Position numbers and translations under genes: made by a program
Shown here: positions 1-64,000 of the stretch, piece after piece
Layout of the letters: every line of letters starts with the position of its first letter
Numbering within the stretch: position 1 is the first letter of the stretch
Source: an uncultured virus (IMG/VR IMGVR_UViG_3300044825_003205)
Taxonomy: Duplodnaviria > Heunggongvirae > Uroviricota > Caudoviricetes
Virus record (IMG/VR): IMGVR_UViG_3300044825_003205
Coordinates: 62,001-126,000 of that record
Reading direction: 5' to 3' (one strand)
Length of the DNA stretch: 64,000 nucleotides
The notes under the pieces: model-generated
Seen by the model: the letters and a program-made list of their open reading frames with translations, nothing else
Told to the model about the DNA's origin: nothing
Databases searched by the model: none

Positions 1-1095
1 CACGATTTTGTAATCATCAACTACGATATAATTAAAAACTTTCACGACCCAAAGAAAAAAGGGGAATCTAAGATATTAGAAGGAAAGTTTGATTTGGTAA
101 TAGTTGACGAAGCACATTATATCAAAAATGCTCAAGCTCAAAGAACAAAGTTAATAAATGACATTGTAAAAGATATCGAAAGGGTTTGGTTATTAACAGG
201 AACTCCGATGACATCAAGACCTATAGATTACTTCAACTTATTGAGTTTGGTTGACTCACCTGTTGCAAAAAATTGGATGGCTTATGTTATAAGATATTGT
301 GCGGGATATCAATTCAAAGTTGGCCCGAGAAAAGTGTGGAACGTCATGGGAGCGTCAAACTTAGAAGAATTAAGAGATAGAACAACAAACACAATATTAA
401 GAAGACTCAAAGAAGACGTGCTCGATTTACCTGAAAAAATAATAACACCAATCTATTTGAGATTGAAATCTAAAGAATATGAAAACTTGATGGGTGAGTA
501 TTACGAATGGTATAGAAGTAAGCCCGATGAATCCAATTCTCTCACCGTTCAGTTCACAAAACTTACAAAAGTAAGACAAGTTATAGCCAATGAAAAAACT
601 TTACAAACTATAGAATTGGCCGAGAACATAATTGAACAAGGAAAAAAAGTAATCATTTTTTGTAATTTCACAGAATCCTTAGATTCAATAGTTCAACACT
701 TCGGAAAGTCTGCGGTGAAGGTTAACGGTTCTATGTCCAAAGCTGAAAGACAAAATAGTGTAGACAGATTTCAAGAAGATGAGAAAGTCAAAGTGTTTGT
801 AGGCAACATCAAAGCGGCTGGTGTTGGTATAACTTTGACAGCAGCTGAAGCCGTTATTATGAATGATTTATCTTTCTTACCTTCCGACCACTCTCAGGCA
901 GAAGATAGAGCTTATCGTATTGGACAAAAGAACAATGTTCTTGTTTATTACCCTCTTTTCGAAAATACAATAGAAGGTTTGATTTACGATATTTTGATGG
1001 CAAAAAAACAAGTTATTGCCACGGTCATGGGTGATAATGTTAACAGTGCAGACTTCGTTGAAGAAATTATGAACAGAATCAACAAAGAGGCATAA
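1..1095 (+). CDS. SNF2/SWI2-family helicase (5' end truncated by window edge)
   Basis: Frame is open from position 1 (HDFVIINYDII). Contains DEAH motif II, LTGTP motif III, LRRLK, and C-terminal helicase motifs (GVGITLTAA, QAEDRAYRIGQ). Confidence 0.93.
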   Translation, partial: HDFVIINYDIIKNFHDPKKKGESKILEGKFDLVIVDEAHYIKNAQAQRTKLINDIVKDIERVWLLTGTPMTSRPIDYFNLLSLVDSPVAKNWMAYVIRYCAGYQFKVGPRKVWNVMGASNLEELRDRTTNTILRRLKEDVLDLPEKIITPIYLRLKSKEYENLMGEYYEWYRSKPDESNSLTVQFTKLTKVRQVIANEKTLQTIELAENIIEQGKKVIIFCNFTESLDSIVQHFGKSAVKVNGSMSKAERQNSVDRFQEDEKVKVFVGNIKAAGVGITLTAAEAVIMNDLSFLPSDHSQAEDRAYRIGQKNNVLVYYPLFENTIEGLIYDILMAKKQVIATVMGDNVNSADFVEEIMNRINKEA

Positions 1096-1127
1096 TAACA
1101 ATATTATCTATATAGATATTTATTGTT

Positions 1128-2249
1128 ATGTCAGTAATTGCAGAACCAGAAAGAAGTAAACTTTATACAAGAATCAAACATCTTTTAGGTGCACCGATAA
1201 GAAGTGTAGAAGTAGAAGATGAAATGATGGATTCATTGCTTGAATTAGCAATTGGAGATTACGAACAATATATATTGGATTGGTTAATTGAATCACAATG
1301 GGTTAACCTTGTTAATTTAGATATGAACAACCAATCAGTTGCCAACGCATTAATTACAAGAACTATGAACTTTGAACAACAGTTTCAATATTCATATTCG
1401 AAAATTGTTGGTCTTCAGACTAATGGTCCGTGGGTTCTGAAAAAAGACTATTTTACTTTAAGTGCAAATACACAAACTTATGAAATACCTGCAGGTCGTG
1501 AAGTGAATGAATTACTATGGTATAGTAATCAACCGTGGGGTCTTTTTGGATTAGCCGGTATGGGATTGGGTTTTGGATATGATGGTGCTGGTTTGGGTGC
1601 AAACCAATCGGGATATGCACAGTTTGGATACCAAGGTTCTTATTTTATGATGTCAGGATTCGACTACTTAGTTAGGGCTCAAGAAGCAAATATCTTGAAT
1701 AGAATTTTAGGTGGTAGTTTAACATACAGAATTACTGCATTACCTGATGGAAAAAAATTAGTTCATTTGATGAATACACCTAATGGTAGATTCAATTGGA
1801 CAAGTTATAGTCAATACGTTGGAAAAAATGTATGGTATTGGTACTACGATACTACAGGTAAAGATAGAAACGATTGTTTGAAGGCTAACCCCGATATTAT
1901 CAAATTACCTTCAGATGTACCTATTGGAGCTTTGGAGTGGGGAGACTTGAACGACCCTGCAAGACAATGGGTCCGTAGATGGTTCACAGCATATGTAAAA
2001 GAAACATTAGCAAGAGTTAGAGGAAAATATAGTGGAAACCTAAAAACTCCAGATTCCGAAATACAAATGGATTATCAAAGTTTGTTAACGGAAGCAAAAG
2101 ATGAAAAGGCTAAATTAGAAGAAGAGTTGAAACTAAGATTAGAAAGACTTAGACCGGAGAAGCAAATGGAGAAAGAAGCATTGATTGCTGAAAATTTGAA
2201 CAAACAACTTAAGTTTCACGCTTTCCCTCGACAGATTTATGTAATATAA
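1128..2249 (+). CDS. neck/head-completion protein (T4 gp13-like)
   Basis: N-terminal LGAP..VE..DE motif and C-terminal KETLARVRGKYSG...LLTEAKDEKAKLEEEL resemble gp13 neck proteins. Preceded by the TATTTAT late motif. Confidence 0.7.
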   Translation: MSVIAEPERSKLYTRIKHLLGAPIRSVEVEDEMMDSLLELAIGDYEQYILDWLIESQWVNLVNLDMNNQSVANALITRTMNFEQQFQYSYSKIVGLQTNGPWVLKKDYFTLSANTQTYEIPAGREVNELLWYSNQPWGLFGLAGMGLGFGYDGAGLGANQSGYAQFGYQGSYFMMSGFDYLVRAQEANILNRILGGSLTYRITALPDGKKLVHLMNTPNGRFNWTSYSQYVGKNVWYWYYDTTGKDRNDCLKANPDIIKLPSDVPIGALEWGDLNDPARQWVRRWFTAYVKETLARVRGKYSGNLKTPDSEIQMDYQSLLTEAKDEKAKLEEELKLRLERLRPEKQMEKEALIAENLNKQLKFHAFPRQIYVI

Positions 2250-2255
2250 TTTAGT

Positions 2256-2591
2256 ATGGCAATTATTAAAAGTATTCCCTCACAGAAACTTATCCATGGT
2301 AAGTTATTAAAAACTTCAGAAGTTTCAATTGTTTCAGAAAGTGACTATTCAACACAAGGAGAAGATTGTATTATTGTTAAAGCAATACCATTTTCAACAA
2401 TAACTTTAAATTCTCGTACAACTGACCATACGGTAGTGAAAGCACTTACAAATATTATCATCAAACCTGATGTCAATAAAATTGATGAGGAATTTGATGA
2501 AATAGAAATGGGTAGAGGTGCGTGTGTTGAATTTAGATTTTGTGGTAACTCGTGGTATATTTTATCCTCAGACGGTTTAAAACAATCATAA
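2256..2591 (+). CDS. small hypothetical protein, possibly a beta-rich virion accessory protein
   Basis: 111 aa ORF directly after the neck gene, with a C-terminal pattern (ID..FDEI.M..GACVEF.F.G.SWYILS) like tail-fibre/baseplate repeats. Confidence 0.5.
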   Translation: MAIIKSIPSQKLIHGKLLKTSEVSIVSESDYSTQGEDCIIVKAIPFSTITLNSRTTDHTVVKALTNIIIKPDVNKIDEEFDEIEMGRGACVEFRFCGNSWYILSSDGLKQS

Positions 2592-2593
2592 AG

Positions 2594-2623
2594 AAAAAGG
2601 AATATGAAAACATATTCCTTTTT
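2594..2623. terminator. bidirectional intrinsic terminator
   Basis: Perfect hairpin AAAAAGGAATATG-AAAA-CATATTCCTTTTT between convergent genes. Confidence 0.85.
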
Positions 2624-2626
2624 AAT

Positions 2627-5401
2627 TTAAGTTAGTATGGATTCCCACCCTTCTTCTGCAAGTTCGTACATGTAATCAGGTTTGAGACCACGTCTCTCCC
2701 AATAATTTAATTCTTGTTCTGTAACATCTAACACATCTTTTTGTAAATCATCTTGGTCTCCTTCACCTAACGGGTGACCATTGATAAGTTCACATTGTGA
2801 TGTTGTAAAAATACCTCTCTCATGTGGTTCAGAAACAATCAATCCATTTCTAACTTCATCTTTAAAAACGACCAATAGGGGTTCGATTCTTTTATTGAAA
2901 GTAGTAATTGCTCTCGGTACGTTATAGTCTCCGGTCAATTCAGGGTCTTTATCCAAGATATCTTTATCTAACATATAACAATTGACCATTACACCCTCTG
3001 TTATAGGTTTCGATTTTGGGTTATTGTGTAAGTTAATTGCATTTGTATCTTTAATTTGTTTTGCTGTCATTTTCTGCACATCACCTTGAGAAGCCTTTGT
3101 TCCGTTATTAACATACATAATAACGTCACCTAAGTTTACGGTAAGATTATTCTGAATCGCCAACTCCATGTGAGCCATTCTTGACATTGAGTTTCCCGCC
3201 TTGGTCTTTGTTGTCAACCTTTTGATGTAATCATCAACACTGAGTTTTACTTTAGCTCTCTGAGCAATTTTAGACAAAGGGATTTTTTTCTCATATATCT
3301 TAGTCAGATATTCATAATAATATTCTATAAATTCTTTACCCTCACCATGTAACAACATCTTAATTCCTTTATCCAAAAACTCTTCAATATACAGAGGAAG
3401 TTTCTTCGATTTGATGCTATTACCCGTCAATTTTATTTTTCCCTTAGCATCCATTACCGCATAATTCTTTCGAGCTAGATTAATACACGAAGGCCAAACA
3501 CCATCAGTATCTAACGCCATTTCCCCTCTCATGAATATATCATTGTATTCTGCAACGTCCGCCTCAGGACCCTTGTAGACTTTTCCCTTCTTAACTTTCC
3601 AATTCAACCCACGACCAACATATTCTCTTTCATTTGCATCATCAGGACTTGAAAAGTTCACACCATCCGTATCCATCACGAGTGGAACATATCCTTTCGT
3701 CATGAAAAACTTAATCATCTGACGGAGATATTGTCTACCAGTACAAGTAATTTGTTCACCCATATACATGTCACCCCAAGCAAATACCTGTGGTGCCGAC
3801 AACGCACCGAACATGGAGTTGATGAATATTTTGATTGGTAATTGTTTGTTGGAGTACGATTCTGACTTTTTCTTGTCCGTCTCATAAAACTCTTCAGCTA
3901 GTTGTTTGTATTTGATACGAGTGTCTCTGAAATACTTTAACATTCCTTTCATTGCACCCGTCACATCACAGTCAGGAAAAACATCGTGTACGAGCTGAAT
4001 TGAGGGGTATAGAGACGAGAAGTCCAACTTGAGAACATTCTTACTGTATCCGACCTTAAGTAGTCTAGAAAGACCTCCTACGAAGTCTGTCTTACCTTGT
4101 TTAGCTGGTATTGCTAAATTGTTTTTATACGACCAAGCCAACATCAACATTTTCCACAAAGTTGCAGTTCCCATCGTTGAGACTCTTTCGTAGGTTGTTG
4201 GAATCATCGCGGCGAGTAAGAAAGAACCTTGGTTGAACTCTTTATCAACCGCCAAAGTTTCTTCCAAGTCATCGTCAAGATATCTTTCAACAATATCATC
4301 ACCTGTTGTTTTGATATAAACGCCAGGGAATTTAATATCTAAATCCTTATAATCAGCAGCCTTTTTATATTTTCCGTTTTTAACATTCAACCAATATTCT
4401 TCTTTCTCATGGTACATTTTACCAATGTTTGTATGGTCGATATATACACGGTCAGGAGCCTCAGCATTAATAAATGTTGTTATATATTTAAGACCTGCAG
4501 ATTTAATACTTGAGTTAATAGCCTGTGCTCTACGAACCGCATGGATAATATCAATAACGTTGTATCCCCATATTGAAGTTTGAGTGTAGGTTTCTACCTC
4601 ATTCGCCAACTTCAACATATTATCTTTCCTCGTATATGAATGTTCAGGATGCAATGACTTACAAACATTTTTAGCATTAATTCCGAGAATTCTACATCTC
4701 TCAAAAATCCAATGCCAGTCGAAGTTTGCAGAGTTATAACCCCCAATGATACTTGGTTTTATTTCATTGATGATATTAAAGAATTCTATTATGGCTCCCT
4801 TCTCTTGAGACTCGTCCAAGCATTCAATTACCTTATGGTATCCTTTGTTAGTTTTAATTCCAATCATGAATATCCTACCGTCCTTAGGGTCCAAAGCATC
4901 TGTTTCTAAGTCGAATACCAATCGGGTCACTTGTTCATAATCTTCAAACCCTTTGAAAAGTCTTTTTTCTTTGGAAATTAAATATTGCTCTACGGGTGGT
5001 AGAATCAATAACTTATCTTTTGTCTTGTCACCCCAAGGGTCAACACCACCATCTCTGAAGAACTGGACTAACTCTCTATACCCTTTCAAAGACTTAACCA
5101 TAAAAGTTAAACCATTTTTGAGTCTTTCATTATCTTGGGTTTCTAATTTTTCAATCATGATTCCATATTTTGTCATAGCCTCTTTTTGTGCCATTTTGGA
5201 ATCATTATAGAACTTTAAACCTCTGAGGTCTCCAACCCAAGCAAACGGAATAAAGGTATCTTTTCTAATTTCTTTACCCTTACCAGGTATTTCTTTTATT
5301 TTGTAAATGGAGTTAGAAACATAATCGAATTCTATCGCAACAATGAATTCTTCGGGGTCATTTCCATGTAGGAACGACTCAATAACTTCGTTAGATATCA
5401 T
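2627..5401 (-). CDS. polB: family B DNA polymerase
   Basis: Exonuclease motifs FDLET, GYNSANFD and YLDDD. Polymerase motifs DFSSLYPSI, KIFINSMFG and MDTDG; KNYA. Confidence 0.96.
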   Translation of the reverse strand: MISNEVIESFLHGNDPEEFIVAIEFDYVSNSIYKIKEIPGKGKEIRKDTFIPFAWVGDLRGLKFYNDSKMAQKEAMTKYGIMIEKLETQDNERLKNGLTFMVKSLKGYRELVQFFRDGGVDPWGDKTKDKLLILPPVEQYLISKEKRLFKGFEDYEQVTRLVFDLETDALDPKDGRIFMIGIKTNKGYHKVIECLDESQEKGAIIEFFNIINEIKPSIIGGYNSANFDWHWIFERCRILGINAKNVCKSLHPEHSYTRKDNMLKLANEVETYTQTSIWGYNVIDIIHAVRRAQAINSSIKSAGLKYITTFINAEAPDRVYIDHTNIGKMYHEKEEYWLNVKNGKYKKAADYKDLDIKFPGVYIKTTGDDIVERYLDDDLEETLAVDKEFNQGSFLLAAMIPTTYERVSTMGTATLWKMLMLAWSYKNNLAIPAKQGKTDFVGGLSRLLKVGYSKNVLKLDFSSLYPSIQLVHDVFPDCDVTGAMKGMLKYFRDTRIKYKQLAEEFYETDKKKSESYSNKQLPIKIFINSMFGALSAPQVFAWGDMYMGEQITCTGRQYLRQMIKFFMTKGYVPLVMDTDGVNFSSPDDANEREYVGRGLNWKVKKGKVYKGPEADVAEYNDIFMRGEMALDTDGVWPSCINLARKNYAVMDAKGKIKLTGNSIKSKKLPLYIEEFLDKGIKMLLHGEGKEFIEYYYEYLTKIYEKKIPLSKIAQRAKVKLSVDDYIKRLTTKTKAGNSMSRMAHMELAIQNNLTVNLGDVIMYVNNGTKASQGDVQKMTAKQIKDTNAINLHNNPKSKPITEGVMVNCYMLDKDILDKDPELTGDYNVPRAITTFNKRIEPLLVVFKDEVRNGLIVSEPHERGIFTTSQCELINGHPLGEGDQDDLQKDVLDVTEQELNYWERRGLKPDYMYELAEEGWESILT

Positions 5402-5414
5402 AATTTATATTTTA

Positions 5415-5460
5415 AGTGACACATTAGCTTCCACTCTGAAGTGAAATTTGTCTTCACTGT
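5415..5460 (-). promoter_or_regulatory. structured 5' leader of DNA polymerase (hairpin, possible pseudoknot)
   Basis: On the minus strand, AGTGAA-GACAAAT-TTCACT forms a hairpin whose loop can pair with downstream ATGTGTC near the start codon. Confidence 0.4.
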
Positions 5461-5490
5461 AAATATAGAAAAAAATATCTACTTACCAAA

Positions 5491-5868
5491 TTAACAACAT
5501 GGTTCGGTCGAAATAAAGCTGTCTTGAACATTGATGTAAAGTTCTTCCCTGAGAGGTAACATCAAATTTCCTTCATCATTCTTCAAGAGGAATTGACCTT
5601 GATACCTACCAACTTGATTAGTATCTCTAGCACTAAATTGGTAATAAATATAATATTCGGGAGTTGCACCGGCAGGTAACGTTAAAGGCACTATACTACA
5701 AGGTGCTGATACAATTTTTGCAATACCTGTTGAGGTGTTAACCATTGAAAAATAAATTGTAGACACCTCTAGACTTTCCATTATTTCAAGGTATCCACTT
5801 CTACCATCCTTAACAACTTGCATTTTAAGAACAGGGAGGGTTGCATTTTTTTTAATAAAAAATTCCAT
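5491..5868 (-). CDS. BppU-like Ig-fold baseplate/fibre adaptor protein
   Basis: FFIKKNATLP.L...YYIYYQF...DT...GRYQGQF pattern. Start moved to ATG at 5868, 4 nt after a TATTTAT motif. Confidence 0.55.
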   Translation of the reverse strand: MEFFIKKNATLPVLKMQVVKDGRSGYLEIMESLEVSTIYFSMVNTSTGIAKIVSAPCSIVPLTLPAGATPEYYIYYQFSARDTNQVGRYQGQFLLKNDEGNLMLPLREELYINVQDSFISTEPCC

Positions 5869-5884
5869 AACAATAAATATATTG

Positions 5885-7558
5885 CTAGGATTCTTTACGC
5901 AACTTACCATCGTAATGTTCAAACCTATTGTGTTCAGTCGGTGTTAAAAGAAGTAATCCAGGATTAAACTCATCCTTCTTAATAAGTTGATACATATAAC
6001 TCATCCAAGTTTGTTCAAAAGGATGAGCCCATACTGTTTCTAAAAACATTTTTTTGTTTCCAAGTTTACTAACTATTTGTGGCCAATTACAATAATAAAC
6101 ATCTCCGTTTGTGTATGGTACACCCTTATGAGAAATTATATTTTTATACACCGCTTTTGGGGCGTTAGGGTCCAAACCTATTTCAGGTAATCTGTTTTTT
6201 TCGGGCCAAAATTGTTCTCTTACGTTTTGTGGAACATTATACCAAGCCCACTGTGTACCATTATCACCAAAAAATTCACTATAGTTTAATTTCAGATAAT
6301 CAAAATTTTCTTTTTTTGATATTTCGAGAGAAAGTTGATATAAATTCGGAACAAATCTGTTAAATCCATTTCTACATACACCTGAATTAGGATAAAAAAA
6401 CATGTCATCCTCGAAAAAAAACATGTAATCTAACTCAGTTTCTTCAAAATGTTTTGCAATAAATTGTCTACCTCCACAGATACCCAAATTACCTTCCTCA
6501 GGTATTATATGTTCAAAATCATACTCTTCACAAATACTATTATACTCGTCATATGTAGACTGGTCGGTAGAATTATTTAAAAGATATTTTTTAGGTTTTT
6601 CGATAAAAGTTTTATCATATTTTAACATTGAGTCTATTAAGGTTCTGAATTGTTTTGGAGAATTAAAAGTTATCACATAAAGACCTACCTTATTTATATC
6701 CAAATTATTTACCTTTAAACTTTTGTTTTCTGTTTTAACTAATAGATTGTCATTTTTAAGATTTTCAAAAAAAGTACCAATCAATCCATTATCCTGTATT
6801 TCAAAATAATTTATCAAATCCGAATGTTTGTAGGTCATAATTGTAAAAATTGATTCCTCCGTACCCATGTAACCTTCGTCCAAAGTTGATTTCAATAAAC
6901 CGTAATATATACTATTCATCTCAGAAATGCTGTCTTTTGGCCCTCCAAAAAAACCGGCTCTTGCAACTTTATTCACTTTAGCATTAACAATCTTTGATAA
7001 CTTATCATATTTAAAACCATGAATTTCTGAATTTGTCTCATAAGGAAAACAAATAAATGAAAACTTAGAAATATACTTCTTTAGTTTAGAAAGCACTTTG
7101 TCGTGAGTAAAATATCCAGCATGAACTGTGGAAGTTAAACCGCCGTCAATCCAAAACATATAATCTGAATTAAATTGGTCCATTATTTTTGCATCATGTA
7201 GTAAAAACATTTTCGACATGACTAACGGGTTGTAGTTTTCCAATTTTGCCTGAGTAGACTCTGAAAGCCAACCGACTTGATTATACCAATCAGGATTAGT
7301 TCTAATTTTTTGAATCTTATCAAAAAACTCATTGTTCCTAAACCAATTCAAATCACGAACAATGAATTGAGTGTTTTCAGGATTTCTTCTTTCGAAGACA
7401 AATTTTTTCAGTTCTTCGTCACCGAAAATTATCATATTTTCAGAAACCTTGAGGAGTTGTTCAAACTTATCTAAATAATGACTGAAAGGTCTTGACCAAC
7501 CTTCCGATAAATCTTTTCTACCAATATCCCAAATACCTGTTACTAATGTTATTGACAT
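5885..7558 (-). CDS. HtrL/YibB-like domain fused to GT-A (GT2-like) glycosyltransferase
   Basis: N-terminal TLVTGIWDIGR..W.R.F..YL..F, WIDGG and GFFGG; C-terminal domain with FFEDD motif. Confidence 0.7.
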   Translation of the reverse strand: MSITLVTGIWDIGRKDLSEGWSRPFSHYLDKFEQLLKVSENMIIFGDEELKKFVFERRNPENTQFIVRDLNWFRNNEFFDKIQKIRTNPDWYNQVGWLSESTQAKLENYNPLVMSKMFLLHDAKIMDQFNSDYMFWIDGGLTSTVHAGYFTHDKVLSKLKKYISKFSFICFPYETNSEIHGFKYDKLSKIVNAKVNKVARAGFFGGPKDSISEMNSIYYGLLKSTLDEGYMGTEESIFTIMTYKHSDLINYFEIQDNGLIGTFFENLKNDNLLVKTENKSLKVNNLDINKVGLYVITFNSPKQFRTLIDSMLKYDKTFIEKPKKYLLNNSTDQSTYDEYNSICEEYDFEHIIPEEGNLGICGGRQFIAKHFEETELDYMFFFEDDMFFYPNSGVCRNGFNRFVPNLYQLSLEISKKENFDYLKLNYSEFFGDNGTQWAWYNVPQNVREQFWPEKNRLPEIGLDPNAPKAVYKNIISHKGVPYTNGDVYYCNWPQIVSKLGNKKMFLETVWAHPFEQTWMSYMYQLIKKDEFNPGLLLLTPTEHNRFEHYDGKLRKES

Positions 7559-7560
7559 AA

Positions 7561-8196
7561 TTATTTTTTAACTTTACAAACCCAAACTACATTGTCGAAT
7601 ATATCTTTATCATATTCAACCAAATTATTTTTTTCACAACTTTCAACCAAATCAGAATCAGAAATCTCATGCCAATTCCAAACCTTTTTATATATTTTTT
7701 CTTCGAAAACCTCTCTATTTTCTGAATAATCGTGAGCTAATATAAAGTCCCCTTCTTTCAGAAAATCGGACAAAAGATTAAATTCTTTAATTTTGTTCCC
7801 TCCATCACAAAGTACTATAGTAATACCATCTTCCTTTATAAAAGAAATTACTTCATCTTTCAATTTAGTATATTCGTTGTCGAAAATATTTTCAGTTCTG
7901 ATGTCAACGCCTGAATCTCTCATTTCTTGATACCAAGGGTGAGAAATAATATCATAGGATATCAATTTACAATCTAATCCAATTTTTTTAATCGTGTAAT
8001 CTAAAAAACAAGTAAACCCACCAAGTGAAGTTCCAATTTCTAATATTCTTGAGGGTTTAACTTTACAGATGAAATTGTGAAAAACTTCAAAAACGTTCGG
8101 ATTTTGTTGGGCCGCCCATCCATCAAATGTTGAAATACTATCGTTAAATTCTAAATTAGATTTTTTTGTGACTTTATCTTCGAACTGACAATTCAT
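7561..8196 (-). CDS. class I SAM-dependent methyltransferase (CmcI/Methyltransf_24-like)
   Basis: ILEIGTSLGG, LCDGG and LAHDY motifs. Confidence 0.75.
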   Translation of the reverse strand: MNCQFEDKVTKKSNLEFNDSISTFDGWAAQQNPNVFEVFHNFICKVKPSRILEIGTSLGGFTCFLDYTIKKIGLDCKLISYDIISHPWYQEMRDSGVDIRTENIFDNEYTKLKDEVISFIKEDGITIVLCDGGNKIKEFNLLSDFLKEGDFILAHDYSENREVFEEKIYKKVWNWHEISDSDLVESCEKNNLVEYDKDIFDNVVWVCKVKK

Positions 8197-9053
8197 AGTT
8201 GTATGATTTTTTTTAATGGGTTATATTCTGAAAAATATCTATTTTTAATTTTTCTTAATCCTTCTATTTTTTCTGAATAAATTTTATCAGAATTATCATT
8301 AATGTAAATTAAAAGTTTTTTTATTTCTTTCAAGTCATTAATATCTTCAATTAAAATATACCCATCTTCAGGATAAATTTCTTTTATATTTTTACATCCA
8401 AAATAGATTGGTATGGTATCTGTCAAAATACAATCATAGAATTTTTCACTTATCCAATTTTTTTGATACTCGTTTTCAATTGAAATATTGAACTTGTAAT
8501 CTATTAAAGCATCGTGTCTTTTAGGACTGTTCTTCCAACCACCATAGACTTCAACAAAGTCTAACTCATTAATTAATTCTGCAATAGCATATCTTTCAGG
8601 ATACAAACAATTCTCCCCCAACTTCTGATTCAAGGAAGTTATAGAAGAAGATATATTTTTGTTTTTGGTTGTCTTAAACTTTGATAAATTATCAAATGAC
8701 CAAAATTCTAAAGGGTCCATCCAAGGACCCCTCCCACCATAAAAAGTATGTGCTACAGTTTCAACACATTTTACATTATAAAAGGAAGAATCGAACCCAA
8801 AAACTGTGACATTTTCATTAAAATTTTTTTGATGACTGCCAGAAAAAGTTGGTTCGTGAGGAAATACGTAACCTTTAGCACCGTCTCTAACACTCTGAGT
8901 CATATAATTAAAAAAAACTATGGTATCATAACTTTCGTCAAACACAAACTCTATTTGTGTTAAATCTATGTCAGGTGTTTTGAATTGTTTCAACAATCTA
9001 TCCAAAATGTTTTCAGGGGTATCCCAACCGGCACAAATTTTAATTTTTTTCAT
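8193..9053 (-). CDS. GT10 (alpha-1,3-fucosyltransferase-like) glycosyltransferase
   Basis: YKFNISIENE...WISEKFYDC....TIPIYFG, the GT10 signature. Confidence 0.8.
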   Translation of the reverse strand: MKKIKICAGWDTPENILDRLLKQFKTPDIDLTQIEFVFDESYDTIVFFNYMTQSVRDGAKGYVFPHEPTFSGSHQKNFNENVTVFGFDSSFYNVKCVETVAHTFYGGRGPWMDPLEFWSFDNLSKFKTTKNKNISSSITSLNQKLGENCLYPERYAIAELINELDFVEVYGGWKNSPKRHDALIDYKFNISIENEYQKNWISEKFYDCILTDTIPIYFGCKNIKEIYPEDGYILIEDINDLKEIKKLLIYINDNSDKIYSEKIEGLRKIKNRYFSEYNPLKKIIQL

Positions 9054-9697
9054 TTAACCTTTTGAATTTTTGATTTTTTATTTTGAAAAACTAAATCCAC
9101 TTGAATTAAATCCTGACCGTAATGTCTATGTAGCTCAATCACTTCATATAATCTGAAATCATTTTTTAAAAATTCGAAAATATTTTCGACCAAACAACCA
9201 CCAATATTATATTCAACTAATGAACATTCTAATTCGATAAACTCAATCTCTTTTAACATATCACCCAATCCCTGCATTATTAAAATCTCCGAACCTTGTG
9301 TGTCTATTTTCAGTAAATCTATTTTAGTTATGTTCTTTTCTGAACAAAGACTTTCTAAAGTTTTTGTAATCCTTTTTTCTTCGATTGTATTATGTGGCAT
9401 ATAGTGCTGAGTATCTTCTTTAAAAATTGAATCCCCTGTACAAAGACCTTCAACTTTCTTGTAGAAAATAATTTCCTCCCCATCTTTGTTGGATAATACT
9501 TCTATGGCACAATCATTAGTATTTGGAAAACACCCGTTTTCATTCCAATCATTTGCATCAATTCCAAGTACAAAAGAGTTATTGAAAACTGATTTTATTG
9601 AACCTGACCATTCTCCCTTACAAGCTCCACAATCCACTATTACATTTGGATTGAATCCTAAATTCTTAATTCTATTATAAACAAATTCTCTACTCAT
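9050..9697 (-). CDS. FkbM-family methyltransferase
   Basis: VDCGACKG, IDLLKIDTQGSE and IQVDLVF. Confidence 0.88.
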   Translation of the reverse strand: MSREFVYNRIKNLGFNPNVIVDCGACKGEWSGSIKSVFNNSFVLGIDANDWNENGCFPNTNDCAIEVLSNKDGEEIIFYKKVEGLCTGDSIFKEDTQHYMPHNTIEEKRITKTLESLCSEKNITKIDLLKIDTQGSEILIMQGLGDMLKEIEFIELECSLVEYNIGGCLVENIFEFLKNDFRLYEVIELHRHYGQDLIQVDLVFQNKKSKIQKVK

Positions 9698-9703
9698 AAA
9701 ATT

Positions 9704-10447
9704 TTACCTTTTGTTACCATTGAATATGAAACCAAATTGTGTTTGTAGGTCTCCCGAATGTAAGTCAAACATATTATCATACCCCGCAAATTTTGCAGAT
9801 ATACCTATTTCGAAACCATCACCCCAACTACCATTACCACCATTTTGACTTTGCATGATAGAATTTAATTCACTCCATTTATTTGCAAACAATTCTAATT
9901 TTTGTTTATCATATTTGAAAATTAAAAAATGTTCACTTGGTAAACAAGAATCTATAAGTCTATCATTCATATCCCAACTCAAAACACCATATGAATGTAT
10001 TTTGTGACTAAACAAACAACTACCAATGTTTTTTAATTGTGCAATTTCACCTCTCAAAACACAATTAAGTCTAGTTGCAACAGAATCATGAGATTCCATC
10101 AAAGACTTTAACCTTTCGTCAGAGACATCATTCCAAAATGTGTGTTTTATATCCCCATCCACATAAAAAATAACATCATATCCTTCAGGGATGTCTTTGA
10201 ATGCCAAATATTTTAGATTGTAATTAAATTCTGACCCTCCCTTATATAACAAAATTGAATCGGCAGGAACATTATTCCTTACAATCAATCTTTCGTTATT
10301 TATGTCTTCGAAGAAAGAAACATCATTCGTTGTTAACAAAATGTCGTGTTTGGTGTTTGACAATAATTCATTTATCAAATCTTTCGATGCATTCAAATAC
10401 ATTTGTCTATCTGTGGCTAATGATAGTATTGTGAATAATATTTTCAT
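9704..10447 (-). CDS. putative GT-A fold glycosyltransferase
   Basis: FNYNLK...YDVIFYVDGD DxD motif, in a glycosylation cluster. Confidence 0.5.
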   Translation of the reverse strand: MKILFTILSLATDRQMYLNASKDLINELLSNTKHDILLTTNDVSFFEDINNERLIVRNNVPADSILLYKGGSEFNYNLKYLAFKDIPEGYDVIFYVDGDIKHTFWNDVSDERLKSLMESHDSVATRLNCVLRGEIAQLKNIGSCLFSHKIHSYGVLSWDMNDRLIDSCLPSEHFLIFKYDKQKLELFANKWSELNSIMQSQNGGNGSWGDGFEIGISAKFAGYDNMFDLHSGDLQTQFGFIFNGNKR

Positions 10448-11388
10448 GATAAGAAAACTCTATTGAATTTGTCCATGATTATTTCAGGACTGAATTGTTT
10501 ATATGGTAAATCATAATCTTCATATTTCAAATAACTTTTGAAGTTATTAAAAATATCATAAACTTCATCTGGATTATTGTAAATAATCGCTCTTTCCCCT
10601 AACATCTCAAGATGAGCTCTCTCACCCGAAAGTCCATAAGTAACTACAGGTTTATTTTCTAATGCAAATTCTGATACTGCCAACCCAAAAGTTTCCCCAC
10701 CACTTCTAGCATGTATCATTGCATCGCACGCATTAACAAAAGATGATTTGGTTTCCAAATTCCACGAACCAGGTAAAAATTTTACCTTCGGGTGGTCAAC
10801 AAACTTGTTTATGTTCATGAATATAAATTCTATGTCCTCTCTTTCATTAACTGTTTTTATAATCATTTCTTTTACAAATTCTATATTGAATTCAGTCGAA
10901 CCAGCATAGCAACCGAATACTGTAGAAGTACTTGGTATACCTAATTTATCCCTAAAATTTTCATTCGGAGGGGGTAACTTCTCACAAATATACGGTAATG
11001 AATGTGTCTCAGGAGAATATCCTTGGTCTTTAGCTAACCAATCAGAAATGTAAAAATATTTATGACCATGTGGTTCGTTAAATCTAAACACAGTATGAAT
11101 CAAAGTTGGGATTGTTTCTAAACAGTAACCATCTTGATTTCCCATCTTAGTAAAATACAAGAAGTCAAAATTATTTTCTTTAAGATAAGTTTCATACTCC
11201 CACCAATACTTTATTTGTACTTCAAATCTATTTTGGAATTTTTCTAACGCATCCATATTTGAGTTAGGAAACGTAAAAATTACACTTTTATTACCCAATA
11301 CTTCTTCATTGTATTTGGCATAATTGAACAAACTAACCTCAGTGCCTCTTATACATAATTGATTACTATGGAATGCGATTTTTTTCAT
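10444..11388 (-). CDS. GT-B (GT4-like) glycosyltransferase
   Basis: RGTEV at the N-terminus; CDAMIHARSGGETFGLAVSEF (E-x7-E). Start moved to MKKIAFH. Confidence 0.8.
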   Translation of the reverse strand: MKKIAFHSNQLCIRGTEVSLFNYAKYNEEVLGNKSVIFTFPNSNMDALEKFQNRFEVQIKYWWEYETYLKENNFDFLYFTKMGNQDGYCLETIPTLIHTVFRFNEPHGHKYFYISDWLAKDQGYSPETHSLPYICEKLPPPNENFRDKLGIPSTSTVFGCYAGSTEFNIEFVKEMIIKTVNEREDIEFIFMNINKFVDHPKVKFLPGSWNLETKSSFVNACDAMIHARSGGETFGLAVSEFALENKPVVTYGLSGERAHLEMLGERAIIYNNPDEVYDIFNNFKSYLKYEDYDLPYKQFSPEIIMDKFNRVFLS

Positions 11389-11413
11389 ATTTTGTTTTAT
11401 TTTTTTTTTATTA

Positions 11414-11971
11414 TTAAGGATAAAAAACAAGTCCTGTTCCTGTGATGTGTCCGATATCAGAAATGTCTATTTTTTTTAATTCAATTCCAAGCCAAAAATC
11501 TAACATAGGGGTATTCAAATGAATGTCATCATATAATACTAAACCTTGATAATTGATGTTAATCAAATGTTTATGAAACATATTTTCAAAAGAACCATCA
11601 TGGAACGTATCAAGTAAAATAACCTTTGAATTGTGAATTGTATTGATATGTTTTTCATCTAATACATCGTCAATCAAAAATTCAATGTTTTCAGGAATAG
11701 ATGAAAGGTCTAAGTGATAACCAACATCGATAGAAATAACTCTGTTAGATTGGTTAGTTGAAAAGGCTAGTGCAGAACATCCTTTCAAACTTCCGATGTC
11801 CAAAAATTGCACATTATCATACTTACTCGATATAAACGACAAAAGTCTGTAATGTTCCATACCTGATGGAGAAAGGAAATATCTTTTATACTCATCAGAA
11901 TTAATCAGATTAACGTGAGAATCCAAATTCAATTGGTCTAAGTCTTCATTTTTTATTTCTTCAATATTCAT
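11414..11971 (-). CDS. class I SAM-dependent methyltransferase
   Basis: FLDIGSLKGCSAL, LLDTFHDG and LYDDIH. Confidence 0.65.
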   Translation of the reverse strand: MNIEEIKNEDLDQLNLDSHVNLINSDEYKRYFLSPSGMEHYRLLSFISSKYDNVQFLDIGSLKGCSALAFSTNQSNRVISIDVGYHLDLSSIPENIEFLIDDVLDEKHINTIHNSKVILLDTFHDGSFENMFHKHLININYQGLVLYDDIHLNTPMLDFWLGIELKKIDISDIGHITGTGLVFYP

Positions 11972-11983
11972 ACAAAAATTTTT

Positions 11984-12688
11984 TTATTTATTTAAAGCAT
12001 CCCAATAACACCTTTCAAGATATTCATCATATTTTTCGAAACATTTCAAATTATCAGAATACCCATCGCGTTGTGTGAACAACATGGGTATTGTTATACC
12101 TACATTAAATAGCCTATTTTCCCTTTTACATAATATTTCGTGTGAACAACAATCATTAAAAAATTCATCGTGTATTACACGGTAATATGGGTCATTGGGG
12201 TCATTGTAGTTTTTTAATGTTTCGTAAAAGTATTCGAGAAAATTTTTTTTATATAGAAACGCTTGGGCACACAGCGCATTGGAAACTTTTCCGAAGTGCT
12301 CGTCTAATCTTTCTATTCTTGCACCTTCCAAAGGTCTAGTACCCATACCAATTAAATCAAAGTATTCGTAGAACCTATCCCACTTTTCAAAAACTTTGTC
12401 GAAGTCGGATTCTTGTGTACCATTCATTACTTTAATATCATCTTCGAATATTATTATCGACTCTAACCCTTCATCAAGTGCTATTTTTGCACAATTCAAA
12501 AACGCTTGAGTTGCACCATAAACTCTCCATTCAGGGTCTTCGTAAATTACACCATCAATATACTCATATCCATCGAATCCGTATTTTTTTAATACAAGTT
12601 CCGTTTCGTATTTTCTATCCATCCTATAAGGTAAATTTATTACAAATCCCTTATCGGCAATTTTCTTTCCTTTATAAGAAACCATCAA
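11984..12688 (-). CDS. GT25-like glycosyltransferase
   Basis: FVINL..R.DR, IIFEDD, and C-terminal Q..GYSD motifs. Confidence 0.75.
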   Translation of the reverse strand: MMVSYKGKKIADKGFVINLPYRMDRKYETELVLKKYGFDGYEYIDGVIYEDPEWRVYGATQAFLNCAKIALDEGLESIIIFEDDIKVMNGTQESDFDKVFEKWDRFYEYFDLIGMGTRPLEGARIERLDEHFGKVSNALCAQAFLYKKNFLEYFYETLKNYNDPNDPYYRVIHDEFFNDCCSHEILCKRENRLFNVGITIPMLFTQRDGYSDNLKCFEKYDEYLERCYWDALNK

Positions 12689-13959
12689 CTGACAGCATTA
12701 TGATTTAACTGACCTGTTAATCTATCACACCAACCTTTAGATTCTGAGTGAGGCCATACAACCCAATACTTTGGTAATTCTTGTGTTGGGAATTCTCTCC
12801 ATACCTTGCAATATCCATCAGGGTCTCTCATAAATCCTGCAATCTCATTTTTGTCGGCGTCTTTTCTAAAGATAGTTTCATCCTTATCATCGTGGAAGGC
12901 AACAACCCAAAAATCATAATCTTTTTCAGGTACTTGACTGTATGAAACATCAATACAGTGTTTGAATATTTTTGTGAAATCCGCTTTCCATTCCTCTTCT
13001 GTTTCGTAGTTATACGGGTTTGGTGGATAGTTTTTATCCAATGTATATTTTTGAATAGAACGTCTTTCGAATAATATTCCTGAATATTTTTCAAAATCTT
13101 TTAAAGTTCTAACTGAGCCAAAACCGAACTCACCATCGTGACCTTCTTGAGTTAATCCATCCATACCGAATAACTTTCTATTCAAAAGATGTGAATGTTG
13201 GTTTTTCTTAACCCATTCTTTGTCATCATCCCATTGCTTTGTTCTACCCTTTCTTGTATATTCATGATATACAACAGGAACATGTGGATGGAACAAGTCA
13301 TAACCCCAAGTGTAAGCTCTCGCAGCAATTGAAATTTCTTCTCCGTGGAAATAGTATTCAGGATTGTGTTGAACTTCTTTTGAAAACTCACCGAGTGTAA
13401 AACAGAAGTGAGCAGAATAGAATCTCGCAGTTACAGGTTTTTTCAACTCTCTCCATCTTGGAATTGTTTCAGGTAAAAAGAAGATTGCACCTTCAGGAAT
13501 AAATCTATCAAACACCATTCTCCATGGGTCTTTTGCTCTTCCTGCTGGGTCATTATCAGGGTCAAAAGATGGTACATAACCCGTAAGTAGAGGTTTCATA
13601 TATCCATCTTTTTGTAGACCCTTAATCATATTAATTAAAGTTTCATCCCAATTCTTTTCGAATCTCATGTGGGAATCTATTTGCATTGTATATTTTTCAT
13701 CTTTATACAATTGTTGTACTAGATGTCTTGCCCAACATACACCTTTAGCTTCTTGGTATGGTATGTCAAGAATTCTGAATCTTTTATCATCTCTCCATTC
13801 ATCTAAATTATCAAACCCGTCTGTTTCAGCATATTGTCTTGCAATACCTATCACTAAGTTTTTTGGATTTTTTGCATTTGCCAACATATCTTTTATCGTT
13901 GGGACAAGTTGTGGGTCTCTGTAAGACGCAATCTGAATGAATATTTTATTATTTGCCAT
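12685..13959 (-). CDS. GT60-family polypeptide/Skp1 N-acetylglucosaminyltransferase-like protein
   Basis: IFIQIASYRDP, GVCWAR, QIDSHMRF and FHGEEI...RAYTWGYD..HP...YHEY, characteristic of GT60. Confidence 0.8.
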   Translation of the reverse strand: MANNKIFIQIASYRDPQLVPTIKDMLANAKNPKNLVIGIARQYAETDGFDNLDEWRDDKRFRILDIPYQEAKGVCWARHLVQQLYKDEKYTMQIDSHMRFEKNWDETLINMIKGLQKDGYMKPLLTGYVPSFDPDNDPAGRAKDPWRMVFDRFIPEGAIFFLPETIPRWRELKKPVTARFYSAHFCFTLGEFSKEVQHNPEYYFHGEEISIAARAYTWGYDLFHPHVPVVYHEYTRKGRTKQWDDDKEWVKKNQHSHLLNRKLFGMDGLTQEGHDGEFGFGSVRTLKDFEKYSGILFERRSIQKYTLDKNYPPNPYNYETEEEWKADFTKIFKHCIDVSYSQVPEKDYDFWVVAFHDDKDETIFRKDADKNEIAGFMRDPDGYCKVWREFPTQELPKYWVVWPHSESKGWCDRLTGQLNHNAVS

Positions 13960-13982
13960 GTTCTTTTTTCAGGAAAAATAAA

Positions 13983-14008
13983 AAACCCTCTACAAAAGTA
14001 GAGGGTTT
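13983..14008 (-). terminator. intrinsic terminator
   Basis: Hairpin AAACCCTCTAC-AAAA-GTAGAGGGTTT with a T-run on the minus strand, downstream of the collagen-like gene. Confidence 0.8.
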
Positions 14009-14034
14009 ACATAAAATATGTTTTATCTGTTGTT

Positions 14035-16353
14035 TTAATAAATCTTATTCAATACAAAAATGTCAGAATATATCGAGTTGTTATTACTGTTACTACCCCA
14101 CTGAGCGGTAACCGATAACGTATTATTAACTGTTGTGTCAAATGTTGTATTATTAACTGTATTGAATGAAAATCCTTCAACCGTACCATTATTTGTTTTA
14201 CTATAAGTAAATCTTCCCAAAGATACAATATCCGCGACTCCGGCAACTCCAATATTTCTTATGGTAAAGTTTATTGTGAAAGTCCATATGTCGTTGGTTA
14301 TAGTTGTAAGAGCCTGAGCACCACTGTCTAATAAAACAACAGAACCTGTTTTCACTCTAAGTCTCAAAGTTTCATTGTTTCCTGCACTTAGCACGCCACC
14401 AAAGTCTACTCTGAAACTATCTCCAATTTGAAATTGATTAGCAAGAACACTAAGTGTTCCAACACCCCCATCAATAAGTGAGTTCTCAACTGTTGTTGCA
14501 CTTACCACCGTACTATTTCCTGTCTGTGCAAATAATCCGTAAACAACTGGAAGTGGAAATACTGGAGATGTACCACTTGTACCTGATGAACCTGCCGTTC
14601 CTGAACTACCACTTGTACCTGAACTTCCGTCTATTCCACTTGTTCCTGAAGAACCATCTGAACCTGATGTTCCTGAACTTCCGCTAGTTCCTGATGAACC
14701 ACTTGTGCCGGAACTTCCTGATGTACCAGAACTACCACTTGTTCCTGAAGAACCATCTGAACCTGATGTTCCTGAACTTCCGCTTGTACCTGAAGAACCA
14801 TCTGAACCTGATGTTCCTGAACTTCCGCTTGTACCTGAAGAACCACTTGTGCCAGAACTTCCGCTAGTTCCTGAAGAACCACTTGTGCCAGAACTTCCGC
14901 TAGTTCCTGAAGAACCAGAGGTTCCTGAACTACCTGATGTTCCACTCGAACCAGAACTTCCACTTGTTCCTGAAGAACCTGATGTTCCACTAGAACCTGA
15001 AGAACCGCTTGTACCTGAACTTCCATCTATTCCGCTTGTTCCTGAAGAACCAGACGTACCTGAGCTTCCATTACCACCCGCAGCACCTTCCAAATTGATA
15101 GTCCATGCCGAGAATTGACCACCACCAATTATATTTGTAACATCAACCACCATATCACCATTAGAAGAGTTGTAACTAACAACCATTCCTATCATATGAT
15201 TAGATAAATCATATGCAATTATCACATCTTGAGCAATACTGTATCCCAAATTAGTTCCAACCACAAATGTACCAGTACTACCTGTTTGGATAGTTAAAAG
15301 TGTGGATGAAGTCGTTCTATATAAATCACCTGAAAATCCTGAGGTTCCACTTGACCCTGAAGTACCAGAAGAACCACTACTACCGCTAGAACCTGAACTA
15401 CCGTCAGTCCCTGATGAGCCAGATGTTCCACTTGACCCTGAAGTACCAGAAGAACCACTTGTTCCTGAACTACCATCAGTTCCTGATGAGCCAGATGTTC
15501 CACTCGAGCCTGATGTACCAGAACTTCCCGAAGAACCATCCGAACCACTAGTTCCTGAAGAACCTGAACTACCGTCAGTACCTGATGTTCCAGAGCTTCC
15601 TGAAGAACCCGATGTTCCTGAACTACCGTCAGTACCTGATGTTCCAGAGCTTCCTGAAGAACCCGATGTTCCTGAACTACCTGAAGTACCATTAAGAACA
15701 AAAGATACCGCATATGTTTTTCCTAAAGTCCAAAGACCCGCACCATAAACTGCCGGTACACCACTACAAGTAACATTATATTGACCGTTATTTCCGGGGT
15801 CTGTGTAAGTTACAGATGAGATTCTGTATAATCCAATTACACTTGAGTCGTCAACCTGCACAACTTGCAAGTATGGTGTAATTCCATTGGCAATTGCATT
15901 ATTGATTGTATCCCAAAATCCTTCTGAGTTGTTAGCAATGCTTCCATAAGAGAATTTGAAACTTCCCGTATTCAATAAACCAGAATTACAGCATGAGCTA
16001 AAGTACGTAAACCCTGAAGGGTTTGCTCCTGCAGTATCTTGTAATATCCATCGTAATGTTGCTGCTCCATCTATCCCTGATAGTCCACTTGTTCCTGATG
16101 AACCATCACTGCCGCTAGTCCCCGAAGAACCTGAGCTTCCTGATGAACCGTCAGAACCGCTAGTCCCCGAAGAACCCGAACTACCACTTGTACCTGAACT
16201 TCCAGTTCCACCTGAAAACTGTTCAGTCAAAGACGAAAAAAATATTGAGTTTGTGACACCTGATGGGTCTATGTCATAATTCACAATTACCATCAAGGAT
16301 TCAGGTTGTCCTGAAGTTGCTAATGGTAATTGAGATATTGGTAAATTTGGCAT
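14035..16353 (-). CDS. collagen-like (Gly-Ser/Thr-Ser) repeat fibre protein, probably virion
   Basis: Three long Gly-X-Y blocks (GSS/GTS/GSD) between globular domains; N-terminal PISQLP motif; TATTTATA late motif upstream. Confidence 0.75.
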   Translation of the reverse strand: MPNLPISQLPLATSGQPESLMVIVNYDIDPSGVTNSIFFSSLTEQFSGGTGSSGTSGSSGSSGTSGSDGSSGSSGSSGTSGSDGSSGTSGLSGIDGAATLRWILQDTAGANPSGFTYFSSCCNSGLLNTGSFKFSYGSIANNSEGFWDTINNAIANGITPYLQVVQVDDSSVIGLYRISSVTYTDPGNNGQYNVTCSGVPAVYGAGLWTLGKTYAVSFVLNGTSGSSGTSGSSGSSGTSGTDGSSGTSGSSGSSGTSGTDGSSGSSGTSGSDGSSGSSGTSGSSGTSGSSGTDGSSGTSGSSGTSGSSGTSGSSGTDGSSGSSGSSGSSGTSGSSGTSGFSGDLYRTTSSTLLTIQTGSTGTFVVGTNLGYSIAQDVIIAYDLSNHMIGMVVSYNSSNGDMVVDVTNIIGGGQFSAWTINLEGAAGGNGSSGTSGSSGTSGIDGSSGTSGSSGSSGTSGSSGTSGSSGSSGTSGSSGTSGSSGTSGSSGTSGSSGTSGSSGTSGSSGTSGSSGTSGSDGSSGTSGSSGTSGSDGSSGTSGSSGTSGSSGTSGSSGTSGSSGTSGSDGSSGTSGIDGSSGTSGSSGTAGSSGTSGTSPVFPLPVVYGLFAQTGNSTVVSATTVENSLIDGGVGTLSVLANQFQIGDSFRVDFGGVLSAGNNETLRLRVKTGSVVLLDSGAQALTTITNDIWTFTINFTIRNIGVAGVADIVSLGRFTYSKTNNGTVEGFSFNTVNNTTFDTTVNNTLSVTAQWGSNSNNNSIYSDIFVLNKIY
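14562..16203 (-). repeat. coding 9/18-bp-periodic repeats (SSGTSG), three blocks at about 14562-15088, 15327-15690 and 16066-16203
   Basis: Periodic units such as cctgaagaaccacttgtt on the + strand, with synonymous variation. Confidence 0.9.
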
Positions 16354-16378
16354 TTTCTTTTATTTTATAAATATGTTT

Positions 16379-19300
16379 TTATAGTCCGTATTTGGATTTA
16401 TCTGCATTGAAGTTTTGTAATACTTCCGAACCTGATAATGATTTACTATACATTCTCACAACACCCATTCTACCATTCAACCATTGAGAGAATTGTCCCC
16501 CGTTAAATGAACCCAAATACAAAGGTGATGTTGTGTTTTTAATGCTTGCAAATGAATGTGAATTACTTCCAATCAAATTACCGTTTATGTAAAGTGCGAT
16601 TGAATTACTTGCAACATTTGTCCACACACCTACAACTTGGTACCACGTATTGATACTCAAACCAGTAAGTGGTGATGTTACTGAGGTTACTCCTCCATTA
16701 CCTACTTCCATAAAAGTATTACTATTAGCAACTGTTCTTAAACCGTAACCCCAATCCGCAGAGGCTCCACCATCAGTTTTCGCTATTAGTATTCTGCTTG
16801 CACCCGCAATTACCGAATGATTTACCCAAAACTCAATAGACCAATCACTGCTACCTGGTTCTAATAAAGCATTGTCGGCAACACTTATTTGTGATGACGT
16901 ACCATTAAATGTAAAGTATGGAGATGTAAATGTAATGTTAGACATTGTTCCATTCAAACCATTACTTGATAAATCATTTATCACGGTTCCACTACCAGAA
17001 TAACTTGAAGGGTTACTTGGGTCATAATATAACACAAGGTTACTTGTTACAGGTTGTCCTGGTGTAGAACTTGGTGTTGGTGAAGATGTTGTTGTGTTAG
17101 TTGGAGTATTAGTTGCGGTCACGGTTGGTGTTGAGGTACTTGTTGGAGTTGGTGATATTGTGTTTGTTGGTGTTATTGACGGTGTTGGTGTGATAGTGGG
17201 GGTTTCAGTATTTGTAGGTGTATTAGTTGCAGTCGGTGTCATTTCGATAAAACTTGGAGATAAGAAATCATACATTTGACCTATTTCAGAAAAATTCAAT
17301 TTTCTATTGTAAAAATATAAATTCGCCAAATATCCGAATGATTGTCCTGCCAGAAGGTTATTACCCCACATCACGTGAGTATCTCCTCCGGCTCCAAAAG
17401 CAACAGAACCAACTTGAGTTCCGTTTATGTAAAATACACTTGATGTATTATCTCCGACCACGGCATATTGTACCCAAACATCCTCATCTGCCGTAATATT
17501 ATATCCTGAATCTTGGAATGTGAAATTATAATAACCTAAATCATCAGTTCCAACTTGAACTAAGATTGGAAGATTGTTATTCGTTCTCAACAAGGACCTC
17601 CATCCAGCAGAACTTGGGATTACTTTAGCCCATGTTACATATGTATATCCTGTTGTTGGTAAGGATGGTCCTGTACCAATAACTTGAATTGACTCTGTAC
17701 CCGTACTACAATCAAAACATTTAATTCCATTAAGAGTTGTAAAAGTTGCACCTCCCGATAAAGTGTTATCAAACGAACCTGTTAAATCAAATACGGTAGT
17801 CCCTGACCCAGGGTAACTTTCAGTTTTATTAGCATCCAATTGCATAATAAGTCCTGAAGTTACGATATTAGGTGTCGGAGTTACGGTTGGGGTATTAGTT
17901 GGAGTTTCGGTTATTGTTGGTGTTATAGTTGGTGTAGGTGTTTCTGTTATTGTTGGAGTTAGAGTTGGTGTTTCACTTGGTGTGTTTGTTGGAGTTTCTG
18001 TTATCGTTGGTGTTGTTGTTGGAGTAGGTGTTTCAGTCTCAGTAGGAGTGTTAGTTGGAGTTTCGGTAGGAGTTTCAGTTACACTTGTTGTCGGTGTATT
18101 TGTTAATGTTGGAGTTGGTGTGAGAGTTTCACTTTCTGTTGGAGTCTGTGTAGGAGTTTCAGTTGTTGTTGGTGTAGGAGATGGTGACGAGGCTTGTATT
18201 AAAATACCAAAACCATCCTGTTGTAAAATCATAGAATAATTTTCCTGTAACAAGAAGTTGGAGTCAGGCATCGTTGGAGTTGGAGTTGGGGTATTTGTTG
18301 GTGTTTGTGTTGGAGTTACATTTGGACAAGGAATTATCGAGTCTATATAACCTGTGTTTCCAGTAACAATATAAACGTTTGTTCCATCAGAATAATATCC
18401 ATCAGTAACATAAAAATATGGGTCCAAAGAATAATCTGAGTATATATGGTCTCCTACAACTAAAGATTCACTTGGAGATTGATAATAAGTTGTAGTTGAT
18501 GCCGAACAAGAAGCATTTGGGTCTAAAAAATTATACCCTAACTGAAGAGTAGTTGGGTTATATATTGAAGGGTCAGGACAAGGTCCGACATAAGAATAAC
18601 GACCATCTCCCGATATAATTAACACGCTGTTGTAATCACCGCAAAAGTCATTACTCCAATCTTCGACTCCTGTCATTTGAATAGTGTTACCGGAACAATC
18701 AGTAAATTCGAATGTAGGATTTTGTGGTCCAACATAAATAAAACGTATTATTGAACAAGATTCAAAAATTGTGGTGTGAGATGGTGTCACAGTTGGTGTC
18801 ATAGTTGGTGTTTGAGTATTTGTTGGTGTTTGAGAAACTGGAATTAAAGTACAATCTATCAATCCTCCATTTTCATTCAATATTGCCCAATTATAAACTA
18901 TATCACCATCATAATAACTTATATCAATACCACCTATTGCAATTCTAGTATTTTGAAGTTGACCAATAAATAATACCCCTGTTGAAGAAATAATGCCATT
19001 ATCGAAAGTATTATCGAAACTACCATTCGAATTCAATCTAATTATCTTATAAGAAGATACTCCCGAATAAGAAGTGAATTGTCCTGCCGCAAGTATTTTA
19101 CCATCAGTCTGTAAACCAATCGATAAAACTTGAGCATTAAATCCTGTTCCGTAGTTGAATGTGTTGTCAATTGTGGCGTCAACATTCAACCTTATAATTC
19201 TATTTGCAGAAACACCTGAATATGTTGTAAATTGTGCACCTGCACAAATAATTTTACCATCAGGTTGTATTGCTAATTCACTGACTGTATTGTTGAATCC

Positions 19301-21910
19301 GTTTGTTGTATTGAATGTGTTGTCGTAGCTACCGTTAGAATTAATTCTTACAATATGTTCCGCAACATTACCGTTATAATTTGTAAACGAACCTGCAACA
19401 ATCAATTTACCATCAGATTGTCGTGCAATAGAGAAAACCGAATTATCAGGTAATCCATTCAAGAATGAATTATCTAAAGTTCCATTACTGTTTAATCTAC
19501 AGAAATAATTTACAGGATTTCCATCATAATTTGAAAACTGACCACCTACTAATATTTTATCATCAGGAAGTACGAGTAACGATGTAATTGTACCATCAAA
19601 TCCTGTACCTGTAATGAATGTTGCATCATAAGAACCGTTTGTATTCAATCTCACAATTCTTCCTGTTGGATTTCCGTCAAAAGAAGTGAAATTTCCACCA
19701 TAAACGAATTTACCATTGGATTGAGCTTCAAAATATGTTGGGTGTCCCCCAACAAATCCCGTACCCAAATTATAACTTGTATCTATATCTCCATTCAAGA
19801 AAAGTCTTACTAAACCTGGAGAGCTAGTACCACTAAAAGTATTGAAAGAACCTGCGACATATAGTCTATCACCATATTGGTCAATGTGGTTCACATTACC
19901 ATCGTTTGGTCCGTATTCTACACAAGCTTGAGAAGTACTTGGAGTAATAGTTACGGTAGGTGTAAATGTTGGTGTAATTGAAGTTGTTGGTGTAATTGTA
20001 GGTGTAGGTGTGACCGTTGGTGTTGGAGTAGGTGTTGCTGTTGCGGGTACTGGTGGTTCTTCACATTTTAAACAGAATGGGTCTAATAACCCGTATCTAT
20101 TTTTCAAGAGTCTGAAGTTGTGTCTAACTTGACCAGCGTTCAATGGTTCAGAATACATTCTAAATGCGCTAATATCACCAATGAAACTACCACCAAAAAA
20201 CTTTTCCAAACGAATGTGAGTTGTCAAGCCCGAATATTCAGTTTCATCTAAAATTTCTGTTGTTAAACACTCAGGGTCTTGTTGATAGGTCATGCCCGTT
20301 AAAGTCACGGGACAACCTGAAAGTGTTAAGTTATCGTGTAATCCTTGTGTTCCCCCACCCAAAGAAATATTATATGCAACACCCACTTGTGTTTCACGAG
20401 CGGTGTTTAGAGGTCTTGGTATAATTTCTTCGAAGTTTTCAACAACCAAAAATAATTTACCATTGACGTAAAATCTAAAAGAACCTAATCTATCATTTTT
20501 TTCATCTACCCATCTTTCAGTGATATTAACGACTTCGACTGTCGCTGGGTCATAAGGTATTTCTTGTGTTATTGGTGGTTCAATAAGACTAACACTATTG
20601 TGAGCTGATGACGCAGTGAATACTGTTTTGACTATTTCACCCAACCCACCTTTATAAAGTAAGTCACAATCATCCCAATAGGTATATCTTTGGAAGACTG
20701 CATCAATCTGAACCCATCTTTCTTCTTGACTATAAGTTGTTCCTGAACAATCATCAAAAATTCCTCTTGTTGAACACCATTCAGTTACACTTGTTCCGGT
20801 AGTGTAAGTTATTCCTGTAGAACAAACTCCGGTAGTTTCACAACCACCAGTTATTCTATAAGTTTTTACACACAACCTTGGACTACCTGTATCACCACTG
20901 AGTCTCAAAGATAAAGCATTCGAAACACCATCATATAACGGGTTTAACTCAGGGATGGATGCATATGTAGTACAATTACAAGGACAATTTCCACAGGCAC
21001 AATTCTGAGAAGTAACTCCAGATTGTTGATAAACATATCCACATGTTGATGCGGTATACCCTGTTTGAGAACAACCGCAAGTTTGTAGACAATTTAATCC
21101 TTCTGTTACTCTTGTATAACCCGAATCAGTTATCGGTGAACCATTTGCATAATGATAAAATTTGTTTTCTGCTCTAGTTCCATAATAGAAGAAAATACCT
21201 TTGTTGTCAGGATACCTTTCATTCAAACCTACGCTCGTATCACCTGTCCATCTGTATCTTAACATGAACTCTGATGACCAACCTAAATTAAATCTTTCAG
21301 GTAAAACTTCATAATCATAACCAAATGACTTGTAAAATCCTTGGTAAAATCCTCCGTCGAATTTTATATAATTTCCGACAGCATTTGCATCATTATCAAT
21401 TGATAAATTATATGTGTAAGAATCGTCGTTATATATTCTATCAGAAGTAGTTGTGAACCCTGTGATTGGGTGCATCTTAAATCTTCTATCGTATTTGTAT
21501 CTTGAAAATTTATCCGCAGTAGAAGTATATAATCCTGTATTTAATTCTATCGTTTCGCCTGAAAATCTTTTTACCAAACCATTATCCATCCCTGTCAGAC
21601 CAACATCACACAATTCAGTTTTTGCAGAACAAACCAACAAATCGATTCCTAAAGGGTTCCAATAATTTTCTGAAACAATTACGTCACTATCAAAGTTACC
21701 ACAATTGATACAATTAATAGTGTTTGGACTATTGATGTCAAAATTTAACGGCATCCTATTGCCGTCATCTTCACCTATTAAAAATGGTGAAAAAATAACT
21801 TCTTCATCGTAATCACGTTCATCCGATGCCAATGAGATATCGGTAATTTCATTTAGAGGTTTAAGATATAACCTCTTGAACACATATTGATTTATATTCT
21901 GATATGACAT
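16379..21910 (-). CDS. large modular virion/adhesin protein: Cys-rich LamG-like N-terminus, delta-60-repeat beta-propeller, Thr/Pro linkers, two C-terminal LamG domains
   Basis: Repeated Q.DGKI..GG.F..Y.G....I.RLN.NGS.D.TF units (about 18860-19910). LamG signatures ([27 protein letters not shown]) and long TPT tracts. Confidence 0.8.
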
Positions 21911-21920
21911 AATCTATAGA

Positions 21921-21948
21921 ATAAATACACTTTGTGTGTGTATTTATA
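21921..21948. promoter_or_regulatory. back-to-back divergent TATTTAT late-type elements
   Basis: Inverted repeat ATAAATACAC-N7-GTGTATTTAT between divergent genes that start at 21910 (-) and 21958 (+). Confidence 0.65.
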
Positions 21949-21957
21949 GTAAAAAAG

Positions 21958-22767
21958 ATGATTAGTATAGATAAAGAATATTTTTCAAACCCTTACTATT
22001 TTTTGCTAAGGGAGAAAGGAGAACACTATTCACTTTATTTCTCTTCAGAAAAAACATTGACTGAAGCAAGGAAAAAGGATAAAGTGATTAAAATACCAAA
22101 AGATAAGTTGAAGAAGGTTGAGAAATATTTGGAAAAATTACTGAAACAGGATGAAAAAAAATCTACCGAAGAAATGAATGGTGAGATTGAAGAGTTGGTA
22201 AATGCTGACGGTAACATGATGAATTCAAAAATTCCAATTTTAGACCCAAGATTACATCCGAGAAAAACTATGGACCAATCAATTGCAATGGCAAGACAAA
22301 CAAATGACCCTGTAATTAGAGGTTATAGAAATTATTATGGTTACGGTATGGGTGAAGCGGATATGTCTAAAGCATTTGGGTATGAGGAAACAAAAGATTT
22401 AGATGGTGAGGAGACTTATGAATATTATAAAGATGAATTAGAAATGGAACCAGAAGAAGCAAAAGAAAGAACAAAACAACAAGGAAAAGACCCTTCAGGT
22501 AAAAAAGACGAAAAATCACCATACTACGATGAGAAAGGATTTGTTACGAAGGCAACAATATCTGAAATTCAAAAACAAAAAATGATTAAAGTTTTAGAAG
22601 ACATGCTCACAAGAAAAAAAGATACAGGTAAAAGTGATTTGTCAACAAAAGAAAATGAAGAAGAACTTCCTCTTTTGGTTAGAAGAAATTTAAAATCACT
22701 TTTGAAGAATATTGATAAACACGGGATTTCAAAGGAGCAAATTATAAAACAAATAAAGGGTGAATAA
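21958..22767 (+). CDS. hypothetical protein (charged, putative head-associated)
   Basis: Start moved to ATG 21958, after TATTTATA. Modules are bounded by LTE, IEE, MGE and ISE sites. Confidence 0.6.
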   Translation: MISIDKEYFSNPYYFLLREKGEHYSLYFSSEKTLTEARKKDKVIKIPKDKLKKVEKYLEKLLKQDEKKSTEEMNGEIEELVNADGNMMNSKIPILDPRLHPRKTMDQSIAMARQTNDPVIRGYRNYYGYGMGEADMSKAFGYEETKDLDGEETYEYYKDELEMEPEEAKERTKQQGKDPSGKKDEKSPYYDEKGFVTKATISEIQKQKMIKVLEDMLTRKKDTGKSDLSTKENEEELPLLVRRNLKSLLKNIDKHGISKEQIIKQIKGE

Positions 22768-23236
22768 GGATTTATATAATAGTGCTAGTGGTATTGTGGA
22801 ATTCCCAAAAGAAATGAGGGAACACATGACAATTTGTTTCAAGAAAGCAAATTGTCAAGATGAAAGTTTAGAAGGGTTCAAAAGAAACAAAGAACTACAA
22901 TCTCAAAAAACTATAGATTATAAACAACTAAAAAGGATTAAAAATTTCTTTGATAACTTCCAAGGAAAACAAGAAGATTTACCATTCATTCTTAATGGTG
23001 AGTTTAAAATGAAAACATGGGTTGATAATCAACTTAGAAGAATGAGAGAGGGTATTCATCAAACCAAACAAAATAAAATGGATACTGGTATGGAAAATCA
23101 ATTTATGGACCCACATCAAAAAGATAAACTTGTTGATGTTAGAAAATCAAAAGAACATAAAAATACTTTATCAAAATACGACGTTGAAGTCACAGAATCC
23201 CTAAGAAGGATAAATCAACTAATCTCAAAAATTTAA
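22760..23236 (+). CDS. hypothetical protein
   Basis: 158 aa ORF with GTG start overlapping the previous stop; ends VTESLRRINQLISKI. Confidence 0.65.
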   Translation: MNKDLYNSASGIVEFPKEMREHMTICFKKANCQDESLEGFKRNKELQSQKTIDYKQLKRIKNFFDNFQGKQEDLPFILNGEFKMKTWVDNQLRRMREGIHQTKQNKMDTGMENQFMDPHQKDKLVDVRKSKEHKNTLSKYDVEVTESLRRINQLISKI

Positions 23237-23240
23237 AAAT

Positions 23241-23540
23241 ATGGCAAACGAACTTACTTTAGATTTATCACAAGATGTCCCTAATGCTCTTACTGCTATT
23301 GCAGACCAAGAAAGAGCAAAATTAATACCTAAAAACGATTATAATGCCGTTGGTAATGAATACTCTTCAGTAAACAGAGACGCAGTTGCTGATGGTGATA
23401 ATAAAGGTAGAGGTACTGGAGTTTATTTAGACGTATACAACCAAAGTGCTGGTGATAAAACAGACATCGCAGAAAGACAAAACGAAATCAAAATCAACAA
23501 ATTTAACGCACAAAAACCCTATCCTAACTTCCAGTTATGA
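23241..23540 (+). CDS. hypothetical protein
   Basis: 99 aa ORF in a tightly packed operon. Confidence 0.65.
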   Translation: MANELTLDLSQDVPNALTAIADQERAKLIPKNDYNAVGNEYSSVNRDAVADGDNKGRGTGVYLDVYNQSAGDKTDIAERQNEIKINKFNAQKPYPNFQL

Positions 23541-23917
23541 GACTAAACACAACACTTAAGAATTTAATTGTTGAAATCGCCTCAATCGAGAGCGTAGTTG
23601 ATTGCATCAAAAACAAAAAGAAATGCATTATCTACTACGATGGTGATGAACCTGGTGGACGTGGTCTGAGGGAAATAGAACCTGTTTGTTTAGGAACAAG
23701 TAAAGCAGGTAACAAAGTATTAAGAGCTTGGGACGAAGAAGGTGCGTCACACACAGGATATAAAGGGGAACAACCCCTCCCGGGTTGGAGGTTATTTAGA
23801 TTGGACAAAATACTTTCACTGAAACCAACTGGTGAAAATTTTTCAGAAATGAAACCAAATTTTAATCCAAATGGTGACAAAAGCATGACAAATGTTATTA
23901 TTGTAGCAAAATTTTAA
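23537..23917 (+). CDS. stand-alone WYL-domain protein
   Basis: I.Y....G.REIEP..LG......LRAW......WRLFRLDKI pattern of WYL domains; no HTH domain. Confidence 0.75.
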   Translation: MRLNTTLKNLIVEIASIESVVDCIKNKKKCIIYYDGDEPGGRGLREIEPVCLGTSKAGNKVLRAWDEEGASHTGYKGEQPLPGWRLFRLDKILSLKPTGENFSEMKPNFNPNGDKSMTNVIIVAKF

Positions 23918-23919
23918 TT

Positions 23920-24483
23920 ATGGAACAATTAATGCAAAAACTTATGGTATCAAAAGCAATAATGGATAAAACCAATAATATTGCTAGAGGTGCAACACAA
24001 GGGGTTTCACTCCCTTCAACAGAATTACAAAGTTTTCAACCAACTGACGCAAAATATAATATTCCACAAGAGTTTCTTGGGGAAGCACCAATCTCTCGAC
24101 CAACTAAAAATCCTTCAGTCCCAACTGTTGATGCAATCAAGAATTCTAAGTTACCTGATGCAATTAAAAAGTTGATGATTGAACATCCCATAGTTCCACC
24201 ACAAATGCAGACAGGTCCAACTCTTTCTAATGAACTTGTGGAAAAAGCATCAAGGTTAATGAAAGATTCAAAACAAAATAATATTACACCAACAACATCA
24301 CAACAACAAATTCCTTCTAATATACCTAACCTCGAAAAGATGGTTGAAAATGCTGTCAGAAAAGTTTTAAAAGAAGAAGGACTTTTAACAGAATCAGAGG
24401 AAAAAACTAGTGAGGTTTTTAGTTTCAAAGTAGGGAAACACATTTTTGAAGGAAAAGTTACCAAAATCAAAAAACTACAGTAA
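23920..24483 (+). CDS. hypothetical protein
   Basis: 187 aa ORF containing IKNSKLPDAIKKLMIEHPI and VRKVLKEE motifs. Confidence 0.65.
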   Translation: MEQLMQKLMVSKAIMDKTNNIARGATQGVSLPSTELQSFQPTDAKYNIPQEFLGEAPISRPTKNPSVPTVDAIKNSKLPDAIKKLMIEHPIVPPQMQTGPTLSNELVEKASRLMKDSKQNNITPTTSQQQIPSNIPNLEKMVENAVRKVLKEEGLLTESEEKTSEVFSFKVGKHIFEGKVTKIKKLQ

Positions 24484-24536
24484 GACTTTTTTTATTGAGA
24501 AAACAAAACTATATTTTGACATAGAAATAAAATAAT

Positions 24537-25748
24537 ATGTCAAAAATTAAAGTTTTATGTTTACCGTCCGACCGAACAGGTGTCGGAAAATTTAGGTCTG
24601 TTGACCCTCATATTGCATTACAAAATCAATATCCTGATGATTTTCACGTAGATATCGTATATGACCCCCCAATGGAAGACGATAACTTTTGGAAAGGTTA
24701 TGATATTATTTCCTACCACAGAAGTATCGGTACCGACTTCGATTTAGGTAATTTAATGATTAAAAAACTAAACAGTATGGGTATACCTACTGTTTGCGAT
24801 ATTGATGATTATTGGATGCCAGGTAAAGAACACCCAATTCATGACATAATCAGGGTAAATAAAATCAACGAAAAGATTGTTAACAATATACGTGATTCAA
24901 AATATGTCACAACAACGACAACTTTATTTGCAGACGAAATAAAGAAGACAAATAAGAATGTTACAATTTTTCCCAATGGGATAAATCCAAACGAAGCCCA
25001 ATTTAAAGAACCCACACCTGAATCTGATAGAATCAGAGTTGGGTGGTTAGGTGGTTCTTCACATCTTCATGATTTACAACTTTTGGAACAATCGTTCAGT
25101 AAATTGATTCCTTTGAAAGATAAAGTTCAATATGTTCTTTGTGGTTTTGATACCAGAGGAAGTGTTACTGAAATTAATAAGGAAACAGGAGAACAAAAAA
25201 GAAGAGATATTAAACCTGAGGAAACTGTGTGGGCAACTTATGAAAAAATATTCACTCAAAATTTTCAGATTATATCAGAAGACTACAAAAAACATCTTTT
25301 GAATTATAACCAAGATGAATACTCTGACATGGTAAATGAATCGTATAGGAGAGTATGGACTCAACCCGTGACATCTTATGCAAAAAATTATTCCAAATTT
25401 GATATTTCTTTGGCTCCGCTAAAAAATCATATGTTTAACAGAATGAAATCTCAATTGAAAGTAATTGAATCAGGTTTCTATAAAAAAGCATTAATTGCAT
25501 CAAATTTAGGTCCTTACACAATAGATTTGAAACATTGTTTAAAAAATGGTAACTTTGTCGACGGTAATGCTTTATTAGTAGATGAAAACCGTAACCACTC
25601 TGATTGGGCTAAGTATATCGAAAAACTTGTGAAAAACCCTAACTTAATCAAAGATATGGGTGAAAGATTGTATGAGACAGTTAAAGATATCTATGACCTT
25701 AAAGTTATTACCAAAAACAGAGCAGAATTCTATAAATCTATTATATGA
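24537..25748 (+). CDS. GT-B glycosyltransferase
   Basis: DIDDYW, RVGWLGGSSHLHDL and DISLAPL...FNRMKSQLKVIE, typical of phage GT-B enzymes. Confidence 0.8.
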   Translation: MSKIKVLCLPSDRTGVGKFRSVDPHIALQNQYPDDFHVDIVYDPPMEDDNFWKGYDIISYHRSIGTDFDLGNLMIKKLNSMGIPTVCDIDDYWMPGKEHPIHDIIRVNKINEKIVNNIRDSKYVTTTTTLFADEIKKTNKNVTIFPNGINPNEAQFKEPTPESDRIRVGWLGGSSHLHDLQLLEQSFSKLIPLKDKVQYVLCGFDTRGSVTEINKETGEQKRRDIKPEETVWATYEKIFTQNFQIISEDYKKHLLNYNQDEYSDMVNESYRRVWTQPVTSYAKNYSKFDISLAPLKNHMFNRMKSQLKVIESGFYKKALIASNLGPYTIDLKHCLKNGNFVDGNALLVDENRNHSDWAKYIEKLVKNPNLIKDMGERLYETVKDIYDLKVITKNRAEFYKSII

Positions 25749-26446
25749 TAAATTTACCCGTAGAGAAACTTTTGTTCATTGATATTGAAACAGTTGGATG
25801 TGCATCGACTTTATCTGATTTGAAAAAAAATGATGAAAAGTTATATTCACTGTTTGAACATTACGAGTCTTGGTTTAAAAAAAGGTTCCCTGAAGATTCC
25901 AATTTAACCTTGGAGGAACTATTCATTTCAAGAAGTGCATTAGTTCCTGAGTTCAACAGAATTGTCTGTGTATGTTTAGGACTTGTAGATATGAAAGGAA
26001 ACTTTAAGACAACCGTTATTTCAAATATCGATGAAAAGAAATTACTTGAGGATACTAAAAAAACATTGGTAAAGTGTGGCGAAATGGGATATTGGTTGTG
26101 TGGTCATAACGTTAAGAATTTTGATATTCCAGTATTAGGTAAGAGGATGGTTATCAACGGTTTGATGCCTCCTAAAATTTTGCCTTCATTTGATACTAAA
26201 CCATGGGAAGTTAAAGCTGTAGATACAAGAGACGTATGGCAATTTGGGCAATATGCCTCGATATCCACTTTGGACTTAATGTGTGGTGTGATGGGTGTAG
26301 AATCTTCAAAATCAGAAGATATGGATGGTTCTAAAGTCCACGACAACTTTTGGAATAAAAAAGATTATAGTAAAATAAACGAATACTGCGAGAAAGACGT
26401 TCAAGTTTTATATAACGTAGTTTCAAAATTTATAAATTTAAAATAA
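25745..26446 (+). CDS. PolB-like DEDD 3'-5' exonuclease
   Basis: FIDIET, GHNVKNFDIP and YCEKDV. Confidence 0.85.
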   Translation: MINLPVEKLLFIDIETVGCASTLSDLKKNDEKLYSLFEHYESWFKKRFPEDSNLTLEELFISRSALVPEFNRIVCVCLGLVDMKGNFKTTVISNIDEKKLLEDTKKTLVKCGEMGYWLCGHNVKNFDIPVLGKRMVINGLMPPKILPSFDTKPWEVKAVDTRDVWQFGQYASISTLDLMCGVMGVESSKSEDMDGSKVHDNFWNKKDYSKINEYCEKDVQVLYNVVSKFINLK

Positions 26447-27048
26447 TGGATAAAGAATTATTCAATTTAGTACAAAAAGAATTCGATAGACTCAAAAAAA
26501 ATTATGGTATCGGTGATGCAGAACTCAGAGAAGAAGACATTGAAAACATATTAGGTATTTCTGTAGATGAGCTCGAGAAGGAGTATGCATCAAATAGTCA
26601 TAAACATATATTAGAGATAGAATCAATTCATCCCGATAGTGTTATGCCAACCTACGCGTTTGAGTCTGACTCAGGTTTCGACCTTTGTTCTGTCGAAGAA
26701 ATTACAATTCCCCCAATGGGTAGAGCATTAGTTCCCACTGGACTCAAATTTGGAATTCCTGAAGCAACTGAAATTCAAATAAGACCCAAAAGTGGTTTGG
26801 CAATAAACCAAGGAATTACTGTATTAAACACACCAGGAACTGTCGATTCAGGATATAACGGAGAAATTAAAGTTATTATTTTCAATAGTTCTTCAAACAC
26901 CTGTACCATTAAAAAAGGAATGAAAGTTGCCCAAGCGGTTCTATGTCCTGTTTTTTCGGGTAAGTTTGTAACATTAGAAAAAGTTGATAAAATCGGGGAG
27001 AAAGACAGAGGAGAAAATGGATTTGGGAGTACTGGTTTAAATTTATAA
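26446..27048 (+). CDS. dut: trimeric dUTPase
   Basis: SGFDL, IRPKSGLA, GTVDSGYNGEI, AQAV and RGENGFGSTG. Confidence 0.95.
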   Translation: MDKELFNLVQKEFDRLKKNYGIGDAELREEDIENILGISVDELEKEYASNSHKHILEIESIHPDSVMPTYAFESDSGFDLCSVEEITIPPMGRALVPTGLKFGIPEATEIQIRPKSGLAINQGITVLNTPGTVDSGYNGEIKVIIFNSSSNTCTIKKGMKVAQAVLCPVFSGKFVTLEKVDKIGEKDRGENGFGSTGLNL

Positions 27049-27052
27049 TTTT

Positions 27053-28690
27053 ATGTCACTAACAATTGGATTTTCAACAAGAAGGAAGAACCCTGAATTT
27101 GTGGAGTATTTAAAACAAAGTTCAGGATTTAAAAAAATTCAAGTAATTGAAAAAATTAACAACGGTGAAAAATCCCTCAGTCAAGTATATAACGAAATAC
27201 TTTCTGAGTCGGAAAATGATATAGTTGTTCTTTGTCACGATGACATATATTTTGACACACCGTCTTGGTACTACAAGATTATCAAACATTTCACAAAAAC
27301 AGATTTTGGTATATTAGGTGTTGCAGGAACAACAGATTTATCAGAAACTGGACAATGGTGGGTAACGAACAAAAGAAGGAACATGGTCGGGATTGTCAAT
27401 CATGAAAATGAAGGAAAGAAATGGGAATCGAAATATTCTGAAAATTCAAATAATTCAATAATTCCAACAGTCATAGTTGATGGTTTATTTATTGCAGTAA
27501 ACAAAAAAAGATTAAACTCAGGATTTATCGAAGAATTTGAAGGATTTCACTTTTATGATTTATCATTTTGTTTAGAAAACTTTTTAAAAGGAACCAAAGT
27601 AGGAGTTATAACAAATATTAGAATTACACACAAATCTATTGGGATGACCAATGACCAATGGGAACAAAATAGAATTAAGTTTGTTCAAAAATACAAAAAT
27701 AACCTACCAACAAAAGTTCCATTTAATGTTAATAAAAAAATAAAAGTTTTAATAGGATGTTTATTTTTCCGAAATTTTACAGGTTCCGAACTGTATGTCT
27801 ATGAGTTAGCCAAAAACTTAATTACATTAAATTGCGACGTAACAATAATCTCGCAAATAGGGGGGCCTCTAACAGATATGGCAAAAAGATTAGGAATAAA
27901 ATGTGTGTCTTTTGAACAGGCTCCAGGATTCAAATTAGGAGACGGTAAGTGGGAATTTAATGGTCCAAATGGAATTGAAAAATCAAAACCAAATGTGATG
28001 TATAAGGTATCGGATGTAAATTTTGATTTGATTCATATACAACACCGACCAGTTGCGGAAAGGTTGTGTGAATTTTATCCTGATATTGACAAAATCTACA
28101 CAATACACTCAGAAATAATAGAACTGGAACACCCAATCAAACATGAGTCAATAAAAAAATATATTGCTATCAGACCTGAAATAAAAAATTACATAGTCAA
28201 TGATTTTGAAATTCCTGAAGAAATGGTCGAAGTTATATATAATCCCGTCGATAATGAAAAATTCAAACCTAAACAGGGTCAGATTAAACCTTCTTTACTC
28301 TTTGTTGGGACTATAGACTATTTGAGAAGAGAAACCATTATGGATTTATTAGATTATACCAAACAAAATGATAAGGAACTTTGGTTGATGGGGGAAGATA
28401 AAAGTAATTATCTTTCTATTCTACAGGAACAACCAAATGTTAAATATTTCAAACCGTCATGGAATGTTGAATCTTTGATTAATCAATGTGAAGAAACTGC
28501 AGGTATCCAATTAGGGAGAACAACTATTGAAAGTTGGATGTGCGGTAAACCAAGTTGGATATACAAAGTTAATTCATTTGGTGTGGTAGAATCAAAAGAA
28601 AAATTCGAACCTCCACAGGATTTGGAAAAATATCATTCATTGAATGTGTCAAAAAAAATTAAAGAAAAATACTTAGAAATATTATTATAA
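27053..28690 (+). CDS. two-domain glycosyltransferase (GT2-like plus GT4-like)
   Basis: N-terminal LCHDDI, GILGVAG, VDGLF and FHFYD; C-terminal TGSELY..ELA and VIYNPVD...F.P. Confidence 0.8.
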   Translation: MSLTIGFSTRRKNPEFVEYLKQSSGFKKIQVIEKINNGEKSLSQVYNEILSESENDIVVLCHDDIYFDTPSWYYKIIKHFTKTDFGILGVAGTTDLSETGQWWVTNKRRNMVGIVNHENEGKKWESKYSENSNNSIIPTVIVDGLFIAVNKKRLNSGFIEEFEGFHFYDLSFCLENFLKGTKVGVITNIRITHKSIGMTNDQWEQNRIKFVQKYKNNLPTKVPFNVNKKIKVLIGCLFFRNFTGSELYVYELAKNLITLNCDVTIISQIGGPLTDMAKRLGIKCVSFEQAPGFKLGDGKWEFNGPNGIEKSKPNVMYKVSDVNFDLIHIQHRPVAERLCEFYPDIDKIYTIHSEIIELEHPIKHESIKKYIAIRPEIKNYIVNDFEIPEEMVEVIYNPVDNEKFKPKQGQIKPSLLFVGTIDYLRRETIMDLLDYTKQNDKELWLMGEDKSNYLSILQEQPNVKYFKPSWNVESLINQCEETAGIQLGRTTIESWMCGKPSWIYKVNSFGVVESKEKFEPPQDLEKYHSLNVSKKIKEKYLEILL

Positions 28691-28692
28691 AA

Positions 28693-29475
28693 ATGAAATT
28701 ATACAATAAATTTATTATAATAGTTCCAGTTTATAATGCAAAAAATTTGATTGTTGACTGTTTATCATCAATATTCACACAATCATTTGAAGATTTGGGT
28801 GTAATAATTAGAGATGATTGTTCTACTGACGGTACTGATATTGAAATAAAAAAATTTTTAGGAGTTGACGGTGATGAAGTAATTTCTAAGTTTAATAACA
28901 AAGACTTTATTTTTATCAAGAATCAAAAAAAACTATACCCTGTCGGAAATACGTATGAAAGTGTCATCAACTTTGTTGATAATCAAGAATCAATAATAGG
29001 CGTTGTTGATGGAGATGACAAACTCTATGTAAGAACCGCAGTTTCCAAAATAAATAAAGTTTATGAAAACGAAAATAAATGGATGGTATGGTCACAACAC
29101 CAAAATTCCAGTGGTGGAATAGGGTCATCAAAACCATTACCTGAAAATGACATAATTTATTCGAGTAGAAATTATTGGTCTGTTACTCATTTCAGGACTT
29201 CCAAGTGTTTCTTATTCCACAAATTAAACAAAGAGGATTTGATGGACCCTTTTGATAAAGACACATACTTCAAGTTTTGTGGTGACGCATCTTTTTTATA
29301 TCCATTCTGCGAAATGTGTGGAAACGAAAAATCATTCTTCTTAAATGAAATTTTATACTACTACAATAATACACTTCCAACCAATGAGCATAATAAAAAC
29401 TTCAACATGGCAGTCAAGTATGGATTACACGTAAAATCCAATGGAAAAAAATATACTAAATTATTTATTTCATAA
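28693..29475 (+). CDS. GT2 glycosyltransferase
   Basis: IIVPVYNA, DDCSTDGT and VDGDD. Confidence 0.88.
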   Translation: MKLYNKFIIIVPVYNAKNLIVDCLSSIFTQSFEDLGVIIRDDCSTDGTDIEIKKFLGVDGDEVISKFNNKDFIFIKNQKKLYPVGNTYESVINFVDNQESIIGVVDGDDKLYVRTAVSKINKVYENENKWMVWSQHQNSSGGIGSSKPLPENDIIYSSRNYWSVTHFRTSKCFLFHKLNKEDLMDPFDKDTYFKFCGDASFLYPFCEMCGNEKSFFLNEILYYYNNTLPTNEHNKNFNMAVKYGLHVKSNGKKYTKLFIS

Positions 29476-29499
29476 AATTTGGTTTTAAAATAAAATAAA

Positions 29500-30162
29500 A
29501 TGAATGAAGTTACAGTTGTTTTCACATCATGTGGAAGATTTGGTTTTTTAAAAGAAACTGTCGATTCTTTTTTATCTCAAAACACTTATCCTATTAAAGA
29601 GTATATTGTAATTGAAAATTCGGGAAATTCTCAATCCTTTTTCGAACTCAGTAATATTTTCAAAAACATAGAAAACGTCAAGATTATCATTAATGAGCAA
29701 AACATAGGACAAGTTTCTAGTATTGATAAAGCCTATGAATTCGTAGAAACGGATTATATTTTTCATTGTGAAGACGATTGGAAATTTATTAATTCAGGAT
29801 TCATCGAAAAATCTTTGGATATTTTGATTGAAGTTCCTAACATTAGTAATGTGAATATTAGGAGAAGGAATGACAACTCCAAAGGTAGTTTTCATCCTAT
29901 AGTGGGTCCATTTAAATTGAAAGACCAATCAAAATACTACATTTATCAACAAAATTATCTTGGGGAGTGGCACGGATTCTCGTGGAACCCAGGTTTAAGG
30001 AGAAATAAAGAGTATCAATTAGTGAAGCCATATAAGCAATATACAAATGAACAAGGTGTAAATCAAAAAATGAAAGAGCTTGGTTTCTTTTCCGCTTGTT
30101 TAGAGGATTCTTATTGTATTCACATAGGAGAAAATAGTTCAACATTTAAAGCAAATATGTAA
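29500..30162 (+). CDS. GT2-like glycosyltransferase
   Basis: TSCGR..FL..T..SF, YIFHCEDDW, FSWNPGLRR and HIG. Confidence 0.8.
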   Translation: MNEVTVVFTSCGRFGFLKETVDSFLSQNTYPIKEYIVIENSGNSQSFFELSNIFKNIENVKIIINEQNIGQVSSIDKAYEFVETDYIFHCEDDWKFINSGFIEKSLDILIEVPNISNVNIRRRNDNSKGSFHPIVGPFKLKDQSKYYIYQQNYLGEWHGFSWNPGLRRNKEYQLVKPYKQYTNEQGVNQKMKELGFFSACLEDSYCIHIGENSSTFKANM

Positions 30163-31109
30163 TGAAAAAAATTCTAATCACAGGAGGAAGTGGTTTTTTA
30201 GGAAGGAACTTAGCCTTAAGACTAAAAAACGACTATGAAGTATTTCTTGCTTCAAGAAATAACAAACAAAATTTTAGTTCAGGTAACTTTACAGGATGTA
30301 AGGTTTTACCTATGGACGTATCAAGCATAGAATCTGTCAGAGATGTCTTTTCTGAAGTTAAACCAGATATCGTTATTCACGCAGCCGCAACTAAATTTGT
30401 TGATTTGTGTGAGAGGTTTCCAATGGAAACTATAGATGTTAATGTTATCGGTTCTCAAAATGTCGCAAGAGTTGCAATCGAAAAAAATGTTGAAATTGTA
30501 GTTGGTATATCAACAGATAAAGCAGCACCACCTATTCGAAATATATACGGGTTGAGTAAATCTACAATGGAAAAACTTTTTTGTTCCATGAACGAAAAAT
30601 CTAAAACAAAGTTTACCTGTGTTAGATATGGTAATGTTGTTTGGTCCACAGGCTCTGCATTTCCGATATGGAAAACTATGTTAGAAAAAGATGGCATAAT
30701 AAAATCAACCGGACCTGAAATGAGGAGGTTTTTCTTCACAGTTGAACAAGCGGTTCAGTTAGTCATAGATGCAATAAACAATATAGACAAAATAAAAGGA
30801 AAAGTTTTATCAAGAGAAATGAAGTCCGCTCAAATTAGTGACATACTTGATGTATGGGTAGAACTTTATGGCGGAAGGTGGGAGCAATCTGAAGGTAGAC
30901 CAGGAGAAAGAAATGATGAATATTTGGTCGGAGAGATTGAATTAGAATACTCTACAAAAGAAGATATAAATGATGTTTCCCACTACATTATAAGTCCAAA
31001 CACTAAATCTAATGAAAAGTTAACACAAGTATTTCATTCAGGTAACTCTCCAAGATTGACTAAAGAAGAAATAATTAATTTGATTTTAGCAAAACCTGAT
31101 GTTTTATAA
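30162..31109 (+). CDS. UDP-GlcNAc 4,6-dehydratase-like SDR (PseB/FlaA1/CapD family)
   Basis: ITGGSGFLG, HAAATK, ISTDKA, YGLSK and VRYGNV. Confidence 0.85.
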   Translation: MKKILITGGSGFLGRNLALRLKNDYEVFLASRNNKQNFSSGNFTGCKVLPMDVSSIESVRDVFSEVKPDIVIHAAATKFVDLCERFPMETIDVNVIGSQNVARVAIEKNVEIVVGISTDKAAPPIRNIYGLSKSTMEKLFCSMNEKSKTKFTCVRYGNVVWSTGSAFPIWKTMLEKDGIIKSTGPEMRRFFFTVEQAVQLVIDAINNIDKIKGKVLSREMKSAQISDILDVWVELYGGRWEQSEGRPGERNDEYLVGEIELEYSTKEDINDVSHYIISPNTKSNEKLTQVFHSGNSPRLTKEEIINLILAKPDVL

Positions 31110-31756
31110 TGTTTGAAAATTCAGTTATTATTGCGGGAGGTGTCGGTTCAAGAATGAGACCTTTGACAAATTATATTCCCAAGGCGGTTGTAGAAATAAA
31201 TGGAACTCCTTTGATTCACAATTCTATCGAATTGTTGTCCACATATAATATTAATATATACGTAACCTACAATTATCTTCCTAACTTTATTTTCGAAAAA
31301 GTGAATTCGAGAGTTAAAGGATTTATAAATACAATAAATCAAGATAACTCTTACTTCCTTTTCAACAGCTTTATTAAAAATTTAAACGAACCAATTATTG
31401 TTCTCCCTTGTGATATAAAAATAGAGATAGACTTGAATCAAGTTTATAATGATTACTTTGAAAAAGGGGAACCAGCGATTATGATTATTGCTACAACTCC
31501 TGTGAATGGAGTTGATGGTGATTACATAGAGGAAGATGAAAATAACAATATTACTTCACTCAGTCGAACAATGGAAACAAAAAAATATTGTAGCGGTGTC
31601 CAAATAATAAACCCATACAAAGTTAATCAACTATCAGAATCCCATAATAATTTTTACAGTGTTTGGGAATCGTTGATTGAAAAAAAGGAACTAAAATTAA
31701 GTAGTATTTTACCTAATTCTTGGAACTCTTATGATGAAATAAAACAGATAAATTAA
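31109..31756 (+). CDS. sugar-phosphate nucleotidyltransferase
   Basis: IIAGGVGSRMRPLT..IPK motif; PCD. Confidence 0.8.
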   Translation: MFENSVIIAGGVGSRMRPLTNYIPKAVVEINGTPLIHNSIELLSTYNINIYVTYNYLPNFIFEKVNSRVKGFINTINQDNSYFLFNSFIKNLNEPIIVLPCDIKIEIDLNQVYNDYFEKGEPAIMIIATTPVNGVDGDYIEEDENNNITSLSRTMETKKYCSGVQIINPYKVNQLSESHNNFYSVWESLIEKKELKLSSILPNSWNSYDEIKQIN

Positions 31757-31762
31757 CAAACT

Positions 31763-32362
31763 ATGAATTTAGATTTTATATTAGAAAAAACACTAAATGG
31801 ACAAGGTGACTCTGATAGGCATTTGATTACATTATTTAGTATTGTGGTTGGTTCCAAAGCAAAAAATATATTGGAGCTTGGAGTCCGTAACGGAGATACT
31901 ACATTACCATTTTTATTAGCAGCAAAATTAAATCAAGGTAAGGTCTATTCTGTTGATATAGATGATACTAATTTTGTTGTTCCCGATGAACTGCAACCAT
32001 ATTGGCAATTTACAAAGATTGATGCAATACAATATTTGGAAAATTGGGACAGTTCTCAAAGTTTGGACATAGTTTACATTGATGATTGGCACTCGTACGA
32101 CCATGTGAAAAAAGAGTTATCTATTTTAGATAAATTAGTTTCCCCGTCAACAGTAATTTTAATACATGACTTAATGTACGGTGGAACTTGGCCCTTTTAT
32201 CATTCAGATATTACTTTGAAAGATGGTCAGTGGGCAAACGGTGGACCTTACAGAGCTGTTGCGGAACTAGACCCCCAATTTTGGGAATTCTCAACCTTAC
32301 CATGGAATAACGGTCTCACAATCTTAAGAAAAAAATATTCTAATAAATTTAAACAAAGATAA
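31763..32362 (+). CDS. class I SAM methyltransferase (Methyltransf_24-like)
   Basis: ILELGVRNG, YIDDWHSY, LIHD and NNGLTIL. Confidence 0.8.
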   Translation: MNLDFILEKTLNGQGDSDRHLITLFSIVVGSKAKNILELGVRNGDTTLPFLLAAKLNQGKVYSVDIDDTNFVVPDELQPYWQFTKIDAIQYLENWDSSQSLDIVYIDDWHSYDHVKKELSILDKLVSPSTVILIHDLMYGGTWPFYHSDITLKDGQWANGGPYRAVAELDPQFWEFSTLPWNNGLTILRKKYSNKFKQR

Positions 32363-32366
32363 CACA

Positions 32367-33056
32367 ATGAAAAAAGAAAAAATATTAATCATACTTCCCA
32401 CTAAACAAAGATTGAACGATTTCGAAACGTTCGCAGAATCATGGATGACTACGACAAAAGGAAAAAGTGACGTTTTGGTTGCAATAGATTTAGAGGATAA
32501 AACATATGATACTGTTAAGGAAAAATACCCATTTATTTATGAAAAAGTGGAACCCTCAAGTGTATTAGAAATACTCAATCAAATGGCCGTAAAATATTCT
32601 AAAGAATATAAATTTATTTCTTTTATGGAAGATGATTGTGTCTTTGTTACTGAAAATTGGGAAGACTCATTTATAAATAAATTAAATGAAATTGGTGACT
32701 ATGGTATAGTTTGGGGTAACGATTTAATTAACCGACATCAGATTGTAGGTTTACCATTTTTAGACTCTAAAATAGTCGATGTCCTTGGTTATATGTCTCC
32801 ACCTGAATTAAAATACCTTTGGGTTGATTATTTTTGGAAACAACTTGGAGCGGATTTAGGGACTTTATTTTATTTCCCTGAAATAATTGTTGAGCATAGG
32901 CATTATTCATCAGGAAAAAGACAAAAAGATGAAATTAGTGATGTAGTTGATAGTCATGGTTTAATTGATATGAAATCATACCATGAAAATTACCTGAAAA
33001 ATAGGTATCGTTCAGATTTACAAAAATTAATTAATCAGAGACAACGAAATAGTTGA
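32367..33056 (+). CDS. GT2-like glycosyltransferase
   Basis: IILPTKQR, FMEDDC, WGND and EHRH. Confidence 0.7.
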   Translation: MKKEKILIILPTKQRLNDFETFAESWMTTTKGKSDVLVAIDLEDKTYDTVKEKYPFIYEKVEPSSVLEILNQMAVKYSKEYKFISFMEDDCVFVTENWEDSFINKLNEIGDYGIVWGNDLINRHQIVGLPFLDSKIVDVLGYMSPPELKYLWVDYFWKQLGADLGTLFYFPEIIVEHRHYSSGKRQKDEISDVVDSHGLIDMKSYHENYLKNRYRSDLQKLINQRQRNS

Positions 33057-33838
33057 TGATGAAAAACAGAGATTTATGGATACCCAACCCATCTTTGGGA
33101 ACAGATTTTTTTAGAGTCTGTAGTGAAATAATTAGTAAGGAAGATTTGTTTAAAACTTTTAAGAGGAATCCTAGATTTTGTAATATAATCGGTAATGATG
33201 TCAGGTCAAAATCAATTTCTGATGTTTTATTTGACAGATTAATTCTAAGTGACTCAGATATTATATATAATATTGAAAAATTTAAAACTAATGACCTTTA
33301 CGGTGACCCCTACATGTATCATTATCCCAAAATTGGTTCTATTTCCCCAGGCACACTTTATTTTATCGACATTTTAAGACAGATTATTAATCATTTTGGG
33401 AACATAAATCGTTTCAATATAGTAGAAATAGGAAGTGGATATGGTGGACAAGCAAAAATAATTTTAGACCAAGGTGTCAATTCATACACTTGTATTGATG
33501 TAAAAGAACCATTATTTTTATGTAAAAAATATCTATCACTTTTCAATTATGATAATGTTCAATATCAAGAATGGAATAGCATTAAATCATCAGAATATAA
33601 CTTAGTAATTTCAAATTGGTGTTTGAGCGAGTTCAACGAAGAAGGTATTAATTATTATGTTGAAAGTGTTATCAAAAAATGTAATTTTGGTTTTTTTTTA
33701 ATGAATGTTTGGGACACTGATGAGAGAAAAAAATACATTATTAACAAATTAAAAGAAATTTTCAATACTGTGGAAATATTACCAGAAGAACCCAAAACTC
33801 ATCAAAATAATAATTTTTTATTAATCGGAAAAAAATGA
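33053..33838 (+). CDS. putative sugar O-methyltransferase
   Basis: NDLYGDP, IVEIGSGYGG and LVISNWCLSE. Confidence 0.75.
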   Translation: MMMKNRDLWIPNPSLGTDFFRVCSEIISKEDLFKTFKRNPRFCNIIGNDVRSKSISDVLFDRLILSDSDIIYNIEKFKTNDLYGDPYMYHYPKIGSISPGTLYFIDILRQIINHFGNINRFNIVEIGSGYGGQAKIILDQGVNSYTCIDVKEPLFLCKKYLSLFNYDNVQYQEWNSIKSSEYNLVISNWCLSEFNEEGINYYVESVIKKCNFGFFLMNVWDTDERKKYIINKLKEIFNTVEILPEEPKTHQNNNFLLIGKK

Positions 33839-34662
33839 TAGAAGTTAATTTATTCGACATGGAATTTATACATACTGAAAGTATGTTAGGGTACATTACA
33901 TGTTCTGATTTACTGAAACCCAAAAAAATTAAATGGGTTAACGGTAAAATGGTATTTGATGGCATCACAGTTTTTACTGACAGATATATCGACTACGATT
34001 TTGATAAAGTAAAATCATCCATAAAAATCTTTTGGTTGTTAGAACCAAGAGCAGTAAGACCTGATGGATATTCTAAAATAATAAAATTAGAAGATAAGTT
34101 TGACTATATTTTAACTTATGACTCAGAATTACTAAAAAGAAATAAAAAATATGTAAAATATATTGTTGGACAATCTAGAGTTTATGAACCCAAGATATGT
34201 GATAAAAAAAAGATGTTCAGTATGATAGCTTCAAATAAAAGAATGACTCAGGGACATAGATTTAGACACGATATATCCGAATCATTATCACTAAAACATA
34301 AAATTGATATGTGGGGTTCAGGATATAAATCATTCAGTTCGAAAATTGACCCACTATCCGAATATTATTTTAGTATTTCAGTTATGAATAGTAAAATTGA
34401 TAATTTTTTCACAGAAGTTCTTCTTGATAATTTTATGTTAGGAACTATCCCAATTTTTTGGGGATGTCCAAATATAAACGAATATTTTGATGATAGGGGT
34501 ATCATAAGTTTTGATACCATATCCGAACTAGATGAAATATTATCAAATTTGACAATTAGAGATTATTATGATAGAATGGAGTATGTGAAGAAAAATTTAG
34601 AATTAGCTAAAAATTATGTATCAACTGATGACATAATTGCGGATATATTACAAAAACTTTAA
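33835..34662 (+). CDS. GT10-like glycosyltransferase
   Basis: SMIASNK....GH.FRH; YYFSISVMNS...FFTE...D....GTIPIFWG. Confidence 0.75.
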   Translation: MIEVNLFDMEFIHTESMLGYITCSDLLKPKKIKWVNGKMVFDGITVFTDRYIDYDFDKVKSSIKIFWLLEPRAVRPDGYSKIIKLEDKFDYILTYDSELLKRNKKYVKYIVGQSRVYEPKICDKKKMFSMIASNKRMTQGHRFRHDISESLSLKHKIDMWGSGYKSFSSKIDPLSEYYFSISVMNSKIDNFFTEVLLDNFMLGTIPIFWGCPNINEYFDDRGIISFDTISELDEILSNLTIRDYYDRMEYVKKNLELAKNYVSTDDIIADILQKL

Positions 34663-34664
34663 TT

Positions 34665-35480
34665 ATGAAAATACTTGTTTTAGGTTCTTCGGGGCAGATA
34701 GGGATACCCTTAGTAAAATTTTTAAGAAAAAGAAATCATGAAGTTATAGAATTTGACATCGTAAAAGACGTGAACGAAGATTTAAGAGTTCCTTCTGTTT
34801 TAGATAAAATACTCCCTTCAATCGATTTTGTTTTTTTCCTCGCTTTTGATGTTGGAGGGTCTAAATACCTAGAAAAATATCAAGGCACATATGAATTTTT
34901 AGATAATAACATCAAAATAATGGAATACACTTTTGATAGTTTGAAGAAGTATAATAAGAAATTTATCTTCACTTCGACTCAAATGTCAAATATGATTTAT
35001 TCCCCATATGGTTTGTCCAAAAGAATCGGTGAATTATATACTGAATCCTTGGGGGGTATAGTGGCCAAACTTTGGAATGTTTATGGATATGAACATGATT
35101 TTGAAAAATCTCATGTAATCACGGACTTCGTTCTGATGTCTAAAAGGAACAACAAAATCGAGATGAGAACAAACGGTGAAGAAGAAAGACAGTTTCTTTA
35201 TTCGGAAGATTGTTGTGAATGTTTAAATATTTTAATGGAGAAATATGATTACATTGATAAAAAACAATATTTTGAGCTTTCGAGTTTTGAATGGAGTAAA
35301 GTAATTGATGTGGCGAATATTATCAAGGACATTAATCCTGATTGTGAAGTCATACCAAACAATTTAAAAGATACTGTACAATTAGATAAAAAAAATGAAC
35401 CAAATAATTACGTATTAAATTACTGGAAACCAAAAGTATCTTTAAAAGATGGTATAAGAAAAATCTATGAAATGTATTAA
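34665..35480 (+). CDS. NAD-dependent nucleotide-sugar epimerase/dehydratase (SDR)
   Basis: VLGSSGQIG, YGLSK, WNVYG and RQFLY. Confidence 0.88.
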   Translation: MKILVLGSSGQIGIPLVKFLRKRNHEVIEFDIVKDVNEDLRVPSVLDKILPSIDFVFFLAFDVGGSKYLEKYQGTYEFLDNNIKIMEYTFDSLKKYNKKFIFTSTQMSNMIYSPYGLSKRIGELYTESLGGIVAKLWNVYGYEHDFEKSHVITDFVLMSKRNNKIEMRTNGEEERQFLYSEDCCECLNILMEKYDYIDKKQYFELSSFEWSKVIDVANIIKDINPDCEVIPNNLKDTVQLDKKNEPNNYVLNYWKPKVSLKDGIRKIYEMY

Positions 35481-35535
35481 TATCTTAATATTCATTTATT
35501 TAATATTATTTTACAGTTAGTTTTAAACAAAAAAA

Positions 35536-36264
35536 ATGGCAAAAAACGTTAGGAAAAGTGAGAACCAATTTACAGAACAGCCCTTAATTAAAACGAAGAA
35601 GGATTTGATTTGTAGTATTTTAAGAAAAAAAACCAAACAAAAATTTTTATCAGAAAATCAACGAGTATACTATGAAAAACTGGAAAAAAATCAAATAACA
35701 ATTTGTTCAGGACCTGCAGGTGTTGGTAAAAGTTATATTTCAATGAAATGTGCAATAGATTTATTGTCCGACCCAACAACACCATATGAAAAAATTATTA
35801 TTGTTAGACCCGCGGTAGAAGCTGAAGAAAAATTAGGTAGTTTACCTGGTAATGTTGAAGAAAAATTAGACCCTTACATATTTCCATCCTACTATCTTTT
35901 AAATAAAATAATAGGTAAGGAAACGAGGGAAAAACTCAAAGAAATTGAGGCGATTGAAGTTTTTGCTTTGGCATATATGAGAGGTATGAACATTGATAAT
36001 TCCATCCTCATATTTGAGGAAGCTCAAAACTCGACACCGAATCAAATGAAACTTCTCATGACAAGAATTGGGTTTAACTCGAAATTCTTTATTTCAGGTG
36101 ACTTAGAACAAACTGATAGATATAAAGATAAAACTCAAACAGGGCTTTATGATGCGATTAAAAGATTTGGGGGTGTGAATGACATATCTATTCATGAATT
36201 TGAATCCAAAGATGTTGTCAGAAATTCCCTTATCTCTGAAATTTTGAAAAAATATGATGAATGA
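35536..36264 (+). CDS. phoH: PhoH-family ATPase
   Basis: GPAGVGKS, RPAVEAEEKLGSLPG, YMRG, EAQN and GDLEQTD. Confidence 0.95.
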   Translation: MAKNVRKSENQFTEQPLIKTKKDLICSILRKKTKQKFLSENQRVYYEKLEKNQITICSGPAGVGKSYISMKCAIDLLSDPTTPYEKIIIVRPAVEAEEKLGSLPGNVEEKLDPYIFPSYYLLNKIIGKETREKLKEIEAIEVFALAYMRGMNIDNSILIFEEAQNSTPNQMKLLMTRIGFNSKFFISGDLEQTDRYKDKTQTGLYDAIKRFGGVNDISIHEFESKDVVRNSLISEILKKYDE

Positions 36265-36851
36265 AAATAGGTATTGATGTTAATAATGTTCTCAGGGATA
36301 CCCTCACGAAAATAGAACAAGTTTATGAAAGATGGTTTATTGAGAACCATGATGAGGAAGATGATTTTAAATATGAAATTAAATCTCCTGTAACTTCATT
36401 AGACTTAATGAATCATTTATCTTTCAAAGATAAAGACCATCTTTATGATTTCTTATATAAGGATTTTACCATGGAAATATTTGGTCACGCCGGTTCTGTC
36501 GAAATGACAACGATGAATGACCTAAATGATTTCTACCATAATTTGAGGGAGTATCATGATATCATAATTGTTTCGGATGAGATTGGTAAATCGAAACCCG
36601 CAACTTTATTTTTTATTTCTAAATTTGGTTGTTTGATTGAAACTATTAAATTTTATTCTGAACAAACAAAAAAACAGATGTGGAAATCTGTAGATATTTT
36701 ACTTACTGCAAATCCTGAACTACTTTTGAATAAACCATCGAAAAAAATGGTTATAAAATACGAAACCTCTTTTAATAAACACATTCACACAGAACACACA
36801 ATAACAAATTTGAAAGAACTCGAAAATAAAATAAAAGAAATTTATGGTTAA
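36261..36851 (+). CDS. HAD/5'-nucleotidase-like protein (degenerate motif I)
   Basis: MKIGIDVNNVLRD N-terminus resembles NT5C-type HAD proteins. Confidence 0.55.
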   Translation: MKIGIDVNNVLRDTLTKIEQVYERWFIENHDEEDDFKYEIKSPVTSLDLMNHLSFKDKDHLYDFLYKDFTMEIFGHAGSVEMTTMNDLNDFYHNLREYHDIIIVSDEIGKSKPATLFFISKFGCLIETIKFYSEQTKKQMWKSVDILLTANPELLLNKPSKKMVIKYETSFNKHIHTEHTITNLKELENKIKEIYG

Positions 36852-37125
36852 CGTTTTGGGCGAAAATTATTTTATTGACTTGGACGCTGTCGAAGATTAC
36901 TTAGATATGAGTTTGGAACCATCAGTTGAAAATTCAGGAGTAACTGAAACTAAAGTAAATTTGATTAAATTTGAAATGGTCAAAATGTTACTAGAAGTTA
37001 TATTATCTGAAGATGTTGAAATGGATGATAAATTGGGTATCAAATCATCAAATAGTTCAACTTCAATCCCATTCAAAATTGCATTCAATACTCTGTTAAA
37101 TAAAAAATTAATTAACTATTATTAA
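36844..37125 (+). CDS. hypothetical protein
   Basis: 93 aa ORF in operon. Confidence 0.6.
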   Translation: MVNVLGENYFIDLDAVEDYLDMSLEPSVENSGVTETKVNLIKFEMVKMLLEVILSEDVEMDDKLGIKSSNSSTSIPFKIAFNTLLNKKLINYY

Positions 37126-37128
37126 AAA

Positions 37129-38184
37129 ATGGAAAATAACTTAAAAGAAAAGGTTCAACAATCTATAGAGAACTTAAAAAATAAGTCCTCGAGGATTTAC
37201 TTCATGGTTCAAGACACCAAAGGAAATGCTAAAGCTTCTGTTAGATATATCTATCAAGTTGCTATGTCATTGAAAGAAGCAGGTTACAATGCAATAATTC
37301 TACACGAAAAAAACGACTACACTGGAGTAGGTGGATGGATGGGTCCTGAATATATGGAAAACATTCCACATAAGTCTATTGAAAAACAAAACTTAGAAAT
37401 TGCACCTGAAGACTTTATTGTCATACCTGAATTATTTGGTTATGTTATGGAACAAATCAAAAATATCCCATGTGGAAAAATAGTTATGACACAGTCTTAC
37501 AAATACATGTTAGAAACCTTACAACCTGGACAAACATGGCAACAATTTGGTTTTTTTAAATGTTTAACAACCACCCAAAAACAAAAGGAATATATTGAGG
37601 GCATCATGAAAAATGTGAGTGTTGATATACTAACTCCATACATTTCGGATGTTTTTGAAAAAAGAGAGTTACCTCCGATGCCAATTATTGGTATCCATTC
37701 AAGGGAACAATCCGATACAATTAATTTGATAAAAACTTTTTATCTAAAGTTTCCACAATTTAGATGGTTCACTTTTAGAGATTTGAGAGGTCTCAGTGAA
37801 AAAGAATTTGCGAACTCTTTAAAAGAATGTTTTTTATCTGTTTGGATTGATAGAGAGAGTGGTTTTGGGACTTATCCTTTAGAATCAATGGCCTGTGGTG
37901 TTCCTGTTATGGGACTTATTCCTGATATGTTACCTGAATGGATGGTGGAAGAAAACGGAATTTGGGTTGATGACATTACTATGTTGCCAGATTTTATTGC
38001 CGATTTTACACAAAACTGGTTAGAAGATAATATCAAACCAGAACTATATTCTGGTATTGATGCAACCTCAGCAAAATATAAAAATAGAGATGAATTTAAC
38101 AGTAAGAATTTAGAACTTTTCGATTCTTACATAAAAACAAGAGTTGAGTCTTTAGAATCACAAATTTCAAAATTAGAAGATTAA
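37129..38184 (+). CDS. GT-B (GT4-like) glycosyltransferase
   Basis: VIPE; ESGFGTYPLESMACGVPV. Confidence 0.75.
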   Translation: MENNLKEKVQQSIENLKNKSSRIYFMVQDTKGNAKASVRYIYQVAMSLKEAGYNAIILHEKNDYTGVGGWMGPEYMENIPHKSIEKQNLEIAPEDFIVIPELFGYVMEQIKNIPCGKIVMTQSYKYMLETLQPGQTWQQFGFFKCLTTTQKQKEYIEGIMKNVSVDILTPYISDVFEKRELPPMPIIGIHSREQSDTINLIKTFYLKFPQFRWFTFRDLRGLSEKEFANSLKECFLSVWIDRESGFGTYPLESMACGVPVMGLIPDMLPEWMVEENGIWVDDITMLPDFIADFTQNWLEDNIKPELYSGIDATSAKYKNRDEFNSKNLELFDSYIKTRVESLESQISKLED

Positions 38185-38185
38185 T

Positions 38186-38992
38186 ATGAAAAATAAATTA
38201 CCAATTTCAGTAATTCTGCCAATAAAATCTGCAATAGTAAAAGACTTTGAAGATTATTTTGACAAAGCAATAAAGTCTATAATATCGAATGATGTAATTC
38301 CTTCTGAGCTAGTAATTGTTCATACACAAGAAGAAAAGTTAGTTAACTTTTTGAATGAGTATAATTTCGAGGAATTGAACGTAAAAAAAATAAAATTTGA
38401 AGAATCTCCAAATTATTGTTCACAAGTTAATTTTGGTATAAAAAGTAGCGAATACGAATGGGTTTCAATATTTGAATTCGATGATGAATATTCATCTATA
38501 TGGTTCCGAAATGTGAAAAAATACATGGACGCATATCCGACCGCTCAGGTTTTACTACCTGTCGTTGTTGATACTGATTCGAAAGGAATGTTTGCAGGAT
38601 TTACAAATGAAGCAGTCTTTGCAGCAAACTTCACACAAGAATTAGGATATCTAACGAATGAAACTTTACAAAATTATCAGAATTTTCAGACCGCAGGTTC
38701 AGTTATAAAAAAACAAGTTTTCGAAGATTTTGGTTATTTCAAGTCATCAATCAAGTTAACATTCGTATATGAATTTCTTTTGAGATTAACATATAACTCA
38801 GTGAACATAATGACTATTCCAAAACTTGGTTATAAACATTTGAACATGAGAGAAGGTTCAATATTTTGGTCTTACAAAAACTCATCAGAGAAAATGCTCG
38901 AGGATGAAGTTAAATTTTGGTTGGCAACAGCAAAAAAAGAATACTTTTTTGTTGAGGATAGAACCATAAAATATGAACCCCAAGAATCCTAA
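38186..38992 (+). CDS. GT2-like glycosyltransferase
   Basis: ISVILPI, EWVSIFEFDDEY and EFLLRL. Confidence 0.7.
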   Translation: MKNKLPISVILPIKSAIVKDFEDYFDKAIKSIISNDVIPSELVIVHTQEEKLVNFLNEYNFEELNVKKIKFEESPNYCSQVNFGIKSSEYEWVSIFEFDDEYSSIWFRNVKKYMDAYPTAQVLLPVVVDTDSKGMFAGFTNEAVFAANFTQELGYLTNETLQNYQNFQTAGSVIKKQVFEDFGYFKSSIKLTFVYEFLLRLTYNSVNIMTIPKLGYKHLNMREGSIFWSYKNSSEKMLEDEVKFWLATAKKEYFFVEDRTIKYEPQES

Positions 38993-39741
38993 TGAACTTA
39001 ACTCTGTCCGCAATAACAGAGGATGTTGTAACAAAAAAAAGAGGTAGAAAAGCTCAAAAAGAAAACTACTTTGATATAAGAGAAGAAGAAGCGGTAAAAC
39101 GATTCTTAATAGCAAAAACGTCCGAAGAAAAAAACAAAATCTATAATGAGTTCTTAAGAGCTCCTTTGGATAAGATGATATCTTCAATAATTAGAAGATA
39201 TAAGTTATATAGAAAAGATATGGATTTTCAAGAAATTCATGTTGATACACATTCTTTTCTAATGACAAAAGTGGATAAATTTAAACCTTCCAAAAACAAA
39301 AAGGCGTATTCATATTTTGGTACGATATGCAAAAACTATTTGATGGGTCAAATTATAAAAGACCAAAAAGAAACAAATAGAAAAATATCGTATGAGGATG
39401 TATCCTCCGCTTTAGAAGAAAGAGCTGATATGATTTATACAATAGACGACGACACTTTGGGTGTTGAAGTTGTAATTTCTGTTTACATAAAAGAGCTAAA
39501 AGATTTTATAGATAATGAATCTTTAAGTGATAATGAAAAAAAATTGGGGTTTGCATTAGTAGACCTATTTGATAATTACGAAACAATATTTTCTTCAACA
39601 GACAATAACAAATTCAATAAAAATATAATCTTATTGTCTCTCAGAGAAATGACAAACTTGTCTACCAAAGAAATAAGGACATCTATAAAAAAATTCAAGA
39701 AACTATATCTTGGGATTCAAAGTAAATTAAAAAATTACTAA
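38992..39741 (+). CDS. phage sigma factor (T4 gp55-like late sigma)
   Basis: NYF...EEAV; region-2-like KVDKFKPSKNKKAYSYFGTICKNYL. Confidence 0.75.
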   Translation: MNLTLSAITEDVVTKKRGRKAQKENYFDIREEEAVKRFLIAKTSEEKNKIYNEFLRAPLDKMISSIIRRYKLYRKDMDFQEIHVDTHSFLMTKVDKFKPSKNKKAYSYFGTICKNYLMGQIIKDQKETNRKISYEDVSSALEERADMIYTIDDDTLGVEVVISVYIKELKDFIDNESLSDNEKKLGFALVDLFDNYETIFSSTDNNKFNKNIILLSLREMTNLSTKEIRTSIKKFKKLYLGIQSKLKNY

Positions 39742-39757
39742 AAAAGTATTTATAGAT

Positions 39758-40120
39758 ATGCCGAGACCTCAAAAAAAAGAAATTAATTTCACTAAAGAGA
39801 GTATTTTATCTCTCATGCAAGAAATATATAATGAGTTAGTTGAACAAAGAAATACCGCAATCAGAATTCAAAATAAAATGTTGACGATGATGAAAGACCC
39901 TGAAGATATGACAATGATTGGTCCTGTAATTGAAAAACAACAAAAAATTATCAATGATTGTGTCGAAAAAAAAATAAACCTCTCCAAAATACAATCAAGT
40001 ATTTGGGAGAAATCTAACTCTTCACAGGAATCATTCTCGCTAGCAGATTTGGATGATGATTTGATTCAAAATTTGATTGAAAAGGATGTATCTAAAGATG
40101 AAGAGTCATATAGAATTTAA
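39758..40120 (+). CDS. helical hypothetical protein (possible terminase small subunit)
   Basis: 120 aa coiled-coil-like protein with a late motif immediately upstream; function is a guess. Confidence 0.45.
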   Translation: MPRPQKKEINFTKESILSLMQEIYNELVEQRNTAIRIQNKMLTMMKDPEDMTMIGPVIEKQQKIINDCVEKKINLSKIQSSIWEKSNSSQESFSLADLDDDLIQNLIEKDVSKDEESYRI

Positions 40121-40125
40121 AATTT

Positions 40126-42309
40126 ATGGCTCTTTCTTTACCACAACAACAATCTCAGATTGAAAACAGACTGACGGCACTGAAAACTTATAATGAGGTT
40201 TCGGATGCACAAAAGAAAATTCTTTCTAAAGCAGGTAATTCTTTTTCAAATGTTGGAAATAAGTTTTCCTCTCAATTAAATAAAATTTCGGAGCAACAAA
40301 AACGATTCCAAAGAGATGCCCCTACATCGATGGATAGGGTACTGAATCTTTTGAATATCACTAATGGTGCTGGACCTGAAAGTTTCAGGTTTTTAAGGAG
40401 GGCATTAATTCAAACATTAGTTGAAATTGGTCCTCAAATTAACAAGATACTTGCTGAAGAAACAATAAAGGCTTTAGGATGTTCACAAGAACAAACTTAT
40501 ACTGGAATTAATGTTGGTGAGGTACAAGTACCGAGTCTTGCATTACTTCCATCAAATCAAGGTATCTATGTTCCTTTAAAAAATATTGATTTATCGGGTA
40601 GTTTGAAAATTCCAACCCCCGAAGAAAGTGGTGTAAAGGAAAATCTATCAGACGTAAACCCTACCGATGTATTATTCAATTTTCAATCAACCTTGAAAGG
40701 ATGGTTGGGTAAAATATACTACGAAAAAGAAATACCTTCTAAGTCTGACAAATTTGTGCCATATGGAGGTGCGGTAAAATATCCTATGTTAAAAGCGTTG
40801 AGACAAAGGACTCAATCCCAAGGTCAAACCTACGAAAATAACTATGGTGCATACTATAATGGTAAATCGGGTGATTATTTATTCGACTTAGTTTATACAA
40901 ACCAAGGTGGTTTAGGGGAAAGTGGTGATTTTCTGAGAGTCTTTCTTTTAGATAGAGAAGGAGCACCTAAAAATCCTTCAGGATTCTCGATGAACAATGT
41001 GACAGAATTCGTTCAGGATTACTATTCAACGATTGAAACTTTTGCATTACCTCAAGTATTAGCAACTACAATAAATTATCTAACAAATTTTGCAGATATA
41101 AAGGCGAGGGTTGGTTTTGCACAAATGGAGGCACAAAATAAGTTTGCATTACTTTTGAATAGAATTTTAGGACTTTGCTTTGACGACAGAGAAGAAATCG
41201 ATGTTAGTGGTAATGCAAAAGTTGGGGAACTCGATGGGGTGGATGATGCTTTTTTTGAATTTACTGAAGTAGATTTGAGAAACATCGAATTCAATATTGC
41301 TGACGCTCAACAAGGTGTTGTAACCTTTATAGATTGCGACAATGTCAAGCTACCCGTAGATGCTGACTCAATTGCGACACAAATTGTAGAATTTTCAGAC
41401 AATTTACCCACACAAACAAAGGCGGAGCAAGTTGATGCAATAGAAAAAATAATTGATTCAATTACTAAGGACCCGAAGTGGAAACTTTTATACCCGAATA
41501 CCGCGGGTATCGACGTATCTATTAGTAAAAATTTTATCAAACAACTTCCTGTGGCCTTAGCTTCTTCCATACTAAATCCAAAGGTGTTATTACCTCTCAT
41601 GACTATGTTTAAAGTATTGGAAAAAAATGTAACCGATGATGCAAACGATATTATCAGACAACAGAATGAACTGATATCATCAGCAAATACAATATTAAAA
41701 TCAGGTACAACAATCGGTCAACAAGTTTCTAAAGAGATAAATGATGGTGTGGACTTCGTAAAAAAGAATAAGACGTTTGTCATTGCTTTAGTATCAAGAA
41801 TTTCTGCAATATTCATCGAAACTCTTTTCGAAATTTTAAAAAGGGAAATCTTTGTTTTACTTGAAGTTATAATAAGAGACATTAATAAGTCTGCAACCCT
41901 AAAAAAATATGCAATCATTCTGAGGTTAGTTCAATTGGCGTATGTAATCGGTAGATTTGTTAGGGATTATAGGAAATGTAAATCTCTATTGGATGAAATT
42001 GCAATGTTGTTACAAATGATAAGTAATTCAGTTGGGGCAATAAGACTTCCAGCATTTCTCAATTTATTTGCGGCTCTTCTACCAGGATTTTCACCCGAAA
42101 GAGCAACATTGAATGTTATTGAGGAGCTTCAAAAACTTGGAATACCTACCGGTCCAGGGCCAGACGGTTCTGACAATTTAATGAATCAGTTTGTTAAATC
42201 AGTTATATCTGGTATGGATTCCGAAGAAAGTCAAAACGGTAAAGTACAAACATCTGTAGCATTAGCTCCTCCAATCGGATTAATAAGCACATACGGAAAA
42301 AAAATGTAA
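40126..42309 (+). CDS. large hypothetical protein, probably structural
   Basis: 727 aa ORF in the late operon upstream of the gp5-like gene. Confidence 0.6.
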   Translation: MALSLPQQQSQIENRLTALKTYNEVSDAQKKILSKAGNSFSNVGNKFSSQLNKISEQQKRFQRDAPTSMDRVLNLLNITNGAGPESFRFLRRALIQTLVEIGPQINKILAEETIKALGCSQEQTYTGINVGEVQVPSLALLPSNQGIYVPLKNIDLSGSLKIPTPEESGVKENLSDVNPTDVLFNFQSTLKGWLGKIYYEKEIPSKSDKFVPYGGAVKYPMLKALRQRTQSQGQTYENNYGAYYNGKSGDYLFDLVYTNQGGLGESGDFLRVFLLDREGAPKNPSGFSMNNVTEFVQDYYSTIETFALPQVLATTINYLTNFADIKARVGFAQMEAQNKFALLLNRILGLCFDDREEIDVSGNAKVGELDGVDDAFFEFTEVDLRNIEFNIADAQQGVVTFIDCDNVKLPVDADSIATQIVEFSDNLPTQTKAEQVDAIEKIIDSITKDPKWKLLYPNTAGIDVSISKNFIKQLPVALASSILNPKVLLPLMTMFKVLEKNVTDDANDIIRQQNELISSANTILKSGTTIGQQVSKEINDGVDFVKKNKTFVIALVSRISAIFIETLFEILKREIFVLLEVIIRDINKSATLKKYAIILRLVQLAYVIGRFVRDYRKCKSLLDEIAMLLQMISNSVGAIRLPAFLNLFAALLPGFSPERATLNVIEELQKLGIPTGPGPDGSDNLMNQFVKSVISGMDSEESQNGKVQTSVALAPPIGLISTYGKKM

Positions 42310-42310
42310 A

Positions 42311-42514
42311 ATGACAAAAGAAGAATTAGATGAAATAATTGATTCGCAAAAGGATTTGAAAAATATACCAAATTCGACTTTGATTTCACAGATGGATTTA
42401 TTGACTCAAGATTTTGACGATACCAAAGAAAAAATAATAAGCATGACTTATTATTTAGATAAAGTGGAAGAATTATATAATAATATATTATCAGAATATC
42501 AAAATAGAGTATAA
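42311..42514 (+). CDS. small hypothetical protein
   Basis: 67 aa coiled-coil-like ORF filling the gap between genes. Confidence 0.6.
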   Translation: MTKEELDEIIDSQKDLKNIPNSTLISQMDLLTQDFDDTKEKIISMTYYLDKVEELYNNILSEYQNRV

Positions 42515-44028
42515 TGTCTAAACAACTATTTTTTCAATGCGAAGTCTTGAATAATCAAGACCCTCTTATGCTCGGAAGAGTAAGGGCTAGATTAATTTCG
42601 GATAACTATCAGGACATGATTAAGTCTTTTGATAGACCACCATGGAATGAACAGAAAGACCCATGGACCGAAAGAGACCCATTCGTATTTAATCCATTAT
42701 TACCCTATTTCATCTATCAAGTCCCTCAAGTTGGAGAATTAATTAATGTCCTGTATTACAATTCAGATTTTCAATATAGAAATCAATATTATGTACAAGC
42801 TACTTACTCAACACCCACAACATCAAATTTTGAATATTATGTAGGTGGACTAAAATTCAATGGGTGGGGTGTACAGTTTACCAACCCTAAACCAATAAAA
42901 AACGCCGATGGAAGTTATGAGAATAATACTTCAAAAGGCGTATTCCCAGAACCTGGTGATAATTCAATTTTAGGAAGAGGAAATTCTGACGTTGTTGTAA
43001 AACCAAACGGAGTATTAATTCGTTCAAATAAGTATAAAGGAGAGCTCATTCCGAATGTATTACCTGTTGCAAATAACAAAGGTGGTTTCTTACATTTAGA
43101 AAAATTTGATTTTACCAAAACAAAAGATAAAAAGAAGACCTATACTGAACTTATTGAAGACATTGTCGTTTGTAAATATTTGATTGAATATTCTATAATA
43201 AATCCCGAGAATGAACAAAATAGTTACACTGGTTTTGTGTTTCTTTATAAATTGAGACCTGACCAAAAAGTTAACTCTCAGGAATTGAAAGTTGATTCAA
43301 ATGTTGATAATTTAAAATCTTTGATAATTTCAGAACCATTCAGAGCATTGACACTCGACCAAACTGCTGAATTTATAAATGGGTTTATAAATGAAATAAA
43401 TTCAAAAAATAAGTTTAAAGGTAGAGAATTATTTACTGATGAATCAGTCAATAAGTTCCCTATTTTCTATAGACCCACGCCTGACTTTTACAATCTAATT
43501 TCATCCAATCCATCCCCAACAACTGCAAACATAAGTTATCTATTTGCAAACAAACTTTATAATAGAATAAAATTAAACGTTGAGTCTCCAAATAGTGGGT
43601 ATGGTTTGATATACGCCCAAAATAAAGTAGGATTACCATTCAAATTGAATAGAACTAATATTCAAAGTTACAAATACCCCAACAACCCCCAAACATTCGG
43701 AAGCTTTGCGGCAGACAAAGTTTTTTTACTTTCACAGGTTTCTTCAATTCCAGGTAAAGGAGTTATCAACTTTGACGGCACAGTTTATGGTATTTCTGCG
43801 GATAAATACATCAAAGAAATTATACCTAAAACTTCAAGTTCAGTCAGGGGAGAAGAACTTATGGAACTATTAAACTTAATAGTTAGTTTTTTACTTACAC
43901 ATACACACAACTATCCTATGTTACCTCCAAACCCAAAATCTTATGCCGGTGTTACGGCTGAAGATGTATTGACAGAGATACAAAATGCAACAAATAAAAT
44001 TCTTAATGCCAATATAAGACTGAATTGA
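42514..44028 (+). CDS. baseplate hub/central spike protein (T4 gp5/gpV-like)
   Basis: N-terminal OB-fold pattern V.NNQDPLMLGRVRA...PLLP....PQVGE.INV; C-terminal VRGEEL..LL...LTHTH spike-tip motif. Confidence 0.65.
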   Translation: MSKQLFFQCEVLNNQDPLMLGRVRARLISDNYQDMIKSFDRPPWNEQKDPWTERDPFVFNPLLPYFIYQVPQVGELINVLYYNSDFQYRNQYYVQATYSTPTTSNFEYYVGGLKFNGWGVQFTNPKPIKNADGSYENNTSKGVFPEPGDNSILGRGNSDVVVKPNGVLIRSNKYKGELIPNVLPVANNKGGFLHLEKFDFTKTKDKKKTYTELIEDIVVCKYLIEYSIINPENEQNSYTGFVFLYKLRPDQKVNSQELKVDSNVDNLKSLIISEPFRALTLDQTAEFINGFINEINSKNKFKGRELFTDESVNKFPIFYRPTPDFYNLISSNPSPTTANISYLFANKLYNRIKLNVESPNSGYGLIYAQNKVGLPFKLNRTNIQSYKYPNNPQTFGSFAADKVFLLSQVSSIPGKGVINFDGTVYGISADKYIKEIIPKTSSSVRGEELMELLNLIVSFLLTHTHNYPMLPPNPKSYAGVTAEDVLTEIQNATNKILNANIRLN

Positions 44029-44047
44029 TATTTATGTAAAAAGATAA

Positions 44048-45550
44048 ATGTCAATACTTAGGTCATACGTTAATAGAAATAACACAATAATTTCAGATTC
44101 ATATGCAAACACGGCAAGAAATCCCGTGATGCAATTGAATTTTGGTTCTTCGGATTTAATTGCTCCAAGTTACGGTTATACCAGATTTATATTTGATTTG
44201 GATTTAGATTATTTGAGACAACAAATACAAAGCGGATATATTTCAACAGGTTGTACGACTGGTATGACCCATATTTTTCAAATGACAAATACATCATCTT
44301 TCGATGAGGATTTGATTAACGAAGATATGAGTGATGGTAAAAGAAGAGCATCTTCTTTCGATTTGATTTTGTTCAGAATACCTAAAACCTCGGGAACAAC
44401 CGGAAACATCCAGCCTTGGGACGAGGGAGTAGGTTACGATTATACAGAATCGAATAAAAACCAAAATGGTTTGATGGGTGGATTATATCCAATAACATAT
44501 GTAGACCCAAGGTCGTATTCAGACAGACCTTCAAATTGGTATTTAACTACAAATGTATCTGAGTGGTCTCAAGAGGGAATATACAACAACAGAAATTTGG
44601 GGATTGTAAATTATTCCGCACTTACAATTGTAGATAGACAACACTTCGAATTCGGTAATGAAGATATCAATTTTGATATGAGTGATGAAATCAACAATAT
44701 CTTGTTTGGAAATTTAACAGGTGTTACAGGATGGGGTATCGCGTATCTACCTGATGTCGAAAACATAAGCGGATTGACAATTTCATACAGTGTGGGATTC
44801 TTTACCAGACACACACAAACTTTTTATCAACCATTTTTACAGACAACATACAACGACTTAATCGAAGATGACAGAAATATTTTTGTCAAAAATCAAACTA
44901 ATAATTTATACTTATACATTTATCAAAATGGAGTACCAGTAAATTTAGATAATTTACCAACAGTCAGAATCGAGGATAGATTAGGTGACCCTGTTTCAGG
45001 TATGACATCATTATCCACATGTTTAAGAACAAAAGGGGTTTATGAGGTTACAGTTCCAAACGGTTTTACGGGATACTCATCACCTTGTGAATTTTATGAT
45101 ATATGGTCAGGATTAACTCTGAACGGACAACCTTTATCGAACGTTCAAAATCAATTTGTCCTTCAAGATTATTCTGCTAGAGTACAAATTGGTACAAACA
45201 CTAAAGAGCCTGAAAAATTCGGATTCGACTTTTATGGAATATTACAAAATGAAAAAATATTAAATACCGATATCAGAAAAGTTGGTGTAACTATTAAAAA
45301 GTCCTACAGCACACAACAACTATTACAGAACTTAGAATCCTTTTATCGTATCTACGTTAGAGAAGGGAATACTGAAGTTCAAGTACAAGATTGGACCCCA
45401 ATCAATAGAACACCAAATGAATATTATTTCATGTTCGATACAAGAGATAAAATTCCTAACCAATACTATGTCGATATCAAAGTCAACATAAGTGGTGATG
45501 TAGATACTTATAAGAAACAATTAACATTTCAAATTGTTAACAAAAAATGA
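44048..45550 (+). CDS. putative structural protein (beta-rich; WDEG.G.D motif)
   Basis: 500 aa ORF with the TATTTAT motif upstream; rich in [ST][GA]xT. Confidence 0.6.
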   Translation: MSILRSYVNRNNTIISDSYANTARNPVMQLNFGSSDLIAPSYGYTRFIFDLDLDYLRQQIQSGYISTGCTTGMTHIFQMTNTSSFDEDLINEDMSDGKRRASSFDLILFRIPKTSGTTGNIQPWDEGVGYDYTESNKNQNGLMGGLYPITYVDPRSYSDRPSNWYLTTNVSEWSQEGIYNNRNLGIVNYSALTIVDRQHFEFGNEDINFDMSDEINNILFGNLTGVTGWGIAYLPDVENISGLTISYSVGFFTRHTQTFYQPFLQTTYNDLIEDDRNIFVKNQTNNLYLYIYQNGVPVNLDNLPTVRIEDRLGDPVSGMTSLSTCLRTKGVYEVTVPNGFTGYSSPCEFYDIWSGLTLNGQPLSNVQNQFVLQDYSARVQIGTNTKEPEKFGFDFYGILQNEKILNTDIRKVGVTIKKSYSTQQLLQNLESFYRIYVREGNTEVQVQDWTPINRTPNEYYFMFDTRDKIPNQYYVDIKVNISGDVDTYKKQLTFQIVNKK

Positions 45551-46299
45551 TAAAGAAATTGAATGAACAAGTTAAAGCTCAAGCTAGCCCTAACAAAAAT
45601 GTAATTATAAATGGACAGGAGTATAAGTTAGAAGTAAAGAAAGGATTTGGGTGGATGGGAGTAAATGTTGATAAACTTGTTCCAACTAAGGACGGGTGGC
45701 AAGTTACAGCAAGTAAATTAGGAATGAGTCAGACAGACTTAGTCCCTCAAGATACAATAAATTTAGTAGTAAAAAACATAGGACAACCCATGATAGATTT
45801 AGGAGGTAAAACACCAAAAAGATTGGTTAAGGTAAACGAAAATAAAGTTGTAAAGTTTACAGAAAAAGATTTAACTAATCTTGTTAGTAGAGTGCTAAAA
45901 GAACAGAAAGAGAATTATATGTTCTTCTCTAATTTGATGCAAATTAGAAGACAATGTGATATGATGCTAAAAATGGACCATGAGCAAATCGACCAAATTA
46001 TACAAGATGGTCATGATTGGGCGGATGACCATGTTAGTGAGGCTAAAACAAACTTAGACCAAGTTTTTGATTTCTTTATGAACGAGACAAGGAAAAGAGA
46101 AAGTTATGCAGAATTTGAAGAACTAAGTGAAGGAAAGAAAAAAACAGGAAGTAAATTATGTTCTCGAGGTAAAGCCGCTGCTAAGTCTAAGTTTAAAGTA
46201 TATCCTTCAGCTTATGCAAATGGATATGCCGTACAAGTTTGTAAAGGAAAAATTAAAGGATTGGACGGAAAAAAACAATGCTCAGGTACCTATTGTTAA
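45547..46299 (+). CDS. modular hypothetical protein with C-terminal Cys/basic module (KLC.RG..AA..KFKVYPSAYANG)
   Basis: Modules separated by LNE, VNE, LKE and LSE. Confidence 0.65.
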   Translation: MIKKLNEQVKAQASPNKNVIINGQEYKLEVKKGFGWMGVNVDKLVPTKDGWQVTASKLGMSQTDLVPQDTINLVVKNIGQPMIDLGGKTPKRLVKVNENKVVKFTEKDLTNLVSRVLKEQKENYMFFSNLMQIRRQCDMMLKMDHEQIDQIIQDGHDWADDHVSEAKTNLDQVFDFFMNETRKRESYAEFEELSEGKKKTGSKLCSRGKAAAKSKFKVYPSAYANGYAVQVCKGKIKGLDGKKQCSGTYC

Positions 46300-46326
46300 T
46301 TCAATTGAAATTATTATATTTTCAAA

Positions 46327-46734
46327 ATGAAGGTCAATAAACCATTAGGATTACTTTTTAGGGTTTATCTTCATCTTAGAGATAAATTCAATCCAAAACC
46401 AATAATCTCAGAAGAAGAAAAATATGCAATATCTATTGCAAAAAATCTAATTGTTATTCCAACAACAAAACTTTTGTTTGCTCCAATCTCTAACAAAAGA
46501 TTTATACATAATGATGAAAAAAACATCTACATTGTAGGTGAAGCTAGAAACTTAACAATCATTAATCACACGTATAGTTATAGCATTTATATAGAAAGTG
46601 ATGAACTATATGAGTCTTTCGTTAATGAATTTAACGAAGAAATGGAAACAAGAAGACTAATTTTAGAAAACGAAATAAAAAATAATATTAAGTATTCACT
46701 CAAAAATATATTAGATACTGTTTCGTCTTCTTAA
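46327..46734 (+). CDS. hypothetical protein
   Basis: 135 aa ORF preceded by TATATTTT. Confidence 0.6.
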   Translation: MKVNKPLGLLFRVYLHLRDKFNPKPIISEEEKYAISIAKNLIVIPTTKLLFAPISNKRFIHNDEKNIYIVGEARNLTIINHTYSYSIYIESDELYESFVNEFNEEMETRRLILENEIKNNIKYSLKNILDTVSSS

Positions 46735-47412
46735 ATTTTCTTTCAATACTTTTTTTATCAATTCTCTTACTGATTCATTTTTCTTTTTTGGTTTGTAAGA
46801 AACCATTTTTGGTTTGTTTCCCGTACCTGATTTAGGATTTGTTTTTTCTGCCTTCCTTTTTTGAGCACACGCCGATTTTTTTTGTGAATCGGTCATTTTT
46901 GATGCAACACTTCTAGCCCTACATTTTGGGTATCCCTTACTTTCTGCTTCTGACCTACCACACGGGGGATGACCACCGCCTTCTTTTTTTCTACAAATAT
47001 TAACCCATGGACCTTGAGGTTGAGAACTACCTTTCTTCTTTTTCTTAGTGCCGAACCATACAGCCAAATCTTCTTTTAGAAAATTGATTTCTTTAGGAGG
47101 TAAACCTGATGATGTAGGATTCAAACCACTTCCTTCTTCGTCATTCTGACCTGTATAAAATTTTTTTAGATACATAGTTGCATTTGATAATTTTTTAGTT
47201 TTTCTTTCGATGGACGCCCTTTTTTCGGGTGACTCTTTAAAATCTCCATCCGCCTCTTCATATGCCAACTCAGCATTAGAATAAGTGTAAACTGGTTCTA
47301 TAAAAGGACCTAATTGGTCGTCCTCCCATTTTTGTGGTACTAATACTATTGGTACTTTAAATTTACCTGAACTTCCTGAGCTTGTAGCTTCACTGATTCC
47401 ATTTTTTTTCAT
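46711..47412 (-). CDS. modular basic Cys-containing protein (DUF5872-like region)
   Basis: EDLAVWF...WVNI.......PCGR......YPKC motif; late motif upstream. Confidence 0.6.
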   Translation of the reverse strand: MKKNGISEATSSGSSGKFKVPIVLVPQKWEDDQLGPFIEPVYTYSNAELAYEEADGDFKESPEKRASIERKTKKLSNATMYLKKFYTGQNDEEGSGLNPTSSGLPPKEINFLKEDLAVWFGTKKKKKGSSQPQGPWVNICRKKEGGGHPPCGRSEAESKGYPKCRARSVASKMTDSQKKSACAQKRKAEKTNPKSGTGNKPKMVSYKPKKKNESVRELIKKVLKENLRRRNSI

Positions 47413-47439
47413 ATATTATAAATATCTTAATTAAGAAGT

Positions 47440-47703
47440 ATGGAAAAAGAACAACCTCAAGGTTTTTTATTTGATAGTATTGCTTTTTATTCTGAAGAGT
47501 CTGTCGAAAATATGATTAATAATTTAGACAAAAAAACGGTATACTACGTCCTGACTCAAGCATTGGCTTATGCCCATACAAAAAATGTCTTTTCACTAAC
47601 AGAATCAGAAATAATTTCCAAGTCTTTGAGGATACTTAATAAAGAAATATATTCTTATGATGACACAACAGGACAAAGCGCAAGTAATATCGAGAATAAT
47701 TGA
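47440..47703 (+). CDS. hypothetical protein
   Basis: 87 aa ORF (FSLTESEIISKSLR). Confidence 0.6.
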   Translation: MEKEQPQGFLFDSIAFYSEESVENMINNLDKKTVYYVLTQALAYAHTKNVFSLTESEIISKSLRILNKEIYSYDDTTGQSASNIENN

Positions 47704-47872
47704 ATTAGAATTAGAAATCACTCGTGCTGTGATAGGTGGACACAAACCAAGTGGTAATGATAAATTCGAAGATAAAAGACAGGAGTTAACTCTACTACGT
47801 TGTTTGTATTTTGGATATCGAACAAAATTTTGTAATATAAAAAAGGGGTTTCATGGAACCCCTTTTTCTTAG
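47657..47872 (+). CDS. small hypothetical protein
   Basis: 71 aa ORF overlapping the previous gene; its end runs through a terminator hairpin. Confidence 0.4.
   Translation: MMTQQDKAQVISRIIELELEITRAVIGGHKPSGNDKFEDKRQELTLLRCLYFGYRTKFCNIKKGFHGTPFS
47840..47867 (+). terminator. intrinsic terminator
   Basis: AAAAAGGGGTT-TCATGG-AACCCCTTTTT. Confidence 0.75.
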
Positions 47873-47936
47873 AATAATTTTCAGAAAAAAATAGGTTAAT
47901 TATTTTTTAATTTTTATTTTTGCTGAAAGAATTTAT

Positions 47937-48314
47937 ATGATTAAATGGATAATCCTTTTATTTTGGATTTCAAACCCCTTTTTTACCCGTTCTCAGTCGA
48001 TTGAATACGTTGGTCCAATCAATGAGGAAATAACCAAAATAATGACACCTGGTGAGCTTGTATTGTATTCTGAGTGTATTGTTGCTATAGGTAAAGAACG
48101 AGAGCACCTAAAATGGGTCGATACTAAAACACAGATTTCTTTTCTAAAGAATCAAAAAAAATTTAATCACCTTTCTGTTTCAATAAATTCTACTGACAAA
48201 GTTACTCAACTAAAATACTTTAAAGGTGTACAAAAGCTTGGTGAAGAAAAAGTCCTTTTGTCTTTGAATAGAAAAGTAAATCAGAGTTTTATCGAGGTTT
48301 TTCTTTTTTATTGA
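47937..48314 (+). CDS. hypothetical exported/membrane protein
   Basis: Signal-peptide-like N-terminus MIKWIILLFWIS...SQS; TATTTTTG (TAnnTTTG) at 47915-47922. Confidence 0.55.
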   Translation: MIKWIILLFWISNPFFTRSQSIEYVGPINEEITKIMTPGELVLYSECIVAIGKEREHLKWVDTKTQISFLKNQKKFNHLSVSINSTDKVTQLKYFKGVQKLGEEKVLLSLNRKVNQSFIEVFLFY

Positions 48315-49576
48315 GGAGTAACCTTCAACAAATTTTGAAGATTCTCTAAATCTTTTTTTGTCACTTTGTAGTCCCTAACAAAATCTTTCCATGGTAATCC
48401 TTGAAATCTTTTGAATCGTCTAAATTCTGATAATTTATCAGAGGGAAAATTAAACGAACCATTTTCAACAAACTTGTAAAGTTGAAGTAAAGTTTTAGGG
48501 TCAATACCCTCTTCATTATATTTTATATCAAAAATGGGAGTTGATTTGAAAATTGGTGATTGAACCTTTTTTTCAGAATCGTAAATTGATGTGACTTCCC
48601 CACACTTATTCATCTTGAGAAGTTCAATAGGTTGCTCTGTATTTTTCAAACTTTTCCCTGCTGTTATGAAAGTGGGTTCTAATAACACATCACCGTTTGT
48701 ATTGATAATTGTTATGTGGGCAGGGTCACTGTGACACTTGGTCAATGCACACCCAAAAGTTAACGTAATTTCATCAGGGTTCTTGGATAGTATATTTTTT
48801 TTCTGTTCTTCTGAAACAAACAATTTGACCTCTACTGAAGGACCACTTGTTTCTTTACCTGTCCCATTATTCAAATTTATACTCGAGTCTCCATTTTCAG
48901 TGGTTAGTTGAATTCCATTTGCCCACATATAAAAAACTGCCTCGTTACATTTATGACATCTACTTTCATCAACATCAGGTTTACACCATTCCTTTTTATA
49001 ATCAACAATAATGTAAAAACCTAAATCACAGAATTCTTCTTCCTTTTCTGCTGATGTCAAAATATTGAATGACACATATTGCCAACGTGTATACCTATCC
49101 TGTGATGCTAACGCCTTGATTTGTTCTGTTGTTGCTTTCTCAGGTGGGTTCCAATCGGGACCTTGTGCACCTAAATCTTTCAAAACAATTTTAACATTCT
49201 GAGGTAATTTTCCTTTGAGGTATTTTTCCATTTGTTCACCTCTTTTTTTAGAAAGTTCACCTGTTTTCAAACTCACGCCACTGTTAGGGACTTTAGATTC
49301 AGATGACTCAATTTCGACTTCAATTTTTTGATTCTTCGGAAATTCTTTGAGATACTCATTCATCTGACCTACAACCTCATCTACAGCTTCTTTATTGAAA
49401 TTAACATAATCACCACTTACAAAAGTATTATTTGGTAAAGTAAATCTTTTTGGTTCTGATTTTACAGTTTTTAATGTTTGTTCATTCAGTAAGTAATGTC
49501 TTTTAGTTGCAGACTTATGGATTTCTAGAATTCTATTGTATTCTTGAGCATTTATATTGAATAACGAGTTGAACAT
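48308..49576 (-). CDS. protein with OmpA-like (peptidoglycan-binding-like) region
   Basis: F.SG.Y....I.IESSES.VPN....LSKKRG..M..YL pattern. Start moved to ATG 49576. Confidence 0.45.
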   Translation of the reverse strand: MFNSLFNINAQEYNRILEIHKSATKRHYLLNEQTLKTVKSEPKRFTLPNNTFVSGDYVNFNKEAVDEVVGQMNEYLKEFPKNQKIEVEIESSESKVPNSGVSLKTGELSKKRGEQMEKYLKGKLPQNVKIVLKDLGAQGPDWNPPEKATTEQIKALASQDRYTRWQYVSFNILTSAEKEEEFCDLGFYIIVDYKKEWCKPDVDESRCHKCNEAVFYMWANGIQLTTENGDSSINLNNGTGKETSGPSVEVKLFVSEEQKKNILSKNPDEITLTFGCALTKCHSDPAHITIINTNGDVLLEPTFITAGKSLKNTEQPIELLKMNKCGEVTSIYDSEKKVQSPIFKSTPIFDIKYNEEGIDPKTLLQLYKFVENGSFNFPSDKLSEFRRFKRFQGLPWKDFVRDYKVTKKDLENLQNLLKVTPQ

Positions 49577-49627
49577 TGTGATAAAATATATTATAATAAG
49601 TATCATTATTTTATAATATAAATAAAA

Positions 49628-49655
49628 AAAGGGGACAATAAACATTGTCCCCTTT
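49628..49655 (-). terminator. intrinsic terminator after the major capsid gene
   Basis: AAAGGGGACAAT-AAAC-ATTGTCCCCTTT with a T-run on the minus strand. Confidence 0.85.
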
Positions 49656-49675
49656 GTATTTTGGTTCAGACCATA

Positions 49676-51475
49676 TTATCTCAACTCTTTCAAATCGAAT
49701 GTTCTAACGCCATCAACTGTGATTCTACCATAGAATCTGTTGTTCACCATTTTCTTAGCGTATCTAGTCATGATACCTTTGATTGGTGTAAAGTTGAATG
49801 GATTATACATTGTTGGTGTAAGTTGTAAAGGAACATATGGTGCGTAGATGTAACCAGTGTCTAATAGAGACGTTCCTTTGTGACCAAGAAGAACTTGGTT
49901 AGCTGGGAAGTAAGGGTCTCTATAAACTTGATAACGTCCTGCAAGAGTACCAACTCTTTCAATACCCATGTTATATTGGTCTTGCTCAGGAGCTGCGTTT
50001 GAAACGTGGAAATACTCCAAGTCATCAAAAATCGCAGAAATTTCTGAAGATACTACAATCCAGTTAGCACCACCTCTAAGAGTTGATTTGTGGATTTGTG
50101 CAGAAATTTGGTTGATTGCTGTGATAAGAGTTTGGTTCCAGTCTTTCTGAGTATAAGGAACAGCGTTAGTTCCCAATCTCTTCCAACCGTTGTAATCCCA
50201 TCTTAAGTTCCAAGCCGCACCTTTTCTAAGGTCTCTCAAGATTTCTCTATCGATTTCAGCCGCAACTTGCTCAGACAATAAAGCTGTCAATTCAGCTTCA
50301 GCGTCGATGTTGTGGAAAGCCGCAACGTCTTGTGCCATTTCTGGTGACCATTGAGCTCTTAATTTTCTTTCAGTCACAGAAACTGTTACTGATTGAAGGT
50401 CAAATGAAACCTCACCAATTCTATCTTCAAATTCCAAGTTTTTGTAGATTCTATAAACAGGAACAAACGCATTGTTGTTTCCATTTGTAGACACAAAAGT
50501 AGAACCTGAATAACCATCAAGTGAGTTTTGTCCGACAGTACAAGGAACTTGTAAGTCAACCTCCAAGTAGATGTCACCATTTACATCACAAAGGTTGTCA
50601 TATTGACCACCACCTGTTCTAGAGTTAGGGAACGCTAAATTTGCATTGTTGTTACCATACTGAACAATACCTTTACCATATCTTTGAGTTACAACTCTGA
50701 AAAGATAAGGATTAGATGTATTAGCTGATGTGAAAACGTTATCTACAGAACCGTAAATAGTCAAATCAGACAAGAAAGATTCGTTATCAATTGGGTTACC
50801 GTCTGGACCGATTAATTTACCAGCAGCATCTGACGCAAAACCTGACATGATAATCAATACTTTTCTGTATGTATTTTCTGTATATGCAGCTGGTTCTAAA
50901 TTCAATGTTGTAGAATTCCAAGCTGCAGTAACTGCAGTACCTGTAACAGCAGAAAACTGACCTTTTGAATAATCAAACAAACCTGGTGGGTCTAATGCTG
51001 GTTCATTACCTTCGTAAAATCTATCATAAAGGTCTCTACCTTGATTATAGTTATAACCTTCATTTGGTGTTTGGTCTGCCTCCATATTTGGAGAACCGTA
51101 AGGTGCATAGTGTCTGTTAGGTACACCTGTGTCTACGTAATTTTGAATTTGAGGTACAAAATAGAACAATTTACCGATAGGTAAGTTCATTGCTTGTACA
51201 GATACGATGTCGTTAGCCAATAACTTAGAGAATACTCTTCTGATTATTGGAAATACAACTGTTTCGAAAGAACCTGAGTCAGAAGTTGTTGAAGCTTCGT
51301 TTATCAAGTGTGAAGCTTGGTTTTCATACAACTGAGCTACGTTCTCTTTCATGTGACCCTTAAGTCCTTCTAGGAAACCTAAGTTGTCCCATTTGTTAAT
51401 TGTGTCTTCTTTGATAACTTTAAGGTGCTTAAGACCAATATTACCAACAAGACCTGATTCTAATAAAGCTCCCAT
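49676..51475 (-). CDS. major capsid protein (T4 gp23-like)
   Basis: LYENQ, P.IRRVF..L.ANDIVSVQ.M..P.G..F, RKLRAQWSPEMAQD..A.H.IDAE.EL, EIDREI, YAPYVPL, GIMTRYA. Confidence 0.96.
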   Translation of the reverse strand: MGALLESGLVGNIGLKHLKVIKEDTINKWDNLGFLEGLKGHMKENVAQLYENQASHLINEASTTSDSGSFETVVFPIIRRVFSKLLANDIVSVQAMNLPIGKLFYFVPQIQNYVDTGVPNRHYAPYGSPNMEADQTPNEGYNYNQGRDLYDRFYEGNEPALDPPGLFDYSKGQFSAVTGTAVTAAWNSTTLNLEPAAYTENTYRKVLIIMSGFASDAAGKLIGPDGNPIDNESFLSDLTIYGSVDNVFTSANTSNPYLFRVVTQRYGKGIVQYGNNNANLAFPNSRTGGGQYDNLCDVNGDIYLEVDLQVPCTVGQNSLDGYSGSTFVSTNGNNNAFVPVYRIYKNLEFEDRIGEVSFDLQSVTVSVTERKLRAQWSPEMAQDVAAFHNIDAEAELTALLSEQVAAEIDREILRDLRKGAAWNLRWDYNGWKRLGTNAVPYTQKDWNQTLITAINQISAQIHKSTLRGGANWIVVSSEISAIFDDLEYFHVSNAAPEQDQYNMGIERVGTLAGRYQVYRDPYFPANQVLLGHKGTSLLDTGYIYAPYVPLQLTPTMYNPFNFTPIKGIMTRYAKKMVNNRFYGRITVDGVRTFDLKELR

Positions 51476-51505
51476 TTTTGTGAATTTTATTTTTCTTGTT
51501 TATTT

Positions 51506-53074
51506 TTATTTTAGTTTACTCATTAAGTCCTTTATTCTTAAGAATTGAGGAGCTTCGTAAGTTTTGTTTTCAATAAGTGTTGTTGAAGACCCTGTCTGTA
51601 CATTTTGTACTAACTTATTCTCAACTGTCTCATTGATTGATTTTGTTTCAGTCTGAGTCAACTCATCTTTAACCGCTCTGTAGAGAGACTTTGATTCTTT
51701 TAAAGATTGAACGTTATCAAACCTTCTCAAAATATTTATCTTTTCCTTTTTAGTTGTTGAGTGTTCAGTAAAGATTCTAGTTGCATATGCTAAATTAGAG
51801 TTGAATATTGCCACTTCGTTCAATTTTTCTCTGAAGACATTTAGAGCCTTTCTATATTCTTCATTCTTCTCTCTCAAAGCAACAACTTCAGTTTCTAAAG
51901 ATTCGTTCTTTAAATTCCTATTGTTAGTAATTCCTTTTCTCAAACCTTTAGGTCCAAATGCATAACCTCTAGCAGCTTCTTTAGTTTCAACCTTTTTTAC
52001 TACTTTGGATTTTGCTTCCATGTTTTCACCTTTCTTGTATTCGAACTTAGCTTTTCCAGTCCCCATTGTTTTAGGACCTTCTTTTTTGTCTTCTTTAAAT
52101 CCACCTGAAACTTTGTTCTTATAAGTGAATTTAGGACCAGAGCCAATTCCAACACCTTTAGGTTTTATGGATTTTTTACCTTCTTTCGTTTCTTTTTTCT
52201 TAGCCTTTTTGTGACTATATGATTCCATCATTTCATCTTCATCATCAGATTCCATCATTTCGTCTTCATCATCAGATTCCATCATTTCATCTTCATCATC
52301 AGATTCCATCATTTCATCTTCATCATCAGATTCCATCATTTCATCTTCATTATCAGATTCCATCATTTCATCTTCATCATCAGATTCCATCATTTCATCT
52401 TCATCATCAGATGACATGTCTAAGTCAACATCAGATTCCATCATTTCGTCTTCATCTTCTTCATTAAATTCAATTTCATAAACAACTTCTTCATCATCAA
52501 CATCCATTTCAACATCAGATTCTAAATCTGACATGTTTGGTTCGTCAGAGAAAATAGCGTCAATTACGTCTTGAACTTTATCATCAGATACTTCTTCGTT
52601 ATATTCCATAGTTTCGTGGTTTTCTTCATAGGATTCTCCTAATTTTATAAGATACTCTGCATCTTGTTCGTTGTCTTTGAGATGAACCATTTCATCATCT
52701 TTTTTTACAATGATTCCATCGTCTTCACCCATAGCTTTAAATACTCTAAGTATTTCTTCGTCAGATGCAGATGTCAAATCAATTGGTTCTTCCATGTCAG
52801 AATCTCCACTTGCGTCAAAATCAACTTCAACATCTTCTTCACCCTCTTCATCATCGGATGACATGTCTAAGTCAACATCAACTTCCTCCTCGGAATCAAC
52901 ATTGTCAGTGTCTAACTCATCTTCGTCTTGTTCAGATAAAGACTCTTTTACTAATTGGCTGATTTCTTCCTTCATAGTAGAAGCAAGTATTCCTTTTGCA
53001 TTTTCGGCAATAACATCTTCAACATTTTTCATTTGGATGAGTGCCTCTTCAACAAGATTTTTGTTTTCTTGCAT
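51506..53074 (-). CDS. prohead core scaffolding protein (gp22-like)
   Basis: Very acidic; lies between protease and MCP; C-terminal coiled coil LNEVAIFNSNLAY. Start moved to ATG 53074 after the late motif. Confidence 0.75.
   Translation of the reverse strand: MQENKNLVEEALIQMKNVEDVIAENAKGILASTMKEEISQLVKESLSEQDEDELDTDNVDSEEEVDVDLDMSSDDEEGEEDVEVDFDASGDSDMEEPIDLTSASDEEILRVFKAMGEDDGIIVKKDDEMVHLKDNEQDAEYLIKLGESYEENHETMEYNEEVSDDKVQDVIDAIFSDEPNMSDLESDVEMDVDDEEVVYEIEFNEEDEDEMMESDVDLDMSSDDEDEMMESDDEDEMMESDNEDEMMESDDEDEMMESDDEDEMMESDDEDEMMESDDEDEMMESYSHKKAKKKETKEGKKSIKPKGVGIGSGPKFTYKNKVSGGFKEDKKEGPKTMGTGKAKFEYKKGENMEAKSKVVKKVETKEAARGYAFGPKGLRKGITNNRNLKNESLETEVVALREKNEEYRKALNVFREKLNEVAIFNSNLAYATRIFTEHSTTKKEKINILRRFDNVQSLKESKSLYRAVKDELTQTETKSINETVENKLVQNVQTGSSTTLIENKTYEAPQFLRIKDLMSKLK
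52221..52409. repeat. 7 x 27-bp tandem repeat encoding DDEDEMMES
   Basis: Unit gattccatcatttcatcttcatcatca, nearly perfect copies. Confidence 0.95.
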
Positions 53075-53168
53075 AATTTTGATAATTTTATTCAATAAAT
53101 AGTATCAAATAGAAAAAAAGTTTTGATTATCTATCAGAAATTCAAACTTTTATGTTTATGCAAAAAAA

Positions 53169-53190
53169 AAGTGGTCGAATTTGACCACTT
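53169..53190 (-). terminator. intrinsic terminator
   Basis: AAGTGGTC-GAATTT-GACCACTT with a long T-run on the minus strand. Confidence 0.75.
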
Positions 53191-53200
53191 TAAAATTTTT

Positions 53201-53413
53201 TTAATCTTCTACAACCTCGTCTATTTTACTTTCGGAAACTGAAGTTATTCTCCAATCGTATGAAAAATTTTTATAAAGTTTTGTAACCTTAGCTTCAATA
53301 TCAGTGACAGTATATCCTTTCACTAATTTTTCTTCTCTGATTTTTTTAATTTTACCACTATTCTCATCAGGTAAATCATAAGTGACTTTTGCCACAAAAT
53401 ATTTTTCGTTCAT
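53201..53413 (-). CDS. DUF4494-like small protein (Bacteroidota-associated family)
   Basis: YF.AKV.Y.....GKIKK..E..LV....T..EA.V........W.I.SV..SKI.EV pattern. Confidence 0.65.
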   Translation of the reverse strand: MNEKYFVAKVTYDLPDENSGKIKKIREEKLVKGYTVTDIEAKVTKLYKNFSYDWRITSVSESKIDEVVED

Positions 53414-53419
53414 GTTTAA

Positions 53420-54142
53420 TTATTTTGATAAATAATCGGATAATTTTTTCATTAAATCAATAGACTGGTTTACACTTGGAGCCGAAGCAATTTTATTCTT
53501 TTTTTCCTCCTCCAAATTTTCTTCATACTTTTCTCTCTCAGTTACGTCGTCAAAGAGGTAAGCTCCTGGTGTGGAAGGTGATGAAACCAAATCGAAACAA
53601 ATTAATTCAAAATCTTCTTGCACTTCATTTCTTTCACCTACTTTTTTTAAAGACCCTACTCCTCTTGAGGAAATTCCTAAAGTCACCCCTTGTCTTAATA
53701 GATTTGCTGCAATGTCTCCTTTGGTTGTTACTACACCTCTTTCATGAAACCCTGGTGAAGTAAGTAATTTTAGTTTACCCATTAGGATATTTCTATCCCA
53801 CCATATGTCTGTGATTAAATGCGATACTCTATCTAAGTCTATCAAAGAAGATTCAGGATGATTAAGTTCAGAAGTTGAAAGTCCTTTCTTAATTATTTGT
53901 TTATACTTCTCGGCTTCTCTTTTGAGTATTGGTTCAGGATATGTTCTACCATTTCTATTTGGTGTATTATATTTCTGTAATACTGCATAAAATTCAAAAG
54001 GGTTTCTATAATCTACATTCTTAGACTCATTCATAAACTTGAGGTTTATATCATCCAACGGAGATATATAACCTGCGTCCATTTCAACCAAAATTCCAAA
54101 CCCTTGTTCGTGTGCTTCTAATATTCTGAGTTTTTTTTCCAT
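53420..54142 (-). CDS. prohead core protease (T4 gp21-like)
   Basis: PNRNGRTYP, ELNHP, SH.I, LGISSRGVGSL and FDLVSSPSTPGAY. Confidence 0.93.
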   Translation of the reverse strand: MEKKLRILEAHEQGFGILVEMDAGYISPLDDINLKFMNESKNVDYRNPFEFYAVLQKYNTPNRNGRTYPEPILKREAEKYKQIIKKGLSTSELNHPESSLIDLDRVSHLITDIWWDRNILMGKLKLLTSPGFHERGVVTTKGDIAANLLRQGVTLGISSRGVGSLKKVGERNEVQEDFELICFDLVSSPSTPGAYLFDDVTEREKYEENLEEEKKNKIASAPSVNQSIDLMKKLSDYLSK

Positions 54143-54178
54143 TAACTTTTTTAAATAAATATTTGTTTTAAGTAATAC

Positions 54179-54607
54179 TTACTTTTTCGTCAAAGAAAAA
54201 TCGAAATACTGATTGTCCAAGATATTAGTTTTTTGAATGCTACGAACAATTCTTTTTACAGAATCTTTGATTTCATTAGACTTAAAATCAAGTTCTTTAT
54301 CCAAATAAAGATTAATTTCTAAATTGAAAAATGACTTTTTACCCGAAAAAATACCACTTGTTCTTAAGTCTAAATCTACAATTGAATTTTTACTAAATAA
54401 ATTCGTATTGATTGAATCGAATACTGTGTGTTTGAGTTCTCTACTTAAATTGCCAACAACTCTATTCCAATTTTCTAAGTCTTGTTTGGGTGAAACCCAT
54501 GATTGTATGTTAATGTAAAGTGATTTTAAGTTTTTGGAGTCTACCGTGCCATATGAAGATTTGAACGAGTTTGATAAATTCATCTTCACATTTTTTCCTT
54601 TTTTCAT
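54179..54607 (-). CDS. hypothetical protein
   Basis: 142 aa ORF (YGTVDSKNLKSLYINIQSWV) with its own sigma70-like promoter. Confidence 0.65.
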   Translation of the reverse strand: MKKGKNVKMNLSNSFKSSYGTVDSKNLKSLYINIQSWVSPKQDLENWNRVVGNLSRELKHTVFDSINTNLFSKNSIVDLDLRTSGIFSGKKSFFNLEINLYLDKELDFKSNEIKDSVKRIVRSIQKTNILDNQYFDFSLTKK

Positions 54608-54640
54608 CTATGAACCATATTTCCAAAGTTTATTTTTAAA

Positions 54641-54669
54641 AAGATAACATATAACTTTATCTATGTCAA
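54641..54669 (-). promoter_or_regulatory. sigma70-like promoter
   Basis: Minus strand reads TTGACA-17 nt-TATCTT upstream of the 54607 start. Confidence 0.5.
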
Positions 54670-54687
54670 AATTTTAAGAATAAACTA

Positions 54688-54695
54688 TATATTTG
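54688..54695 (+). promoter_or_regulatory. Bacteroidota-type -7 element (TAnnTTTG) upstream of bS21
   Basis: TATATTTG, 6 nt before the ATG. Confidence 0.5.
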
Positions 54696-54701
54696 TAATA
54701 T

Positions 54702-54887
54702 ATGTTGATAATAGAAATTAAAAATAATGGAGGGATAGAAAAAGCCCTGAAAACTTTGAAGTCCAAAGTAATTAAGACGAAGCAACAAAAATTACTCACG
54801 GAGAGAAAGGAGTATACTAAAAAGTCAGTCAAAGAAAGAAGTGAAAGACTCAAAGCGATATATGTTCAGAAAAAAAGAAACAATTAA
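54702..54887 (+). CDS. rpsU: 30S ribosomal protein bS21 (Bacteroidota-type)
   Basis: MLIIEIK....IEKALK.LK.KV.KT....L..RKEY.K.SV..R....KA.Y.Q. Confidence 0.9.
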   Translation: MLIIEIKNNGGIEKALKTLKSKVIKTKQQKLLTERKEYTKKSVKERSERLKAIYVQKKRNN

Positions 54888-55588
54888 ATTGATTCTTCAA
54901 GTTTTTTCAATCTCAAAAAATTAATTTGATTGAACTTGTCATTCTGGATTTTGTCTATTGTTTCTTGAATCTTTTGTTTAGTCTCCAAATCTGTCTCGTT
55001 TTCTAAAACAGGGGAAAGTTTTTGTAAAGTTTTTTCTTTTAATGAATTGAACCTACTTTCTAAAGATTCACTATCTTCTTTGATTAATTCAAAAAATTCC
55101 TTTTTTGTATTTTCATCTAAAGATTCAATGTAATTTTGTACTGTTTGATTAGCAACTCTAACCATCGTACTCAAAGGGATGTTGATTGGTTTCTGATTTT
55201 TAATCTCGGATTCGCTGAGTGTTTTGTAAAGTTTTTTCTTCAAATTAACTCTTTCAGTTAAGTCTATTTTCTTATTCAAATATACTAAGTCATCAATATC
55301 CTGATACCTATTTTGAATTTTGGTTTCGGTCATCAACTTAGGTAGTTTAATATGTTGTAGAAGTGATTGTATCATTTGTATTCCTTCGTTCACAAATTCT
55401 TTAGCGTCTTGTTCATTCAAACCTTTTGGATTCGACAACTCGTCATATAAAGAATATACTTTGGACAAATCTTTATTATTGAGAATATTCTGTTTGAATT
55501 CCATCAAACTTTTCTTGAAAGATTTTTCATCTTTATAAGATTCTATCAAACTATTTTCTATTACCGATTTAATGAGCCCAAAAGTCAT
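54884..55588 (-). CDS. hypothetical helical protein of the head module
   Basis: 234 aa ORF downstream of the portal gene; late motif upstream. Confidence 0.65.
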   Translation of the reverse strand: MTFGLIKSVIENSLIESYKDEKSFKKSLMEFKQNILNNKDLSKVYSLYDELSNPKGLNEQDAKEFVNEGIQMIQSLLQHIKLPKLMTETKIQNRYQDIDDLVYLNKKIDLTERVNLKKKLYKTLSESEIKNQKPINIPLSTMVRVANQTVQNYIESLDENTKKEFFELIKEDSESLESRFNSLKEKTLQKLSPVLENETDLETKQKIQETIDKIQNDKFNQINFLRLKKLEESI

Positions 55589-55612
55589 ATATTTGTGATT
55601 TGAATATAAATA

Positions 55613-57442
55613 TTACGAATTTAATAACTTATCTAATTCTTTTTCGATTTCACCTAAAGAATCTTGTCCTTGGTTAAGTTCAAGGTAAGTATCACCCTTG
55701 AAAATGTTATTTTCTACTAAAATATTCATTCTCTCATCTTGTCCCTCAGGTGTCACCCCAGCAGGAGCGGTAATCTCGCCTTCAGGTTGTGGTTCAGGTG
55801 CTGGTGGTATAGTTGGTTCTTCCGTTCCCGCAAATGCCCCACCTAATTCAGGTGCCGCACCTGCAGTTGCCGCGGTTGATGTATTTCCACTTGATTGTGA
55901 ATACAACTTATCAATAGTGTCAAATAATCCAGTTTTACTTATTACTGTTGGTGTTTGTTTGAGTTCTTCACCAATAGCTCTTTCCAATCTTTGTTGCATC
56001 AAATCTACTTTGATTTCTTCGTCAGACCAACCAAATATATGTTTTTTTGCCCATGTACTAGATGTTGGCTGAATTCCATTTCCTGGGTCTAAAACCAAGT
56101 CTTTATACAAAAGAACTTTTTCTTTCCAAACATCTATCTTTAATAAATCAGCTTGTGTAGAAGGATTAGTCAATCCAAGTGTAAAATTAGAAATTTCATC
56201 TTCGAACCCCAAAAGAAACAAATGAATGATTGCAATCTTGTTCAATTCCTGAATCATGCATTTTTGAATTCTGTTGATTGTTCTTGCAAAACGAATGTCT
56301 TGAAGTGACAAGTTTTTACCATCACCCACTACTTGTTCAAATCCCAAGAAAGCCTTTGGAACACGAAGAGCTGTCAAAAGTTTTTTCTGAATATATTCAA
56401 TATCGGCAATTTCTGACAGGTTTTGTGCACCAGCCAAAGTTTCAATTGGACTTGGGGATGCAGGGTCTCTTACAGGGACAAAATAATCTTGGTCTACCGC
56501 CATTTGATTAAACCTTAAATCTACGTTACCTGTTTTGGAATCAACGATTTGTTGTCTTTTGAATTTATCAGCAACACGATTTACATATGCCTCAACATCA
56601 TTATCATCCATATTTCCCACAAAAATCTTAAAAATTCTTCTTTCAGGTGCTCGTGATGTTCTATAAATCATCATTGCGTCTTCAGATAAAAGCAGTTGTT
56701 TCCAAATTCTCCTAGCCTTCTCTAACATCGATGTTCCGTAGGGAAGTTTCCTATCATCACCAAGTAATCTAAAGTGACCAACTTCCCACGTTTGAAAAAC
56801 CATATTTTTAGATTTCCATTCAAAAGTCAAAGCTTTCTTTGCTTCGGACTTTCCTAAATTGACAGCATTTTTATCGGTAACCCCGATTTCATGTCTTTCA
56901 ATTTCTATGTTTGGTAATTGTTGACATCCTACAATACCCTTTTCAGGGTCTAATTTAAGATAAATAAAATTATCACCGAACTTACAAGTATTTCTTGTCC
57001 ACATCGGTAAATTTGTGTTGATATCGAGTGTATTATTGAACAAATCTGCCAAAACCGCTTTTATTCTTTTCGATTCAGAATAAATTTGTAACATAAACCC
57101 ATCTTCATTTACCGTAGTAGATTCCTCGGCATATATGTCCAAAGCCGCAGATATTTCTGGCGTATACTCCATGGACTCATAATCATACGTAGCCGAAAGT
57201 CTTGAAGGTTCGTAAAATATTGCTTGAGTATATAGATTGTTTTCAACTTTAGCCCATTGATTTGCAATATAATAAGTTTGTTGAGCTTGTAGTTTTTCTC
57301 TTTCGTATTCTCCTCTATCTTGTGTTCTTAATAATTCTTTTTTGTCGAATTTAAAAGTTGGGTAATCCTGGCCCAAAAGAGAATTTGGACCAAACGCTTT
57401 ACCTAATCTTTGCCAAATCGTCAGATTGTTATTTTCCGCCAT
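55613..57442 (-). CDS. portal protein (T4 gp20-like)
   Basis: PEISAALDIYAEE, PYGTSMLE.AR..WKQL.L.EDAM.IYR.SRAPERR.F.I.VGN and ALRVPK.FL. Confidence 0.95.
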   Translation of the reverse strand: MAENNNLTIWQRLGKAFGPNSLLGQDYPTFKFDKKELLRTQDRGEYEREKLQAQQTYYIANQWAKVENNLYTQAIFYEPSRLSATYDYESMEYTPEISAALDIYAEESTTVNEDGFMLQIYSESKRIKAVLADLFNNTLDINTNLPMWTRNTCKFGDNFIYLKLDPEKGIVGCQQLPNIEIERHEIGVTDKNAVNLGKSEAKKALTFEWKSKNMVFQTWEVGHFRLLGDDRKLPYGTSMLEKARRIWKQLLLSEDAMMIYRTSRAPERRIFKIFVGNMDDNDVEAYVNRVADKFKRQQIVDSKTGNVDLRFNQMAVDQDYFVPVRDPASPSPIETLAGAQNLSEIADIEYIQKKLLTALRVPKAFLGFEQVVGDGKNLSLQDIRFARTINRIQKCMIQELNKIAIIHLFLLGFEDEISNFTLGLTNPSTQADLLKIDVWKEKVLLYKDLVLDPGNGIQPTSSTWAKKHIFGWSDEEIKVDLMQQRLERAIGEELKQTPTVISKTGLFDTIDKLYSQSSGNTSTAATAGAAPELGGAFAGTEEPTIPPAPEPQPEGEITAPAGVTPEGQDERMNILVENNIFKGDTYLELNQGQDSLGEIEKELDKLLNS

Positions 57443-57482
57443 TTTACAATTTTAGTTTTACCTATTGATAATATAAATAGTT

Positions 57483-59240
57483 CTAATTAGTAAACAACCA
57501 TCTATATTTCTCATAGTCATCTCTCGACGGTCCTTGGTTTGGAAAATGTTGTCTTTTTTGGTCTGTTTGAGGCATCATTGGATTGAAAAATTGTGATGAG
57601 TTTTTGTTCTCATTTATCGAAGTTGCCCAAGAATCAATCATTGCCTTTGTATGATTCAAATTTTTTGTAAGTTTTTGAAAAGATTTTTCTGCAACATATG
57701 TTGCCATAGATATGCCCATAATACAATCGTCATGATGTCCCTTTTGATGGTCAGGTCTTCCATTAATATAAACAAAAGTATTCATTTCGTTATATAATCT
57801 GTGAGACCTAACTTTAAATCCATGTCGAACATTTTCTTCGAATGACGCAATAATTTGTACTCTTTTACTATTGAAATTTATTCCAGGAATTTTCTCATTT
57901 ATCTTTGGGTCCCATTTCCACTTGTTTGCGGTATCCACCGTATCAACATACAGTCCTTTGTAGTTCAATTCTTGTAATTTTCTTGCCGTTGCCACTCCCA
58001 TACCACCTGTAAGGTCAACAACACAAAATGCGTCATACATGGTTCCCCACTTATACGCTATTTCAGCAACAACATCTGGTGGTACTTTAGCAACGTATTC
58101 TAAAACTTGTTCATTCTCATCAAAATCGATAATTTCTATACAAGAAAAATCTTCTGAGTCCCCTCTCGATACATCTACACCCATAATGTACTTGTGTCCG
58201 ACAACAGGTTCTTTCCAAATCCATAGAGCTCCACCCATCAGTTTAGCTCCGGGTTCTTGGAGTGTATTTTGTGCAATATTTTGAAGTATTTCAGATTCAA
58301 AGACGTTATCACCTGAACCCAAAAAGTTACACTCTAATTCCTGAGCAACTTTTCTTCTATCATACTTCAATTTTTTTACCATCCCCTCAAACCAAGAAGA
58401 ACATGGTTTATATCCTTGTTTAATGTAATCTGTGACAACAGAATGGTCACGTTCATAAGGGTTTGCAACTGAAAGACTTATGACAGCATCTGTTGAATAT
58501 TCTTCTTTGTTTAGTAAAAAATGAACCAAATCATTCGTTTTGACCATGTACAAATCTTTTGTATACCTTGGGTCACGATACCAAAACATCTCAGATATTT
58601 TGAAATCGTTCATACTTCTCAAGGCTTGGTCATATATTTCATAGTAAATCGGGTCATACCCGTTTGGTGTAGAAACAACAATAACTTTACCACCTGTAGA
58701 AAGTGATGCCATACATGCCGACCAAAAATCACCGTCAGCGTCTATGAACGCAGCTTCATCAAAAATAAGAATTGTTGGAGTATAACCTCTTAAAGCATCC
58801 TTTGATGTTGCGACCGCTTTTACCTCACAATCATTTGTTAGTTTGAAATGTCTTTGAGAATTTTTTTCTTGTGAAAAACCAACACCAACCCAATTAGGCC
58901 ACTGTTCTGTAAATGACCTAATTTTGTTAGCCATTTCCATAGAAGTATCCAACTTGTTTGCAATTATGAGAACCTTTTCAGGTTTTTGTTTTTTTGCAAA
59001 AACTAATTTTTTTGATGCCCAAGCAGCAGTAACTGTAGAAACGCCTGCCTGTCTATATTTGAGGGCAATGTTTTCGTTAAAATTTTCGTAGTCTTCTATT
59101 AATGAAACTTGGTCAGGAAATAAATCTAAAGGGACATACTTAGAAACCGTGTTATCATAGGTTTGTAAGTATGTCCTTAATGCGTATGGCGTATTTCTGA
59201 TACATTTAGTAACCTCAATAATTAATTGTTCTTTGGTCAC
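57483..59240 (-). CDS. terminase large subunit
   Basis: LKYRQAGVST (Walker A), IFDEAAF (Walker B), STPNG, QE.EC.F, MGVDVSRG and HDDCIM. Confidence 0.95.
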   Translation of the reverse strand: MTKEQLIIEVTKCIRNTPYALRTYLQTYDNTVSKYVPLDLFPDQVSLIEDYENFNENIALKYRQAGVSTVTAAWASKKLVFAKKQKPEKVLIIANKLDTSMEMANKIRSFTEQWPNWVGVGFSQEKNSQRHFKLTNDCEVKAVATSKDALRGYTPTILIFDEAAFIDADGDFWSACMASLSTGGKVIVVSTPNGYDPIYYEIYDQALRSMNDFKISEMFWYRDPRYTKDLYMVKTNDLVHFLLNKEEYSTDAVISLSVANPYERDHSVVTDYIKQGYKPCSSWFEGMVKKLKYDRRKVAQELECNFLGSGDNVFESEILQNIAQNTLQEPGAKLMGGALWIWKEPVVGHKYIMGVDVSRGDSEDFSCIEIIDFDENEQVLEYVAKVPPDVVAEIAYKWGTMYDAFCVVDLTGGMGVATARKLQELNYKGLYVDTVDTANKWKWDPKINEKIPGINFNSKRVQIIASFEENVRHGFKVRSHRLYNEMNTFVYINGRPDHQKGHHDDCIMGISMATYVAEKSFQKLTKNLNHTKAMIDSWATSINENKNSSQFFNPMMPQTDQKRQHFPNQGPSRDDYEKYRWLFTN

Positions 59241-59249
59241 AATTTTTTT

Positions 59250-60554
59250 TTAAGTTAGGGATATTCCCAATCCACCCAAGAAATCTTTTAAGTCGTCATC
59301 GTCAACGTCATCAGAGTTAGGTTCTTCTCCCTTACTTTTTTTATAAGAATCATACTCTTCTTTCATTTTCATAGCCTCTTTCATCAACTCTTCAAATCTT
59401 CTTGTGGCTTTTTTATTTTTTGATTCATCAGCAGAAATTACGTCACCAATTAAATTCAAGAATTCCTTAGCATTTATTTTGTATAATTCTACCTTGAACC
59501 AATTTATTAATCCTTTATTTGAATCATTGAACATCTCATCAGGTAACACCATTCTAAGTTTTTCAACTATTTCTGGACCTATCCTGAGTTGCATTGGTTC
59601 GTTCGATAATAAATCTGTCTGACCCATTACTTTTTGTGCCAACTCGGTATCTTGAGGTAAACCATGTCTTCCTGCAGACTCTTCAATACCTTTGATAATC
59701 TCATGACAAAGAATAGGGAAAATTAAACCATCTGCAACAATTTTTGTATCAGGTTTTTCCTCACCTTCATCACCACCGCCTTCTTCATCATCTGAATCAT
59801 TGTCTTGTAGTTCAACTTTACCAGCAACACCATTTCCAGTTTGGCTCATCATTTCAATCATTTGTTCCATAGTGAAATAAAGGAAATCATTGATTGCCAT
59901 AATACCCAAATAAGCAGGATATAATCTTGTATCAATTCTATCTAATTCTGCTCTTATTTCAGGTTTTTGAAATATATAATGACCTTTTTTAGCTGCTCCT
60001 TGGATGATGGCATTTATTATATTTCTTTTGTGTTTTTCTAATTCAAATATTTCTTCGTCTGTCAAATCCTCAACCTCAAATGAAGGAATTTGTAATTTAT
60101 TTTCTTCATCATCATCTTCATCTTCCTTTTCTTCTTCAGGTTGGTATCTGAAGTTAGAAACATCAATTGGTTGCCTATTCAACCTTGCAACTATCTCATA
60201 CCAATCACTTGGGACTTCAGTTTCTTCTAAACACGCCTCTATCGCCAAGTTTTCCAATTCTTCCCTATGTCTGCCCTCAATTTGCATTATCGTTGGTACT
60301 TTAGACATCATCTCTCTATAAATCATTGCTTGGACCTGTTGCGAACTAATATTTTGATTTCCTGTAACCTCTTTCAACTTATCAGCAACTTTACCAAATC
60401 TTGAACTTACTAATCTTTGTACATCATCGGAACCCTTTTTGAATGAAGGATTGTCCGAATAAATGTTTTCACCTGACCTCAACTTTCTTTCTAAATTAGG
60501 GTCCATTCTTTCAGGTCTATTTCCGTAATCTATTTGTTCTTTTATTTTAGCCAT
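59250..60554 (-). CDS. conserved-looking hypothetical protein
   Basis: 434 aa ORF with KRNIINAIIQGAAKKGHY and FPILCHEIIKG. Confidence 0.65.
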   Translation of the reverse strand: MAKIKEQIDYGNRPERMDPNLERKLRSGENIYSDNPSFKKGSDDVQRLVSSRFGKVADKLKEVTGNQNISSQQVQAMIYREMMSKVPTIMQIEGRHREELENLAIEACLEETEVPSDWYEIVARLNRQPIDVSNFRYQPEEEKEDEDDDEENKLQIPSFEVEDLTDEEIFELEKHKRNIINAIIQGAAKKGHYIFQKPEIRAELDRIDTRLYPAYLGIMAINDFLYFTMEQMIEMMSQTGNGVAGKVELQDNDSDDEEGGGDEGEEKPDTKIVADGLIFPILCHEIIKGIEESAGRHGLPQDTELAQKVMGQTDLLSNEPMQLRIGPEIVEKLRMVLPDEMFNDSNKGLINWFKVELYKINAKEFLNLIGDVISADESKNKKATRRFEELMKEAMKMKEEYDSYKKSKGEEPNSDDVDDDDLKDFLGGLGISLT

Positions 60555-61374
60555 TTTTCAAAATTTTTACTATAGCATCTATCACTGCAGATTTAGCTTC
60601 CTCAGGATTTTTAGCCTTTGGAGCAGGATTAACTTTTGGATTAGGATTTCTGCCTGGGTGACCAGGTTTTATTTTTGGTGGATTTTTGGTGCCAGGTTTG
60701 GGTTCCTTAACACCTGGTTTTGGCGCGACTTTTGGTTCCGCTTCAACCAAATAGTTCATCAAATCCTTCTTTGTAATTTTAGGTGGTAAGTGAGATTCTA
60801 CAAGTTTCATAATTTTTTCCTCCAAGAACAAAGATACGGGATTTTTTCCTTCTCCTAATTGTTTTTTTACTTGCTTAACACATCTTTCCCATTTTCTCGA
60901 TTTTTTTGGTCCCACTTGAGAATGACAAATAGCCCATGCATTATTTTCTTTTTTTGATTCTGTCATACCAACAGAACTCAAATTTTTGTTTTTCTCGTTA
61001 GTATCGTCATCCATACCATCATTAGCTTCGTCGCTTTGGTCTTCGGGTGGCAATTGACCATTAACTTTTTGAGTCAAATCTTGTTGTACCAAATCATCAT
61101 CGTCATCTTCATTTACTTCTTCAGTTGGAGTAGCCTTAATTCCTGTTGCTGTTTTTTGTATTGATAACTTTTTTCCTGCTTCCGTGGGTGGTAATGTTAC
61201 ACCTTTCTCGGCATCTGCCGTCGGAATATTATAAGAAGTTGTTGTTGTTTGTGTAATCGCTTCTCCTAATAATTTTGAATGTAAAATAGAAATTTGCCCT
61301 TCATTAAGTTTTGAAACTGTTTTGGAGGACAACCCTTTTTCAATTAGTTCTAAGGCTTTTTTATTAACTTTCAT
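60547..61374 (-). CDS. modular hypothetical protein (putative head-internal)
   Basis: Acidic, WAICH..WERCV and Pro/Lys-rich modules. Start moved to ATG 61374. Confidence 0.6.
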   Translation of the reverse strand: MKVNKKALELIEKGLSSKTVSKLNEGQISILHSKLLGEAITQTTTTSYNIPTADAEKGVTLPPTEAGKKLSIQKTATGIKATPTEEVNEDDDDDLVQQDLTQKVNGQLPPEDQSDEANDGMDDDTNEKNKNLSSVGMTESKKENNAWAICHSQVGPKKSRKWERCVKQVKKQLGEGKNPVSLFLEEKIMKLVESHLPPKITKKDLMNYLVEAEPKVAPKPGVKEPKPGTKNPPKIKPGHPGRNPNPKVNPAPKAKNPEEAKSAVIDAIVKILKNG

Positions 61375-61759
61375 ATACAACCTTTTTTTCAAACTCGAGA
61401 ATTAAATCATTCTCGTATAATTTATCTTTGATATCTTTTTCGGTTTCTCCGAAACGAAACACTAGTCTTTTTTTGTGAGTTTCATCTTCCTTTTCCCAAG
61501 CCATTGCAACAACATCGTCCATTGCATCGACCATCGAAAAATAATCGGAGTTCTGAATCAACTCCAATTTTAACTCGGTGTTTTTCAGAACTCCTACTCT
61601 TTTAATATATTTCAACTCAGGTGGATGTGGATATGAATTTGATGGTTTACTTTCCCAAGATTCTCCCCAAACATCCGTAGTATCAGAAAAAATAAATTCG
61701 TATAAATTATCTCCTTTATAATCAGGACCAAGTCCATTTATAAAAATTAAATAACTCAT
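61364..61759 (-). CDS. hypothetical protein
   Basis: 131 aa ORF in a tightly packed operon. Confidence 0.65.
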   Translation of the reverse strand: MSYLIFINGLGPDYKGDNLYEFIFSDTTDVWGESWESKPSNSYPHPPELKYIKRVGVLKNTELKLELIQNSDYFSMVDAMDDVVAMAWEKEDETHKKRLVFRFGETEKDIKDKLYENDLILEFEKKVVYES

Positions 61760-62985
61760 ATAACAAATCCCTCAGGAGAAATTTTCACTTGTCCTGATTT
61801 ATTTTCAAATACTAAGTTTTTCTTGTTAGTTTTACCTAAGAAAATATATGATTTATTTTCTTGTAAAAATTTTTTAGAAGAAAGTTCTTGTTCTATTGTT
61901 TCACTTAAGTTCTCAATTGATTTAACTTTCTTGGCAAACTCAGATTTTCTTTTAATTTCTTCATTTACCATCTTTTCTTTTTTGTCTTTCTTTTCAGAAT
62001 CAGACATTTCGAAATACTTTGAAATAACCTTGTCGATTTTTGATTCACTGAAGATACTATCTAAAATTGTATCATGAATAGATGATTCACCCATTTCTTG
62101 GTCGACTGCAACATCCATATCTGCTTGTACATCTTCTACTTCAGAATCTCCCGTGATATCTTCTGAACCCATATCTTCCATGTCCATATCCATTTCATCA
62201 CTTTCCTCATCACTTTCAAACTTAGAAAGAACGTCTTCTTTATCTTCATCACTGAGTTGGTTCAAATCAACAGCAGAAATTACCATGTTCAAAACATATT
62301 TGATATTTTCCGAAGTCAAACCTTTTTCTTGTTCATACTCTCTGATTTTCTGAGTTAACTTTCCTGTCAATTTTTGAATTGATTTAAAAGTTATAATATC
62401 AGCGTTCTCAGACCCTTGACCCATATCATCCGCAGGCATTTCTTCAGCACTCATGTCATCTGCCGGCATTTCTTCTGCCGGTAAACCAGCATCATCAGAT
62501 GGTGGTAAAGCTTCGGGTGAATCTGGAAGTTGTGGTTCAGGAACTGCAGGTGGTTCCGCTGGTGGGGCCGCTGGCTCATCCATCATCGGTTCATCCATTG
62601 CTGGTTGTGGTGTTTTCAAAACAAACTTTTTTTGTTCACCAAAAAGACTAATCTCTTCATCCTGTCCGTTCAATCTATTTGATTCTTTGATAATTAAGTT
62701 TAGTCTTTTCAGAGCTTGAGAATATGAATTATAATATTTTCTATTTCTCATCGGTTCAATATAATCAACCTCTGATTCTGAAATATTTTTTTTGATAACA
62801 TATCCCATTTTCTCCTTAACAATTTGATACTCATTACCATCAGATACATTTATTGAATATTCTGTAGTACTGAAAGTATTTGTTTCTGATTTAGGAACTT
62901 CATTATATCTGGCAATCTCCATAATTCTGTTCAACTTCTCTTGTCCAGTCAATTTTTCACTTCCTAACGGTTTTAATTTTCCCAT
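61756..62985 (-). CDS. acidic hypothetical protein (putative head/core protein)
   Basis: 409 aa ORF with Pro/Asp/Glu-rich tracts and an N-terminal KLNRIMEIA. Confidence 0.65.
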   Translation of the reverse strand: MGKLKPLGSEKLTGQEKLNRIMEIARYNEVPKSETNTFSTTEYSINVSDGNEYQIVKEKMGYVIKKNISESEVDYIEPMRNRKYYNSYSQALKRLNLIIKESNRLNGQDEEISLFGEQKKFVLKTPQPAMDEPMMDEPAAPPAEPPAVPEPQLPDSPEALPPSDDAGLPAEEMPADDMSAEEMPADDMGQGSENADIITFKSIQKLTGKLTQKIREYEQEKGLTSENIKYVLNMVISAVDLNQLSDEDKEDVLSKFESDEESDEMDMDMEDMGSEDITGDSEVEDVQADMDVAVDQEMGESSIHDTILDSIFSESKIDKVISKYFEMSDSEKKDKKEKMVNEEIKRKSEFAKKVKSIENLSETIEQELSSKKFLQENKSYIFLGKTNKKNLVFENKSGQVKISPEGFVI

Positions 62986-63010
62986 TTTATAGTGTTATTT
63001 TTTTTTATTT

Positions 63011-63919
63011 TTAGTTATTTAATCCGTTAAATCCTCCCAATTTTACCGCACTTAAATCAATTACCCAACCTCTTGTTCCTTCAACATAAGCTTGAGGATG
63101 TGGAACATCTCCCAAACTCGCATCCCATGTACCACCGCTAAAACTACCTTCCATCTGATTTGTATATTCATACTGTACGTTAACGTAGGTTGTACCTATA
63201 CTAGTTTGGGATGGGGTTATCGTTGGTGTTGGTGTGGGTGATGATGTTTTGGTTGGAGTAATACTTGGTGTTATTGTGGGTGTGGCAGTTCTTGTCGGTG
63301 TTATTGTGGGTGTGGCAGTTCTTGTCGGTGTTATTGTGGGTGTGGCAGTTATCGTTGGTGTTACTGTTCTTGTTGGAGTGATACTTGGTGTAATTGTAGG
63401 TGTTGCAGTTATTGTAGGTGTCACTGTTCTTGTTGGTGTTATACTTGGTGTAGGGGTAAGTGTTCTTGTTGGTGTTATACTTGGTGTAGGGGTAAGTGTT
63501 CTTGTTGGTGTTATACTTGGTGTTATACTTGGTGTAGGAGTTACTGTTCTTGTTGGAGTTATACTCGGTGTTGGTGTGCGAGTTGTAGTTACAGTGGGTG
63601 TTGGAGTTCTTGTTGTCGTAGGAGTAACCGTAGGAGTTACTGTCGGAGTTATTGTTGGAGTAGGAGTAGGAGTAGGTGTTGGATTTGCACTCAAACATGT
63701 TTGACAGTCTCCATAATTAGTACCCAAAGGACCTGAAACTTGGTCAACACCTGTTGCAGGTTCTGCTGAATCCACAATTTCATAACAACCCCTAGCAGTT
63801 GCACCTGTGAAAATAAGATAATAATTCCCCCCAACCACAGGTAACGTGGTTGAACTGAATTCAACATTCAATGCTGACCCTCCAGCACACGGGGCTACGA
63901 GATATGTGACTAAAGCCAT
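63011..63919 (-). CDS. mucin-like Thr/Pro-stalk protein (probable virion decoration)
   Basis: Cys-containing N-terminal domain, about 160 aa of TPT/TPS repeats, short C-terminal PHP...LGG.NGLNN domain; late motif upstream. Confidence 0.7.
   Translation of the reverse strand: MALVTYLVAPCAGGSALNVEFSSTTLPVVGGNYYLIFTGATARGCYEIVDSAEPATGVDQVSGPLGTNYGDCQTCLSANPTPTPTPTPTITPTVTPTVTPTTTRTPTPTVTTTRTPTPSITPTRTVTPTPSITPSITPTRTLTPTPSITPTRTLTPTPSITPTRTVTPTITATPTITPSITPTRTVTPTITATPTITPTRTATPTITPTRTATPTITPSITPTKTSSPTPTPTITPSQTSIGTTYVNVQYEYTNQMEGSFSGGTWDASLGDVPHPQAYVEGTRGWVIDLSAVKLGGFNGLNN
63200..63682. repeat. coding Thr/Pro repeat tract with 30-bp and 36-bp exact duplications
   Basis: Repeated tgttattgtgggtgtggcagttcttgtcgg and tgttcttgttggtgttatacttggtgtaggggtaag. 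Confidence 0.9.
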
Positions 63920-64000
63920 TTAATTTTTTCTTTATAAATATACGAAACCACGAAATAAGTAGAAAATATTATGCAAGATTCGAAGAACCTAACTTAGATT

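Follow-up and report, generated by a model that had tools for sequence, protein, structure and literature searches.

What the many glycosyltransferases (GTs) of a giant phage attach their sugars to is the question raised by this locus, which belongs to an uncultured freshwater T4-like jumbo phage with a genome of ~320 kb. The window, by which we mean the whole stretch of 64,000 nucleotides analysed here, lies in a contig of 134,630 bp with a CheckV completeness of 41%, and an earlier view of it as representing a whole phage is wrong, because the contig holds only ~41% of the genome. The window includes a T4-type gp23 capsid gene (49676-51475) and also encodes the gp20 portal, TerL, an S77 protease and PolB. 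The phage also encodes SprB, Por_Secre_tail and outer-membrane barrel domains of host-like type.

Two glyco-islands and a proposed function

All 14 GT genes claimed in the initial annotation are present, eight above Pfam cut-offs, two supported by structure and four sub-threshold. They are distributed between island A (5885-13959, (-) strand, nine genes) and island B (24537-38992, (+) strand, 18 ORFs), which together contain five methyltransferases (MTs), three of them firm, while the two SDR sugar enzymes and the nucleotidyltransferase are found, as claimed, in island B. The islands do flank a (Gly-Ser/Thr-Ser)n collagen-like fibre gene and a gene for an 1843-aa protein with Thr/Pro tracts. 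The description of this system as unusually large is a relative one, as a cyanomyovirus with 13 GTs has been published (PMC12801897).

The best reading of this arrangement, to which we give a somewhat better than even chance, is a phage-encoded, cytoplasmic and lipid-carrier-independent O-glycosylation of the phage's own fibres, because a complete relative is without lipid-carrier GT, flippase, polymerase, exporter and hydroxymethylase, and because the cultured phage XacN1 has Schiff-positive virion proteins. The ~14 soluble GTs, led by a GT60 enzyme akin to those that initiate mucin glycans, adjoin Thr/Pro-rich and collagen-like fibre genes, and therefore the phage probably sugar-coats its own appendages. 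Of the earlier proposal that the virion itself is O-glycosylated, the part concerning the fibres is supported by the family and fold of GT60, gene position, solubility, the missing export genes and XacN1, and the part concerning the capsid is unsupported, as nothing points to the capsid protein as acceptor. The acceptor, the sugar, the placement of the fibres in the virion and a product shared with island B are what we infer from these observations.

The proposed initiator and its candidate acceptors

The proposed initiator is a soluble PF11397 ('GT60') enzyme of polypeptide-HexNAc-transferase type (12685-13959, (-)), scoring 231.8 bits (2.1e-68) against a Pfam cut-off of 21 bits. With its predicted structure (pLDDT 93.1), the top 45 Foldseek matches are all polypeptide GalNAc-transferases (E ~1e-10), as are the top 29 VIA entries (Z 19.5-22.1 over ~270 residues, rmsd ~3.5), the next fold following at Z 16.9. 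All 20 aligned relatives (35-49% identity) keep both residues of D95-x-H97, and a Kyte-Doolittle scan of the protein finds no hydrophobic segment. Family and modelled fold thus support its assignment as a polypeptide O-HexNAc-transferase. Among characterised enzymes, T. cruzi TcOGNT-2 has a catalytic domain resembling that of Dictyostelium Gnt2, and the T. cruzi activity, which requires Mn2+, is reported to transfer alpha-GlcNAc onto Thr of KPPTTTTTTTTKPP (PMC3769586). In the phage, GT60 would begin the glycan by linking a HexNAc, with GlcNAc the likeliest, straight to Thr/Ser within Thr/Pro tracts, and the Gly-Ser/Thr-Ser collagen-like repeats may be a further substrate, the proposed acceptors being the fibre-like proteins encoded at 14035-21910 and 63011-63919 and others beyond the window.

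The first of these candidate acceptors is a collagen-like fibre protein of 772 aa (14035-16353, (-); Pfam Collagen 1.1e-47), which matches PHROG tail-fibre families and whose gene is composed of tandem DNA repeats. In its Gly-X-Y runs, X is Ser 60 times and Thr 46 times and Y is Ser 97 times and Asp 13 times, the entire protein having just 5 Lys and 12 Pro. The 1843-aa fibre/adhesin-like protein (16379-21910, (-)) combines a beta-propeller, two ConA-like lectin domains and several long Thr/Pro linkers (DUF5122 x6, Laminin_G_3 x2), includes 131 T/S/P-rich 20-aa windows and matches phrog_8510, a 'virion structural protein'. The third Thr/Pro-rich gene, which had been placed near 63 kb, is confirmed by translation at 63011-63919 (-), beside the head/packaging module; it encodes 302 aa (35% S+T, 15% P; 94 T/S/P windows), with Thr/Pro repeats filling the middle ~190 residues, and is again composed of tandem DNA repeats. 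The motif ATATTTATA, common to head-module and structural genes, lies upstream of both this gene and the fibre genes. In the complete relative, collagen-like proteins terminate in a Peptidase_S74 fibre-chaperone domain. Sequence resemblance to PHROG and Pfam families, together with gene order, suggests that the fibre-like proteins are parts of the virion.

Of 80 loci from close relatives, 75 have a T/P-rich or collagen-like ORF no more than 2.5 kb away from GT60, and in 65 the two are direct neighbours, an adjacency which is inherited synteny and not independent evidence. Among divergent viral loci, with a GT60 that is 44-76% identical, such an ORF occurs within 2.5 kb in 27 of 78 and as direct neighbour in 24, while the other 51 have no T/P-rich ORF at that distance. 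A further 78 loci come from bacteria or MAGs and span at least seven phyla. In 62 of them the first 2.5 kb from GT60 hold no T/P-rich ORF; across this set, successive 2.5-kb bins from GT60 hold 18, 9, 1 and 1 such ORFs (0.51, 0.28, 0.034 and 0.036 per 10 kb), that is, 27 at less than 5 kb vs 2 at 5-10 kb. These counts support a positional link of GT60 to Thr/Pro-rich proteins that reaches far past the phage's own lineage. A second pairing is seen in the complete relative, where three T/P-rich ORFs directly precede a GT9 gene and an FkbM-GT1-GT9 fusion.

The same bacterial loci can be turned to another account, since there too GT60 adjoins T/P proteins, of unassigned location. The GT60-led island A might glycosylate Thr/Pro proteins outside the virion, released or cell-associated glycoproteins that could act as decoys, matrix or adhesion factors, with island B serving a different acceptor. 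Consistent with this are the indirect placement of the T/P proteins in the virion, the motif found upstream of the island B start, which differs from that of the structural genes, and a terminator-like hairpin that separates GT60 from the fibre gene (13983-14008, (-); 11-bp stem including 5 GC pairs, then a T-run), a strong signal which means that co-transcription of GT60 with the fibre genes is not required. We nevertheless regard this explanation as rather unlikely, given the tail-fibre and virion-structural PHROG matches, the S74 domains of the relative, the upstream motif that the fibre genes and 63011-63919 have in common with head-module genes, and the observation of XacN1 glycoproteins in purified virions (PMC5852040).

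The swappable cassette and island B

On the supposition that fibres are the acceptors, the remaining genes of island A would elaborate the chain that GT60 begins. GT60 and, at the distal flank, a tandem GT-A glycosyltransferase of HtrL/YibB type (5885-7558, (-); Pfam HtrL_YibB 1.2e-19, 71.5 bits, residues 2-251) form conserved flanks, between which a GT/MT cassette is swappable. A homologue of the HtrL fusion is found in 79 of 80 related loci, and it occurs together with GT60 in 79 of 80 close and 52 of 78 divergent viral loci. In its model (pLDDT 77.9) the C-terminal half forms a second GT-A domain; the N-domain (1-265) is GT6-like (VIA Z 13.3, BoGT6a) and the C-domain (285-550) GT2/GT13-like (VIA Z 15.8; B4GALNT1, GnT-I, POMGnT1).

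The seven-gene cassette of this phage, all on the (-) strand, is unique among 77 loci. From the HtrL side it comprises a borderline CmcI/rhamnosyl-O-methyltransferase-like MT (7561-8196; RMNT_CmcI 23.1 bits vs a cut-off of 23.2; in 9 of 80 loci), a GT10 of alpha-1,3-fucosyltransferase type (8193-9053; PF00852 4.2e-14, 53.1 bits; in 8 of 80 loci) and a firm FkbM-family MT (9050-9697; PF05050 41.1 bits, NCBIfam TIGR01444 42.4 bits). There follow a candidate GT of GT-A fold with no Pfam match (9704-10447; Atlas structure TM 0.62-0.64 to PF03407, GT8 and GT6 clusters) and three weak candidates: a GT-B (GT1/GT4-like) GT (10444-11430; Glycos_transf_1 20.6 bits vs a cut-off of 26.4), an FtsJ-like MT (11414-11971; 16.4 bits, sub-cut-off), whose cassette relative L007:3676-4281 matches MT24 and FtsJ above cut-off, and a GT25-like GT (11984-12688; 17 bits, below the cut-off of 24). 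The last shares 27-28% identity with cassette proteins from relatives, and GT25 scores reach 48.5 bits in a common 247-aa cassette protein and 34.2 bits in L007:2930-3658. Across the cassette families 19 of 37 representatives match Pfam, and all 19 match GT, MT or sugar-activation families (GT25, GT10, GT11, GT7C, PLOD-GT, RXYLT1_C, GT34, FkbM and others). The cassette enzymes would lengthen and O-methylate the chain, to which the two-domain HtrL protein would add more sugars, possibly as a repeating pair. If so, strains should show different glycans on otherwise similar fibres, because the cassette varies among close relatives. The covariation of GT count with repeats that had been put forward as a check did not emerge: cassette size and fibre-block repeat content gave a Spearman rho of 0.13 (p 0.56) in 24 distinct bounded loci, only three of which have large cassettes.

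Island B, tied to the fibres by proximity only, begins with a weak GT-B-like gene (24537-25748; Glycos_transf_1 16.9 bits, sub-cut-off; 74% identity in the complete relative) and continues, always on the (+) strand, with a two-domain GT2_5 + GT4 enzyme (27053-28690; PF13712 2.6e-27, PF13439 3.7e-10) and two GT2 genes (28693-29475 and 29500-30162; PF00535 47.2 and 38.2 bits). A PseB/FnlA-like UDP-HexNAc 4,6-dehydratase of the SDR type (30162-31109; Polysacc_synt_2 3.7e-57; NCBIfam PseB 1.4e-46 and FnlA 5e-33, both below equivalog cut-offs) is followed by a sugar-1-phosphate nucleotidyltransferase (31109-31756; NTP_transferase 6.3e-11), an MT24/CmcI MT (31763-32362; MT24 57.1 bits), a GT2-like protein (32367-33056; Atlas structure TM 0.84-0.85 to GT2 clusters), a NanM-type sugar O-methyltransferase (33053-33838; TIGR04371 56.5 bits vs a cut-off of 44), a second GT10 (33835-34662; 34.3 bits) and an SDR epimerase/reductase (34665-35480; Epimerase 77.8 bits) with a weak GDP-fucose-synthase-like C-terminus (8.4e-9). 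A weak GT-B-like gene (37129-38184; Glycos_transf_1 17.5 bits, sub-cut-off; 66% identity in the complete relative) and a GT2 (38186-38992; PF00535 30.7 bits; 70% identity in that relative) complete the set. Island B may supply a 6-deoxy-HexNAc-type nucleotide sugar and further GTs and MTs, serving either the same glycan or a second one. The initial description of the glycans as fucosylated is not sustained: its only basis is the two GT10 matches, and the window contains the PseB/FnlA-like dehydratase and no GDP-fucose pathway.

Island B is not purely a glyco-island, since an exonuclease, a dUTPase, PhoH, an NT5C-like gene and a 93-aa ORF are interleaved. The dUTPase and NT5C-like genes would suit an alternative in which some or all of the GTs add sugars to the phage DNA, giving a hypermodified base that escapes restriction, as phage GTs are known to do (cited in PMC12619734). 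We consider this very improbable, for no match to a base hydroxymethylase (dCMP/dUMP) or to TET/JBP is found in the window, as claimed, nor in the rest of the contig or at 125-321 kb of the complete relative. The lone gene of the thymidylate-synthase family in the relative finds its best matches among true thymidylate synthases (E 1e-70), the relative carries N6/N4 and Dam-type DNA methylases instead, and a DNA acceptor does not suit sugar O-methyltransferases, GT10/GT11 or a polypeptide-type GT.

Absent export machinery and cultured carriers of the module

The enzymes could also remodel host glycoconjugates during infection and not phage proteins, acting on LPS, capsule, S-layer or gliding/adhesin glycoproteins of a Bacteroidota host in a superinfection block or surface change. 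GT25, GT9, HtrL/YibB and GT2 are families typical of LPS and capsule loci, similar GT10/GT11/GT25/GT2 sets of large cyanomyoviruses have been interpreted in print as modifying the host cell surface (PMC12801897), early-type nucleotide-metabolism genes accompany island B, and the host-like domains mentioned above fit the same picture. Against it, the statement that the window holds no flippase, Wzy, Wzz or exporter proved correct and extends to the contig and to 125-321 kb of the complete 321-kb relative, and a priming GT (Bac_transf, Glycos_transf_4) is likewise missing from all three. A scan of 39 proteins (5491-42309 and 63011-63919), with solubility taken as no 19-residue window of Kyte-Doolittle mean >=1.6, predicts all the glyco proteins to be soluble, the sole exception among the 39 being a 727-aa ORF at 40126. 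Since the conserved lead enzyme, moreover, is of polypeptide-transferase type and is linked by position to T/P-rich genes in both phages and bacteria, we judge host remodelling unlikely, though not negligibly so.

The preferred reading of fibre O-glycosylation draws further on cultured phages. XacN1 and Xoo-sp13 carry the GT60 + HtrL module beside a giant gene, itself located after baseplate wedge genes, and according to the legend of Suppl. Fig. S4 purified XacN1 virions yield Schiff-stained glycoprotein bands, ORF328 and ORF334 being proposed by the authors as the glycosylating enzymes (PMC5852040). XacN1 joins the same module to Schiff-positive virion proteins. A point against the preferred reading is that the giant XacN1 neighbour, ORF325, contains only 17 T/S/P windows over 3313 aa. 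GT60 has its homologue in ORF334 (46% identity), ORF330 corresponds to the HtrL fusion over its full length (41% identity), and ORF331 is 25% identical to the GT-A-fold candidate at 9704-10447.

A GT60-type enzyme beside repeat-rich fibre-like genes

The product of the gene at 12685-13959 (-) matches the profile PF11397, which we take to correspond to CAZy family GT60, with 231.8 bits against a curated cut-off of 21 (E 2.1e-68), and ORF334 of XacN1, a cultured Xanthomonas jumbo phage, matches the same profile with 260.8 bits. The family is large: 7130 of the 7999 candidates scored were matches, and 4591 representative clusters were found at E <= 0.001. Polypeptide GalNAc-transferases, the enzymes that initiate mucin-type O-glycosylation, occupy all of the top 45 Foldseek rows (E ~1e-10) obtained with an AlphaFold model of the phage enzyme, which was built from 20 diverse relatives (pLDDT 93.1, pTM 0.88), and likewise all of the top 29 VIA entries (Z 19.5-22.1 over ~270 residues, rmsd ~3.5), with Z falling to 16.9 at the next fold, that of other GT-A enzymes. 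The nearest solved folds are thus the animal and Toxoplasma GT27 enzymes, whose metal site is of the D-x-H type; in the phage protein Asp95 and His97 (within QLDSHHRF), which presumably constitute the catalytic D-x-H, are unchanged in 20/20 aligned relatives. Unlike the GT27 enzymes, to which it is 11-15% identical, the phage enzyme belongs to a different Pfam family, and no ricin-type lectin domain was identified in it. A search for solved structures related by sequence gave no PDB match at E <= 0.01.

On the level of sequence the closer comparison is with the protists. We assume that TcOGNT-2 of T. cruzi and Gnt2 of Dictyostelium are members of PF11397/GT60; with these and with Gnt1, a cytoplasmic GlcNAc-transferase of Skp1 hydroxyproline devoid of a membrane anchor, the phage enzyme shares a strong family match and a GT-A domain with the invariant D-x-H. 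Like Gnt1, it has neither a hydrophobic segment nor a membrane anchor. The catalytic domain of TcOGNT-2 resembles that of Gnt2, and in T. cruzi an Mn2+-dependent activity transfers alpha-GlcNAc onto Thr residues of a mucin peptide; the characterised members take Thr-rich mucin-like peptides and need Mn2+ (PMC3769586). Unlike its protist counterparts, the enzyme studied here is phage-encoded, its putative site of action is the bacterial cytoplasm, and its model contains an extra beta-rich C-terminal domain of ~100 residues.

In the window this gene starts 75 nt past a collagen-like fibre gene (14035-16353), with a strong terminator-like hairpin between the two. The Gly-X-Y runs of the 772-aa fibre protein are nearly pure Gly-(Ser/Thr)-Ser (60 Ser and 46 Thr at X, 97 Ser and 13 Asp at Y). 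The adjoining gene (16379-21910) specifies a protein of 1843 aa that combines beta-propeller repeats and two ConA-like lectin domains with several long tracts of Thr and Pro, and a 302-aa protein encoded at 63011-63919 consists of Thr/Pro repeats over most of its length. In the DNA, too, the repeats are arranged in tandem. The contig beyond the window carries two further proteins with Thr/Pro tracts and a collagen-like protein of 1823 aa, making six such ORFs among 110. From PHROG matches we infer that the Thr/Pro and collagen-like proteins are virion parts. The IMG/VR copy of the contig (G004) has, at local coordinates L186:2350-11568 (-), a collagen-like ORF of 3072 aa with 1677 residues in Gly-X-Y runs, the same place in our contig (G000 1-4216) having only a 266-aa ORF and a 3.3-kb ORF-free stretch; the assemblies are offset there by ~0.9 kb, and the mismatch points to repeat collapse or length variation. 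A third glyco island, sought upstream in the same copy, was not seen.

How general this pairing might be was assessed by flagging neighbouring ORFs as Thr/Pro-rich (at least 10 windows of 20 residues, each with at least 15 T/S/P and at least 4 P) or as collagen-like (runs of Gly-X-Y), a direct neighbour being one less than 150 bp from the GT60 gene. Among the 80 closest IMG/VR loci (GT60 81-100% identical; four with less than 600 nt upstream of the gene) a flagged ORF lies within 2.5 kb in 75 and as a direct neighbour in 65. The gene order of this set is p277, two to six hypervariable fibre-like genes, GT60, a variable cassette, an HtrL fusion gene and PolB, and the adjacency is inherited synteny. 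For the more divergent viral loci a single distant GT60 (P0174) used as query gave one locus only, and an alignment query was used instead, yielding 80 loci of which two were dropped for want of a BLAST match. In the remaining 78 (GT60 44-76% identical) flagged ORFs occur within 2.5 kb in 27 and as direct neighbours in 24, their density in successive 2.5-kb bins being 0.87, 0.41, 0.51 and 0.21 per 10 kb. Bacterial or MAG loci (78, GT60 33-69% identical) have a flagged ORF within 2.5 kb in 16 cases; here Thr/Pro-rich ORFs number 18, 9, 1 and 1 in successive bins (0.51, 0.28, 0.034 and 0.036 per 10 kb) and are found within 5 kb in 24/78 loci from at least seven phyla, a count into which a recurrent ~4-kb Burkholderiaceae arrangement enters several times and in which some low-GC 'MAG' contigs may be binned phage. 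The divergent and bacterial sets thus argue that the pairing of GT60 with Thr/Pro-rich genes recurs well outside the lineage of the window. Nevertheless it is far from universal, the adjacency being missing in most of the divergent loci. The covariation proposed in the initial annotation between glycosyltransferase number and repeat-bearing genes did not emerge: across 24 distinct bounded loci, an underpowered sample, the number of cassette genes and the repeat content of the fibre block are uncorrelated (rho 0.13, p 0.56).

Conserved frame, variable cassette and second island

Every glyco gene of the initial list was recovered at the position given for it. The first island (5885-13959, -) comprises nine genes. 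Three glycosyltransferases exceed the Pfam cut-offs (an HtrL/YibB domain, a GT10 and PF11397), two more, GT1-like and GT25-like, are sub-threshold, and the product of 9704-10447 is GT-A-like on the basis of an Atlas structure comparison only; of the methyltransferases an FkbM is firm, a CmcI-like one borderline and an FtsJ-like one weak. The second island (24537-38992, +) contains 18 ORFs, including five glycosyltransferases above cut-off, two GT1-like ones below it, a GT2-like protein (32367-33056) assigned from structure and two firm methyltransferases, together with a nucleotidyltransferase and two SDR enzymes, one of them a PseB/FnlA-like dehydratase. Since an exonuclease, a dUTPase, PhoH and an NT5C-like gene are interleaved with these, the second island is not purely a glyco island. 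Nor did anything specific speak for fucose in the glycan, the window being without a GDP-fucose pathway, or for the capsid as a glycosylated target.

The first island is framed by the GT60 gene on one side and, on the other, by the gene at 5885-7558 for a 557-aa HtrL fusion, which is present in 79/80 close loci and lies within 10 kb of GT60 in 52/78 divergent ones. Its homologue in XacN1, ORF330, is 41% identical over the full length. The model of the fusion (pLDDT 77.9) has two GT-A domains in one chain, the N-terminal one GT6-like (Z 13.3) and the C-terminal one similar to B4GALNT1, GnT-I and POMGnT1 (Z 15.8). Whole-chain Foldseek matches are to LH3, Mimivirus R699, K4CP, LARGE1 and COLGALT1 (E 1e-11 to 1e-8, with a global TM of only ~0.27). 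The model thus has the two-GT-A build of bifunctional glycan polymerases or collagen glycosyltransferases (LARGE1, K4CP, LH3 and R699), an architecture that is by itself no proof of polymerase activity.

Between these two genes lies a cassette, which in 62/77 loci consists of a GT25 and a 294-aa protein without Pfam match. The remaining 15 loci have 14 further architectures (15 in all), and the 192 cassette proteins fall into 40 families. Pfam matches were obtained for 19 of 37 family representatives, and all 19 are glycosyltransferase, methyltransferase or sugar-activation families (GT25, GT10, GT11, GT7C, PLOD-GT, RXYLT1_C, GT34, GT2_2, FkbM, MT23/24 and HAD + nucleotidyltransferase). The seven-gene cassette of the window is unique among the 77 loci and the largest seen, its genes recurring in only 3-9 of 80 loci. 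It is not an assembly artefact, since a contig from another study (run X2) spans 5094-12931 with zero differences from the window. In two further runs (X4 and X6) the cassette part 6301-12150 is almost uncovered and the flanks partly covered; as no contig joins across, this gap is not counted as evidence of replacement.

Compared with a complete 321-kb relative (G001), the second island follows the same logic of conserved ends and a variable middle. The ends (33-74% identity) comprise a GT1-like gene, a GT2_5/GT4 fusion, GT10, an SDR, a second GT1-like gene and GT2, while the middle consists in the relative of GT2, FkbM, GT11, a TylF-type methyltransferase and a GDP-mannose-dehydratase-like gene, and in the window of GT2, the PseB-like dehydratase, the nucleotidyltransferase, two methyltransferases and the GT2-like protein. 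Elsewhere the relative has extra glyco genes, namely two carbamoyltransferases and a UDP-galactopyranose mutase with a GT2, as well as three Thr/Pro-rich ORFs followed directly by a GT9 and a 1229-aa FkbM-GT1-GT9 fusion, and three collagen-like proteins with a C-terminal Peptidase_S74 fibre-chaperone domain. The carbamoyltransferases, of the NodU/CmcH type, form a tandem pair (L098:3465-6729, +, in local coordinates); a gene of this type also directly follows GT60 in XacN1 (ORF333, L087:24792-27089, -) and in Xoo-sp13, which suggests O-carbamoylated sugars in some members.

Proposed direct glycosylation in the cytoplasm and its alternatives

Taken together, the best reading, to which we give somewhat more than an even chance, is that the phage O-glycosylates its own fibre-like, repeat-rich proteins directly in the cytoplasm. 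The GT60 enzyme would initiate an O-glycan on these proteins; extension and methylation would fall to the enzymes of the cassette and to the HtrL protein with its two domains; the second island, tied to this scheme by proximity only, would feed a donor of the 6-deoxy-HexNAc type, and strains would differ in the resulting glycan.

One alternative is that the glycosyltransferases act on DNA. The contig contains no PF00303 gene, and the only one in the complete relative most resembles bona fide thymidylate synthases (E 1.4e-70), which argues against glycosylation of hydroxymethylated bases. A second alternative is that such gene sets remodel the host surface. This is how the sets of the cyanomyoviruses S-SCSM2R and P-SSM2, T4-like large or jumbo phages with ~13 glycosyltransferases (GT2, GT10, GT11, GT25) and NDP-sugar epimerases, are interpreted in print, as modifying the host cell wall or host surface (PMC12801897). 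The glycosyltransferase table of that paper has no GT60 entry, and the sets include an exporter-type PgaA and Kdo genes, neither of which was found in the phage studied here. The Pfam families of priming phosphoglycosyltransferases, flippases, Wzy, Wzz and ABC or outer-membrane polysaccharide exporters are without a member in the window, in the rest of the contig and among 219 ORFs of at least 90 aa in the 125-321 kb region of the complete relative, six ORFs crossing fetch boundaries being left out; its first 125 kb were judged by collinearity with the contig, except for the middle of the second island, where 8 ORFs were scanned. Bacterial O-antigen and capsule loci are comparable in their genetic logic only, that of a variable block of glycosyltransferase and modification genes between conserved flanks (here 15 architectures and 40 families in 77 loci); unlike in them, no genes for lipid-carrier priming, flipping, polymerising or export were found in the contig or in the 125-321 kb region of the complete relative.

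The proposed direct glycosylation of fibre-like proteins has a parallel in the XacN1 group. XacN1, Xoo-sp13 and the Stenotrophomonas phages CM1 and RAS14 have the same GT60 (44-50% identity) and, in one cluster with it, the same tandem-GT-A HtrL protein (41%), beside a giant gene after the baseplate wedge genes. In XacN1 the cluster runs from ORF334 (46% identical to our GT60) through a carbamoyltransferase and two small ORFs to the homologue of the HtrL fusion. Convergent to it is the gene for a protein of 3313 aa, itself located after those for the baseplate wedge, and Xoo-sp13 has a similar arrangement. The XacN1 cluster differs from the window in its carbamoyltransferase and the rest of its middle, and its giant neighbour has few Thr/Pro tracts. 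XacN1 virions have at least two glycoproteins, known as Schiff-stained bands, for which ORF328/ORF334 were the enzymes suggested by the authors (PMC5852040). These bands are the only precedent for glycans on the virion proteins.

In mycobacteriophages a few phage-encoded glycosyltransferases decorate virion proteins, the targets being the C-termini of capsid and tail-tube subunits (Freeman et al. 2023, as cited in PMC12619734); the window, by contrast, has 14 candidate glycosyltransferases, another initiator family, putative repeat-tract acceptors and a swappable cassette. PBCV-1 is mentioned as a case of autonomous glycosylation (PMC5852040), and the model of the HtrL fusion is similar to Mimivirus R699 and human LH3, proteins with two GT domains. 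Unlike the phage of the window, chloroviruses and mimiviruses have eukaryotic hosts. Their soluble glycosyltransferases, sugar-nucleotide enzymes and methyltransferases are virus-encoded and independent of the host secretory machinery; chlorovirus glycans are N-linked, and those of the mimivirus fibrils are made via other enzymes. Freshwater 'moraphages', a possible identity of the phage of the window, have Bacteroidota hosts and four core glycosyltransferase families that are merely listed with possible roles, and are placed nearer the Lak phages (PMC12619734).

Phage virion glycosylation and virus-encoded glycosylation are thus already known kinds of phenomena. The literature searched contained no printed description of a jumbo phage that combines a GT60/ppGalNAc-T-like initiator and Thr/Pro-tract acceptors with a tandem-GT-A partner and a cassette of the O-antigen kind. 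What the window adds is the seven-gene cassette, the second island, the frame-and-cassette analysis, a census of export and hydroxymethylase genes for the complete relative, and a connection with the glycoproteins observed in XacN1. To our knowledge, glycosylation of phage-particle proteins is documented in only a few phages and with a handful of enzymes. If direct glycosylation applies here, a eukaryote-style mucin-type initiator would be at work in the cytoplasm of bacteria, a purpose would be assigned to one of the largest glyco-toolkits of phages, cassettes would provide a route to diverse virion surface glycans with a bearing on host range, adherence and recognition of environmental phages, and many unexplained glycosyltransferase clusters of large aquatic phages would acquire an alternative reading. 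The proposal is directly testable, since the core module also occurs in cultured phages and the virion proteome of XacN1 is public (ProteomeXchange PXD008065, named in PMC5852040).

An extended version, which we regard as doubtful, is that a widespread freshwater jumbo-phage lineage, the cultured cousins of which are phages of Xanthomonas and Stenotrophomonas, possesses a cytoplasmic mucin-type pathway with GT60 and the two-headed GT-A protein as a fixed frame, in which O-antigen-like cassette swapping would give the hypervariable fibres, with their Thr/Pro and Gly-Ser/Thr-Ser sequences, a 'glycotype' differing from strain to strain. A virion glycan code would then partly set host range, adhesion or escape from grazing and defence. 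A bolder branch invokes two 2OG-Fe(II) oxygenases (PF13640) of the complete relative (L098:12949-13551, -, and L099:1597-2220, +), encoded in a region absent from our contig. In the PDB they match PKHD/PiuC-type hydroxylases and prolyl 3-/4-hydroxylases best (E 4e-7 to 3e-3). By analogy with Skp1, these prolyl-hydroxylase-like enzymes could hydroxylate proline in the Thr/Pro tracts, and GT60 could then act on hydroxyproline in the manner of Gnt1.

The phage, its presumptive host and upstream motifs

Among the proteins encoded by the window are a major capsid protein of the T4 type (49676-51475), a portal of the gp20 type, a large terminase and an S77 prohead protease, as well as a DNA polymerase of family B and an SNF2 helicase. 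It occupies positions 62001-126000 of its contig, a single sequence of 134,630 bp without terminal repeats (CheckV completeness 41%). The relative G001 (321,139 bp, 344-bp direct terminal repeat, rated 100% complete) is collinear with it, so that the window is a fragment of a jumbo phage of ~320 kb. The nearest capsid proteins from GenBank phages belong to an uncultured phage of 484 kb, Microcystis phage Mel-JY01 and Flavobacterium phage immuto, the Xanthomonas jumbo phages being more distant. The 599-aa capsid protein (-) aligns to relatives and to Pfam Gp23 in two pieces, with only ~55% covered, an indication of a large extra domain, either inserted or at the N-terminus.

SprB repeats, Por_Secre_tail domains and an outer-membrane barrel, distributed over the contig and its relative, are envelope-type features that make a host among the Bacteroidota probable. 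Such host-envelope signatures in the relative include a 1091-aa outer-membrane beta-barrel with a CarboxypepD_reg domain (L097:6060-9335, +) and a protein of 635 aa that bears a type-9-secretion sorting domain at its C-terminus (L099:7239-9146, +). The nearest GT60 homologues in bacterial bins (60-69% identity) belong to Saprospiraceae and Lewinellaceae MAGs, one on a 230-kb contig of 34% GC (L110) that may be a binned jumbo phage, the other on a chromosomal-looking 611-kb contig of 62% GC (L112), and are a possible hint to the host or gene donor.

Sigma-70-like promoters in 5001-25000 were not above expectation (85 sites against 84.6 in shuffles), and the T4 late motif TATAAATA was not enriched (11 against 8.5). 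Two other motifs, ATATTTATA and TTTGACATAGA, likewise do not exceed shuffles in number, and it is their placement alone that is suggestive. The four exact matches of ATATTTATA, all on the minus strand (16366-16374, 47417-47425, 55605-55613 and 63933-63941), lie 10-25 nt upstream of the minus-strand start codons of, respectively, the collagen fibre, 46711-47412, 54884-55588 and the Thr/Pro protein, and related words, TATTTAT, are found ahead of the genes for the protease and the portal; the motif may mark late promoters. The motif TTTGACATAGA, which occurs exactly twice, at 24515-24525 (+) before the first gene of the second island and at 54660-54670 (-) in the divergent region between 54179-54607 and a bS21-like ORF, differs from that found before the fibre, Thr/Pro and head genes and may represent a second promoter class. 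The bS21-like ORF (54702-54887, +; 61 aa) has a weak match to the ribosomal protein bS21 profile TIGR00030 (21.5 bits, the cut-off being 28.95; E 1.5e-4) and 76% identity to its counterpart in the complete relative.

At the right end of the contig (L005:8230-8732, G000 134130-134632) a tmRNA gene with a tag peptide ending in ...SVVAA is followed by tRNA-Glu(UUC), and a ClpB-like AAA+ chaperone, Hsp20 and an M20 peptidase are encoded close to it. L004:2346-2744, a short way to the left of the window and immediately upstream of the gene for the SNF2 helicase, specifies a 132-aa SET-domain protein of the lysine methyltransferase type (Pfam 6.3e-15).

Follow-up and report, generated by a model that had tools for sequence, protein, structure and literature searches.

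The window, that is, the whole 64,000-nucleotide stretch analysed here (positions 62,001 to 126,000 of the uncultured virus record IMGVR_UViG_3300044825_003205), belongs to a 134.6-kb contig of a jumbo phage. It carries the following genes for virion proteins and sugar transfer, where copies refer to the motif [ST]-[GA]-x-T:

1128..2249, + strand, head-tail adaptor (neck), 1 copy
5885..12688, - strand, variable cassette encoding sugar- and methyl-transferases, patchily distributed in relatives
12685..13959, - strand, GT60-type (PF11397) enzyme that does not track the motif
14035..16353, - strand, collagen-like Gly-Ser/Thr fibre, 5 copies, none in the repeats
16379..21910, - strand, 1843-aa appendage/virion protein with beta-propeller, LamG domains and Pro-Thr stalks, 18 copies
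24537..25748, + strand, core GT-B (GT4-like) glycosyltransferase (PHROG 7162), candidate reader or extender
27053..28690, + strand, GT2-like plus GT4 fusion, widespread
28693..35480, + strand, variable cassette encoding GT2, GT10-like, epimerase, nucleotidyl- and methyltransferase enzymes, also patchily distributed
37129..38184, + strand, core GT-B glycosyltransferase, relative of Actinobacillus AmGGT/Agt, candidate extender of a protein-bound sugar
38186..38992, + strand, core GT2 glycosyltransferase immediately following 37129, candidate initiator on positional grounds only
40126..42309, + strand, 727-aa core protein, probably structural, 2 copies
42514..44028, + strand, 504-aa core protein, probably baseplate, 0 copies
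44048..45550, + strand, 500-aa core protein without known family, probably structural
49676..51475, - strand, Gp23-type major capsid protein with an insertion at about residues 111-345
55613..57442, - strand, portal, 2 copies, both in the low-complexity tail
63011..63919, - strand, 302-aa Pro-Thr stalk protein with a marginal excess of 2 copies

A sharp motif enriched in virion proteins

A sequence-only reading had reported that [ST]-[GA]-x-T is enriched in the virion proteins of this phage. All the copies it named were found in the sequence, and the enrichment survived shuffling. Counts are given below as observed/expected, the expectation being derived from local shuffles that keep composition; for the per-gene counts of the window, low complexity was masked. 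The nine structural genes of the window held 39/8.3 ± 2.7 copies and the other 54 genes 3/7.1 ± 2.5. Along the contig, 30 structural genes gave 111/35.7 and the 76 remaining genes 8/11.4, a grouping drawn after a first look at the counts; the ungrouped proteome gave 119/49.6, and proteins selected by composition alone 86/25.2. When every three-letter pattern was scanned without bias at nine spacings, SG.T came first, TG.T second and SA.T fourth, and neighbouring patterns were flat ([ST]GT 1.2, [ST]G..T 1.2, reversed 1.25). Motif codons were varied, with both Ser codon families in use, and the copies were dispersed rather than arrayed. The +1 and +2 frames contained 1/3.8 and 7/7.9 copies, and one antisense frame 24/11.5. 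As had been claimed, the DNA polymerase, terminase and SNF2 helicase are motif-free, though only 0.3-0.6 copies were expected in each, and the motif is distinct from the Bacteroidota sequon D-[ST]-[AILVMT], which was enriched neither on the contig (49/58.4) nor in a second survey (353/405.8).

Three proteins bore out their reported copy numbers. Residues 1-610 of the 1843-aa protein, its conserved N-terminal part, contain 13 copies among 25 [ST][GA] dipeptides (1.5 expected; window 20222-21628); with low complexity masked the whole protein gave 17/3.98, and its best matches in nine genomes 103/17.5. The 500-aa protein has 8/0.64 copies, at 44246, 44258, 44390, 44615, 44717, 44768, 44996 and 45107, and its 10 orthologues have 41/6.6 at 17 alignment positions. 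The major capsid protein has 4/0.79 (p 0.0095), at residues 175, 180, 250 and 323 (window 50942, 50927, 50717 and 50498), all within the insertion. Copies reported from minor proteins are likewise present but individually weak: neck 1/0.21 (p 0.19, not significant), 40126 protein 2/0.63 (p 0.13), collagen fibre 5/1.27 (p 0.009; its repeats read [ST]-G-x-S, not -T), 63-kb protein 2/0.32 (p 0.035), and portal tail 0 once low complexity was masked. Among orthologues, the 40126 protein gave 9/2.5, the portal was not enriched (5/3.9), and one neck position was common to five of nine. The 42514 protein, with no copy here versus five in its G004 orthologue and 11/3.5 over nine genomes, is an example of site turnover.

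The motif is sharp: S/T, then G/A, then any residue but P, R or H, then T only, commonly preceded by I/L/V. In 89 S/T-rich proteins from three genomes, position 0 was enriched for S (237/65) and T (222/84) only and position +1 for G (332/102) and A (127/47) only, while at +3 T alone was selected (459/148; S 162/128). P, R and H were not enriched at +2. Hydrophobic residues occupy positions -1 and +4; at -1, I/L/V reached 6-7-fold, a preference that was gone without the final T.

Placement, turnover and occurrence in relatives

Across 41 capsid sequences the insertion domain, whose T4 counterpart forms surface protrusions according to the accessible part of one paper (PMC9546572), contained 129/34.8 copies and the capsid core 11/11.2. 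Sheath residues 101-700 gave 56/16.7 and the conserved sheath ends 2/6.4; the tube (0/1.6), gp6 wedge (2/4.5) and protease (0/1.2) showed no excess. SNF2 (6/2.7) and scaffold (5/2.5) orthologues were slightly above expectation, and non-structural cytoplasmic proteins summed over 10 genomes did not avoid the motif (46 observed, about 50 expected). Where exposed capsid loops had been expected, all four sites lie in the insertion, three of them within or at short strands of the predicted structure instead of open loops. In 12 orthologue sets, 256 sites occupied 152 alignment positions, 95 of which were used in a single genome only, and sites fell in less conserved columns (0.384 versus 0.474). 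Among S/T-rich proteins of the same phages, 16 with signal peptides were depleted (9/19.1), and 154 others gave 976/308.8.

All 13 genomes tested were enriched 2.1-4.1-fold with repeated contexts removed; a 68-row FastTree served solely for genome choice. The motif was also borne by a contig of a genome titled yak rumen (42/17.3). G021 showed a weak excess when orthologues were matched (11/5.9, against 7/4.0 for its non-structural set), and G037, a 41-kb contig with the three core glycosyltransferases and few structural genes, was uninformative (11/8.7). Outgroups had a background of 1.2-1.5-fold. Single values above 1.0 were, for P-SSM2, 63/50.8 overall with 10/3.9 in a set of three orthologues; for Mel-JY01, 25/12.7, or 19/12.4 with S at +2 left out; and for distant capsid cores, 67/47.8. 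A different pattern, [ST]-[GA]-S, marks the insertions of 108 distant gp23-type proteins (210/84.3, against 105/91.9 for [ST][GA]xT) and two cultured phages, immuto_2-6A (117/42), whose record links its host to Bacteroidota, and Mel-JY01 (81/20), in both likewise after I/L/V/F. Locus scans with P0016 and P0008 gave no match. The literature within reach of our search, which subscription papers mostly were not, did not describe the [ST]-[GA]-x-T motif.

All-or-none specificity at three positions, outward-facing placement, site turnover, absence from exported proteins and an alternative tag at the same place in sister lineages are together the behaviour of a linear tag that is read by something.

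Candidate enzymes

The GT60-type enzyme, our initial candidate for the reader, was rejected: PF11397 occurs in two of 14 records and is absent from the complete motif-bearing genomes G014 and G015. It more likely serves the Pro-Thr stalks. The 27053 fusion (not found in G014, G016, G020, G039, G041 and G042), an HtrL-like gene and both cassettes were set aside as readers for their patchiness among relatives. The GT60 enzyme and both cassettes are thus excluded as the initiating reader; the cassette at 28693..35480 is a possible source of strain-specific outer sugars.

The core genes 24537, 37129 and 38186 were present in all 13 motif-bearing genomes and were not found in three outgroups, bar one weak GT2 match; 37129 was in 26 of 28 clade records. 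We found no clade genome lacking either the motif or these genes, the glycosyltransferase misses being fragments, and tblastn with 37129 and 38186 against 50,697 phage records gave no match. Other core genes track the motif equally, because motif and enzymes mark one clade. The suggestion that a phage glycosyltransferase reads the motif is partly supported: the motif behaves in a tag-like way and such an enzyme is the best candidate, narrowed to these three genes, but the match of enzymes to motif amounts to one shared clade and not to gains and losses that arose independently.

Gene 37129 is a distant homologue of Agt/AmGGT, a group whose Agt members lengthen glycopeptides, and matches PDB 8xsg at E 3.7e-6 in a single-sequence and 4e-17 in a profile search (positions 43-334 of 355). 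The model of 24537 (pLDDT 86.6) resembled generic GT4 folds (best Z 29.3); GtfA, SdgB and AmGGT ranked below these at Z 19.6-20.0, no family that acts on proteins was prominent, and 38186 matched generic GT2 structures only. Among the matches listed, none of the three was of TibC type, and no window or core gene had a Pfam match to an NGT (HMW1C-like) initiator. In two further sets the motif did not accompany a homologue of 24537: Chitinophaga prophages, whose homologue is at 25-28%, gave 69/45.7, equal to a control pattern (68/45.7), and three viral homologues (L366-L368) gave 13/11.3. The three genes sit amid nucleotide-metabolism genes (dUTPase, PhoH, 5'-nucleotidase), and their target could be DNA or the host surface instead; PF12851 (TET/JBP) was found in 0 of 5 in a search without positive control, and thymidylate synthase, at family level, in 3 of 5.

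Probable glycosylation and its alternatives

From these sequence patterns we infer that the virion is probably O-glycosylated at a sequon, which we regard as the best reading. The acceptor sequon would be (I/L/V/aromatic)-[S/T]-[G/A]-x-T, and its reader a soluble glycosyltransferase that the phage encodes and that works in the host cytoplasm. The sugar would probably sit on the first Ser/Thr, the small residue providing access and the downstream Thr a recognition point. Either 24537 or 38186 might begin the chain, the Agt-like 37129 would probably extend it, and the variable cassettes may then add caps that differ by strain. Selection would act on how many tags cover the exterior of capsid, sheath, baseplate and fibres, not on fixed positions, and a glycan coat would result.

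Less probably, but as the strongest competitor, the tag may be read by a host cytoplasmic enzyme or another core phage protein, by a different chemistry, or by a docking decoration protein. The tag-like properties would all hold whichever reader is involved, several core genes belong to no family, and phage tail proteins are reported, in the available text of one paper, to be modified by a host enzyme (PMC13445384). What makes such readers rather unlikely is that the three glycosyltransferases are core while other sugar genes come and go, that the motif varies between phage lineages both linked to Bacteroidota (presumed for this clade), that a free hydroxyl followed by G/A would suit an acceptor site, and that scanned core genes included no kinase or sulfotransferase families.

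We consider it improbable that the motif is a folding signature (strand-end, bulge or hairpin) of Ser/Thr-rich beta surface domains, amplified by clade-specific families. The hydrophobic -1 and +4 positions fit strand geometry, as do the three capsid sites in or at predicted strands, and the outgroup background points the same way. However, Ala is accepted beside Gly and x is free, which is unlike a glycine turn. Moreover, exported beta-type S/T-rich proteins of the same genomes are depleted, site positions are not conserved, and enrichment persists once repeated contexts are removed. In distant phages the homologous insertion of the capsid protein is without the motif and, like the two cultured relatives, bears [ST]-[GA]-S, which argues against a folding signature. 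Finally, there is very little room for unmodified Ser/Thr pairs that themselves hydrate the surface or bind ice or polysaccharide, or for a DNA-level or compositional artefact, the latter already largely refuted: the proteins are Ser/Thr-rich and one antisense frame has an excess, but local shuffles preserve composition, neighbouring patterns are flat, codons vary, the +1/+2 frames show no excess, copies are scattered, and the yak rumen contig bears the motif too.

Sequon-directed glycosylation would have partial precedents. To our knowledge, phage particles are usually regarded as unadorned protein, mycobacteriophages being the exception that is cited; Freeman et al. 2023 reportedly described the Che8-type virion glycosylation. 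In the accessible parts of two papers, these phages use their own glycosyltransferases to place glycans, proposed as a shield, on capsid and tail, where they sit at the C-terminal ends of the subunits of capsid and tail tube (PMC12619734, PMC11256854). Phage-encoded glycosyltransferases are the likeness; here, unlike there, a four-residue pattern runs across many unrelated outer proteins, with none in the tube. The NGT-Agt system of Actinobacillus, as far as the available text describes it, joins a soluble cytoplasmic initiator and an extender in one operon and uses a short sequon that has a hydroxy residue downstream of its acceptor; ApAgt extends glucose on adhesins glycosylated in the cytoplasm, and AmGGT, the closest solved relative of 37129, does not accept glycopeptides (PMC12159676). 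This system, however, modifies Asn within N-x-S/T, a pattern that showed no enrichment in the present phage (246/236), and the gene adjoining 37129 encodes a GT2, not an NGT. TibC/AAH heptosyltransferases hyper-O-glycosylate surface proteins at many sites in the cytoplasm, but TibC, a dodecamer equipped with an iron finger, binds a beta-helix substrate, in the text available (PMC4358343), and sites here lie in unrelated folds. Chlorovirus PBCV-1 coats its major capsid protein Vp54 by virus-encoded machinery, with methylated sugars; its host is eukaryotic, its glycans are mainly N-linked, and the accessible text recognises no common sequence pattern (PMC4691112).

Bacteroidota O-glycosylation shares with the proposed system a sequon-directed Ser/Thr O-linkage and possibly the host phylum. 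It modifies exported proteins, the very class in which the present motif is depleted. The window also resembles moraphages, 200-307-kb aquatic jumbo phages with predicted Bacteroidota hosts and four core glycosyltransferase groups, a likeness drawn from gene content only (PolB, dUTPase, PhoH, ClpA, gp13, gp6, gp25); the available text of their description names neither a target of the core glycosyltransferases nor a virion motif (PMC12619734).

A virion sequon would account for the three glycosyltransferases being core genes, and would allow modified proteins and residues to be predicted from sequence in a large, widespread phage lineage. We propose more tentatively, as quite possible, that a whole branch of large T4-like phages lays down a glycan coat over the virion by means of sequons that differ between lineages, share a hydrophobic-[S/T]-[G/A] core ([ST][GA]xT here, [ST][GA]S in immuto_2-6A and Mel-JY01) and are read by small soluble phage enzymes. 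As a cultured Flavobacterium phage carries the sister motif, this general idea can be tested now without culturing the present phage. If true, the reader would be an undescribed sequon-dependent cytoplasmic O-glycosyltransferase, a soluble enzyme acting on a four-residue tag and useful for glycoengineering, and tag density would be an evolving trait of these phages.

Motif excess in structural proteins

The window lies within the 134.6-kb contig of a T4-like phage (Gp23 capsid, T4-type portal, protease, terminase and PolB) and about 20 sugar-handling genes. Complete relatives have genomes of 296–366 kb, the nearest named phages are distant by capsid protein identity (Mel-JY01, 42%; Flavobacterium phage immuto_2-6A, 41%), and the gene content fits the moraphages (PMC12619734), to which the phage may belong.

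The sequence-only reading had proposed [ST]-[GA]-x-T as a candidate glycosylation sequon of virion proteins, and every motif copy that it named was found in the sequence. The excess persisted against composition-preserving local shuffles (50-residue windows, low-complexity stretches masked): the nine structural genes of the window carried 39 copies versus 8.3 expected, while the 54 other genes carried 3 versus 7.1. Taken singly, the examples in the neck protein, the 727-aa core protein 40126 and the portal were present but not significant. Across the whole contig, 30 structural genes held 111 copies versus 35.7 expected and 76 others 8 versus 11.4. As this grouping was drawn after a first look at the counts, the test was repeated without grouping (119 versus 49.6) and with proteins picked by composition alone (86 versus 25.2). 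Among all three-letter patterns, SG.T and TG.T ranked as the top two and SA.T fourth. Codons at motif sites varied freely and shifted reading frames were flat, except for one antisense frame (24 versus 11.5), which places the signal at the protein level. The motif excess is real.

When each motif position was varied over 20 residues in 89 S/T-rich proteins (G000, G004 and G005), the excess held only for S and T at position 0, for G and A at +1 and for T at +3, with any residue but P, R or H at +2; the deeper clade also showed C at position 0 (7 versus 2). With I, L or V at -1 the excess rose to 6–7-fold, and hydrophobic-[ST][GA]-x-T occurred 277 times versus 48 expected, whereas the identical start without the final T was near expectation (402 versus 386). 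Collagen-like Gly/Ser/Thr repeats (window 14035–16353; G000:C1:6583-12054) fall outside the motif because they carry S instead of T at +3; the 1823-aa collagen-like protein held 13 copies versus 35.9 by whole-protein shuffle.

Spread and location on the particle

The excess extended to the S/T-rich proteins of each of the ten clade genomes (50–72% identical to the window in the capsid protein) and of the three deeper-branch genomes, at 2.1–4.1-fold after sites with similar flanks were dropped. Among matched orthologues, structural sets reached 1.9–3.8-fold and non-structural sets 0.3–1.8-fold; in G021 the two did not separate (11/5.9 versus 7/4.0). Outgroup background was 1.26 in immuto_2-6A (149 of 160 kb covered), 1.29 in P-SSM2 (100 of 252 kb), where three orthologues had 10 copies versus 3.9, and 1.97 in Mel-JY01, falling to 1.5 once S at +2 was excluded.

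Within 41 capsid sequences, the insertion held 129 copies versus 34.8 expected, the HK97 core 11 versus 11.2 and the N-terminus 1 versus 2.4. The capsid model (pLDDT 75.1) matches T4 gp23 (Z 21.7, rmsd 2.9, 256 aligned) and places the insertion between two long E-loop-like strands; the domain inserted there in the T4 counterpart forms surface protrusions (PMC9546572), and by analogy the insertion of this phage would face outward. Sites had been expected in exposed loops; in the predicted capsid model one site falls in a loop and the other three in or at short strands. The sheath carried 56 copies versus 16.7 in its variable middle and 2 versus 6.4 in its conserved ends, and no motif excess was seen in the tube, hub, protease, gp25 or gp6, where counts were at or below expectation. 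Twelve orthologue sets contained 256 sites across 152 positions, 95 of them used in a single genome and 17 in at least half, and sites favoured less conserved columns.

In the same phages, S/T-rich proteins with a signal peptide, as called by a simple heuristic, were depleted (n=16; 9 versus 19.1), versus 976 copies for 308.8 expected in those without (n=154). Such signal-peptide proteins are encoded by G004, G005, G016 and G020 (e.g. L087:699-1873, L324:928-8585) and are probably exported to the host surface.

A sister motif, [ST]-[GA]-S, was 3–4-fold enriched in S/T-rich proteins of the cultured phages immuto_2-6A (NC_055915.1, stretches L117, L119, L345; 117 versus 42) and Mel-JY01 (PP395634.1, stretches L118, L120, L123, L124; 81 versus 20); after I, L, V or F the counts were 64 versus 10.6 and 28 versus 5.3. 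Capsid insertions of both phages contain it. Each also has its own GT clusters. In 108 distant gp23-type proteins, the insertions held 105 [ST][GA]xT versus 91.9 and 210 [ST][GA]S versus 84.3, the cores 67 versus 47.8 and 28 versus 37.4.

Candidate reader enzymes

Only three sugar genes, named by start coordinate, were present in 10/10 clade genomes:
24537, a core GT4-like GT-B
37129, a core GT-B related to Agt/AmGGT
38186, a core GT2 directly behind 37129

They also occur in G039, G041 and G042, some being missed in the two shortest fragments, and form a single run in one contig; 37129 was found in 26/28 clade records, and those without a match were 30% fragments. Their profiles returned nothing from the three outgroups save one weak GT2 match in P-SSM2; these outgroups possess other GTs. 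37129 is a distant relative of AmGGT/Agt; ApAgt adds onto the glucose of glycosylated adhesins, but AmGGT accepts oligosaccharides only (PMC12159676). 24537 has a generic GT4-like fold in its predicted structure, and 38186 is a generic GT2.

Chitinophaga prophages (L352-L354, ~7800-10900) have distant 24537 homologues placed between the terminase and portal genes, a position that would suit a virion target; no specific motif excess was found in these prophages. Other GT and methyltransferase-like genes accompany the homologues. A 47% homologue stands alone in a gammaproteobacterial contig (L347:8213-9499), nearby phage genes not being recognised, and in G037 the homologue is tandemly duplicated (L349:9992-12450).

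The GT60 gene (12685) was rejected as motif reader, being in 2/14 records and missing from the complete, motif-bearing G014 and G015. The GT60-type enzyme adjoins long Pro-Thr stalk proteins (window 12685–21910; a stalk protein also at 63011–63919), with which it probably forms an additional glycosylation system, separate from the motif and confined to a sub-clade.

Probable glycosylation and its alternatives

The motif is probably a glycosylation sequon. Beyond the statistics and the gene distribution we infer, with somewhat better than even confidence, that hydrophobic-[S/T]-[G/A]-x-T in outer virion proteins would be read by a soluble phage GT, which would place a sugar on the first S/T, the part that motif and sister motif have in common; 37129 would extend this sugar and variable cassettes would cap the glycan. 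The case for the three GTs amounts to one clade-level coincidence without independent support, and their target may be DNA or the host surface. A different reader or a different chemistry is distinctly less probable. A folding signature is less probable still. Two motifs that share a core but differ by lineage in the third determinant, at one and the same surface position, are the expected trace of shifting enzyme specificity; folding alone would not easily produce them. An unmodified surface property or an artefact is very improbable.

Virion glycosylation by phage enzymes is already known in mycobacteriophages (Freeman et al. 2023, as cited in PMC12619734 and PMC11256854). We found no description of [ST]-[GA]-x-T in the literature searched, and the main text of a 2026 preprint on huge-phage proteins does not contain the word 'sequon'. 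This analysis contributes the three-gene shortlist with its link to Agt, the control with exported proteins and the observation that cultured phages carry the sister motif.
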